Source: Antedon mediterranea (taxonomy: Eukaryota; Animalia; Echinodermata). From it: a stretch of 64,000 nucleotides of DNA. The notes under the pieces were generated by a model. That model ran no database searches, was not told where the DNA came from, and saw nothing but the letters and a program-made list of their open reading frames with translations. The translations under genes and the position numbers were made by a program. Below, piece by piece: positions 1 through 64,000 of the stretch; the stretch's first letter is position 1; the number at the start of each line of letters is the position of its first letter. The stretch is from positions 11,385,888 to 11,449,887 of the forward strand of contig NC_092676.1 of assembly GCF_964355755.1 (NCBI RefSeq), read 5' to 3'.

Positions 1-3000
1 TTCACAAGAAGTTACGCGCGCACGCGCATTTAAAATTTCAAAATGCGCAAAATTAATTTCTAATCAACTTTTTACGCGTTTCATGTCACTTTGAGCATGT
101 CAAAAATTCCCACGGGCGCGCAATTTTTTACGCACGCGGTGCGCACGTAGCGATAAAAACATATTTTTTTCTCTTGAATTATATTTTTCAAGCCTTTCCT
201 AGTAATTTTGAAAACAATTTAGACCTTTTCCAGTTTAAATAACGCCATACGAACACGTTGAATTAGACAATTTGTGCGCGTTTTTTATGAAAAAGCTTAA
301 AAAATCATCAAAATAATGTCTTTTTTTAAACAGTCATAGTTTCTAAAGTAAACCGTGAACCGGTTATTTTTATTACAAAATCTAGAAGTTGATGAGTTGC
401 AGATATCGGATCATGCATCGATAAGGCTAAAAAAACATTGTGACGTAATCGTTTGGCCACACGAATGTAAAATATAGGATTTTTGTCTGTTTCGTTATTG
501 CTCATCACATTCAATGGAGCGCATCACGCTTATCTGTATTCCTTTTTCTCCTATATTTATATATTGTTTAGGTCAATCAACTTTCTTTAGCATGAGATAA
601 AAATATTTAAATTTTTATAACGTCATCATGCCTAAAAATTTTAATTACTTGGGTCATTAATTTCATCTTTACAGTAAATTTTAATCTGTAATACCTCGTA
701 AGAATAAAATGTGATAATCACGATTAAAACGTTTTCTGGAAGCTATAGGATTGTAGATACGTACGAATTCATGTAAACATTTTGCCAATCGGATGTTGTG
801 ACGTCATCATATTGCCAGTTGAATAAAAAAAGTCGTATTTTCATATTTTGCGTAATAGTTCATCACATTTAAATGTGCGCGCACCAACATTTTACGTATT
901 CAAATTTCTTCTACACGTTAATATGTTGTTGCTAAGATAATTTTCTTCAGAAATTGCTATCGTTGTGTTGTTTTTTTTATGACGTCATCATGTTAAATAT
1001 TTGAATTAAAGGCAGGTCCATTAATTCAGTTAATATGTCATATAATATACAGTAGTACAATGTACACCAGCATAGTCTCTGATGTGAGCAAATTGTTGTT
1101 TGCCGCCCTCTGTATCATGTAGAATTAATGTCTCCTTTTATACACAGTGTACTGTATAATTATAATACAAGGCGAAAATACAGGACCACCTCTTATAGTT
1201 TTTAACGTATGACGTGCACGTGGCATCTGTCGTGCGGATAACTAACTCGTCAAAGTGACGAGTTTCATGTCTAGTTGGTTATCCGCAACGAAGTTGCAGG
1301 ATAACCTCTTGTGATTGTACGAAATCATCAACATCAACTTTTTATTTTTTGGTTATCCGCAACGAAGTTGCAGGATAACCTCTTGTGATTGTACGAAATC
1401 ATCATCAACATCTTTTTTAGTTATCCGCATTGAGCGGATAACTCCTTGTTATTGTCCAGATTCTTTTTGGTTATCCGCAACTTAGTTGCAGGATAACCCA
1501 TGTGATTGTAAATATCTTTTTTGGTTATCCGCACTTGGCGGATAACCTCTTGTTATTGTCAGGATCTTTTTTTTTTTTTTTTTTTTTCTTTATTCTTCTT
1601 TCTTTCCACGAATTTTGTTCGCAGCGTATCTCTAATTCTGGCCAACATATGATTGTATAACTTTGTCAAAAGGTTGCCCTGTAGCTGTAGATGTGCAAGA
1701 AACTTTTTTTTAAAAATTTCGAGTCGCGCAGCGTAAGTTACGCGCGATTTTATGAATTTCAATGATTGATCATAGAATAAAAACTAATAATCATTTTGTA
1801 TTGAAACTTGGAGAAACTTTAAGTGATATCATGCGCAAAGTTTCTATGGATTGAAAATGGCATGTTTCAAAAAAAGTTACGCGCGCACGCGCGTTTAAAA
1901 TTTCAAAATGCGTAAAATTAATTTCTAATCAACTTTCTACGCGTTTCAGGTCATTTTGAACATTTCAAAAATTCCCACGCGTGCGCAATTTTTTTACGCG
2001 CGCGTGCGCTTTTAGCGCAAAAACATCTTCTTTTTGCTTGATTTTTGTTTTTTCAGCCTTTTCTAGTAAATTTACCAATTTTCAATCAATTTCAACTTAA
2101 AATTACGTCATACGAGCACGTAGAATTGAACAATTTGTGCGCGTTTTTGATGAAAAAGTTCAACAATTCGTGAAAAGTATGCCTTTTTTAAAACAGTCAT
2201 AGATTCTAAACTCCATGGTGAACTTTTTTAAAATTTCAGATTCTGGAAGTAGATGAGTTGTATTTCTCGAATCATGCATCGATATGGCTAACCGGACATT
2301 GTGACGTCATCATATGGCCACTCGAATATAAAATATAGGATTTTTGTCTCTTTCGCATAGCTCATCACATTTAATAGAGCGCATCTCCACTTATCCGTAT
2401 TCCATTTCCCGCCATTTTGTTATATTGTCTAGGCCAATCAATTATCTTTCGCATAATCTACCATTTTTTAAATTGTGATGACGTCATCATGTCCAAAAGC
2501 GTCAATAACTTTGGTCTCTTATTTTCACCTATTCTGCACTGTATGTAGTACGTATACAGAATATAGCGTATACCGTATATACTTTGACGCGACGCAAAAT
2601 TGAGAGCGCACTAACATTATTTCAATGGCGTAATCGTATTTCTGCGCGCAATATTCTAACGTATGACGTGCACGTGGCATTTGCGCTGCGGATAACCTAA
2701 CTCGTCCGTAGTGACGAGTTCAAATCTAGTTTTTCATCATCTTTGTTCTTCTTTCTTTTCCTGATTTTTGTGAGCAGCATATCCCCTATTGCTTGTGAAT
2801 ATATCTTTTGTATAACTTTGTCATTATATGGACATTTATCTGAAGTTGTGCACCTCCATATTTTGAATGACGTCAGAGTTGCGCAACGTGACTTACGCGC
2901 GATTTTATGAATTTCAATGATTGATCATAAGATAAAAAATGAAAGTCATTTTGTATTGACATTTGGTGAATATTTAAGTCATATCAAAGGCAAACTTTCT

Positions 3001-6000
3001 ATGGATTAAAAATGGCATGTTTTACAAGAAGTTACGCGCGCACGCGCATTTAAAGTTTCAAAATGCGCAAAATTAATTTCTAATCAACTTTCTGCGGTGA
3101 TCATGACATTTTGAGCATGTCAAAAATTACCGCGCACGCGAAAAATTTTACACGTAAGGTGCGCACGGAGCATGAAAAATATGTTTTTTTCTCTTGAATT
3201 GTGATTTTCCAGCATTTCCTAGTCATTTAAAAAAGGATTGGCATCATTGCAAATTAAAATGACGTCATACGAACACGTTGATTTATACCAATTGCGCCCG
3301 TTTTAGTTGAAAAAGTTATAAAATATTGTCAAAATAATGCCTATTTTGAATCTATTATAGCTCTTCAGGATCAATGGTGACCCCCAATTGTTTTAACTTA
3401 TTATGTAAGAAGATAAATTGTAGATATGAATTCATACAAAATTTTTACCTCTCGGATGTTATGACGTCATCGTATGGCCACACGAATAAAAAAAATATAG
3501 GATTTTTGTCTTTTTCGTTATTGCTCATCACATTCAACAGAGCGCATCTTGCTTATACGTATTCCATTTCCCCCAAGATTTTAATATTGTCTACGTCAAT
3601 CAACTATCTTTCAAATGAGTTAAAAATATTTTAATTTTTTTGACGTCATCATGTCTTAAAATGTAAATAACGTGGGTCACTTATTTTCATCTTTACAGAA
3701 AATTTCAATCTGTTATAGCTCGTCAGAATAAAAAGTGATAATCATGATTAAAATGTTTTCTGGAAGGTATTAGATTGTAGATATGAATTCATGTCAATAT
3801 TTTGCCAATCAGATGTTGTGATGTCATCATATGGCCAATTAAATTCAAAAAGTCATATTTTCATCTCTTGCGTAAAAGTTCATTGCGTTTAAACGAGAGC
3901 GCATTTCACTTTCACGTGCCCAAAATTCTTCAAATTTGTATTAATGTAATTATTTAGATAAATATCTTCTAAAATTGTTATCTTTATATGCCAATTTGAT
4001 AACGTCATCGTGTTAATAATTGGATTTAAAAGATGGGTCTCGTAATTTCGTCTATGCTACACTGTATATAACATACAGTGTATTCTGTAAACACTTTAAT
4101 ATGCTGTATGCTACAAAATAGGTACAATTCAGCACTGTAAACATTCTTAATTAATGTCATAGGATGGCATAATAATTGTCGAAGTTCATATAGTTTAAAG
4201 TATGTGCATGTTGCGTTTGCGCGGATAACCCGAACTCGTCAAAGTGACGAGTTCAAATCTAGTTCTATGTTATTAGTTATCCGCATAGTAGCGGATAACT
4301 CCTTGTAATCGTCCTGTTACTTTTTTTAGTTATCCGCTTAGTAGCGGATAACTCCTTGTAACTGTATGAAATCATCTTTTTTTTTTTTTTCTGTATTATT
4401 CTTTCTTTCTGTCAATTTTGTGTCTCGCGTATCTCAAAAACTTGTAAACAAAACATTTTATAACTTTCTCAACATGTGGGCATTCACGTGAAATTGTGCA
4501 CCTCCTATTGTGAATGACGTCAGAATTGCGCAACGTGATTTACGCGCGTTTTAACGAATTTCGCGTATTTAACATAGATCGAAAACCATATAGCAATTTA
4601 AATTGAAACTTAACAAAAGTTTAATTTATATCTTGCGCTAACTGACTGTGGAAAAAAAATGGCATGTTTCACACGAAGTTACGCGCGCACGGGCGTTTAA
4701 AATTTCAAATTGCGAAAAATCAATTTCTAATCAACTTTCTACGCGTTTCATGTCATTTTGAGCATGTCAAAAATTCCCACGCGCGCGTATATTTTTACTC
4801 GCACGGTGCGCACGTAGCGTTGAAAATAAAAAAATTTTCGCGTGATTCATGTTTTTCCAGCCTTTTCTAGTAATTTTACCAACTTTTTAACAATTTTGAC
4901 CTAAAATTACGTCATACGGGCACATCCAATTGGATAATTTACGTGCGTTTTTTATGAAAAAGTTCAAAAATTTGTCAAAATTCGTCAAAATTATGCCTTT
5001 TTTTAAACATTCATAGATTCTAAACTACGAGGTGAACTTTTTTTAAATTATATATTCTGGAAGTTGATGAGTTGTAGATATGGAATCATGCATTAATATG
5101 GCTAATCGGAAATTATAACGTCATCGTATGGCCACGCGAATATAAAATATAGGATTTTTATATCTTTCGTCATAGCGCATCACATTTAATAGAGCGTATC
5201 TCCACTTATACGTTTTTTATTTTCACCCCGATTTTGATATTGTCTAGGTGAATGAACTATCTTTCGCATGAGTTAAAAATATTTTAATTTTTATGACGTC
5301 ATCATGTCGAAAATTGTAAATAATGTGGGTCACTTATTTTCATCTTTACAGTAAATTTCAATCTGTTATAGCTCATCAGAATAAAAAGCGATAATCATGA
5401 TTAAAACGTTTTCTGGAAGCTATGGGATTGTAGATACGAATTCATGTAAACATTTTGCCAACCGGATGTTGTGACGTCATCATATGGCCAGTTGAATAAA
5501 AAAAGGCGTATTTTCATATTTTGCGTAATAGTTCATCACATTTAAAAGGGCGCGCATCTATATTTTACGTATTCAAATTTCTTCTACACGTTAATATATG
5601 GTTGCTGAGATAATGTCCTTCCGAAATTGCTATCTTAGTGTTTCATTTTGATACTGTCGCCATGTTAAAAATAAGAATAAACGGGGGGTCTCGTAATGTC
5701 ACCTATTCTACACTGTATGTAACATGTATACAGATTATACCGTTTGCACTGTATATACTATATGACACAAAATTGACAGAATTCAGCACTAACAGCATAT
5801 GATATTCTTCAGTTCAGGTCATAATGCCATAATCTTTTTCCGTGTGCAAAATTCCAACGTATGACGTGCGCGTGGCGTTTGTCGTGCGGATAACTAACTC
5901 GTCAAAGTGACGAGTTCAAGTCTAGTTAGTTATCCGCACTTGGCGGATAACTCCTTGTTATTGTATGGGATCAATATTTTTTTCTGTATTATTAGTTATC

Positions 6001-9000
6001 CGCATTGAGCGGATAACTCCTTGTTATTGTCCAGATTCTTTTACTATGTTATTAGTTATCCGCATTGAGCGGATAACTCCTTGTAACCGTCCTGGATCTT
6101 TTTTTTCTTTATATTATTCTTCTTTCTTTCTCCTCCATTTTTGTGTCTCGCGTATCTCAAAAACTTGTAAACATAATATTTCATAACTTTGTCATCATAT
6201 GGACATTTACGTGAAGTTGTGCACCTCCTATTTTTGAATGACGTCAGAGTTGCGCAACGTGACTTACGCGCGATTTTATAAATTACAATGATTTATCATA
6301 CGATAAAAACTAAAAGTGATTATTAGTTGAAACTTGGTGTAAGGTTAATTCCTATCAAGGGTCAACTTTTTGTGTACTAAAAATGCCATGTTTTACAAGA
6401 ACTTACGCGCGCACGTGCATTTCTCCTCCATTTTTGTGTCTCGCGTATCTCAAAAACTTGTAAACAAAACATTTCATAACTTTGGCAACATATGGGCATT
6501 CACGTGAAGTTGTGCACCTCCTATTGTGAATGACGTCAGAAATGCGCAACGTGACTTACGCGCGATTCTATGAATTTCGCGTATTTAACATAGATTGAAA
6601 ACCATATAACAATTTAAATTGAAACTTAGCAAAAGTTTAATTTATATCTTGCGCTAAGTTTTTGTGCACTAAAAATGGCATGTTATAGACGAAGTTACGC
6701 GCGCACGCGCATTTAAAATTTTGAAATGCGAAAAATCAATTTCTAATCAACTTTCTACACGTTTCTTGTCATTTTGAGCATATCAAAAATTCCCACGTGC
6801 GCGCAAATTTGTATACGCGCTGTTCGCACGTATCGTTAAAAATATACTTTTTTGCATGATTTATGTTTTTCTAGCCTTTTCTAGTAATTTTACTAACTTT
6901 TAAACAATTTCGACTTAAAATTACATCATACGAGCACGTCGAATTGGATAATTTGCGCACGTTTTTGATAAAAAAGTTCAAAAATTCGTCAAAATTATGC
7001 CTTTTTTTAAACAGTTGTAGTTTCTGAACTAAACGGTTAAAATTATTTTTATTCCATATTCTGGAAGTAGATAAGTTGTAGATATCGGATCATGCATTAT
7101 TATGGCTAACCGGACATTGTGACATCATCGTATGGCCATCCGAATATAAAATATAGGATTTTTGTATCTTTCGTCATAGCTTATCACATTTAATAGAGCG
7201 CATCTCCACTTATCCGTATACCATTTTCTCCGAGATTTTAATATTGTGTAGGTCAATCAACTACCTTTCGCATGAGTTAAAAATATTTTAATTTTTATGA
7301 CGTCATCATGACTAAACATTTAAATTACGTGGGTCATTAATTTCATCTTTACAGTAAATTTTAATCTGTTATAGCTCGTACGAATGAAATGTGATAATCA
7401 CGATTAAAACGTTTTCTGGAAGCTATTGAATTGTAGATAAGAAATCATGTGAACATTTTGCCAATCGGATGTTGTGACGTCATCATATGGCCAGTTAAAT
7501 AAAAAATATCGTATTTTCATCTTTTGCGTAATAGTTCATCACATTTAAAAGGACGCACATCAATATTTCACATATTCAAATTTCTTCTACACGCTAATAT
7601 GTTCTTGCTGATATCATTTCATTCCGAATTTGCTATCTTAGTGTTTCATTTTGATACCGTCGCCATGTTAAAAATTGGAATAAATAGCGGGTCCCGTAAT
7701 TTAACCTATTCTACACTGTATGTGATATGTATACAGATTATACTGTGTATACTATATAACACAAAATAACAGAATTCAGCAATAAAAACATATCATATTC
7801 TTCAGTTCAGGTCATAACGCCATAATCTTTTTTCTGTGTGCGTGCACGTGGCGTTTGACGTGCGGATAACTAACTCGTCAAAGTGACGAGTTTCATGTCT
7901 AGTTCTTCTGTCTTTCTTCCTTTTTTTGTGAGCCCTGTTTCTCTAAAATGTGTGAACAGAACATATCATAACTTTGTCAACATATAGATATTTACGTGAA
8001 GTTGTGCACCTCCTATTTTTGAAAAACGTCAGAGTTGCGCAACGTGACTTGCGCGCAATTTTATGAATTTAAATGATTGATCATAGATTAAAAACCGAAA
8101 GTCATTTTGTATTGAGACTTGGTGAAAATTTAATTCATATCAAGAGTCAACTTTCTGTGGATTAAAAATGGCATGTTTCACACAAAGTTACGCGTGCACG
8201 CGCATTTAAAATTTTAAAATGCGAAAAATCAATTTCTAATCAACTTTCTACGCATTTCTTGTCATTTTGAGTATGTCAAAAATTCCCACACGTGCGCAAA
8301 TTTTTACGCGCGAGGGGCGCACGTAGCTTTAAAAACATACTTTTTTCGCGTGATTTATGTTTTTCCAGCCTTTTCTAGTAATTTTACCAACTTTTAAACA
8401 ATTTCGACTTAAAATTACGTCATTACGAGCACGTCGAATTGAATAATTTGCGCGCGTATTTGATCAAAAAGCTAAAAAAATCGTCAAAATTATGCCTTTT
8501 TTTAAACAGTCGTAGTTTCTAAACTAAACGGTGAAAGTTATTTTTATTACATATTCTGGAAGTTGATGAGTTGTAGATATCAAATCATACATTAATATGG
8601 CTAACAGGACATTTTGACGTCATCGTATGGCCACGCGAATATAAAATATAGGATTTTTGTCTCTTTCGTTATTGCTCATCACATTCAATGGAGCGCATCA
8701 CGCTTATCCGTATTCCATTTTCTCCGAGATTTTAATATTGTCTAGGTCAATCAACTACCTTTCGTATGAGTTAAAAATATTTTAATATTTGTAACGTCAT
8801 CATGCCTAAAAATGTTAATTACTTGGGTCATTAATTTCATCTTTACAGTAAATTTTAATCTGTTATCGCTCGTAAGCGGATAACTCCTTGTTATTGTCCA
8901 GATTCTTTTACTATGTTATTAGTTATCCGCATTGAGCGGATAACTCCTTGTAACCGTCCTGGATCTTTTTTTTCTTTATATTATTCTTCTTTCTTTCTCC

Positions 9001-12000
9001 TCCATTTTTGTGTCTCGCGTATCTCAAAAACTTGTAAACATAATATTTCATAACTTTGTCATCATATGGACATTTACGTGAAGTTGTGCACCTCCTATTT
9101 TTGAATGACGTCAGAGTTGCGCAACGTGACTTACGCGCGATTTTATAAATTACAATGATTTATCATACGATAAAAACTAAAAGTGATTATTAGTTGAAAC
9201 TTGGTGTAAGGTTAATTCTTATCAAGGGTCAACTTTTTGTGTACTAAAAATGCCATGTTTTACAAGAACTTACGCGCTTTTAAACAATTTCGACTTAAAA
9301 TTACGTCATTACGAGCACGTCGAATTGAATAATTTGCGCGCGTATTTGATCAAAAAGCTAAAAAAATCGTCAAAATTATGCCTTTTTTTAAACAGTCGTA
9401 GTTTCTAAACTAAACGGTGAAAGTTATTTTTATTACATATTCTGGAAGTTGATGAGTTGTAGATATCAAATCATACATTAATATGGCTAACAGGACATTT
9501 TGACGTCATCGTATGGCCACGCGAATATAAAATATAGGATTTTTGTCTCTTTCGTTATTGCTCATCACATTCAATGGAGCGCATCACGCTTATCCGTATT
9601 CCATTTTCTCCGAGATTTTAATATTGTCTAGGTCAATCAACTACCTTTCGTATGAGTTAAAAATATTTTAATATTTGTAACGTCATCATGCCTAAAAATG
9701 TTAATTACTTGGGTCATTAATTTCATCTTTACAGTAAATTTTAATCTGTTATCGCTCGTAAGAACAAAATGGGATAATCACGATTAAAATGTTTTCTGGA
9801 AGCTATTGGATTGTAGATACGAAATCATGTAAACATTTTGCCAATCGGATGTTGTGACGTCATCATATGGCCAGTTAAATAAAAAAAGTCGTATTTTCAT
9901 CTTTTGCGTCATAGTTCATTACATTTAAAAGAGCGCGCATCAATATTTCACGTGTTCAAATTTCTTCTACACGTTAATATGTTGTTGCTGAGATAATTTC
10001 CTTCCGAAATTGCTACATTCGCGTTTCATTTTGAAACCGTCAATATGTTAAAAATTTGAATAAATAGCGGGTCCCGTAATTTCACCTATTCTACACTGTA
10101 TGTGATATGTATACAGATTATACTGTGTATACTATATGACACAAAATAACAGAATTCAGCAATAAAAACATATCATATTCTTCAGTTCAGGTCACAATGC
10201 CATAATCTTTTTCCGTGTGCAATATTCCAACGTATGACGTGCACGTGGCGTTTGTCGTGCGGATAACTAACTCGTCAAAGTGACGAGTTTTATGTCTAGT
10301 TAGTTATCCGCATTGAGCGGATAACTCCTTGTAACTGTCCTGTTACTTTTTTTAGTTATCCGCATTGAGCGGATAACTCCTTGTAACTGTCCTGTTTCAT
10401 CATCTTTTTTTTTTTTTTTTTTCTGTATTTAGTTATCCGCATTGAGCGGATAACTCCTTGTAACTGTCCTGTTTCATCATCTTTTTTTTTTTTTTTTTTT
10501 TTTTCTGTATTCTTCTTTCTTTCTGTCATTTTTGTGTCTCGCGTAACTCAAAAACGTGTAAGCATAACATTTCATAACTTTGTCAACATGTGGGCATTTA
10601 CATGAAATTGTGCACCTCCTATTTTTGAATGACGTCAGAGTTGCGCAACATGACTTATGCGCGTTTTTCCGAATTTCGCGTATTTAACATAGATCGAAAA
10701 CCATATAACAATTTAAATTGAAACTGAAAAAAAGTTTAAGTTATATCTTGCGCTAACTGACTATGGGGAAAAATGGCATGTTTCACACGAAGTTACGCGC
10801 GCACGCGCGTTTAAAATTTCAAATTGCGAAAAATCAATTTCTAATCAACTTTCTACGCGTTTCATGTCATTTTAAGCATGTAAAAAATTCCCACGCGCGC
10901 GCTTTTTTTTACGCGCGCGGTGCGAACGTAGCGTTGAAAACAATTTTTCTCTCGTGATTTATGTTTTCAAGCCTTTTATAGTAATTTTACCAACTTTGAA
11001 ACAATTTCGACTTCAAATTACGTCATACGGGCACGTCGAATTGGATAATGTATGTGCGTTTTTGAGGAAAAAGTTCAAAAATTTGTCAAAATTATACCTT
11101 TTTTTAAACAATCATAGATTCTAAACTACGAGGTGAACTTTGTTTAAATTACATATCCAGGAAGATGATAAGTTGTAGATAAGGAATCATGCATTGATAT
11201 GGCAAACCGGACATTGTGACGTCATCGTATGGCCACGCGAATATAAAATATAGGATTTTTGTATCTTTCTTCATAGCGCATCTCATTTAATAGAGCGCCT
11301 CTCCACTTATCCGTATTCCATTTTAACCCAGATTTTGAAATTTTCTAGGTCAATCAACTATCTTACGCATGAGTAAAAATTTTTAAAATTTTTATGACGT
11401 CATCATGTCTAAAAATGTAAATAACGTGGGTCACTTATATTTATCTTTACAGTAAATTTTAATCTGTTATAGCTCATCAGAATAAAATGTGATAATCACG
11501 ATTAAAACGTTTTCTGGAAGCTATTGGATTGTAGATACGAATTCATGTAAACATTTTGCCAATCGGATGTTGTGACGTCATCATATGGCCAGTTGAATAA
11601 AAAAAGACGTATTTTCATATTTTGCGTAATAGTTCATTACATTTAAAAGGGTGCGCATCTATATTTTACGCATTCAAATTTCTTCTACACGTTAATATGT
11701 TGTTGCTGAGATAATTTCCTTCTGAAATTGCTATCTAAGTGTTTCATTTTGATACCGTCGCCATGTTAAAAATTTGAATAAATGACGGGTCCCGTAATTT
11801 CACCTATTCTACACTGTATGTAATATGTATACAGATTATACTGTTTGCATGTATATACTATATGACACAAAATTGACAGAATTCAGCACTAACAGCATAT
11901 CATATTCTTCAGTTCTTGTCATAATGCCATAATATTTATCTGTGTGCAATATTCCAACGTATGACGTGCACGTGGCGTTTGTCGTGGTGCGGATAACTAA

Positions 12001-15000
12001 CTCGTCAATGTGACGAGTTTCATGTCTAGTCTTCTTTCTTTCTGTCATTTTTGTGTCTCGCGTAACTCAAAAACGTGTAAACATAACATTTCATAACTTT
12101 GTCAACATGTGGGCATTTACGTGAAATTGTGCACCTCCTATTTTTTAATTACGTCAGAGTTGCGCAACATGACTTACGCGCGTTTTTCCGAATTTCGCGT
12201 ATTTAACATAGATCAAAAACCATATAACAATTTAAATTGAAACTGAAAAAAAGTTTAAGTTATATCTTGCGCTAACTGACTATGGGGAAAAAATGGCATG
12301 GTTCACACGAAGTTACGCGCGCACGCGCGTTTAAAATTTCAAATTGCGAAAAATCAATTTCTAATCAACTTTCTACGCGTTTCATGTCATTTTAAGCATG
12401 TAAAAAATTCCCACGCGTGCGCTTTTTTTTACGCGCGCGGTGCGAACGTAGCGTTGAAAACAATTTTTCTCTCGTGATTTATGTTTTCAAGCCTTTTATA
12501 GTAATTTTACCAACTTTGAAACAATTTCGACTTCAAATTACGTCATACGGGCACGTCGAATTGGATAATTTATGTGCGTTTTTGAGGAAAAAGTTCAAAA
12601 ATTTGTAAAAATTATACCTTTTTTTAAACAATCATAGATTCTAAACTACGAGGTGAACTTTGTTTAAATTACATATCCAGGAAGATAATAAGTTGTAGAT
12701 AAGGAATCATGCATTGATATGGCAAACCGGACATTGTGACGTCATCGTATGGCCACACAAATATAAAATATAGGATTTTTGTATCTTCCGTCATAGCGCA
12801 TCTCATTTAATAGAGCGCCTCTCCACTTATCCGTATTCCATTTTAACCCAGATTTTGAAATTTTCTAGGTCAATCAACTATCTTACACAAGAGTAAAATT
12901 TTTTTTCATTTTTATGACGTCATCATGTCTAAAAATGTAAATAACGTGGGTCACTTATATTTATCTTTACAGTAAATTTTAATCTGTTATAGCTCATCAG
13001 AATAAAATGTGATAATCACGATTAAAACGTTTTCTGGAAGCTATTGGATTGTAGATACGAATTCATGTAAACATTTTGCCAATCGGATGTTCTGACGTCA
13101 TCATATGGCCAGTTGAATAAAAAAAGACGTATTTTCATATTTTGCGTAATAGTTCATCACATTTAAAAGGGTGCGCATCTATATTTTACGTATTCAAATT
13201 TCTTCTACACGTTAATATGTTGTTCCTGAGATAATTTCCTTCTGAAATTGCTATCTAAGTGTTTCATTTTGATACCGTCGCCATGTTAAAAATTGGAATA
13301 AATGGCGGGTCCCGTAATTTCACCTATTCTACACTGTATGTAATATGTATACAGATTTATACTGTTTGCATGTATATACTATATGACACAAAATTGACAG
13401 AATTCAGCACTAACAGCATATCATAGTCTTCAGTTCAGGTCATAATGCCATAATCTTTCATGTCTAGTTAGTTATCCGCTTAGTAGCGGATAACTTCTTG
13501 TAATCGTCCTGTTAAAATTTCCCACGTGCGCGAACAATTTTATGCGCGTGGTGCGCACGTAGCGCTAAAAGTATTTTTTTTTATTGAATTATGTTTTTCC
13601 AGCCTTTTATAGTAATTTTACCAATTTTAAAACAATTTCGACTTACAATTACGTCATACGGGCACGTTGAATTGGATACTTTACGTGCGTTTTTGATGAA
13701 AAAGTTAAAAAATTTGTCAAAATTATGCCTTTTTTTAAACAGTCATAGATTCTAAACAACGAGGTGAACTTTTTTTTAATTACATATTCTGGAAGTTGAT
13801 GAGTTGTAGAAATCGGATCATGAATCAATATGGCTAACCGGACATTGTGACGTCATCGTATGGCCACACGAATGTAAAATATAGGATTTTTGTCTCTTTC
13901 GTTATTGCTCATCATATTCAATGGAGCGCATTACGCCTATCTGTATTCCTTTTTCTCTGAGATTTTAATATTGTCTAGGTCAATCAACTATCTTACGCAT
14001 GAGTTAAAAATATTTTAATTTTTATGACGTCACCATGCCTAAAAATTTTAATTAACAGCGTCATTAATTTCATCTTTACAGTAAATTTTAATCTGTTATA
14101 GCTCGTAAGAATAAAATGTGATAATCACGATTAAAACGTTTTCAGGAAGCTATGGGATTGTAGATACGAAATCATGTGAACTTTTCGCCAATCAGATGTT
14201 GTGACGTCATCATATGGCCAGTTAAATAAACAAAGTCATATTTTCATCTTTTGCGTCATAGTTCATTACATTTAAAAAAGCGCGCATTAATATTTCACGT
14301 ATTCAAATTTCTTCTAAACGTTAATATGTTGTTGCTGAGATAATTTTCTTCCGAAATTACTACAGTACCTTCGCGTTTCCTTTTGAAAATTAAAATAAAA
14401 TACGGGTCCCGTAATTTCACCTATTTTACACTGTTTGTGACATGTATACAGATTATACTGTGTATACTATATGACAGAAAATATACAGCATTCAGCACTA
14501 ACAACACATCATATTCTTCAGTTCAGGTCATAATGACATAATCTTTTTCGGTGTGCAATATTCCAACGTATGACGTGCACGTGGCGTTTGTCGTGGTGCG
14601 GATAACTAACTCGTCAAAGTGACGAGTTTCATGTCTAGTTTTTTCTTTCCTTCTCCCTCATTTTTGTGTCTCACGTATCTCAAAAACTTGTAAACATAAC
14701 ATGTTATAACTTTGTCAGCATGAGGGCATTCACGTGAAGTTGTGCACCTCCTATTTTTGAATTATGTCAGAGTTGCGCAACATGACTTACGCGCGATTTT
14801 ATGAATTTCACATATTTAACATAGGTCAAAAACCAAATAACATTTTAAATTGAAACTTTGCAAAAGTTTAATTTATATCATGCGCTAACTTTTTGTTGAA
14901 AAAAAAATGCGTGTTTTACAAAAAGTTATGCGCGTACGCGCATTTAAAATTTCAAAATGCGCAAAATTAATTTCTAATCAACTTTCTACGCGTTTCATGT

Positions 15001-18000
15001 CATTTTGAGAATGTCAAAAATTCCCAGGCGCGCGCAAATTTTTACGCGCGCGGAGCACACGTACCGTTAAAAACAGATTTTTTCGCGTGATTTATGTTTT
15101 TTCAGCCTTTTCTAGTAATTTTACCAACTTTTAAACAATTTCGACTTCAAATTACGTCATACGGGCACGTCGAATTGGATAATTTATGTGCGTTTTTGAT
15201 GAAAAAGTTCAAAAATTGGTCAAAATTTTTCAAAATTATACCTTTTTTTAAACAGTCGTAGTTTCTAAACTAAACGGTAAAAGTTATTTTTATTACGTAT
15301 TTTGGAAGATGATGAGTTGTAGATCATGTATCATGCATCAATACGGCTTACCGGACATTGTGACGTCATCGTATGGCCATGCGAATATAAAAAATAGAAT
15401 TTTTGTATCTTTCATCATAGCTCATCACATTTAATAGAGCGCATCTCCAATTATCTGTTTTCCATTTTCACCCCGATTTTTATATTATCTAGTTCAATCA
15501 ACTATCTTTCGCATGAGTTAAAATATTTTAATTTTTATGACGTCATCATGTCTAAAAATGAAAATAACGTGGGCCACTTATTTTCATCTGTACAGTAAAT
15601 TTCAATCTGTTATAGCTCGTCAGAATAAAACGTGATAATCATGATTAAAACGTTTTCTGGAAGCTATTGGATTGTAGATACGAATTCATGTAAACATTTT
15701 GCCAATCGGATGTTGTAACGTCATCATATGGCCAGTTGAATAAAAAAAGTTGTATTTTCATATTTTGCGTAATAGTTCATCACATTTAAAAGGGCGCGCA
15801 TCTATATTTTACGTATTCAAATTTCTTCCACACGTTTATATGTTGTTGCTGAGATAATTTCCTTCCGAAATTGCTATCTTAGTGTTTCATTTTGATACCA
15901 AAGCCGTGTTAAAAATAAGTATAAACGGGGGGACCCGTAATTTCACCTATTCTACACTGTATGTAACATGTATACAGATTATACCGTTTGCACTGTATAT
16001 ACTATATGACACAAAATTGACAGAATTCAGCACTAACAGCATATGATATTCTTCAGTTCAGGTCATAATGTCATAATCTTTTTCCGTGTGCAAAATTCCA
16101 ACGTATGACGTGCGTGTGGCGTTTGTCGTGCGGATAACTAACTCGTCAAAGTGACGAGTTTCATGTCTAGTACTTCTTTCCTTCTGTCATTTTTGTGCGT
16201 CGCGTTTCTCTAAAACTTGTAAACAGAACATATCGTAACTTTGTCAACATATCGACATTTACGTGAACTTGTGCACCTCCTATTTTTGAATGACGTCAGA
16301 GTTGCGCAACGTGACTTACGTGCGATTTTATGAATTTCAATGATTGATCATAGACTAAAAACGAAACATAATTTTGTTTTGACACCTTGTGAAAATTTAA
16401 GTCACATCAAGCGCAAACTTTCTATGGATTAAAAATAGCATGTTTCACAAAAAGTTACGCGCACATGCGCGTTTAAAATTTTAGAGTGCGAAAAATCAAC
16501 TTCTAATCAACTTTCTATGCGTTTCATGTCATTTTGAGCATGTCAAAAATTCCCATGCGCGTGAAACTTTTTACGCACGCGGTACACACGTAGCGTTAAA
16601 AACATATTTTTTTCGCGTGATTTATGTTTTTTCAGCCTTTTATAGTAATGTTACCAACTTTTAAACAATTTCGACTTAAAATTACGTCATACGAGCACGT
16701 CGAATTAAATAATTTGCACGCGTTTCTGGTGAAAAAGTTCAAAAATTCGTCAAAATTATGCCTATTTTTAAACAGTCATAGATTCTAAACTACATGGAGA
16801 ACTTTTTTTAAATTACATATTCTGGAAGTTGATGAGTTGTAGATATCGAATCATGCATTAATATGGCTAACCGGACATTGTGACGTCATCGTATGGCCAC
16901 GCGAATATAAAATATAGGATTTTTGTCTCTTTCGTCATAGCTCATCACATTTAATAGAGCGCATCTCCACTTATTCGTTGTCCATTTTCACCCCGATTTT
17001 AATATATTCTAGGTCAATCAACTATCTTTTACATGAATTAAAAATTTTTTAATTTTTTTAACGTCATCATGCCTAAAAATTTAAATTACATTGGTCATTA
17101 ATTTCATCTTTACAGTAAATTTTAATCTGTTATAGCTCGTAAGAATAAAATGTGATAATCACGATTAAAACGTTTTCAGGAAGCTATTGTATAGTAGATA
17201 CAAAATCATGTGAAAATTTTGCCAATCGAATGTTGTGACGTTATCATATGGCCAGTTAAATACAAAAAGTCGTATTTTCATCTTTTGCGTTATATTTCAT
17301 TACATTTAAAAGAGCGCGCATCAATATTTCACGTATTCCAATTTCTTCTACACGTTAATATGTTGTTGCTGAGATAATTTCATTCTGAAATTTCTACTTT
17401 TGCATTTCATTTTGAAACCGTCAAGATGTTAAAAATTACAATAAAATACGGGTCCCGTAATTTCACCTATTTTACACTGTTTGTGATATGTTTACAGATT
17501 GTACTGTGTATACTATGTATATGACACAAAATAACAGAATTCAGAAATAACAACATATCATATTCTTCAGTTCAGGTCATAATGCCTTAATATTTTTCTG
17601 TGTGCAATATTCTAACGTATGACGTGCACGTGGCGTTTGTCGAGCGGATAACTAACTCGTCAAAGTGACGAGTTTCATGTCTAGTTTTTTTTTTTAGTTA
17701 TCCGCTTAGTAGCGGATAACTCCTTGTAATCGTCCTGTTACTTTTTTTTTTTTTTTTTTTTTTTTTTCTTATTTCTTTCTCCCTCATTTTTGTGCCTCAC
17801 GTATCTCAAAAACTTGTAAACATAACATTTCATAACTTTGTCAACATATGGGCATTTACGTGAAGTTGTGCACCTCCTATTTTTGAATGACGTCAGAGTT
17901 GCGCAACGTGACTTACGTGCGATTTTATGATTTTTTATGATTGATCATAGACTAAAAACCAAGCATAAATTTGATTTGACACTTTGTGAAAATTTAAGTC

Positions 18001-21000
18001 ATATCAAGGGCAAACTTTTTGTGGATTAAAAATGCCATGTTTTACAAGACGTTACGCGCGCACGCGCATTTCTCCTCTATTTTTGTATCTCGCGTATCTC
18101 AAAAACGTGTAAACATAACATTTCATAACTTTGTCAACATATGGGCATTCACGTGAAGTTGTGCACCTCCTATTGTGAATGACGTCAGAAATGCGCAACG
18201 TGACTTACGCACGATTTTATGAATTTCGCGTATTTAACATAGATTTAAAACCATATAACAATTTAAATTGAAACTTAGCAAAACTTTAATTTATATCATG
18301 CGCTAACTTTTTGTGGAAAAAAATTGCGTGTTTTACACAAAGTTACGCGCGCACACGCATTTAAAATTCAAAATGCGCAAAATTAATTTTTAATCAACTT
18401 TCTACGCTGATCATGACATTTTGACCATGTCAAAATTTCCCACGCGCGCGAACAATTTTATGCGCGTGGTGCGCACGTAGCGCTAAAAGTATTTTTTTTT
18501 TATTGAATTATGTTTTTCCAGCCTTTTATAGTAATTTTACAAATTTTAAAACAATTTCGACTTACAATTACGTCATACGGGCACGTTGAATTGGATACTT
18601 TACGTGCGTTTTTGATGAAAAAGTTCAAAAATTTGTCAAAATTATGCCTTTTTTTAAACAGTCATAGATTCTAAACAACGAGGTGAACTTTTTTTTAATT
18701 ACATATTCTGGAAGTTGATGAGTTGTAGAAATCGGATCATGAATCAATATGGCTAACCGGACATTGTGACGTCATCGTATGGCCACACGAATGTAAAATA
18801 TAGGATTTTTGTCTCTTTCGTTATTGCTCATCATATTCAATGGAGCGCATCACGCCTATCTGTATTCCTTTTTCTCTGAGATTTTAATATTGTCTAGGTC
18901 AATCAACTATCTTACGCATGAGTTAAAAATATTTTAATTTTTATGACGTCACCATGCCTAAAAATTTTAATTAACAGCGTCATTAATTTCATCTTTACAG
19001 TAAATTTTAATCTGTTATAGCTCGTAAGAATAAAATGTGATAATCACGATTAAAACGTTTTCAGGAAGCTATGGGATTGTAGATACGAAATCATGTGAAC
19101 TTTTCGCCAATCAGATGTTGTGACGTCATCATATGGCCAGTTAAATAAACAAAGTCATATTTTCATCTTTTGCGTCATAGTTCATCACATTTAAAAAAGC
19201 GCGCATTAATATTTCACGTATTCAAATTTCTTCTAAACGTTAATATGTTGTTGCTGAGATAATTTTCTTCCGAAATTACTACTGTACCTTCGCGTTTCCT
19301 TTTGAAAATTAAAATAAAATACGGGTCCCGTAATTTCACCTATTTTACACTGTTTGTGACATGTATACAGATTATACTGTGTATACTATATGACAGAAAA
19401 TATACAGCATTCAGCACTAACAACATATCATATTCTTAATTCAGTTCAGGTCATAATAACATAATCTTTTTCGGTGTGCAATATTCCAATGTATGACGTG
19501 CACGTGGCGTTTGTCGTGCGGATAACTAACTCGTCAAAGTGACGAGTTTCATGTCTAGTTTTTCTTTCTTTCTCCTCTATTTTTGTGTCTCGCGTATCTC
19601 AAAAACGTGTAAACATAACATGTTATAACTTTGTCAGCATGAGATCATTCAGGTGAAGTTGTGCACCTCCTATTTTTGAATGACGTCAGAGTTGCGCAAC
19701 ATGACTTACGCGCATTTTTACGAATTTCGCCTATTTAACATAGATTGAAAACCATATAGCAATTTAAATTGAAACTTAACAAAAGTTTAATTGATATCTT
19801 GCGCTAACTGAATGTGAAAAAAAATTGGCATGTTTCACACGAAGTTACGCGTGCACGCGCGTTTAAAATTTCAAAATGCGAAAAATCAATATCTAATCAA
19901 CTTTCTACGCGTTTCATGTCATTTAGAGCATGTAAAAAATTCCCACGTGCGCTCAAATTTTTACGCGCGCGGTACGCACGTAGCGTTGAAAACAATTTTT
20001 TTTCGCGTGATTTATGTTTTTCCAGCCTTTTCTAGTAATTTGACCAACTTTTGAACAATTTCGACTTAAAATTACGTCATACGGGCACGTTGAATTGGAT
20101 AATTTACGTGCATTTTTTATGAAAAAGTTCAAAAAATCGTCAAAATTTGTCAAAATTATGCCCTTTTTTAAACAGTCGTAGTTCCTAAACTAAACGGTGA
20201 AAGTAATTTTTTTTGCATATTCTGAAAGTTGATGAGTTGTAGATTTTGGATCATGCATTAATATGGCTAACCGAACATTGTGACATCACCGTATGGCCAT
20301 GCGAATATAAAATATAGGATTTTTGTATCTTTCATCATAGCGCATGACATTTAATAGAGCGCATCTCCAATTATCTGTTTTCCATTTTTACCCCGATTTT
20401 TATATTATCTAGGTCAATCAACTATCTTTCGTATGAGTTAAAAATATTTTAATTTTTATGACGTCATCATGTCTAAAAATGTAAATAACGTGGGTCACTT
20501 ATTTTCGTCTTTACAGTAAATTTCAATCTGTTATAGCTCGTCAGAATAAAACGTGATAATCATGATTAAAACGTTTTCTGGAAGCTATTGGATTGTAGAT
20601 ACGAATTTATGTAAACATTTTGCCAATCGGATGTTGTGACGTCATCATACGACCAGTTAAATAAAAAAAGTCGTATTTTCATCTTTTGCGTCATAATTCA
20701 TCACATTTAAAAGAGCGCGCATCAATATTTTACGTATTTAAATTTCTTCTACACATTAATATGTTATTGCCGAGATAATTTCCTTCCGAAATTGCTATCT
20801 TAGTGTTTCATTTTGATACCGTCGCTATGTTAAAAATTTGAATAAATGGCGGGTCCAGTCATTTCACCTATTCTACACTGTATGTAATATGTATACAGAT
20901 TATATTGTATATATAATATGACACAAAATAACAGAATTCAGCAATAACAACATATCATATTCTTCAGTTCAGGTCATATTGCCATAATCTTTTTCTGTGT

Positions 21001-24000
21001 GCAATATTCTAACGTATGACGTCTACGTGGCCTTTGTCGTGCGGATAACTAACTCGTCAAAGTGACGAGTTACATGTCTAGTTCTTCTTTCTTTCTGTCA
21101 TTTTTGTGGGTCGCGTATCTCAAAAATGTGTAAACATAACATTTTATAACTTTGTCAACATGTGGGCATTTACGTGAACTTGTGCACCTCCTATTTTTGA
21201 ATGAAGTCAGAATTACGCAACGTGACTTACGCGCGATTTTATGAATTTCGCGTATTTGACATAGATTGAAAACCATATAACATTTTAATTTGAAACTTAT
21301 CAAAAGTTAAATTTATATCTTGCGCTAAGTTTTTGTGCAAAAAAAATTGCATGCTTTACACGAAGTGACGCGCGCACGCGCGTTTAAAATTTCAAAATGC
21401 GCAAAATTAATTTCTAATCAACTTTCTACGCGTTTCATGTCATTTTAAACATGTCAAAAATTCCCAGGCGCGCGCAAATTTGTACGCGCGCGGTACGCAC
21501 GTAGCGTTAAAAACATATTTTTTTCGCGTGATTTATGTTTTTTCAGCCTTTTCTAGTAATTTTACCAACTTTTAAACAATTTCGACTTCAAATTACGTCA
21601 TACGAGCACGTTGAATTGTACAATTTGTGCGCGTTTTTGATCAAAAAGTTCAAAAAATCGTAAAAATTATGCCTTTTTTTAAACAGTCGTAATTTCTAAA
21701 CTACACGATCAACTTTTTGTGGATGACATATTCTGGAATTTGATGAGTTGTAGATATCGGATCATGTATTAATATGACTAACCGGATATTGTGACGTCAT
21801 CGTATGGCCACGCGAATATAAAATTTAGGATTTTTGTATCTTTCGTCATAGCTCATCACATTTAATAGAGCGCATCTCCACTTATCCGTTTTCCATTTTC
21901 ACTTCGATTTTGATATTGTCTAGGACAGTCAACTATCTTTGGCACGAGTTTAAAAAAAATGTATTTTTATGACGTCATCATGCCTAAAACTTTTAATTAC
22001 TAGTGGCATTAATTTCATCTTTACAGTAAATTTTAATCTGTTATAGCTCGTAAGAATAAAATGTGATAATTACGATTAAAACGTTTTCTGGAAGCTATTG
22101 GATTGTAGATACAAAATCACGTGAAAATGTTGCCAATCGGATGTTGTGACGTCATCATATGGCCAGTTAAATAAAAAATGTCGTATTTTGATCTTTGCGT
22201 CATAATTCATTACATTTAAAAGACCGCGCATCAATATTTCACGTATTCAAATTTCTTCTACACGTTAATATTTTGTTGTTGAGATAATATCCTTCCGAAA
22301 TTGCTACCTTCGCGTTACATTTTAAAATGGTCAACATGTTAAAAATTGCAATAAATGACAGGTCCCAAAATTTCACTTATTCTACACTGTATGTAATATT
22401 TATACATATTATACTATATATTATACTATATGACACAAAATTGACAGAATTTAGCACCAACATATCATATTCTTCAGTTCAGGTCATAATGCCATAATTT
22501 TTTTCTGTGTGCAATATTCTAACGTATGACGTGCCCGTGGCGTTTGTCGTGCGGATAACTAACTCGTCAAAGTGACGAGTTACATGTCTAGTTCTTCTTT
22601 CTTTCTCGCTATTTTTGTGTAGAGCGTTTCTCTAAAATGTGTAAACATAACATTTTATAACTTTGACAACATGTGGGCATTTACGTGAAGTTGTGCACCT
22701 CCTATTTTTGAATTACGTCAGAGTTGCGCAACGTGACTTATGCGCGATTTTATGATTTTTTATGATTGATCATAGATTAAAAACTAAAAGTGATTTTTAA
22801 TTGACACTTTGTGAAAGTTTAATTTATATCATGCGCTAACTTTCTGTGTTTTACACAAAGTTACGCGCGCACGCGCATTTAAAATTTCAAAATGCGCAAA
22901 AATAATTTCTAATCAACTTTCTACGCGTTTCATGTCATTTTAAGCATGTACAAAATTACCGCGCGCGCGAAAAATATTACGCGCACGGTGTGCATAGAGC
23001 ATGAAAATCATGTTTTTTTCTCTTGAATTGTGATTTTCCAGCCTTTCCTAGTCATTTTCAAAAAGATTGACATCATTTCAAATTAAAATTACGTCATACG
23101 AACACGTTGATTTAGCCCATTTGCGCGCGTTTTAGTTGAAAAAGTTACAAAATGTTGTCAAAATTATGCCTATTTTGAATGTTTTATAGCTTCTCAGGAT
23201 CAACGATTACCCCTAATTTTTTTAACTTAATATATAAGCAGATATGTTGTAGATATGAATTCATGCAGAATTTTTACCTCACGGATGTTGTGACGTCATC
23301 ATATGGCCACACGAATGTAAAATATAGGATTTTTTTTGTCTTTCGTTATTGCTCATCACATTCAATGGAGCGCATCACGCTTATACGTATTTCTTTTTCT
23401 CCGAGATTTTAATATTGTCTAGGTCAATCAACTATCTTTCGCATGAGATAAAAAAATTTAAATTTGTATGACGTCATCATGCCTAAAAATTTAATTACGT
23501 GGGTCATTAATTTCATCTTTACAGTAAATTTTAATCTGTAATAGCCCGTCAAAATAAAATGTGATAATCACGATTCAAACATTTTCTGGAAGCTCTTGGA
23601 TTGTAGATATGAAATCATGTGAACATTTTGCCAATCAGATGCTGTGACGTCATCATATTGCCAGTTAAATAAAAAAAGTCGTATTTTCATCTTTTGCATC
23701 ATAGTTCATTATATTTAAAAGAGCGCGCATCAATATTAAACGTATTCAAATTTCTTCTACACGTTAATATGTTGTTGCTGAGATAATTTGCTTCCGAAAT
23801 TGCTATCTTAGTGTTTCATCTTGATACCGTCGCCATGTTACAAATTTGAATAAATGGCGGGTCCCGTAATTTCACCTATTCTACACTGTATGTAACATGT
23901 ATACAGATTATACTGTTTGCATGTATATACTATATGACACAAAATTGACAGAATTCAGCACTAACAACATATCATATTCTTCAGATCAGGTCATAATGCC

Positions 24001-27000
24001 ATAATTTTTTCTGTGTGCAATATTCTAACGTATGACGTGCACGTGGCGTTTGTCGTGCGGATAACTAACTCGTCAAAGTGACGAGTTACATGTCTAGTTA
24101 GTTATCCGCATTCAGCGGATAACTCCTTGTAACTGTCCTGGTTCTTTTTTTTCACATTATTCTTCGGTCTTTCTCTCTCACTTTTTGTGCAGAGCGTATC
24201 TCTAAAACGTGTTAACATAACATTTCATAACTTTGTCGACATATGGGCATTCACGTGAAGTTGTGCACCTCCTATTTTTGAATGACGTCAGAGTTGCGCA
24301 ACGTGACTTACGTGCGTTTTTATGAATTTCGCGTTTTTAACATAGATCAAAAACCATATAACAATTTAAATTGAAACTTAGCAAAAGTTTAATTTTTATC
24401 TTGCGCTAACTGTATGTAGAAAAAAAATGGCATGTTTCACAGAAAGTTACGCGCGCACGCGCATTTAAAATTTAAAAATGCGAAAAATCAATTTCTAATC
24501 AACTTTCTATGCGTTTCATGTCATTTTAAGCATTTAAAAAATTCCCAGGCGCGAGCAATTTTTTTACGCGCGCGCGCGCACGTAGCGCAAAAAAAATATT
24601 TTTTCTCATGATTTATGTTTTTCCAGCCTTTTCTAGTAATTTTACCAATTTTTAAACAATTTCGACTTAAAATCATGTCATACGAGCACGTAGAATTTAA
24701 TAATTTGCCCACGTTTTTGATGAAAAAGTTCAAAAATTCTTCAAAATTATGCCTTTTTTTAAACAGTCGTAGTTCCTAAACTAAACGGTGAAAGTTGTTT
24801 TTATTACATATTCTGGAAATTGATGAATTGTAGATATTGGATCATGCATTAATATGGCTAACCGGACATTGTGATGTCATCGTGGGGCCACGCGAATATA
24901 AAATACAGGATGTTTGTATCTTTCATCATAGCTCATTACATTTAATAGAGCGCATCTCCACTTATCTGTTTTCCATTTTTACCCCGATTTTTATATTATC
25001 TAGGTCAATCAACTATCTTTCACTTAAGTTAAACATATTTAAATTTTTATGACGTCATCATGTCTAAAAATGAAAATAACGTGGGTCATTTATTTTCATC
25101 TTTACAGTAAATTTCAATCTGTTATAGTTCGTCAGAATAGAACGTGATAATCATGATTAAAACGTTTTCTGGAAGCTATTGGATTGTAGATACGAATTCA
25201 TGTAAACATTTTTCCAATCGGATGTTGTGACGTCATCATATGGCCAGTTGAATAAAAAAAAGTCGTATTTTCATATTTTGCGTAATAGTTCATCACATTT
25301 AAAAGGGCGCGCATCTATATTTTACGTACTCAAATTTCTTGTACACGTTAATATGTGGTTGCTGAGATAATGTCCTTCCGAAATTGCTATCTTAGTGTTT
25401 CATTTTTATACCGTAGCCATGTTAAAAATAAGAATAAACGTGGGGTCCCGTAATTTCACCTATTCTACACTGTATGTAACATGTATACAGATTATACCGT
25501 TTGCACTGTATATACTATATGACACAAAATTGACAGAATTCAGCACTAACAGCATATGATATTCGTAAATTCAGGTCATAATGCCATAATCTTTTTCCGT
25601 GTGCAAAATTCCAACGTATGACGTGCGCGTGTCGTTTGTCGTGCGGATAACTAACTCGTCAAAGTGACGAGTTCAAATCTAGTTTTTTCTTATTTCTTTC
25701 TCCTCCATTTTTGTGTCTCGCGTATCTCAAAAACTTGTAAACATAACATTTCATAACTTTGTCAACATATGGGCATTTACGTGAAGTTGTGCACCTCCTA
25801 TTTTTGAATGACGTCAGAGTTGCGCAACGTGACTTACGCACGATTTTATGATTTTTTATGATTGATCATAGACTAAAAACCAAAAGTCATTTTGTTTTGA
25901 CACTTAGTGAAAATTTAAGTCATATCAAGGGAAAACTTTCTATGGATTAAAAATGGCATGTTTTACAAGAACTTACGCGCGAATGCGCATTTAAAATTTC
26001 AAAATGCGCAAAATTAATTTCTAATCAACTTTCTACGCTGATCAGGATATTTTGAGCATGTCAAAAATTCCCACGCGCGCGAAAAAATTTACGCGTAAGG
26101 TGCGCACGGAGCATGAAAACCATGTGTTTTTCACTTGAATTATGATTTTACAGCCTTTCTTAGTAATTTTTAAAAAGATTGACATCATTTCAAATTAAAA
26201 TGACGTCATATGAACACGTTGATTGAGACGTTTTAGTTGAAAAAGTTATAAAATATTGTCAAAATAATGCCTATTTTGAATCTATTATAGCTCTTCAGGA
26301 TCAAAGGTGACCTCAATTTTTTAAAACTTATTATGCAAGAAGATAAATTGTAGATATAAATTCATGCACAATTTTTACCTCTCGGATGTTATGACGTCAT
26401 CGTATGGCCACACGAATGTAAAAAATAGGATTTTTGTCTCTTTCGTTATTGCTCATCACATTCAATGGACCGCATCACGCTTATCCGTTTTCCATTTTCA
26501 CCCCGATTTTGATATTGTCTAGGTCAATCAACTATCTTTCGCATGAGTTAAAAATATTTTAATTTTTATGACGTCATCATACCAAAAAATTTAAATTACG
26601 TGTAGCATTAATTCCATCTTTACAGTAGATTTTAATCTGTTATAGCTCGTAAGAATAAAATGTGATAATCACGATTAAAACTTTTTCTGGAAGCTATTGG
26701 ATTGTAGATACGAAATTATGTAAAAATGTTGCCAATCGGATGTTGTGACGTCGTCATATGGCCAGTTTAATAAAAAAGGTCGTATTTTCATCTTTTGCGT
26801 CATAATTCATTACATTTAAAAGAGCGCGCATCAATATTTCACGTATTCAAATTTCTTCTACACGCTAATACGTTGTTGCTGAAATAATTTCCTTTCGGAA
26901 TTGCTACCTTCGCGTTTCATTTTAAAACTGTCAACATGTTAAAAATTGCAATAATTAGCGGGTCCCGTAATTTCACCTATTCTACACTGTATGTGATATG

Positions 27001-30000
27001 GATACAGATTATACTGTGTATACTATATATGAATTTATATATAGATAAAATTCAGCAATAACAACATATCATATTCTTCAGTTCAGGTCATAATGCCAAC
27101 GTGACCACTTCCTTTTGTCCTCAACCTATCCCCTTAATGTTAATGTTGCACCACTTGCGCGGCGGATAACCAAACTCGTCAAAGTGACGAGTTACATGTC
27201 TAGTTCTTCTTTCTTTCTGTCATTTTTGTGGGTCGCGTATCTCAAAAACGTGTAAACATAACATTTTATAACTTTGTCAACATGTGGGCATTTACGTGAA
27301 CTTGTGCACCTCCTATTTTTTAATGAAGTCAGAATTACGCAACGTGACTTACGCGCGATTTTATGAATTTCGCGTATTTGACATAGATCGAAAACCATAT
27401 AACATTTTAATTTGAAACTTATCAAAAGTTTAATTTATATCTTGCGCTAAGTTTTTGTGCAAAAAAAATTGCATGCTTTACACAAAGTTACGCGCGCACG
27501 CGCGTTTAAAATTTCAAAATGCGCAAAATTAATTTCTAATCAACTTTCTACGCGTTTCATGTAATTTTAAACATGTCAAAAATTCCCAGGCCCGCGCAAA
27601 TTTGTACGCGCGCGGTACGCACGTAGAGTTAAAAACATATTTTTTTCGCGTGATTTATGTTTGTTCAGCCTTTTCTAGTAATTTTACCAACTTTTAAACA
27701 ATTTCGACTTCAAATTACGTCATACGAGCACGTTGAATTGTACAATTTGTGCGCGTTTTTGATCAAAAAGTTAAAAAAATCGTAAAAATTATGCCTTTTT
27801 TTAAACAGTCGGAATTTCTAAACTACACGATCAACTTTTTGTGGATGACATATTCTGGAATTTAATGAGTTGTAGATATCGGATCATGTATTAATATGAC
27901 TAACCGGATATTGTGACGTCATCGTATGGCAACGCGAATATAAAATTTAGGATTTTTGTATCTTTCGTCATAGCTCATCACATTTAATAGAGCGCATCTC
28001 CACTTATCCGTTTTCCATTTTCACTTCGATTTTGATATTGTCTAGGACAATCAACTATCTTTGGCACGAGTTAAAAAAAAATGTATTTTTATGACGTCAT
28101 CATGCCTAAAACTTTTAATTACGTGTGGCCAGGCATTAATTTCATCTTTACAGTAAATTTTAATCTGTTATAGCTCGTAAGAATAAAATGTGATAATTAC
28201 GATTAAAACGTTTTCTGGAAGCTATTGGATTGTAGATACGAAATCACGTGAAAATGTTGCCAATCGGATGTTGTGACGTCATCATATGGCCAGTTAAATA
28301 AAAAATGTCGTATTTTGATCTTTGCGTCATAATTCATTACATTTAAAAGACCGCGCATCAATATTTCACGTATTCAAATTTCTTCTACACGTTAATATGT
28401 TGTTGTTGAGATAATATCCTTCCGAAATTGCTACCTTCGCGTTACATTTTAAAATGGTCAACATTTTAAAAATTGCAATAAATGACACGTCCCAAAATTT
28501 CACTTATTCTACACTGTATGTAATTATTTATACATATTATACTATATATTATACTATATGACACAAAATTGACAGAATTTAGCACCAACATATCATATTC
28601 TTCAGTTCAGGTCATAATGCCATAATTTTTTTCTGTGTGCAATATTCTAACGTATGACGTGCCCGTGGCGTTTGTCGTGCGGATAACTAACTCGTCAAAG
28701 TGACGAGTTACATGTCTAGTCTTAATCTTCTTTCTTTCTGTATGATTTTTGTGTAACGCTTTTCTCTAAAACTTGCAAACATAACATTTTGTTAACTATG
28801 TTAACATTTTGACATTTATGTAACGTCGTCAAGCGAAGCTTTTCATGATGTTTACAATTGCGCAACGTGACGTACGCGCGATTTAACGATTTTCTCGTAT
28901 TTAACATATGTCGAAAACCAAATAACATTTTAAAGTGAAACTTTGCAAAAGTTTAATTTATATCATGCGCTAACTTTCTGTTGAAAAAAATTGCGTGTTT
29001 TACACAAAGTTACGCGCGCACGCGCATTTAAAATTTCAAAATGCGCAAAATTAATTTATAATCAACTTTCTACGCGTTTCATGTCGTTTTAAGCATGTCA
29101 AAAATTCCCACGCGTGCGCACATTTTTACGTGTGCGGTGCGCACGTAGCATTGAAAACGTATTTTTTTCGCGTGATTTATGTTTTTCCAGCCTTTTCTAG
29201 TAATTTTACCAAATTTTAAACAATTTCGACTTAAAGATACATCATACGAGCACGTCGAATTGGACAATTTGCGCGCGTTTTTTATGAAAAGGTTAAAAAA
29301 TTCGTTTAAAATATGCCTTTTTTTAAACAGTCGTAATTTCTAAACTAGACGGTCAACTTTTTGTGGATGACATATTCTGGAAGTAGATGAGATGTAGGTA
29401 TCGGATCATGCATTAATATGGCTAACCGGACATTGTGACGTCATCGTATGGCCACGCGAATATAAAATATAGGATTTTTGTCTCTTTCGTCATAGCTCAT
29501 CACATTTAATAGAGCGCATCTCCACTTATTCGTTGTCCATTTTCACCCCGATTTTAATATGTTCTAGGTCAATCAACTATCTTTTGCATGAATTAAAAAT
29601 ATTTTAATTTTTTCAACGTCATCATGCCTAAAAATTTAAATTACGTTGGTCATTAATTTCATCTTTACAGTAAATTTTAATCTGTTATAGCTCGTAAGAA
29701 TAAAATGTGATAATCACGATTAAAACGTTTTCAGGAAGCTATTGTATTGTAGATACAAAATCATGTGAAAATTGTGCCAATCGAATGTTGTGACGTCATC
29801 ATATGGCCAGTTAAATACAAAAAGTCGTATTTTCATTTTTTGCGTTATATTTCATTACATTTAAAAGAGCGCGCATCAATATTTCACGTATTCAAATTTC
29901 TTCTACACGTTAATATGTTGTTGCTGAGATAATTTCATTCTGAAATTTCTACTTTTGCATTTCATTTTGAAACCGTCAAGATGTTAAAAATGACAATAAA

Positions 30001-33000
30001 ATACGGGTCCCGTAATTTCACCTATTTTACACTGTTTGTGATATGTATACAGATTGTACTGTGTATACTATGTATATGACACAAAATAACAGAATTCAGA
30101 AATAACAACATATCATATTCTTCAGTTCAGGTCATAATGCCTTAATAGTTTTCTGTGTGCAATATTCTAACGTATGACGTGCACGTGGCGTTTGTCGAGC
30201 GGATAACTAACTCGTCAAAGTGACGAGTTTCATGTCTAGTCTTCTTTCTTTCTGTATGATTTTTGTGTAACGCTTTTCTCTAAAACTTGCAAACATAACA
30301 TTTTGTTAACTATGTTAACATTTTGACATTTATGTAACGTCGTCAAGCGAAGCTTTTCATGATGTTTACAATTGCGCAACGTGACGTACGCGCGATTTAA
30401 CGATTTTCTCGTATTTAACATATGTCAAAAACCAAATAACATTTTAAAGTGAAACTTTGCAAAAGTTTAATTTATATCATGTGCTAACTTTCTGTTGAAA
30501 AAAAATTGCGTGTTTTACAAAAAGTTACGCGCGCACGCGCATTTAAAATTTCAAAATGCGCAAAATTAATTTATAATCAACTTTCTACGCGTTTCATGTC
30601 GTTTTAAGCATGTCAAAAATTCCCACGCGTGCGCACATTTTTACGTGTGCGGTGCGCACGTAGCATGGAAAACGAATTTTTTTCGCGTGATTTATGTTTT
30701 TCCAGCCTTTTCTAGTCATTTTACCAAATTTTAAACAATTTCGATTTAAAGATACGTCATACGAGCACGTCGAATTGGACAATTTGCGCGCGTTTTTTAT
30801 GAAAAGGTTAAAAAATTCGTTTAAAATATGCCTTTTTTTAAACAGTCGTAATTTCTAAACTGGACGGTCAACTTTTTGTGGATGGGATATTCTGGAAGTA
30901 GATGAGTTGTAGATATGGGATCAGGTATTAATATGGCTAACCGGACATTGTGACGTCATCGTATGGCCACGCGAATATAAAATTTAGGATTTTTGTATCT
31001 TTCGTCATAGCTCATCACATTGAATAGAGCGCATCTCCACTTATCCGTTTTCACCCCGATTTTGACATTGTCTAGGTCAATCAACTATCTTTCGCATGAG
31101 TTAAAAATATTTTAATTTTTTTGACGTCATCATGCCTAAAAATTAAAATCACGTGTGGCAGTAATTTCATCTTTACAGTAAATTTTAATCTGTTATAGCT
31201 CGTAAGAATAAAATGTGATAATCACGATTAAAACTTTTTCTGGAAGCTATTGGATTGTAGATACGAAATTATGTAAAAATGTTGCCAATCGGATGTTGTG
31301 ACGTCATCATATGGCCAGTTAAATAAAAAAGGTCGTATTTTCATTTTTTGCGTTATAATTCATTACATTTAAAAGAGCGCGCATCAATATTTCACGTATT
31401 CAAATTTCTTCTACACGTTAATACGTTGTTGCTGAGATAATTTGCTTTCGGAATTACTACCTTCGCGTTTCATTTTAAAACCGTCAACATGTTAAAAATT
31501 GCAATAAATAGCGGGTCCCGTAATTTCACCTATTCTACACTGTATGTGATATGGATACAGATTATACTGTGTATACTATATATGAATTTAAATAATAAAA
31601 TTCAGCAATAACAACATATCATATTCTTCAGTTCAGGTCATAATGCCAACGTGAACACTTCCTTTTGTCCTCAACCTATCCCCTTAATGTTAATGTTGCA
31701 CCACTTGCGCGGCGGATAACCAAACTCGTCAAAGTGACGAGTTACATGTCTAGTTATTAGTTTTTGGTTATCCGCAACGAAGTTGCAGGATAACCTCTTG
31801 TGATTGTACGAAATCATCATCATCATCATCATCATCAACTTTTTTGGTTATCCGCAACGAAGTTGCAGGATAACCTCTTGTGATTGTACGAAATCATCAT
31901 CATCAACATCTTTTTCTTAATCTTCTTTCTTTCTGTATGATTTTTGTGTAACGCTTTTCTCTAAAACTTGCAAACATAACATTTTGTTAACTATGTTAAC
32001 ATTTTGACATTTATGTAACGTCGTCAAGCGAAGCTTTTCATGATGTTTACAATTGCGCAACGTGACGTACGCGCGATTTAACGATTTTCTTGTATTTAAC
32101 ATATGTCGAAAACCAAATAACATTTTAAAGTGAAACTTTGCAAAAGTTTAATTTATATCATGCGCTAACTTTCTGTTGAAAAAAAATTGCGTGTTTTACA
32201 CAAAGTTACGCGCGCACGCGCATTTAAAATTTCAAAATGCGCAAAATTAATTTATAATCAACTTTCTTCGCGTTTCAAGTCGTGTTAAGCATGTCAAAAA
32301 TTCCCACGCGTGCGCAAATTTTTACGTGTGCGGTGCGCACGTAGCATTGAAAACGTATTTTTTTTCGCGTGATTTATGTTTTTCCAGCCTTTTCTAGTAA
32401 TTTTACCAAATTTTAAACAATTTCGACTTAAAGATACGTCATACGAGCACGTCGAATTGGACAATTTGCGCGCGTTTTTTATGAAAAGGTTAAAAAATTC
32501 GTTTAAAATATGCCTTTTTTTAAACAGTCGTAATTTCTAAACTAGACGGTCAAATTTTTGTGGATGACATATTCTAGAAGTAGATGAGTTGTAGAGATCG
32601 GATCAGGTATTAATATGGCTAACCGGACATTGTGACGTCATCGTATGGTCACGCGAATATAAAATTTAGGATTTTTGTATCTTTCGTCATAGCTCATCAC
32701 ATTGAATAGAGCGCATCTCCATTTATCCGTTTTCCATTTTCACCCCGATTTTGATATTGTGTAGGTCAATCAACTATCTTTCGCATGAGTTAAAAATATT
32801 TTAATTTTTTTGACGTCATCATGCCTAAAAATTTAAATCACGTGTGGCATCAATTTCATCTTTACCGTAAATTTTATTCTGTTATAGCTCGTAAGAATAA
32901 AATGTGATAATCACGATTAAAACTTTTTCTGGAAGCTATTGGATTGTAGATACGAAATTATGTAAAAATGTTGCCCATCGGATGTTGTGACGTCATCATA

Positions 33001-36000
33001 TGGCCAGTTAAATAAAAAAGGTCGTATTTTCATCTTTTGCGTCATAATTCATTACATTTAAAAGAGCGCGCATCAATATTTCACGTATTCAAATTTCTTC
33101 TAAACGCTAATACGTTGTTGCTGAGATAATTTCCTTTCGGAATTGCTACCTTCGCGTTTCATTTTAAAACCGTCAACATGTTAAAAATTGCAATAAATAG
33201 CGGGTCCCGTAATTTCACCTATTCTACACTGTATGTGATATGGATACAGATTATACTGTGTATACTATATATGAATTTAAATAATAAAATTCAGCAATAA
33301 CAACATATCATATTCTTCAGTTCAGGTCATAATGCCAACGTGAACACTTCCTTTTGTCCTCAACCTATCCCCTTAATGTTAATGTTGCACCACTTGCGCG
33401 GCGGATAACCAAACTCGTCAAAGTGACGAGTTACATGTCTAGTTAGTTATCCGCACTCAGCGGATAACTCCTTGCAACTGTCCTGTTACTTTTTAGTTAT
33501 CCGCACTTGGCGGATAACTCCTTGTTATTGTATGGGATCAATATTTTTTTCTGTATTATTCTACTTTCTTTCTCGCTATTTTTGTGTAGAGCGTTTCTCT
33601 AAAATGTGTAAACATAACATTTTATAACTTTGACAACATGTGGGCATTTACGTGAAGTTGTGCACCTCCTATTTTTGAATTACGTCAGAGTTGCGCAACG
33701 TGACTTACGCGCGATTTTATGATTTTTTATGATTGATCATAGATTAAAAAATAAAAGTGATTTTTAATTGACACTTTGTGAAAGTTTAATTTATATCATG
33801 CGCTAACTTTCTGTTTGAAAAAAATTGCGTGTTTTACACAAAGTTACGCGCGCACGCGCATTTAAAATTTCAAAATGCGCAAAAATAATTTCTAATCAAC
33901 TTTCTACGCGTTTCATGTCATTTTAAGCATGTACAAAATTACCGCGCGCGCGAAAAATATTACGCGCACGGTGCGCATAGAGCATGAAAATCATGTTTTT
34001 TTCTCTTGAATTGTGATTTTCCAGCCTTTCCTAGTCATTTTCAAAAAGATTGACATCATTTCAAATTAAAATTAAGTCATACGAACACGTTGATTTAGCC
34101 CATTTGCGCGCGTTTTAGTTGAAAAAGTTACAAAATGTTGTCAAAATTATGCTTATTTTGAATGTTTTATAGCTTCTCAGGATCAACGATTACCCCTAAT
34201 TTTTTTAACTTAATATGTAAGCAGATATGTTGTAGATATGAATTCATGCAGAATTTTTACCTCACGGATGTTGTGACGTCATCATATGGCCACACGAATG
34301 TAAAATATAGGATTTTTTTGTCTTTCGTTATTGCTCATCACATTCAATGGAGCGCATCACGCTTATACGTATTTCTTTTTCTCCGAGATTTTAATATGTC
34401 TAGGTCAATCAACTATCTTTCGCATGAGATAAAAATATTTTAATTTTTATGACGTCATCATGCCTAAAAATTTTAATTACGTGGGTCATTAATTTCATCT
34501 TTACAGTAAATTTTAATCTGTAATAGCCCGTCAAAATAAAATGTGATAATCACGATTAAAACATTTTCTGGAAGCTCTTGGATTGTAGATATGAAATCAT
34601 GTGAACATTTTGCCAATCAGATGCTGTGACGTCATCATATTGCAAGTTAAATAAAAAAAGTCGTATTTTCATCTTTTGCATCATAGTTCATTATATTTAA
34701 AGAGCGCGCATCAATATTAAACGTATTCAAATTTCTTCTACACGTTAATATGTTGTTGCTGAGATAATTTGCTTCCGAAATTGCTATCTTAGTGTTTCAT
34801 CTTGATACCGTCGCCATGTTACAAATTTGAATAAATGGCGGGTCCCGTAATTTCACCTATTCTACACTGTATGTAACATGTATACAGATTATACTGTTTG
34901 CATGTATATACTATATAACACAAAATTGACAGAATTCAGCACTAACAACATATCATATTCTTCAGATCAGGTCATAATGCCATAATTTTTTCTGTGTGCA
35001 ATATTCTAACGTATGACGTGCACGTGGCGTTTGTCGTGCGGATAACTAACTCGTCAAAGTGACGAGTTACATGTCTAGTTTTTTTTTTTTTCTTTCTTTC
35101 TCCTCTATTTTTGTGTCTCGCGTATCTCAAAAACGTGCAAACATAACATGTTATAACTTTGTCAGCATGAGATCATTCAGGTGAAGTTGTGCACCTCCTA
35201 TTTTTGAATGACGTCAGAGTTGCGCAACATGACTTACGCGCATTTTTACGAATTTCGCCTATTTAACATAGATTGAAAACCATATAGCAATTTAAATTGA
35301 AACTTAACAAAAGTTTAATTGATATCTTGCGCTAACTGAATGTGAAAAAAAATTGGCATGTTTCACACGAAGTTACGCGTGCACGCGCGTTTAAAATTTC
35401 AAAATGCGAAAAATCAATATCTAATCAACTTTCTACGCGTTTCATGTCATTTAGAGCATGTAAAAAATTCCCACGTGCGCTCAAATTTTTACGCGCGCGG
35501 TACGCACGTAGCGTTGAAAACAATTTTTTTTCGCGCGATTTATGTTTTTCCAGCCTTTTCTAGTAATTTTACCAACTTTTGAACAATTTCGACTTAAAAT
35601 TACGTCATACGGGCACGTTGAATTGGATAATTTACGTGCATTTTTGATGAAAAAGTTCAAAAAATTGTCAAAATTTGTCAAAATTATGCCCTTTTTTAAA
35701 CAGTCGTAGTTCCTAAACTAAACGGTGAAAGTAATTTTTTTTGCATATTCTGAAAGTTGATGAGTTGTAGATTTTGGATCATGCATTAATATGGCTAACC
35801 GAACATTGTGACGTCACCGTATGGCCATGCGAATATAAAATATAGGGTTTTTGTATCTTTCATCATAGCGCATGACATTTAATAGAGCGCATCTCCAATT
35901 ATCTGTTTTCCATTTTTACCCCGATTTTTATATTATCTAGGTCAATCAACTATCTTTCGTATGAGTTAAAAATATTTTAATTTTTATGACGTCATCATGT

Positions 36001-39000
36001 CTAAAAATGTAAATAACGTGGGTCACTTATTTTCGTCTTTACAGTAAATTTCAATCTGTTATAGCTCGTCAGAATAAAACGTGATAATCATGATTAAAAC
36101 GTTTTCTGGAAGTTATTGGATTGTAGATACGAATTTATGTAAACATTTTCCCAATCGGATGTTGTGACGTCATCATATGACCAGTTAAATAAAAAAAGTC
36201 GTATTTTCATCTTTTGCGTCATAATTCATCACATTTAAAAGAGCGCGCATCAATATTTTACGTATTTAAATTTCTTCTACACGTTAATATGTTGTTGCCG
36301 AGATAATTTCCTTCCGAAATTGCTATCTTAGTGTTTCATTTTGATACCGTCGCCATGTTAAAAATTGGAATAAATGGCGGGTCCAGTCATTTCACCTATT
36401 CTACACTGTATGTAATATGTATACAGATTATATTGTATATACTATATATGACAAAAAATAACAGAATTCAGCAATAACAACATATCATATTCTTCAGTTC
36501 AGGTCATATTGCCAAAATCTTTTTCTGTGTGCAATATTCTAACGTATGACGTGCACGTGGCCTTTGTCGTGCGGATAACTAACTCGTCAAAGTGACGAGT
36601 TACATGTCTAGTTAGTTATCCGCACTATGGCGGATAACTCCTTGTAACTGTTCTGTTTCATCATCTTTTTTTTTTTTTTTTTTTTCTGTATTATTCTTCT
36701 TTCTTTCTGTCATTTTTGTGCAGAGCGTATCTCTAAACGTGTAAACTTAACATTTTATAACTTTGTCAACATATGGGCAATCACGTGAAGTTGTGCTTTC
36801 CTATAATTGAATGACGTCAGAGTTGCGCAACATGACTTACGCGCGTTTTTATGAATTTCGCGTATTTAACATAGATCGAAAACCATATAACAATTTAAAT
36901 TGAAACTTAGCAAAAGTCTAATTTATATCGTGCGCTAACTTTTTGTGCACTAAAAATGGCATGTTTTACACGAAGTTACGCGCGCACGCGCGTTTAAAAT
37001 TTTACAATGCGAAAAATCAATTTCTAATCAACTTTCTACGCGTTTCATGTCATTTTGAGCATGTCAAAAATTCCCACACGTGCGCAAATTTTTACGCGCG
37101 TGGTGCACACGTAGCGTTAAAAACGTCATTTTTTCGAGTGATTTATGTTTTTCCAGTCTTTTCTAGTAATTTTACCAACTTTTAAACAATTTCGACTTCA
37201 AATTACGTCATACGAGCACGTAGAATATGATAATTTTCGCGCTTTTTTGATGAAAAACTTCAAAAATTCGTCAAAATTAAGCCTTTTTTTAAACAATCGT
37301 AGTTTCTAAACTAAACGGTAAAAATTATTTTTATTACATATTCTGGAAGTTGATGAGTTGTAGATATCAGATCATGCATTAATATGGCTAACCGGACATT
37401 GTGACGTCATCGTATGGCCACGCGAATATGAAATTTAGGATTTTTGTATCTTTTGTCATAACTCCTCACATTTAATAGAGCGCATCTCCACTTATCCGTT
37501 TTCCATTTTCACCCCGATTTTGATATTGTCTAGGTCAATCAACTATCTTTAGCATGAGTTAAAAATATTTTAATTTTTATGACGTCATCATGCCTAAAAA
37601 TTTAAATTACGTGTGGCATTAATTTCATCTTTACAGTAAATTTCAATCTGTTATAGCTCGTAAGAATAAAATGTGATAATCACGATTAAAACGTTTTCTT
37701 GAAGCTATTGGATTGTAGATACAAAATAATGTTAAAATTTTGCCAATCGGATGTGGTGACGTCATCATATGGCCAGTTAAATAAAAAAAGTCGTATTTTC
37801 ATATTTTGCATCATAGTTCATTACATTTAAAAGAGCGCGCATTAATATTTCACCTATTCAAATTTCTTCTACACGTTAATATGTTGTTGCTGAGATAATT
37901 TCCTTCCAAAATTGCTACTTTCGCATTTCATTTTAAAACCATCAACATGTTAAAAATTGCAATAAATAGCGGGTCCCGTAATTTTCCCTATTCTACACTG
38001 TATGTGATATGTATACAGATTACACTGTGTATACTATATATGAATCAAAATAATAGAATTCAGCAATAACAACATATCATAGTCTTCGGTTTAGGTCATA
38101 ATGCCATAATCTTTTTCCGTGTGCAATATTGCAACGTATGGCGTGCACGTGGCGTTTGTCGTGCGGATAACTAACTCGTCAAAGTGACGAGTTTCATGTC
38201 TAGTATTCTTCTTCTTTCTTTCTGTATGATTTTTGTGTAACGCTTTTCTCTAAAACTCGCAAACATAACATTTTGGTAACTATCTTAACATATTGACATT
38301 TACGTAACGTCGTCGACCGAAGCTTTTCATGACGTTTACAATTGCGCAACGTGACTTACGCGCGATTTAACGATTTTGTCTTATTTAACATAGCTCGACA
38401 ACCAAATAACATTTCAACTTGAAACTTTGTAAAAGTTTAATTTATATCATGCGCTAACTTTCTGTTGAAAAAAAATTGCGTGTTTTACACAAAGTTACGC
38501 GCGCACGCGCATTTAAAATTTCAAAATGCGCAAAATTAATTTATAATCAACTTTCTACGCGTTTCATGTCGTTTTAAGCATGTAAAAAATTCCCACGCGT
38601 GCGCACATTTTTACGTGTGCGGTGCGCACGTAGCATTGAAAACGTATTTTTTTCGCGTGATTTATGTTTTTCCAGCCTTTTCTAGTAATTTTACCAAATT
38701 TTTAACAATTTCCACTTAAAGATACGTCATACGAGCACGTCGAATTGGACAATTTGCGCGCGTTTTTTATGAAAAGGTTAAAAAATTCGTTTAAAATATG
38801 CCTTTTTTTAAACAGTCGTAATTTCTAAACTAGACGGTCAAATTTTTGTGGATGACATATTCTAGAAGTAGATGAGTTGTAGATATCGGATCAGGTATTA
38901 ATATGGCTAACCGGACATTATGACGTCATCGTATGGCCACGCGAATATAAAATTTAGGATTTTTGTATCTTTCGTCATAGCTCATCACATTGAATAGAGC

Positions 39001-41215
39001 GCATCTCCACTTTTCCGTTTTCCATTTTCACCCCGATTTTGATATTGTCTAGGTCAATCAACTATCTTTCGCATGAGTTAAAAATGTTTTAATTTTTTTG
39101 ACGTCATCATGCCTAAAAATTTAAATCACCTGTGGCATCAATTTCATCTTTACAGTAAATTTTAATCTGTTATAGCTCGTAAGAATAAAATGTGATAATC
39201 ACGATTAAAACTTTTTCTGGAAGGTATTGGATTGTAGATACGAAATTATGTAAAAATATTGCCAATCGGATGTTGTGACGTCATCATATGGCCAGTTAAA
39301 TAAAAAAGGTCGTATTTTCATCTTTTGCGTCATAATTCATTACATTTAAAAGAGCGCGCATCAATATTTCACGTATTCAAATTTCTTCTACACGCTAATA
39401 CGTTGTTGCTGAGATAATTTCCTTTCGGAATTGCTACCTTCGCGTTTCATTTTAAAACCGTCAACATGTTAAAAATTGCAATAAATAGCGGGTCCCGTAA
39501 TTTCACCTATTCTACACTGTATGTGATATGGATACAGATTATACTGTGTATACTATATATGAATTTAAATAATAAAATTCAGCAATAACAACATATCATA
39601 TTCTTCAGTTCAGGTCATAATGCCAACGTGAACACTTCCTTTTGTCCTCAACCTATCCCCTTAATGTTAATGTTGCACCACTTGCGCGGCGGATAACCAA
39701 ACTCGTCAAAGTGACGAGTTACATGTCTAGTCTTTTTATTGTTTCTGTACACTATTTTGTGTAACAATTATCTCAAAAAGTTTAATGTCAATGATTACCG
39801 AAATTTCAGAATATCTTTCAAATAATATAACTTAATCCTAATAAGCTTTCCAGCGTCATCACTCGTCCGTGACGTCATTTATACGCCATTTTGCGAAATC
39901 ACATTATCAATCATATCTCCATAAATCATTATCACATATTAATGAAATTCACTACACGTAAACTTCAGGTCAAGGGTAAAAATATTAGCAAACAAAAACG
40001 CACGCGCACGTAGGGTCATGCGCGTGAAATCACGCGTTAAAAATTTAAAATGCTCAAAATTAAGTTTTGATCAATTTAGAGCATGAATTAGGCCATTTGC
40101 GTGTTTCAAAAAATTACTGCGCAAAAATGTGAATTTTTTTTACAAATCTCATTCTACTCACCATCCTTAGTACATTCACCAAATTTGAGTCAGTTCCGAC
40201 TTAAAATAACGCTATACGAGCACGTTATAAATGACAAAATGCGCACATTAGTTGTACAAAAGTGCTAAAAATTGTAAAAAGTAGGGCCTTTTTAAAATGA
40301 ATATAACTCTTCAGAATGGAAGATGACCCCTAATTTTTTTAACTTAATATGGAAGCCAATAAGTTGTAGATATAAATGTATATACACATTAGACGTACAA
40401 AATGGTAAGACGTCATCAAATGGCCACTTCCATTAAAAAAATAGTAATTTTTATCTTTTTGTGTGGGTTATCACATTCAATAGAGCGCATCTCCGTTATT
40501 TGAACCCAATTTTCGCACAAATTTTAGTATGTGCTTGCTCAATTAATTATCTTTCTCATGAGTTGTCAACATTTTTATTTTGATGACGTCATCACGCGTA
40601 AAAACTTGAATAAACTAGGTCGTGTAATTTCAGCTACACCATATATTTGAATATCTCATAGCTCTTCAGAATTAAAGGTGACCTTGAAGATTATAACTTA
40701 TTATGAAAGCTGATGAAATGTAGATATGAATTCATATAAAAATTAAGCCTATCGGATGTTGTGATGTTATCATATGGCCAGTTGAAGTTAAAACGTAGTT
40801 TTTTAATTTCTTTAGAAGTTATACAAATTTCAAAGAGCACGCATTGCGCTTATACGTGTCAAATTCTCTTCCAATCCTTATATTTATTTGCTCAATTCAT
40901 TATTTTCGAAATTGTCATCTTCGAATTTATTTTGATAATTCCATTATACCAAAAAATTAGAACATGATGTGGGTCCCATAATTTTACCTATGCTACACTG
41001 TATATAGATATACAGTATATACTGTACATATTGTATATGACACATAATAGGCACAACTAAGCGCTATAAGTGTATATGCATCATGTCATAGGATGGCGTA
41101 CATCAACTTTTTACGATGGTATGTTAACGTACGTGCATGTTTAAAAAATGTTAATTTCATTAAATTGATGAAAATGATCACCTATAATTCGTCAAAGTGA
41201 CGAATTAAATTCTAG
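1..41215 (+). mobile_element. Array of nested non-autonomous Helentron/Helitron2-like elements (HINE/DINE-1-like), ~1.2-1.6 kb each; starts upstream of the window
   Basis: Tails GCGGATAAC(T/C)-aACTCGTCaaagtGACGAGTt-...-CTAGT with CTAG at 1271, 2726, 4259, 5922, 7899, 10296, 12026, 13464 (hairpin deleted), 14635, 16167, 17681, 19555, 21078, 22588, 24094, 25679, 27200, 28716, 30236, 31750, 33439, 35075, 36608, 38200, 39727, 41212. Heads TT(A/G)GTTATCCGC-loop-GCGGATAAC followed by T/CTT/CAT tracts. SubTIRs, 3' hairpin, T-flanked ends and no TSD match known HINE architecture. Confidence 0.85.
39731..41215 (+). mobile_element. Divergent headless HINE-like body, outermost member of the array
   Basis: Colinear with other units but clearly more diverged; ends AATTCGTCaaagtGACGAATT...CTAGT. 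Confidence 0.7.
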
Positions 41216-41982
41216 TTTCATTTGGATTTGTCAAACAAAATGATTTATTTATTATAATAAAGCGTATTCAGAAGCCCTTGATATTTTTGAAAAGATCTTA
41301 GGCCCAATTCATCCTGGATCTACAATCCTACAAGATGCACGTATTCACGGATCGTAGCCTACTTTTTCCCGCCGGTAAACACATTTGCGTTCAATGCTAA
41401 CGTCAAGGGGTTCTCCCGAATCATAAAGATTTCCCCTGGCTAGGGCCTGAACAACATCGCTATGAGTGTAATTTGGGATGGACCTGTTTATATTGTTCTT
41501 TCTATTCTATTATTCTAATGTTTATTGTAAAAGTTGCCACCGACGGTACATCAAACTTCGCAGTTTTTCAGTCAAGTTACACACTCCTTTGCAAACTACA
41601 GAAAAATAGCGTCGTAGAACCAGTTGGTAGGTTATTAAATCCACATCCTAAAAGGGGATTCCCAATTGTGTGTACGCTACGGTACTTGCCGCGCGTCAAC
41701 AGGGGGAAAAACTGTAGATGTAAAATGTAATCAGTGTTGTATTCTACAAAACTGAGAAATTTCAGTGTATAATTGATAAAAAGTTTCAGATCAGAAACAA
41801 TTTCACGACCCATCAATTTTTTTCTCGCGACCCAAACATAAGGTAACGACCCATAGGTTGCGGAACGGCTTGTTAGATCAACCTGTAGTGTGCGCCATCT
41901 ACAATCGTTCAACTCCTCATCCAAAATTGGAGGGCTGCTTTTTCGAATGGTTTAGGGGTTGGCCTAGACTCTCATTAAAATA

Positions 41983-42119
41983 AAACAAATAATGAATGTT
42001 TTATATTCTTCAATGGTACAAATAATTTCATTCGGTGAAAAATGAAAAAAAAATAAAATACCTTTCACTTTATGAAATTATTTGTACCATTTTACTAATA
42101 AACATTACTTATTTGTATA
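41983..42119. repeat. Palindromic MITE-like element
   Basis: AATGGTACAAATAATTTCAT (42012-42031) is the exact reverse complement of 42072-42091; outer arms acaaataa/ttatttgt also pair. Confidence 0.7.
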
Positions 42120-42319
42120 CTATTCTTTAATACTGGAAACAAATCATCAAAACCATTTTTGCATCCCTCCACTAGAATTAAATTTTTTATTTGATTTACT
42201 GTACAATATAACATGCATATGATTTATATGCTTAGTGGTTTAGTTTTTGTTGATATGAAACACTTACAGCATGCGCCAATAATACAACAAAACTATTTTA
42301 TATAGACAGATATACATTA

Positions 42320-42511
42320 TCATTTACATATTCTTAATAACTCACCATAAAATGATTTTTGATTGTGCTTGCCACCATACCATCTTATAAGAAGGTAGAA
42401 TATAACCGGTAGAACACAGAAAAAAACTGATATTCCCATAACAACCTCTGTATTCTTATCATGGATATTGCAATGGTAGTCAGAACTCATTATTCTCTGT
42501 GTAGTGTTCAT
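42320..42511 (-). CDS. OSTM1: OSTM1 homolog, last or penultimate coding exon (transmembrane helix)
   Basis: tttcag acceptor, then MNTTQRIMSSDYHC...VVMGISVFFCVLPVIFYL, resembling the OSTM1 C-terminus (MNITR..S..FNC...LPVVFY). A gtgagt donor after 42346 could lead to a further exon. Confidence 0.85.
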   Translation of the reverse strand: MNTTQRIMSSDYHCNIHDKNTEVVMGISVFFCVLPVIFYLLIRWYGGKHNQKSFYGELLRICK

Positions 42512-42540
42512 CTGAAAAATTAAACAAACAAATAAGATAG

Positions 42541-42887
42541 GTATTTGTATTTTTTTTTGTATTTTGTATTAATATTTGTCCTCAGTGAGGAAATTCGGAT
42601 TAGGCCCTCCACGGACCCACGGCAGCCAGCAGTGCAGCGCCTACCAGATTAGGCAATGAGAGTTAAAGCATCTTGCCTAAGGATGCAATTAGTATGGTAC
42701 AGATAACCTCGAACCCATGCCTATCACATGCTAGTCCGATATTACTATTACACCATCACTCTCCAGTATATACAGCACCCGCCACGATTTCTAGACGGTC
42801 TCCCATCCAGAACGCAACCGGGCCCAACGTTGCTTAACTTCGGTGATCTGACGAGAACCGGTGTTTCAACGCAGTATGGCCGTAGTG
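42541..42887 (-). mobile_element. Chimeric SINE: 5S rRNA head + tRNA-like segment + CORE-like domain + LINE-like 3' tail, in an OSTM1 intron
   Basis: Minus strand: 5S-like 42887-42771; then A-box TGGTGTAATAG and B-box GGTTCGAG; then CCTTAGGCAAGATGCTTTAACTCTCATTGCCT (CORE-like); then GAATTTCCTCACTGAGGACAAATA and an AATAC/A-rich tail. Confidence 0.7.
42771..42887 (-). pseudogene. 5S rRNA-derived sequence (SINE head, not a functional 5S gene)
   Basis: CTACGGCCATACTGCGTTGAAACACCGGTTCTCGTCAGATCACCGAAGTTAAGCAACGTTGGGCCCGG...GGATGGGAGACCG...GGGTGCTGTA matches metazoan 5S; 3' part diverged and no oligo-T terminator. Confidence 0.85.
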
Positions 42888-43000
42888 GAACAATTAAATT
42901 TTGAACAATAACTGAATCTTGTATGCATCTACTGTATAAGTTTTTTTTTCCACTGAAGATAAAAATATATCTACTGTAATAAAATATACAAGTTGCCTAC

Positions 43001-43150
43001 CTTTTCCATTACATCAACACACATTTCAGTTTCACCAATTACCGATCGGATATTTTTGTACACTTTAAACATTTGCTTGTAAGAGTGTTTGCATTCAATG
43101 CATAGTGCTGATATTGATCTGTTACTAGGACTTGATGGAGCGAGGTCAGC
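43001..43150 (-). CDS. OSTM1: OSTM1 homolog, coding exon 4
   Basis: ag/gt bounded, 150 nt, phase 0/0: ADLAPSSPSNRSISALCIECKHSYKQMFKVYKNIRSVIGETEMCVDVMEK (CxxC..Y and CxDV motifs). Confidence 0.88.
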
Positions 43151-43524
43151 CTATCAACAAAATACAGTAAAACTATAAAACAAAATCATACATTATTTCT
43201 GCTCGAACCAATAATACCATAAAGAAGAAAAATATAAAAACTGGTTATTATTTAGATATTTTCTACCAAAAAGTCTCAAAGTGGTATACCCAGATGTTAC
43301 TAAATTTATATTATTAATAGAGCTTGCTCAAGTGTAGATGATGGTTTTCAAAAATTTGAATAATGTCTTGAGAAAACTTGAGCCTTGAGGTTGTAAAAGG
43401 ACATTACACTCCCCGGAAAATTTCAGCCCAGGGGATGTATACGTTTTACATGTTGCATGCCTTTCTCAGAATTAATATTAACTGCAATTTCAAACTATAA
43501 AATTCATAATTATAAAATACTTAC

Positions 43525-43634
43525 TATTGAAAAATTTTGAAAACAATCCATTGTTTGATTGAAGAGTTTGAAGAATTGAGCTGTCTGCTTATTCAACGTA
43601 TATGTGTCATTACAATTGGAAAATTCAAAACAAT
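43525..43634 (-). CDS. OSTM1: OSTM1 homolog, coding exon 3
   Basis: tttgtag acceptor, gtaagt donor, 110 nt, phase-compatible: (N)CFEFSNCNDTYTLNKQTAQFFKLFNQTMDCFQNFSI. Confidence 0.85.
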
Positions 43635-44839
43635 CTACAAAATAATAATTCAGTATGAATTTTTTCAACTAAAATTTACTACACATTACTTTTTTAACAT
43701 TATGCTGACATATGCTACTTAATTTTTAAATGTCATATTTACTGTTATTGTTGCCGGAAGACACATTTCAAATTATTCTATTTTGACAATAAACTTATCT
43801 TGAATGAATCTTGAACTAATGAAATGAGGTCAGTTACTCTAGTAAAGCTATAGAAACAGGCAAACTTGAAAATCAATGACTAAACGGACAAAAATAAAAG
43901 GGTCAAAATAGCAACAGATGTTGAATCACAAAAAAAAAGATAGTAACAAGTTCTACACCTCTGGTGCAGAAACTGTAAATGATCGGCCACTGCATGACTT
44001 TATCTGTCTGATGTTGATCACAGTGGATGAGTTACAGCACAAAGTTGAATTTATGTAGTTCAGAAATGTGTATATCATTTTATGAATACAGTAGATATGA
44101 AAACAAATACAGTAAAAGAACATTAAAGTTGAAACATTGTTGGCAATGGCAGACTGCAAATTGATTTGATGTTGAAATTTAGGTGTACAAGAGATAAGAC
44201 AAGCAGCAATGTTCGCAGCAGGCTACTCTTCGCCATTCGGCGAGAAAATTAGTGTTATGATTTTCCATTATTTTACCCATTTAAAAAAAACTAAATGACA
44301 ATATATATCTATCTATAAAGTGTATACTTATCTAGAATGATCAGTTAAAGATTTATTGTCCCCCCCCCCCCCGACCCACCCCAAAAAAAAAATATTAATA
44401 AAATCAGACTTTGAATAGATTTTGTAGTTTTAATCAAGTTATCACTTTCAAATAAAAAAACAGAAAACATTAATGTTTTCACTTACAAAATGACAAAATA
44501 ATGGTTAAATTCAACGAAAAACCCATTACCAATTTGACTATTTTTTGCTTTTAAATTCCAGTTTTTTAGGTAAACAAATTTTTTTTGGATCCAATTTTTG
44601 GACAAAGTGGATAACTATTAGGTGACATTCAAATGGTATATTCAACAACAAACAAGTTAAGAATTATTTCTTTAGGGGGACAATATATCTTTAACAATTT
44701 TACTGAAAATATGACAGTTATTGCCTCGTACAATGACTAACTGATGACGAAATATAATTGGTTATTTTCCACACAAATTCGACAATATACAAAAGAAGAG
44801 AGATAATTGCAGTAAAACAGTGTAAAATACTGTACTTAC

Positions 44840-44945
44840 TATTGCAATTACCAGTATTCCATAGGTCTTTTAGGAATTGATTAGTTGTACTTATTACTTG
44901 TAAATAATCAGATCTCAGTAAATGACTACTGCATTTGGTTTCATT
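44840..44945 (-). CDS. OSTM1: OSTM1 homolog, coding exon 2
   Basis: poly-T+ag acceptor, gtaagt donor, 106 nt: NETKCSSHLLRSDYLQVISTTNQFLKDLWNTGNCN (C..LL..D..Q.....W...NC motif). Confidence 0.88.
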
Positions 44946-45390
44946 CTAAAAAAAAACAAATTTCAGGTAAAGTAAATCTTTAACCCAATGATGGCTAAAA
45001 CATACCATGGAGAAATAAGTTAACTTATTTCTCCATGAACATACCAAGCACCCATTTTGGTCAATTCTATAATTTGTAAATACTGCATCTGGCAAAAGAT
45101 GAGTCGTGCTCAGAAACAAAAAACTTGTCTTTGTTAAAAACATAAAGTCTCTATTGGTTAATTTAAATATTTTCATGTAATGCTTTTGGTGACACTTTTA
45201 CTGTAACTGTAGTGAAATAATATGTGCAATGCTCATTAGTTTCATGAGAATGATCAAATAGATTGAAATTTTGTATTCTCAAAATGTGTCTCTATCTATC
45301 TCTTTATTGGAGTTGTTTTATTATATGTTCATTAATTTAAGTGCCCCAATGACAATGTAAATTAAATTTATTGATTAATATAAAACTTAC

Positions 45391-45639
45391 ATTAATTTTG
45401 TTGTAAGCTTTTAAAACTTGCATATATTTGGAAACACATCTTTCACAAAAGTTTAATGGTTTAGCATGCTTGACTGCACATTCCATAAATTGTGATGAAG
45501 TAACTGCATAGTTTTCAAGTTTTTCTTTACAAGCATCACCTGAAACTATTTTTTCTATATCCTCAATCTGGTCATTGCTGAACATTGAATATGTTAATAC
45601 ATTTACAAGTGAGCTGGAACCTATGATATAAAAATACAT
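45391..45639 (-). CDS. OSTM1: OSTM1 homolog, first recognisable coding exon
   Basis: MYFYIIGSSSLVNVLTYS...CKEKLENYAVTSSQFMECAVKHAKPLNFCERCVSKY..AYNKIN then gtaagt (C...A.P...C..C motif). Start uncertain: ATG at 45639 or an acceptor at 45620. Confidence 0.8.
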
Positions 45640-46266
45640 GCATTCAAAATGTGTCTGATTCTGAAACCTGTTTGCATTACTTGGCAAAACTGAAACTGTA
45701 AACTGTGATATTATATTGTGATTGGTTGAAACATCACATATGACTACTGCTGCGATGATCGTAAATCGTATATTTCCTTGAGTACGATTATCGTGTCCCT
45801 GTCATAAACATATAAAATCGCGTAAATTCTTATTAAGTACGATGATATTGACTGTGTAATTTTAGTGTGGCGATAAATAAACAAAAGTCACCTACTGAGA
45901 CTCATGAAGATTAGTCCACATCATCACAAGACAATGTTTTACCCGCTGCGCCACGTAACTTGCTTGAAGAAAATAATCAACTAAATTATTTAAACTATAT
46001 GCATACATAGCGAACTCATTTGTTATTCACCCTCTATAGATGTGACGAAAGACCGTTTGTGATTGGTCAATACTCACGGTAGTAACCTGGTACGCGCGGC
46101 GTGCTGAACATCCAGTGATTCGGCTCGAAGACGACGAATTATTATTTATTCGGCCTAGGCCTACCTGATAATAATATTATTATTAATGTAGGCTTCTGAT
46201 TGTGATACACTTGACCGCGCAAGGTGTCAAAGCCTCGACGGGGAACCCCGGAATATAACGGCGTTA

Positions 46267-46460
46267 CGTTCTCACAGAATGCCCGTCTGGCATTGCGGGG
46301 AATATCCCTAGAATATTACTAGGTCTAAAGCAGGTCATGTCGATGCCGGCATGATGCCAAGATGAGTTGACCCGTTCTCACAGAAAACCATACCGGTATG
46401 GTAGGTAATGGTATATTCCCGCAATATTCCTGGCACAGAGCTCTGTGAGAAAGGGGCTTA
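46267..46460. mobile_element. Probable PIF/Harbinger-like MITE remnant
   Basis: TTCTCACAGA at ~46269 and ~46375 inverted against TCTGTGAGAAAGGGGC-TTA at the right end. Confidence 0.4.
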
Positions 46461-47052
46461 AGTGAATATTTTATTGCCAAGGAATCATTAATTAGTAATT
46501 ATCTGTATATTATTCTTCGCAAGGTAAGGTGCCTAACTGTAGGCAGGCTTATTACATAAAGGAGGCCTAGCTACCCGACCCAGTAGATATTCTATTTGTT
46601 GTTGGCTATAAAAATATAACAAAACAAATACTGTAAGGTCCTACCGTGATAACTTTTCGTCTTTAATTTGTAAAAATGTAAAGTCGATTTTAATAATTTA
46701 AGCGGCACGCTAAATCCCAACACGTATTGCGCAGAGATTGATATTTTAATGTTTCCTACTGTACCTCAAACGATCGTGGAGGCCAAAACAAATGAAAGAA
46801 TCGTAACTTTTCAGTGAACAAATTTTCCCCAATTTGTATTGCAATCTGAGAAACAATGAAACGCAATATCTATACAAAAATGTAAGAACAAAATAAGTGA
46901 GTTTTTTAAAGCTTCATTTCAATATACGCCTATGATTCTAATGAATGTTTTATATTAATTTGTTTAACATAATATGCCTTTTATTTTAATTGTTAGTTCG
47001 CAACAAAAACAATTGTAATACTATAATCAACTTTTAAAAAAAAAACATGCGT

Positions 47053-47202
47053 CTTTCCGACTCGCATTTTCCAACCCGAAACTTGCATTTTCTGACTCGC
47101 AACTCGCATTTCTCGTCGCGGTTCCCAACTGGCAGTTTCCGACTTGCAACTCACAGATTCTAACTCGCAACTCCCGACTCGCAACTTGCATTGAAGTAAC
47201 AC
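47053..47202. repeat. Degenerate 7-mer (ACTCGCA/ACTTGCA) tandem repeat
   Basis: Repeated actcgca variants. Confidence 0.65.
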
Positions 47203-47349
47203 TACTAATACTATAGTTCATAGCAACACATAAATACTGTTGTAGGTAACCGCGGCATTCCATTTTTTACCCAATCGTCAGTGGTTCCAATCGCCCGTCA
47301 ACCAGACAGGGGGCTACTACTAGGCCTAGGGCCTAGCCTATCTATGGCC

Positions 47350-47480
47350 GGATGCTAGTCAAGTCGCCCCTCACAAAGTAGCCCCAAAACAAAGTCGCCC
47401 CGACACAGTCGACCCATCATAAAGTCGCCCCATCGCAAAGTCACTCCAACATAATTTTGCCCTATCTCAAAGTCGCTCCT
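47350..47480. repeat. ~16-17 bp AAAGTCGCCCC-core minisatellite, probably a DNA-transposon subterminal repeat
   Basis: Multiple aagtcgcccc variants in tandem. Confidence 0.6.
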
Positions 47481-48389
47481 AAACGTTAAAATAGTTTGTA
47501 AAATTACGCACTTGATATTCTTGAGCAATTTGAACACAAAATAACACAGAACGTGTAGGAATAAAAAGAGGAAGCCAAGCCGTGTAGTACGTAGTTTCAG
47601 GTCACAGTACATCGATGTTATAATCTAAACTACACAGTTGATTTAACCAATGTAGTGTAAGCCAGGCTTTGAATTGAATGAATTAAATTGCTTGATTTTT
47701 GTTCATCTTTGTGTTGATACCTATGCCTAATATTATATTTTAATATTGATCAAAGTCTTAAAGTTTTACATTTTTTATACTAGGCACATAAACTGGTAGG
47801 CTCTAGGCAATCTATCATTTTGAGTGAAACAAATTGCAAACAGAGATTTTTCTTTTTTAAATGGTCACATATGATGAGGAGATAAAAATTTGAGCATCAC
47901 ACCTCTGGCACTCATCCCAATGATATGCAAATTCGTAGCTTAAATATGCAAATTAGGGTGAAATTAGAGGGTTACCATATCTCAAAAACTACTAGTCCGA
48001 GAGAGTTGATTTTGTCACTGATTTATTCAAAATGTATAATATTTATATTTACTCTAATGAAACATTTTACGAAAAAATGACCAGAAGTACAACATTTGAC
48101 CTTCGACCCCATTTCTCAATGTTTGCATACACAATGTGACTAAAATGTCTGTAGAAACTTTATTTTGCCCTCAAATAATCCAGACATAGGTTCCTAATAG
48201 CCAGCATAGAACCACTTTGTAATTCCCAAAATCACACCTTTGTCACACACCTCGAAAGTATGCAAATTAGTAGTACAATTTAAATAAAATATGCAAATAA
48301 GGGAGAAAAATTACAGTTGTCCTCTATCTCTGTTTCCAATTTGTTGCAATTTGTTTCACTTTGGGCTGTTTCATGTTTCATCATGTAGT

Positions 48390-48840
48390 TTAAAACTATG
48401 ACTGTTTAAAAAAAGGCATAATTTGGACGAATTTTTACACCTTTTCATCAAAAACGTGCGCAAATTGTCCAATTCAACGTACTCGTATGACGTAATTTTA
48501 AGTCAAAATTGTTTAAAAGTTGGTAAAGTTACTAGAAAAGGCTGGAAAAATATAAATCACACGGAAAAAAATTGTTAATTGTTAACGCTGCGTGCGTGCG
48601 CACTGCGCTCGTAAAAAATTTTGCACGCGTGGGAATATTCAAAATGACATGAAACGCATAGAAAGTTGATAGAAATTGATTTTTCGCATTCCTAAATTTG
48701 AAACGTGCGTGCGCGGGTACCTTTCTGTGAAACATGCCATTTTTAATCCACAGAAAGTTGACTCTTGATATGAATTCAATTTTCACCAAGTCTCAATACA
48801 GGTTCTGTTTACACGTTTTAGAGAAACGCGACTCACAAAT
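48390..48840 (-). mobile_element. Internal fragment of the same HINE family
   Basis: Reverse complement of array body (e.g. aaacatgccatttttaatccacagaaagttgactcttgatatgaatt matches ~8135-8180); no termini. Confidence 0.8.
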
Positions 48841-49047
48841 TTTGTACACTTTTTGTTCGACTACAGGTGAAAGAAAAATTGAGTTATGAATAGGGGGATG
48901 TAAGTGACGAAAAGTTTTCTTAGAGTCATTGTTTTTTTTTTTTGATGTAGTAAAAGTTTTACTAAAGTAATCAGATTTAGCAGTTTTTAACAGGTTATTT
49001 AATTTATTTCAATAGCACTTATATTTAGATATATTGGAAATTGTTGG

Positions 49048-49891
49048 ATCAATCAATCAATCAATTTTATTCGAGCACATAATTAACAATACAATAATGG
49101 ACTGTTGTAATATAAACTTAAAAGTAAAAAACAAAGCTCAGGATGACCCAATAAAACCTTGCGGTTTATTTCCGTTGGGGTCCTATAACAAAAAATTACC
49201 GGTACACTCCATAACATTTAAAATACATTAAGACATGATGTATTAAAATAAACTACCTTAAATAAATACATGAATACTTTTAAAATTTAGTTAATAAATA
49301 TACTATTACTATAAAACTAGAAATAGGCCTATAATAAAATCATTTTAAAATTAACATAAACATTAGAACATAAGATATTTTAAAAACTACTTCTACTACT
49401 ACTACTAGATGGCGTAGACTTTTTGAATAAAATTTCTGTTCTTACGAAATCGAGGTTAAAAGTCCATCGGTCATCCATGGTTTAAGTTTAACTTTAGCTT
49501 TGGATGGTTCAACTAAGGGAAAGTGTTTATTATAAATGGTGGTAAAGTTATTAATAAATGTGTCATATGCCATATTTGCATCCTGTGTACTCACAACATC
49601 ATTCCATAGACAATTTGATAAATCATTATGAAAATTAAGGATATTGTGTTCACTAGTATTTCTAAATTTGAGATTGGTATCAATTACTAGCATACTCAAT
49701 TTTTTTGAACTGATGTTAAAAAACAGGAAGATGATATGTAGCATCATTAATAATGATACCACTGACAGACTATCCAAGATCATGTGAAAATGTTATCAAT
49801 TAAAGTAGCGGAATGTTCGGTGATGCGTGTCGGTCTATGAATAAGCAAAATGAGAGAATTATTGAAAAGACAATGAACAAAATCATTGATA
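49048..49891 (-). mobile_element. CR1/L2-group LINE remnant: ORF2 endonuclease C-terminus and linker, plus 3' UTR with (ATTG)n tail
   Basis: Minus strand RPTRITEHSATLIDNIFT, HLPVF-like motif, W..V......N.AY..F......KHFP...KPWMT.GL; AATAAAA+(TTGA)n end near 49048-49070. RT domain absent. Confidence 0.8.
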
Positions 49892-52858
49892 TAGTCCAGT
49901 CCCTAAGGGGAGAAAAAGGGGTGGGATGTTACCAGACTGGATACAAATTTTTCAGTATAGCAGTTTGGTAGAGTATAGTGTGGAGGTGCCAAAACAAAGT
50001 TACTGGAAATCTGATTTGACCTCTGTGACCTCTGACCTCAATTTTTATATTTTTCTATTATATAACTAAAAATCGCCATATCTTGACAACGCATGGACAT
50101 TTTACATTTATTTTTTTTTCAAAATGCTTGGAAGATATATATTTATATTCGCTATAATGAAAAAAATTGTACAAAAATGGCCGCAAAGGCTTTATTTTTC
50201 AGTTTGACCTTTGACCTTGATTGCCTAATATCTCAATAACACGCAATCTCAGAGATTTGAGAATGGGCTCAAAATGTTAAGAAAATAAATCTAATATTTA
50301 GTCTAATAGAAACTTTTTTCAAAAAACTACCATAAATTAAGCTTTTTTTACCCTTGACCTCTAATGTTTGAATATGTCAATATCTCGGTAACTATTTGTC
50401 CTAAAACGTTCAGTTTGGTGTCAAATTGTTTAGAATATACACATTTATATTTGCTCTAACAAAATATTTTGTCAGAATTCAATTGGAAATGTCATTTTGA
50501 GCTATGACCCATCGTTTTGCATATATTTAGCAATTAATAATCTATAAAAAGAGATCGAGAGAGGGGAGGGGGTTGGGGTGGATGGAGAGACACATATTTT
50601 TGTTACATGTTACACAAATGTTAAACTCTGTCTACACTATAACATTTTTATGCGACAAAAAAATGTGATGTGCCCATATATATGGACACGATGAATGACA
50701 TATCACTACCATATTTGGGCACACCACACCTTTTTTGTTAAACTAAGTTATAGTGTAGACAAACGTGTAAAAAATATGTGTCTCTCTATCACCCCAACCA
50801 CCTCCCCCTCTCTCGCTTTTCCAATGCTACTGCATGCATCTATACACATCAAAATGGCCGGAATTGTACTGGAAAGTTTTTAGCTACATTTGAAAATAAG
50901 TTCCAGAGGATGGGTGTATTGTAATGTTATCAGAATTATGGCAATTGTTTGTAATGGGAAAGTTTTAAAACTACATTTGAAATATTTGCTAATAATATCA
51001 CATGCTATTAAAGATATACTTATTTTCCCCCTGACAAAAGTAATTTTGAAAAATATTTTTGTTGAATATGCAATTTTAATGTCACACATAATAGTTTCAC
51101 CAAAAATTGGATTGAAAAAAAAATGATATAGTGCATACCCAAAAAAAAACTGTAATTCAAAGCAAAAAATAGGCTGGAAGTCAATGTGATTTTGGTTAAA
51201 TTAACTGTTTATTTTGTCTTTAAAGTGATATTTACTCTATTTTTTAGATTAGCTCTTTGATTAAACACCTCTTCCAATGCAGTGAAGATCTTAAGTGTTG
51301 CCTTGTCTTACTAATCTTTCTTAACTTCTCTTTGAACGATCGTAATCAATATTTGTTGAGGTATAATATTTCCCTCTAATATGGTAATGCCTGTTTTATT
51401 GAGCCAAATGCTTTCTGATAATCTCTAAATCAAAGATTTGGTGATATTCATTTCCTTTTTATTTTAGTTGATTGACAAACTGTATAAGATGGTCCTACTG
51501 TATAAAGCCTTATTGGTTTATTTACTTCTAGTCGGTCTCTGATTTTGTTTTTTGATTACTTTTGTAAATTATTTGTGTACATGTGATAATGTTCGTTTGG
51601 TCGGTAATGGTTGATGTCAGTTTTGTCATGTTTTTGTGGATTAAAGTATAATTATCATTGCTTCTCTTAATTTCTTCTGGTTTCAAAGATTTTGTTGTAT
51701 AGTGTTATGAGCTGGATGTGTTATTGCCTCATCAAGCCAAGATGGTAATTTTGACTGCTCACTGGTTTGTTTTCCTTTTATATTCCACTACAGTATGTTC
51801 TTGAAAAGAAATCAGTTTTGTAATTAATTTGTCTTTGATCCTTTTCAGATTTCTAATATTTTAAAATATGTTTTTCTTTTCTTCGCTTTTTCCTCACTGT
51901 TTCAAACATTTTATTTTTTCAGCATACTTCAAGCAATTAATTGATAATTAGGTCATGTTTTATGAGTATCAAATCGCATTGGTTAATTCTTCTTTTCTTT
52001 CTTTAAGATCCTGATTTTCTTTCTTTTTTTAAATGTTATTTAACTTTTAAGTTTATCTAATTTTTTGTTGATATTAAGTGTTGCTCTTACGGTGTAGGCC
52101 TACCATGCGATGGAATTATATATTGAAATTAAATTAAACATTAAGTTTTAAGAAAATTGTAAAAGGCTAAATAGGATATTGAATGTAGTTCTGGTCCATA
52201 AATCTATATTTTAGGTATATTATTATAAGTATGACACACGCACGCTTAACTGTATATCCTGGTCATACCTCAAACTGGCATTTTCAGTAAAAATATGATA
52301 ACATCTTCTATTAGAGCTAATATAAATGTTTACATTTTGAACATTTTGACACCAAGTTGAACTTTTTATGACATTTGGTTACAGAGATACAGACATATTT
52401 AAACATTAAAGGTCAAAGGTCAGTAAATGACATTTCCTGTGGATTTGGAAAAACATGTTTAATTAGAGTATATATAAATATGTATGCTCTTAACAATTTG
52501 AAACAAATTTCAAGAAATTTTGATCAGTAGTTATTGAGATATAGTAAGTCGAGGTCAAAGGTCAAAACATTGAGAAATTACATTTCCGGTCGTTTTTTTT
52601 GGAAAAAGTTCTATTAGAGCGAATATAAATATGTACCCTCTGATCTATTTGACACCAATATCATTTCAATTGTCAAACCCGTTGCGGAGATATGGCTGTT
52701 TAAGATAGAAATATAAAAATTGAGGTCAGAGGTCACAGAGGTCAAATCAGATTTCCAGTAACTTTGTTTTGGTATCTCCATATCATGTTCTATCAACATG
52801 CCAAAGGGCACACTTGTATCCACTATGGTAACATCATTTCCCCTTAGGGACTGGACTA
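49892..52858. mobile_element. Non-autonomous TIR DNA transposon, Academ-like
   Basis: TIRs TAGTCCAGTCCCTAAGGGGA (49892) and TCCCCTTAGGGACTGGACTA (ends 52858); imperfect inverted homology continues inward (49990-50055 vs 52710-52772); 3-bp TSD ATA on both sides. TAG...CTA ends with 3-4 bp TSD are typical of Academ. Confidence 0.75.
50547..50820. mobile_element. Palindromic MITE containing a second small MITE (50626-50762)
   Basis: Outer arms gagagagggg..ggttggggtg..agagacacatatttt / aaaatatgtgtctct..caccccaacc..cccctctctc; inner TIR TGTCTACACTAT/ATAGTGTAGACA. Confidence 0.7.
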
Positions 52859-52897
52859 ATATAGATATATATATATATATAGACAATATAGTTTAAA

Positions 52898-53309
52898 ATC
52901 AAGATTTGTCAATGTCAGAAATGGAAAGTATGGGAGTTACGACTTTCGTTGCAAAAATACGACCATCAATCGACCAGACACTGCTTGTTTTCTGATGTTG
53001 CTTAACTTGGGCCAGCAGATTGCATCTTTTTAGGGTAAGATCCTCTTGAAAAGATATCCCAGAGCCTTTTAATTTCCTGCGTACTGTTAAAACGTTTCTT
53101 CGACTTCTATATGATGTAAACTTTACAATAATTGGCCTAGGTCGATGTACTTTAGTATTATTTTGTCCAGTTTGGTGAGAACAGTCAATATCGTGTAAGT
53201 TAATGTTTACACCCAGCTTGTTGCTTGCTAATTTGCATACTAATTCATCAGTGTTTTCTTTGTCAGATTCTGGTATTCCAAAAATTCTGATATTATTTCT
53301 GCGTGAATA
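52898..53309 (-). pseudogene. CR1/L2-group LINE ORF1 C-terminal half, frameshifted
   Basis: YSRRNNIRIFGIPE (frameshift) NTDELV...DIDCSH...RPRPIIVKFTSY...RRKLKGSGISFQEDLT...VWSIDGRIF, hallmark ORF1 motifs. Confidence 0.85.
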
Positions 53310-53518
53310 CCGTAAAACCTTTTAGTGCTCTTGGGTGGGCTTCTTTTCGAGATGGGCTTCTTTTCGAAAGTACTTTTGCAAACTGTAGAGGGGGCTTCTT
53401 TTCGAAATGAATGCTGTAAATTTTGTGAATTTCTACTACAATAATATGACTTTTGAGACATTTTTTCAACCATGAAATTATGTTTAATATACCAATTAAA
53501 AAACAATATAAAAAGCAA

Positions 53519-56500
53519 ACTAGACATGAAACTCGTCACTTTGACGAGTTAGTTATCCGCACCACGACAAACGCCACGTGCACGTCATACGTTGGAATGT
53601 TGCACACAGAAAAAGATTATGGCATTATGACCCGAACGGAAGAATATGATATGTTGTTAGTGCTAAATTATGTCTATTTTGTGTCATATAGTATATACAT
53701 TTTAAAGTACACAGTATAATCTGTATACACGTAATTTAAATGTTTAGGCATGATGATGTCATAAAAAATAAATATTTTTAACTCATGCATAAGATAGTTG
53801 ATTGACCTAGACAATATTAAAATCTCGGAGAAAAAGGAATACAGATAACCGTGATGCGCTCCATTTAATGTGATGAGCAATAACGAAAGAGACAAAAATC
53901 ATATATTTTACATTCGTGTGGCCATACGATGACGTCACAATGTCCGGTTAACCATATTGATTAATGATCCGATATCTACAACTCATCACCTTCCAAAATA
54001 TGTAAGTTAAAAAAAAGTTTACCTCCTAGTTTAGAATCTATGATTGTTTAAAAAAAGGCATAATTTTGACGAATTTTTGAATTTTTTCATTAAAAACACG
54101 CACATATTGTACAATTCGACGTGCTCGTATGATGTAATTTTACGTCTAAATTGTTTTAAAATTTGATAAAATTACTATAAAAGACTGAAAAAACATAATT
54201 CACGCAAAAAAGATGTTTTAGCGCTACGTGCGGACCACGCGCGTAAGATTGTTCGCGCGCGTGGGAATTTTTGACATGCTCAAAATGTCATGATCAGCGT
54301 AGAAAGTTGATTAGAAATTAATTTTGCGCATTTCAAATTTTAAATGCGCGTGCGCGCGTAACTTCATGTAAAACATGCCATTTTTAGTGCACAAAAAGTT
54401 AGCGCAAGATATAAATTAAACTTTTGCTAAGTTTCAATTTAAATTGCTATATGGTTTTCAAACTATGTTAAATACGCGAAATTCATAAAATCGCGCGTAA
54501 GTCACGTTGCGCATTTCCGAGGTCATTCACAATAGGAGGTGCACAACTTCACGTGAATGCCCATATGTTGACAAAGTTATGAAATGTTATATTTACACGT
54601 TTTTGAGATACGCGAGACACAAAAATGGAGGAGAAATGCGCGTGCGCACGTAACTTCTTGTAAAACATGACATTTTTAATCCACAAAAAGTTTGCCCTAG
54701 ATATGAATTAAATTTTCACAAAGTGTCAAAAAACAATTATGCTTGGTTTTTAATCTATGATCAATCATTAAAAATCATAAAATTGCGCGTAAGTCACGTT
54801 GCGCAACTCTGACATCATTCAAAAATAGGAGGTGCACAACTTCACGTAAATGTCCATATGATGACAAAGTTATGAAATGTTATGTGTACAAGTTTTTGAG
54901 ATACGCGAGACACAAAAATGGAGGAGAAAGAAAGAAGAATAATACTAGACATGAAACTCGTCACTTTGACGAGTTAGTTATCCGCACGACAAACGCCACG
55001 TGCACGTCATACGTTGGAATATTGCACACCGAAAAAGATTATGTCATTATGACCTGAACTGAAGAATATGATGTGTTGTTAGTGCTGAATGCTGTATATT
55101 TTCTGTCATATAGTACACACAGTATAATCTGTATACATGCCACAAACAGTGTAAAATAGGTGAAATTACGGGACCCATATTTTATTTTAATTTTTAACAT
55201 GTTGACGGTTTCAAAAGGAAACGCGAAGGTAGTAATTTCGGAAGAAAATTATCTCAGCAACAACATATTAACGTTTAGAAGAAATTTGAATACGTGAAAT
55301 ATTAATGCGCGCTCTTTTAAATGTAATGAAATATGACTTTGTTTATTTAACTGGCCATATGATGACATCACAACATCGGATTGGCGAGAAGTTCACATGA
55401 TTTCGTATCTACAATCCCATAGCTTCCTGAAAACGTTTTAATCGTGATTATCACATTTTATTCTTACGAGCTATAACAGATTAAAATTTACTGTAAAGAT
55501 GAAATTAATGACGCTGTTAATTAAAATTTGTAGGCATGATGACATCATAAAAATTAAAATATTTTTAAGTCATAAAAATTAAAATATTTTTAACTCATGC
55601 GTAAGATAGTTGATTGACCTAGACAATATTAAAATCTCGGAGAAAAAGGAATACAGATAGGCGTGATGCGCTCCATTGAATATGATGAGCAATAACGGAA
55701 GAGACAAAAATCCTATATTTTACATTCGTGTGGCCATACGATGACGTCACAATGTCCGGTTAGCCATATTGATTCATGATCCGATTTCTACAACTCATCA
55801 ACTTCCAGAATATGTAATTAAAAAAAAGTTCACCTCGTTGATTAGAATCTATGACTGTTTAAAAAAAGGCATAATTTTGACAAATTTTTGAACTTTTTCA
55901 TCAAAAACGCACGTAAAGTATCCAATTCAACGTGCCCGTATGACGTAATTGTAAGTCGAAATTGTTTTAAAATTGGTAAAATTACTATAAAAGGCTGGAA
56001 AAACATAATTCAATAAAAAAAAAATACTTTTAGCGCTACGTGCGCACCACGCGCATAAAATTGTTCACGCGCGTGGGAAATTTTGATATGCTCAAAATGT
56101 CATGATCAGCGTAGAAAGTTGATTAAAAATTAATTTTGCGCATTTTGAGTTTTAAATGCGCGTGCGCGCGTAACTTTGTGTAAGACACGCAATTTTTTTT
56201 CCACAGAAAGTTAGCGCATGATATAAATTAAACTTTTGCTAAGTTTCAATTTAAATTGTTATATGGTTTTAAATCTATGTTAAATACGCGAAATTCATAA
56301 AATCGCGCGCAAGTCACGTTGCGCATTTCTGACGTCATTCACAATAGGAGGTGCACAACTTCACGTGAATGCCCATATGTTGACAAAGTTATGAAATGTT
56401 ATGTTTACACGTTTTTGAGATACGCGAGACACAAAAACAGAGGAAAAATGCGCGTGCGCGCGTAACGTCTTGTAAAACATGCCATTTTTAATCCACAAAA

Positions 56501-56969
56501 AGTTTGCCCTTGATATGACTTAAATTTTCACAAAGTGTCAAAACAAATTTATGCTTGGTTTTTAGCCTATGATCAATCATAAAAAATCATAAAATCGCAC
56601 GTAAGTCACGTTGCGCAACTCTGACGTCATTCAAAAATAGGAGGTGCACAACTTCACGTAAATGCCCATATGTTGACAAAGTTATGAAATGTTACGCTTA
56701 CACATGTTAGAGAAACGCTCTACACAAAAATGGAAGGAAAAAAATAAGAATAATACAGAAAAAAAAAAAAAAATGATGATCCCATACAATCACAAGGAGT
56801 TATCCGCCAAGTGCGGATAACTAATAAAGAAAAAAAAAAAAAAGATCCAGGACGATTACAAGGAGTTATCCGCTACTAACCGGATAACTAATAATACAGA
56901 AAAAAACTGTTGATCTCATACAATAACAAGGAGTTATCCGCTTGGTATACCAAGCAGATAACTAAAAAA
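53519..56969 (-). mobile_element. Second nested HINE cluster (3 heads, 2 tails)
   Basis: Tails with CTAG at 53520 and 54945; stacked heads at ~56822, 56889, 56963; T-flanked on the minus strand, no TSD. Confidence 0.85.
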
Positions 56970-56974
56970 CAGTC

Positions 56975-58433
56975 CTATGATTCACCGTCAAATACAATCA
57001 TTTCGTTATCATCGTCATCATCATCCACAATGGAATATTCAAGAGTGTCGTCTGTCGATGATGGCATCTCATATCCAACCAACCCTTCGACGTTTACTTC
57101 TTTTTTTTCAGAACCATCAAGGGCTACATTTATCCCACACTTTCTGAACGACCGAATTTGCAGCGATGGATTTTTGTTCATCATGGACCAGGCATTGCCA
57201 ACCCATTTTATTATAAGAATTCACCTATGGCTTGCGCATATCTTACCCATTCACATAATCATCGAGGTTATCATTGATATGTTTTTCAAACTCCTCTTTT
57301 ATCGCATTCTTAAATGGCCTGTTGAATACAACATCGAGGGGCTGTACTCTACTGGTACAACCAGACGGTACGTTGACCAACACAGTGTGTTTGGCGGCCA
57401 AAAGCTCCTTAACTGTGTCTGTTTGCTGTGCTTTATGTACATCTGCGATCAACATGTGCTTACGATTTGGGGTCACAGGATTGGTAAATCGGTTTCTCCA
57501 CTCTTCATCTCTATCCAAATCTTCATAATGCCTTTGTCACACCATGCTTTAGGTTGAAATTCCACCCTGACTCTCTTGTCCCATTGACTCTGAAAATGGA
57601 AGTAAATTTTTAAGCATTTATTATAGTCTAAATTTTATTGGATTGCAGTGACCGTTATAATTATTATTAAAAATCCGTTTTCACTATAAATAATATCGGT
57701 ATTTTAACTGACTTTTTGTGAAATTGTTAATCCCATTCCTCTAAATATGACCATCAGCCGTACCCTAGGGATTCCATCTGCAAATATAGTCAACTGAACT
57801 GTACACTGTCGTTTCTCAAGACCAGATGAGCCACTCGCCACCCATATCTCTTTCTTTCCTTCTACGTCATACATCCTTCCATCAGACATAATAAAGGGCA
57901 GTGGTGTTTGATCCATGTTAGCGGTATCTCACTATCTACGAAGTCTCGCATTAAACGTTGCCTTCGGACGGCTTGGTGGAAGAAAGTAATGGCTGGACCC
58001 AAAGCTGTCGGTGGCTTTTGTGCTTGGTACGTTTTCCTTCGATGGCTTAGTTTATTCCTCTTCTTGAAATTCATAAACCATCCATTTGAGGTTTTAAAGC
58101 CAACTGCTCCCTCTTCTACTGCAATTTGCTTAGCTCTAGACTCTATCCACCATCGTTTCGCTTCAATACCATTATTCCGCTTTTCTTTGAAGTCTTGAAG
58201 AAGCTTTTGCTCAAGTGTCTCATATGGTGTCTTTCTTCCTCGCACGCCAACGAACGAACAGTTCTTTAAATAATTGCATCAATTGCGTCCTTTTTCTTTT
58301 TCCACTCTCGCACCAGCTTACGATCAATACTAAATTCTTTTGCAGTCTTTGCGACACAATTGCCATTAGTGCTATGCCACTGCAAAACATTAAGCTTATA
58401 GTCTCGAGTATACACTTTCCTCGTCTTTACCAT
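56975..58433 (-). pseudogene. pogo transposase pseudogene (Brinker-type DBD, CENP-B HTH, DDE_1)
   Basis: MVKTRKVYTRDYKL..AKEFSIDRKLVREW; FKTSNGWFMNFKKRNKLSHRRKT; MDQTP; IADVHKAQ; PSGCTSRVQPLDVVFNRPFK; SFRKCGI. 35 residues between 2nd and 3rd Asp. Several frameshifts and stops; intron 57590-57712. Confidence 0.9.
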
Positions 58434-58631
58434 TTTGCAAAAGCAAAGAAAAATAGCAAATACACACACAACGTGTTGTTTACTGTCACGTTTGACAAAC
58501 TACGCGGTGCAGGCACGTCACTATGCGCTGTGCGTACCGTGTATCGTCTAGGCCCAGAGATTTTTTACTGGGGTCTTGTACTTTTGCTTTATAGCTGGTG
58601 CATAATATAAAAACAAATACAGTAAACGAAA

Positions 58632-58790
58632 ATGGCTACACCAAGTCCTATCCACAAAGTGGCAATTGTTTCATCTAGAATTAAAGGACACCATGTTTTT
58701 CAGTACAATTACGAAATAAACGAAGAAATGATATGTAAACTGGAACCTGAAAACAAGAAAAGCCCGAAATGCAATCAAGTTATGTTTCCC
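58632..58790 (+). pseudogene. HIRAN-like domain ORF fragment, divergent from the transposase
   Basis: SRIKGHHVFQYNYEINEEMICKLEPENKKSP, then after a 1-nt frameshift NAIKL; resembles the HIRAN pattern (RGYHVY...GE.L...REP.N..D.NAIKV). Confidence 0.55.
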
Positions 58791-59355
58791 CTTTTTAAAC
58801 AAGAAATATTTCTTACAAAAAACGCCGCGTAACTTTTTGACTGGACAGTTGTAAGAACAGTCTTCATTAATTTATTATAATAGGTCGGCCAATCAAAACG
58901 CAAGTGAACAATTGGGACTTTACTTGTGATTTATGTCATTGGCCTGTCAGCACAGTCGTTTCTTTCTAGAATTAAACGCACAAACTTGTATTGGGAATAA
59001 TTTATGTTTATGTGGTTATTACTATCGCATTTAGGTATTGATAATAATAATAATATGGCTTTTGAATATATAATTACTGTCTGTAGAATAACATTTATAC
59101 ATTTTCGGTTCACGATGAAAAGTTATATGAATGGATTTGTAATAGGTATTTATAATAATAGTATATGGGTTGTATTATTAAATATTGCTAAGCTATCACC
59201 AAATCGCGTTATACCATTATTTCTCAGGGTTTTTTGCACCATTGATCAATACCAAACGCTTATCGGTATTATTTTAATGAATCATTACATTAATAAAAAT
59301 ACCCAATTAAATCAATCGCGTCAGTCCAATTCCGACTTATGTTTCGATCACATAG

Positions 59356-59501
59356 TTCTGTGTCTACACTGTCTCAACTAGTTTAACAAAAAAAGTGTGA
59401 TGTGCCCAAATATGGTAGTGATATGCCCGAATATCGTAGTGGACGTCATGTCTATATAATATGGGCACATCATATTTAGTTTGATAGTATAGACAGAGCT
59501 T
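59356..59501. mobile_element. Harbinger-like MITE, same family as 50626-50762
   Basis: TGTCTACACT...ATAGTATAGACAGAGC-TTA; shared internal gtgatgtgcccaaatatggtagtgatatg. Confidence 0.7.
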
Positions 59502-59526
59502 AAGGATTATATTTAAAAAATGTTTT

Positions 59527-59750
59527 CTTACATTTTGAAAAAAAGTATTTATTTGTTTATAAGCCCAATTTTCCAGTCTTAATTTTACATTTTGAAAAAA
59601 AAGTATTTTATTTGTTGATAAGCCCAATTGTGCAGTCTTATTTTACATTTTGAACGAAAGTATTTATTTGTTGATAAGCCCAATTTTGCAGTCTTATTTT
59701 ACATTTTAAACGAAAGTATTTATTTGTTGATAAGCCGAATTTCCAGTTTA
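59527..59750 (+). repeat. ~56-bp minisatellite, 4 copies
   Basis: Unit ttttacattttgaacgaaagtatttatttgttgataagcccaattttgcagtctta; further copies at 60260-60356 and ~60540-60590. Confidence 0.85.
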
Positions 59751-60624
59751 AATGACCCCTTCCACAGTGCTTATACCATATACATTTTACATGATATTGA
59801 CCGTGGGTTCTTTACGCCTCTGATGCATTTGTTTTTATTGTACCTTTTTAATAAATTATTATATGTTTAGGCCTAATCACACCAAATTTAATGAAACGGT
59901 CAGATTCCGATTTCAATTGAACGAAAGTAGTACTGTACGGCGTTAGCCGATATCTTGAGCATTTGACTCATGTGTCAACCTGTAACACAAATCATTCTTC
60001 AAAATCTAAAGAAAGAACCTCACACGTCTTTTTTGTGAGTGATACACTATGGATATGCCCACGGAAATAATATGTGGACATTGCAAACAATCATAGGCCT
60101 ACAGTAACAAACATAACATGGCTAATAAGCATAACATTCAGACTTGTTTGTTTTCTAGTGGATTTTTATTTACTTTAGCATGTAGAATAAAACTAGTAAC
60201 AGTGGCTATATTAATAATTATTATACTGATTATCCTTGATGTTATCGCGTCTAATAATAAAATATTTTGTTGTTGATAAGCCCAATTTTTCAGCCTTGAT
60301 TTTACATTTTGAACGAAAGTATTTATTTGTTGATAAGCCCAATTTTGCAGTCTTAATAATGACCCTTCCACAGTGCATTTTACATGATATTGACCGAGGG
60401 TTTTTACGCCTCTATAGCCACTGATCAATACCACAATTAATGTACTTTTTTAAATGAATATAGAAATGTTTCAACATACCAATTAAAAAAAAACGGTCCG
60501 TTTTCGAGTTCAATCTTATGATTAGAGAGGTTGGAGTTTCATTTTGAACGGAAGTATTTATTTGATTGATGAGCCAAATATCTAGTCCTAATGATTTGAG
60601 ATTCAACGGGTTTTGCTTTCAATT

Positions 60625-60635
60625 GTATAATAATA

Positions 60636-60673
<38 letters not shown>

Positions 60674-60690
60674 TAATATTAAGTATAATT
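60625..60690. repeat. (AT)n microsatellite
   Basis: Visible directly. Confidence 0.9.
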
Positions 60691-62944
60691 ATGAATTCAC
60701 TTTCAGGCCCAATAACAATGATCCCGGGCCCGAGTTTTTGTAGACCGGACTTCCATGCACAGCCACATGTTAAGGAATATGAATCTCTTTATGATTTTAA
60801 TATGGTTCGAAATGATATTACACAACAACGGAGCAGGCGTTCCTAATAATCTGCTGCTGCTACCTAGACTGATTGTTCACCTTCTGACGATAATTGATTG
60901 GACCCCCCCCCCCCCCACGGCATCTGATAACCAAAAAAAAATTTACCAGGACTGTTTCAATGATTTAATATCTGACGGCGTATTATTATAACATTGGCCT
61001 AGATTGACAGTCAAAAGAAAGTCATTGTAAATACCTCCCTTTATGTTGACAGAGCCAAAATAAAGTTTTGACCATTATCGAATGATTATTTGACAGTGAC
61101 TTATACCGGCCTGGTTGACAGCAAAAACGAAGTTATTATTTATTGAACAAGATTTTACAGATTTCCGTCTACATCTCAATAATACTGTATTATCAGCAAA
61201 GGCTTTCATATAGACTCTCTTCTCCCAGACGTTTTTTGGGTCCAGCAGCTACCTATAAATTATAGTCGAGTTTCCAAATTCACAAAACTGTCAGCCTTAG
61301 ATACTAAAGCTACCGCTATGAAACAGCTTATTAATGAATGTGTCCTCCTGGGACATAGCTGGCTAGAGCCGCGGCGCGAAAACATGCACTTGTTAGTGTG
61401 TCAAATCATGGACAAAACAGGTACGATCGTTGTCCATGGCGAGGTAAAGATTACGTCTATTACTAATAACCATACATTTGAAACGTCTATAGGCCTCCTG
61501 CACGTGTTTTTGTGAAACGATCCAATGAGCTATAGATGCTCGAAGCGATTATGAGATCATATTCATTCATTCATTCTTTATTTAGCCTTTAAAATCGAAA
61601 TACATTTAAAACATAGGTAACCAAATCAAGACACGTGGAAATAAAGGAGGCAAGGATAAGCAAAAGCAATTAAAATCGCTGTAGCTCACAGGCTTGCTTA
61701 TCCATAATAATTCCGAATAAAGCACCTTTTCTATAATTTGACAGTATGATTTATATATAATTTACGTATACGTCGGCGATACTATAGATTTTAATTTGAA
61801 TATCTTTTATTTCTTCATTTATAATAATCATTTAATGTACTAATTAAGTAAGTGCAACCACCTAGTGTCTCACATTCATACGCCGTTCGTAAATCTAAAT
61901 GTTTTAATATCAGTGCAGATTACCTCTTTGAGAATCGTGTCCACCTTTATTATCCATACATTATTATTCTCACATCTATCATTGTACATCATAGTCCTAC
62001 TGTAGGCCGGTAGATTGATTTATAACGGCATGTTATCTATATATTTTATTAATATCCTAAAACCATACGTAATTGTTTGCATAATAAAAGACACGACAGA
62101 CGTATATTCTCTATATAATATATTAATTCAGTACATATAAATAGAGGTAAATTATTATATGCCTACACACTTAAAACTAAAGGTGCAATAAAAGGTGCAA
62201 ACCTATAAAAGGGTGCTAATTTGCGCCTTTTTCTCATAAAATGGTGCAGAGTTCATAAAAGGTTTATTTTTGCACCTTTTAGATCGAAAAAAAACCGCAA
62301 AGGCCCAAGTAGGCCATGGTGACTGTGTGACAAATAAGACCTATTAGATTAATGAACGCTTCTTGATATGTTTAACTTAGGGCTTCTAAAAGCTTAAAAG
62401 GTGATGATAAGGACAATTTTTTTAGAATGACATTATTGTGGTAAGTTAAAACAAAAATAAGAAAGATTAATAATAATATAGATAGGTTTGTGGGGACAGC
62501 TATCGGAATTCGAACAAATCTTTTTTTTACGGAACATTAGAAAGTCGCTGGCTTGTAACTGAAAATTAAAGTTTAATACCTTTAACATGATAAATTCAAA
62601 GGTTCAACTGGGCACCCTATAAGGTTTAACATCAGTTAAAAGGTGCATAATAGCACCTTTTTGTACAATTTTTGTACAATTTTCGTACCGTATGCACACG
62701 CAAGATGTCTGTAAACAATTGTTAAAATATTGAATTTCAGAGGTTATTTACTCTGGTTTGCTTAAGTCTAGAATAAGTAAACTTTTCTTTCATATTTAAC
62801 AATATTATTAGAATATCTAATATCATAATGTAGGCATCTGTTCTAAATTTATTTGAAACAGGAATTGAACAATAATTTTAAGCGCGTGCGGTGGTTAAAC
62901 ATGCAGTTTGAATTGAGGAGTTTGCGCCCAAAAAATCAGGCTAT

Positions 62945-63430
62945 AAAATTAAACTAGGCCTAGCTCCCACACCTCTCCAGTGTAGGATAGCTGTTAAAAG
63001 TAAGTAACGAAGCTTTATAGGCATGTAGTTTGGTTGTTAATTACATTAATTATTGTATAGGCCTATAAGCCTAGGCTAGGCCTAAAACTTAAAAATGATA
63101 GCTAAATAAGGCTAGTTAGAGGCCTCCTACCTAGCCTATCTAGGCGGCCTCTATTAGGCCTAGGCTAGGTTAAGCCTAAAGTAGGCAGTCTAGAGGCCTA
63201 CTTAGCCTACAGTAGCCTTTCGGGCGGGGGCTAGTCCTAGACCAGGCCTAGCCTACTTACCTGGGTCTAGCTAGTAGGTTAGGCATAATAGGCTAGCTAT
63301 GCCTAGGTTACTAGGTAGGCCTAGACCTTAAACTTAATTAAAAGCAGTCCTAGGCCTAGCTAGGCAGGCCAGGGGCCTAGTTATTAATATTAGTTATTAC
63401 AGTAGCTGGGTATTATTAGGCCTAGGCCTA
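62945..63430. repeat. TAGGCCTA/CTAG-rich low-complexity tract
   Basis: Dense taggccta, cctagg and gctagc palindromes. Confidence 0.7.
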
Positions 63431-64000
63431 TATTAAATTCTTATACACATTATCATTATTTTTAATTATAGTTACAGCCTACATGATGTCATGGAGGGAT
63501 AAAATAAGTTTAAAACATGAAAGAGCACCTCTGCTCTAATCAGCAGCAATAAAGATGTTCAGAAAAGGAGAAAGAAATGTGACCACATGTAATACTCTAG
63601 TAATAATAGGGCCTACTATACTACGAGCTGAGGAAAGGGAGAGGAACATACTTTAAAGTATGTGAAGCATGTGGTCAAGGTAATTTGACTTTAAAAATCA
63701 GAACAATGTCAATAATGTATTGTATGATGTTGTCATATTAATGATAATATTAATAAATAGTATCCCTTCCTATTTCATGCTTTTTAGGAAAGTACATAAT
63801 CAGGTGAAAATGTTCGGAAAAGGTGAACCAGACATCAAGAACACTGTTTCAGATATATGGGGATAAGAAGAGAATATACTGCCAAAGATGTCATCATTAG
63901 ATAATTTTAACAATAGGCCTATTGTTGGTTTGAGAAGAGATGGCCACACTCTATTTAAGGTGCAGAGACTGGTAATTACCATCCATTAATTCAGCAGTTG

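Follow-up and report, generated by a model that had tools for sequence, protein, structure and literature searches.

A 40-kb look-alike of a tandem repeat in Antedon mediterranea consists of bracket-nested, non-coding HINE-type elements

The window analysed here is a stretch of 64,000 nucleotides of the Antedon mediterranea genome (RefSeq assembly GCF_964355755.1, contig NC_092676.1, positions 11,385,888 to 11,449,887). Within it lies a 40-kb stretch that looks like a 1.5-kb tandem repeat, with a tail-to-tail distance of 1485-1592 bp in 15 of 24 intervals, but is actually 25 small non-coding mobile elements nested like brackets (Table 1). The region from 1277 to 41215 contains 21 hairpin heads and 25 CTAG tails, all belonging to an element of about 1.58 kb, and from the tail at 1274 to the one at 41215 the CTAG end is followed by T in 26/26 cases. 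Every head listed in a preliminary description of this DNA was found at the coordinate given there, and the stacked heads and the headless bodies starting right after CTAG are present as described; ten of the 21 plus-strand heads directly follow the tail of an earlier element and not another head. All array insertions with a visible host share one orientation, and the nest extends past the left edge of the window, since the tail at 1274 has no head inside it. The head at 8921 is a false one that opens no bracket, as it sits in the 403-bp copy of 6008-6410 and is part of a local duplication. At the second, minus-strand nest, an attempt to assign the final 209 nt to outer head 56963 gave top similarity scores that were spread over several types; a matching 5′ end of the pogo-like relic around that nest was not found in the window.

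Table 1. Features of the two nests (window coordinates; elements are named by the first position of their head or body).
Position	Strand	Feature	Remarks
1..1274	+	Element 3′ part and tail	Head left of window; tail at 1274; matches other bodies
1277..1350	+	Head, type A; body 30240-31753	Rejoined 97.5% to unbroken 31846
1351..1418	+	Head, type A; body 28720-30239	94.2% to 31846; 246/250 over first 250 nt
1419..1468	+	Head, type B; linker 4263-4274, body 27204-28719	98.5% to rejoined 5994+21082
1469..1522	+	Head, divergent type; body 2730-4262	Bracket order; terminal-repeat base matches tail 4262; no close twin (206/250)
1523..2729	+	Unbroken shortened copy, 1207 bp	
2730..4262	+	Body and tail of 1469	
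4275..4327	+	Head, type D; hosts 4328, 5928, 24100; body 25683-27203	237/250 to unbroken 17696, first 250 nt
4328..5925	+	Unbroken copy, 1598 bp	
5928..5993	+	Head, type C; body 22592-24097	Rejoined 99.2% to unbroken 33495
5994..6053	+	Head, type B; body 21082-22591	Reverse-order closure, twin match
6054..7902	+	Unbroken 1.85-kb variant	Junction common to 17696, 56822, body 54944
7903..10299	+	Headless body with local rearrangement	No visible head
8391..9762	+	486-bp exact duplication (8391-8876 = 9277-9762) flanking 403-bp copy of 6008-6410	100% and 99.75% identity
10302..10353	+	Head; hosts 10354 and 13470; body 14639-16170	Bracket order; no close unbroken twin
10354..10430	+	Head, type F; body 12030-13467 (tail partly deleted)	97.8% to unbroken 10431
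10431..12029	+	Unbroken copy, deepest level	9 visible levels, probably 12
13470..14638	+	Internally deleted copy	Relative of 17696
16171..17684	+	Headless body	No visible head
17696..19558	+	Unbroken 1.85-kb variant	98% to 56822 over 1126 bp
19559..21081	+	Headless body, twin of 35079	99.7% 5′, 98.5% 3′
21082..24097	+	Bodies of 5994, then 5928	Reverse-order closure
24100..25682	+	Unbroken copy	Inserted behind tail 24097
25683..31753	+	Bodies of 4275, 1419, 1351, 1277	Reverse-order closure
31766..31845	+	Head, type A; hosts 31846, 33445, 36614; body 38204-39730	97.3% to unbroken 31846
31846..33442	+	Unbroken copy, type A	
33445..33494	+	Head; hosts 33495; body 35079-36611	
33495..35078	+	Unbroken copy, type C	
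36614..38203	+	Unbroken copy	
38204..39730	+	Body of 31766	
39731..41215	+	Divergent body and tail, probable outermost host	Head would be left of window; 67-70% to other units by BLAST; hairpin, CTAG end
53521..56963	-	Second, independent nest: heads 56963, 56889, 56822 and two tails	Adjoins pogo/Tigger-type relic

The array elements have the anatomy of DINE-1/HINE elements (HLE2). In the sections of Thomas, Vadnagara and Pritham (2014, PMC4067079) that define them, these are non-autonomous, non-coding Helentrons with subterminal inverted repeats, a nested 5′ inverted repeat, a 3′ stem-loop, a TT or T-rich target and no target duplication, and all of these features, together with variable T's at the ends, are common to the array elements. 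Subterminal inverted repeats of 10-12 nt are exact in 9/9 unbroken copies examined, the 3′ one ending 30-32 nt before the element end, and the first base of the terminal repeats covaries between the two ends in 11/11 unbroken copies. A hairpin overlapping the 5′ subterminal repeat was formed by all three heads folded (-10.6 to -12.2 kcal/mol, native sequences only), and a 3′ stem-loop near the element end by all three tails folded. TT precedes 24/24 heads and T follows every tail, so that insertion falls between T and T; rejoined hosts match their twins across the break, and thus there is no target-site duplication, small gains of T being possible. The longest stop-free stretch of the array is 94 codons in six frames, which leaves no coding capacity. 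Tandem Repeats Finder detected no central tandem arrays here, just a T-rich linker with short ATC/TCT-like runs. Central tandem repeats or microsatellites are a trait of DINE-1 and Cg_HINE and are optional in mite HINEs. The elements described in those sections of PMC4067079 are dispersed copies, in contrast to the self-nesting seen here among elements with exact 10-12 nt repeats in which no central tandem repeats were found. Canonical Helitrons (HLE1) have a 5′ TC, A/T insertion and no terminal inverted repeats, whereas the heads of the array follow TT and terminal inverted repeats are present, the likeness being limited to the CTAG end and the 3′ hairpin. No RepHel occurs in the window's listed reading frames, and tail-motif scans of viral contigs and two metagenome scans gave 0 matches. 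A putative RepHel partner would be the source of rolling-circle transposition, and the name Helentron in its strict sense presumes an endonuclease-bearing partner.

The heads pair with the bodies last in, first out. Under this pairing the similarity of heads correlates with that of 5′ bodies at r=0.675, a value matched by 0/20,000 random assignments; for the six outer bodies just 4 of 720 orders reach it, namely the reverse-positional order and the variants of it in which twins of the same type are exchanged. On 5′ body sequence the chosen pairing ranks first among 84 order-respecting choices, and 5′ bodies are at least 92% alike in 10/10 near-identical head comparisons. Because the pairing was initially picked by resemblance, only its agreement with the reverse positional order counts as independent. 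The pairs proposed earlier (1277/30240, 1351/28720, 1419/27204, 4275/25683, 5928/22592, 5994/21082 and 31766/38204) belong to this parse, which has no crossing pairs. Rejoined pairs are 99.2, 98.5, 97.8, 97.5, 97.3 and 94.2% identical to their twins, the first value being that of 5928+22592 against unbroken copy 33495; rejoined head and body match an unbroken copy at 94-99% over the whole length for five pairs, where such a twin exists, and pairs 1469, 10302 and 33445 have no close unbroken twin. The longest split of a single element is 28,889 bp, in line with the roughly 29 kb described, and the proposed depth of at least seven is exceeded: the nest is 9 deep by visible heads and would be 12 deep if the headless bodies are hosts. 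The earlier statement that the interior from 6054 to 21081 is about two heads short has to be corrected, as three headless bodies (7903, 16171, 19559) lie there.

The last 1100 nt of the bodies do not favour the chosen pairing (r=0.36 vs 0.44 for strict inside-out matching); 76 of 720 orders equal or better it, and it is not in the top 4 of 84. The covarying terminal-repeat base agrees in 9/11 split pairs under the chosen pairing vs 10/11 under the strict one. The two misfits, 25683 and 28720, are mosaics, and the 3′ half of body 28720-30239 resembles 16171. A reciprocal swap of 3′ halves between these two bodies was rejected, the switch points being different (alignment columns ~690-770 vs after 825) and 25683 containing 89% blocks. 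Strict inside-out bracket matching, though better on the 3′ halves and the covarying base, keeps matching 5′ bodies in just 2/10 twin-head comparisons, and first-in-first-out pairing does so in 0/10. Rejoined length does not discriminate, as strict pairing also gives 1570-1595 bp. The 5′ comparison of body 39731 was mis-anchored and was excluded from the pairing and adjacency statistics.

The insertions with a visible host all fall 50-84 nt inside the host's 5′ end (18/18, in 12 distinct hosts). This zone holds about 4% of the T-runs and about 5% of the TT steps when both strands are counted. The longest T-run of types A and C is found outside it (nt 513 and 819), and T-richness alone does not explain the insertion site. 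The preliminary description had placed self-insertion in a T-tract ~45-80 bp inside the element's own 5′ end. Of the insertion points, five end in TATT and one in GTATTT and not in a long T-run. Instead of T content alone, the terminal-repeat motif or the hairpin close by would direct the choice of site. The hotspot also bears on a 1.85-kb variant with a repeated 5′ body block of about 282 nt, present in four copies at two loci on both strands, in which the head and ~282 nt of one type are fused to the body of another. The two blocks are just 82-86% alike and the join lies at the equivalent offset of 74-82 nt, within the hotspot; one junction is common to 6054, 17696, 56822 and body 54944.

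Our results make it highly probable that the array of 25 copies with HINE/DINE-1 (HLE2) ends, closed last in, first out, arose from repeated self-insertion into resident copies, 50-84 nt inside their 5′ ends. Copies of several co-active subfamilies would be inserted by an unseen rolling-circle transposase between T's of the resident copy's linker, and each insertion would shift the host body downstream, add its own fresh linker and leave the remainder of the old one usable. Because each insertion displaces the host body and keeps the target usable, heads would accumulate on the left and headless bodies of ~1.5 kb would align on the right as a satellite-like run. The three heads that would belong between 5994 and 6054 may have been lost through one deletion between near-identical heads. 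Anatomy, pairing, insertion offsets and single orientation are observed in the array together with unrelated neighbours, and the same nested pattern is found at the second locus on the opposite strand.

The regular tail spacing could also suggest a satellite in which one unit was multiplied as rolling-circle concatemers or through unequal crossing-over, the head stacks reflecting repeated 5′ initiation. Tandem arrays of Helitrons in which several 5′ ends occur are mentioned in a review (PMC12628747, in its citation of Xiong 2016), units 10431 and 12030 adjoin and are 97.8% alike, and the mosaic bodies indicate some recombination. However, in a satellite the neighbouring monomers are most alike and are copies of one unit, and the array is not built in this way. 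Among 23 of the 25 units (13470 and 39731 were left out) the nearest relative is adjacent in 4 by 5′ sequence and in 3 by 3′ sequence, which argues, as the preliminary description had held, that tandem copying did not build the array. The units have a median identity of 81% (5′) and 88% (3′), neighbouring ones are barely closer than non-neighbours (0.85 vs 0.82; 0.881 vs 0.871), twins lie 6-16 kb apart or on the opposite strand, and a satellite cannot yield the reverse-order match of head and body types. We therefore regard this origin as largely refuted and very improbable. It is also very improbable that the unit order arose as an artefact when a high-copy repeat family was assembled. The abundance of the family would favour such an error, the 486-bp exact duplication at 8391-9762 could itself be one, none of the read-archive contigs listed spans even 39500-43500, and no array-spanning read was present among the data examined. 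In contrast, the units differ by 1-29%, enough for long reads to tell them apart. Nor is there a reason why mis-joins should produce 29 kb of last-in-first-out order with no crossing pairs, or preserve the 12-nt linker remnant 4263-4274, which matches twin head 5994. Of the archive runs, X2, X4 and X5 are one sample, perhaps the source of the assembly. Run X1 holds a small share, with a 10-letter T-rich loose end before 39731 that is too thin to use. As a rough hint only, the summed contig depth of the element family, which is very abundant, is about three orders of magnitude above that of the unique flank.

A further possibility, which we consider rather unlikely, would modify self-insertion and not replace it: the nesting is real, but parts of the array came as ready-made composites. 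Copying from an inner head past the terminators would carry host bodies along as extra tails, and copying from an outer head to an inner tail would carry extra heads; both models are published, in the Fig. 7 legend of PMC5148889 and the Fig. 4 legend of PMC3288121. With composites, no deletion would be needed to explain why three bodies in 6054-21081 are headless, and the joining of two types inside the hotspot in the 1.85-kb variant and the three heads against two tails of the minus-strand nest also point this way. However, a composite would need at least ~6.4 kb and passage through three terminators, a single deletion of ~200 bp among tandem heads is simpler, and a second copy of any tail junction was not found in the window (0/24 junctions match another at >90% on both sides).

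Self-insertion near the 5′ end has already been proposed for Fusarium HLE2s (PMC5148889), and nesting for maize Helitrons (PMC3288121). The passages on FoHeli1-5 of Fusarium oxysporum (HLE2/Helitron2; PMC5148889, PMC13342296) report several 5′ termini (31-85 nt), ascribed to self-insertion, with up to five per copy and an insertion of one copy 2 bp upstream of the 5′ end of another. As described there, those stacks have a single 3′ end and self-insertion is inferred, whereas the array retains most host bodies, arranged in reverse order to a depth of at least 9 within 40 kb. In maize, nesting followed by transposition from the inner or outer end was proposed in 2011 as a source of multiple termini (PMC3288121), and Xenopus HelenXT233 has two left ends (PMC11417382); the maize elements are HLE1, and the descriptions given in the relevant parts of these two papers contain neither a fixed internal hotspot nor a deep ordered array. 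McGurk and Barbash (2018, PMC5932611), in their account of TE-derived satellites, describe double insertion, in which a site preference that keeps the target usable gives tandem-like runs; there whole elements lie side by side and unequal exchange is then needed, whereas in the array the target lies within the element, and the headless body sets the period. The oyster Cg_HINE ties HINEs to satellite-like DNA in a marine invertebrate, but as portrayed in PMC7492417 it has internal short repeats, unlike the array elements. Our literature searches returned no complete, order-readable nest of such depth that mimics a satellite.

In its discussion of HLE2 target choice PMC4067079 calls for biochemical work, and a hotspot that is hit in 18/18 cases and keeps a fixed distance to the terminal repeat of the element itself gives a sharp prediction on this choice. 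We tentatively suggest that the HLE2 transposase may be recruited by the resident GGATAAC terminal-repeat motif and may nick T's 25-53 nt downstream, with the same geometry as at the element's 3′ end. The second arm of the head would then be a built-in landing pad. Satellite-like arrays could form in a general way that needs no recombination, the family would gain a safe haven and new chimeric subfamilies, and the nest would be a dated record of insertions over 12 levels. Because such an array can grow by insertion alone, period-based annotation will call a nest of this kind a 1.5-kb satellite or a heap of fragments. The nest also gives an order of subfamily activity that depends on no clock: a type B copy is host to a type C copy, which in turn is host to another of type B, and therefore types B and C were active together. 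Finally, the nest offers direct structural support for the self-insertion origin of the multiple 5′ termini in Fusarium.

The array at 1277-41215 is a real, deep self-nest of HINE-like elements. Self-comparison of the window showed the repeat family covering 1-41215 at 20- to 35-fold, and a motif scan of the array found 21 heads (hairpin-bearing 5′ ends; 8921 excluded) and 25 tails, recovering every head listed in the preliminary description. A further tail at 1274 belongs to an element starting left of the window. Unbroken standard copies measure 1583-1599 bp (n = 6). Unbroken copies start after TT with a hairpin and carry, in all nine examined, an exact 10-12-nt inverted repeat of the opening bases that stops 30-32 nt short of the element end; the 3′ order is terminal inverted repeat, second hairpin, CTAG. 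T directly follows all 26 tails, and the longest open frame in the array is at most 94 codons. The same anatomy is given for DINE-1/HINE elements in the available text of PMC4067079 and for HLE2 in that of PMC11417382, and the array elements have the structure of non-autonomous HLE2s. An autonomous partner was not found, and the tail patterns had no match in viral or metagenome contigs.

Strict bracket matching from the inside out was rejected: it left four bodies (headless remainders) unclosed and joined unlike types. The outside-in, last-in-first-out pairing proposed earlier does yield a parse without crossings. It was tested on 11 plus-strand split pairs, each a head and its assigned body, with 10 unbroken copies as anchors. 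When the first 48 nt of heads were compared with ~290 nt of 5′ body, the proposed pairing yielded a correlation of r = 0.675. When 11 of the 14 headless bodies were assigned at random, the mean was 0.018, and the observed value was reached in 0 of 20,000 trials. Where heads are near-identical, the 5′ bodies are at least 92% alike in 10/10 comparisons under the proposed pairing, 2/10 under strict pairing and 0/10 under first-in-first-out. The six outer bodies can be ordered in 720 ways, of which four tie for top: the reverse positional order and those obtained from it by exchanging same-type twins. Only this agreement with reverse order counts as independent, since resemblance guided the initial choice of pairing. 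Where a twin exists, rejoining rebuilt known elements, as had been predicted: over the whole length, head 5928 plus body 22592 is 99.2% identical to unbroken 33495, 1419+27204 is 98.5% identical to rejoined 5994+21082, and four more rejoined elements match their twins at 97.8%, 97.5%, 97.3% and 94.2%. Rejoined 4275+25683 reaches 85.6% overall, yet 237/250 at the 5′ end. For 1469, 10302 and 33445 there is no close unbroken twin. The longest split measured 28,889 bp, in line with the ~29 kb described, and the depth, put at seven or more, is nine by visible heads, or 12 if the four bodies with no visible head are hosts.

Other measures run against this pairing. Over the last 1100 nt of bodies it gives r = 0.36, a value that random assignment attained in 23 of 20,000 trials; the strict alternative does better (0.44), and the proposed order is equaled or surpassed by 76 of the 720, whereas the twin count still favors the proposed pairing (9/10 vs 2/10 for strict). 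A covarying terminal-repeat base is concordant in 11/11 unbroken copies, 9/11 proposed pairs and 10/11 strict pairs. Both misfits, bodies 25683 and 28720, are mosaics with 3′ halves from other types, so the head is tied more tightly to the 5′ body than to the tail; in unbroken copies alone the head correlation is r = 0.49 with the 5′ part and 0.14 with the 3′ part.

Judged from its sequence, the array was not built by tandem amplification. Neighbors are mostly not kin, as the nested reading had required: of the 23 units compared (all but 13470 and 39731), only four by 5′ sequence and three by 3′ sequence have their nearest relative next to them. Median unit identity is 81% (5′) and 88% (3′), and no two of the 24 tail junctions are >90% alike on both 250-nt sides. 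Ten heads come after a tail, seven with exactly TT between; these neighbors are of different types, which makes them repeat insertions at one site rather than concatemers. The three same-type direct nests (1351 within 1277, 31846 within 31766, 10431 within 10354; 94-98% identity) could reflect local re-insertion of a copy. The 6054-21081 interior, described as about two heads short, does lack heads, and the number is three, for bodies 7903, 16171 and 19559; either the tandem stack from 5994 to 6054 lost three heads by deletion, or read-through copying that began at an inner head brought in the block. A 1.85-kb variant occurs in four copies (6054, 17696, 56822, 54944) at two loci with one internal junction in common, at which one type supplies the head with ~282 nt and another type the body; the two blocks are 82-86% alike and meet at an offset equivalent to 74-82 nt. 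The bodies of 17696 and 56822 are 98% alike, and their heads differ. The family thus appears to make composites, the variant possibly being a mobilised nested chimera, with an old internal duplication as the alternative. At 8391-9762, an exact 486-bp duplication encloses a 403-bp copy of 6008-6410 (one mismatch) from 2.9 kb upstream, with joins overlapping by 1-2 nt, which would fit either recent template switching or misassembly.

Every insertion whose host is visible (18, in 12 distinct hosts) falls within host nt 50-84 and points the same way as the host, and the array segment table holds none outside this zone. Six unbroken copies, counted on both strands, have ~3.9% of their T-runs of at least four and 4.6% of their TT steps in the zone; the nominal chance of 12 independent hits is ~1e-17 to 1e-16, a figure that ignores bias against spotting insertions elsewhere. 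The location proposed earlier, ~45-80 bp inside the element's own 5′ end, therefore stands, while the T-tract as target does so only in part: types A and C have their longest T-run outside the zone, at nt 513 or 819, and TATT closes several of the sites, so poly-T alone is insufficient. A GGATAAC motif lies 25-53 nt upstream of the insertion site in 22 of 24 heads, the exceptions being 13470, where the tail in front has been deleted, and 56963, the outermost head, which sits in foreign DNA. Since it is confined to ends (0 in six bodies), this distance restates the hotspot and at most suggests that the motif may guide nicking.

On the minus strand, a second nest (56889 within 56963, 56822 within 56889; tails 54945 and 53520) has one head in excess and adjoins a pogo/Tigger-type relic. 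Across the nest from the relic lies a candidate terminal region with three short subterminal repeats, for which no 5′ partner was found in the window. Antedon mediterranea is a crinoid (feather star), and the sole match of eight candidates for the OSTM1-like exon was an Antedon mediterranea protein (100% identity over 75% of the query), which points to that species or a close relative as the likely host. About 4 kb separates the exon from the right end of the array, placing the nest near a host gene.

Features outside the array
Feature	Coordinates	Strand	Details
OSTM1-like gene exon	45337-45801	-	Pfam OSTMP1
pogo/Tigger-type transposase relic, broken	57243-58278 (-) and 53308-53420		Pfam HTH_Tnp_Tc5, DDE_1 in separate frames
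Fragment, weak L1 ORF1-like match	52899-53321	-	Transposase_22, E 6e-4, below cut-off
Lone internal fragment of the array's family	48376-48839	-	~460 bp; 78-84% to array units; no ends
Inverted repeat pair	49892-50509 / 52261-52858		~620 bp, 72%; internal ~150-bp periodicity
Tandem repeat	59528-59742		56 bp, 3.8 copies; related copies 500 bp downstream, 60256-60413
Further high-copy repeats in flank	42580-42980 and 41910-42180		very high contig depth; a loose end in 41910-42180 looks SINE-like, by eye only

The unique flank was present in five sequencing runs from two studies, four of them from one sample. Contigs on 39500-43500 included unique-flank pieces with 0 differences, and none of the pieces listed spans the whole interval. 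Summed contig depth over 39731, the body taken as outermost host, exceeds that of the flank by about three orders of magnitude (in run X5, 4.6e5-9.9e5 vs ~270-350), which is not a copy number.

A complete last-in-first-out HINE array is not described in the mainly open-access literature that was searched, and the available text of PMC7492417 and PMC12001565 describes no nesting of this kind. Related arrangements appear in the accessible portions of other papers: HLE2s of Fusarium whose 5′ termini, 31-85 nt long, are repeated, with self-insertion proposed as cause, and one copy situated 2 bp upstream of the 5′ end of another (PMC5148889); up to five 5′ termini (PMC13342296); multiple termini derived from nested maize Helitrons (PMC3288121); an HLE2 from Xenopus that has two left ends (PMC11417382); and satellites seeded by double insertion (PMC5932611). 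A review covers these routes and cites Xiong 2016 (PMC12628747, in part). The elements of the Antedon array work like self-inserting HLE2s.
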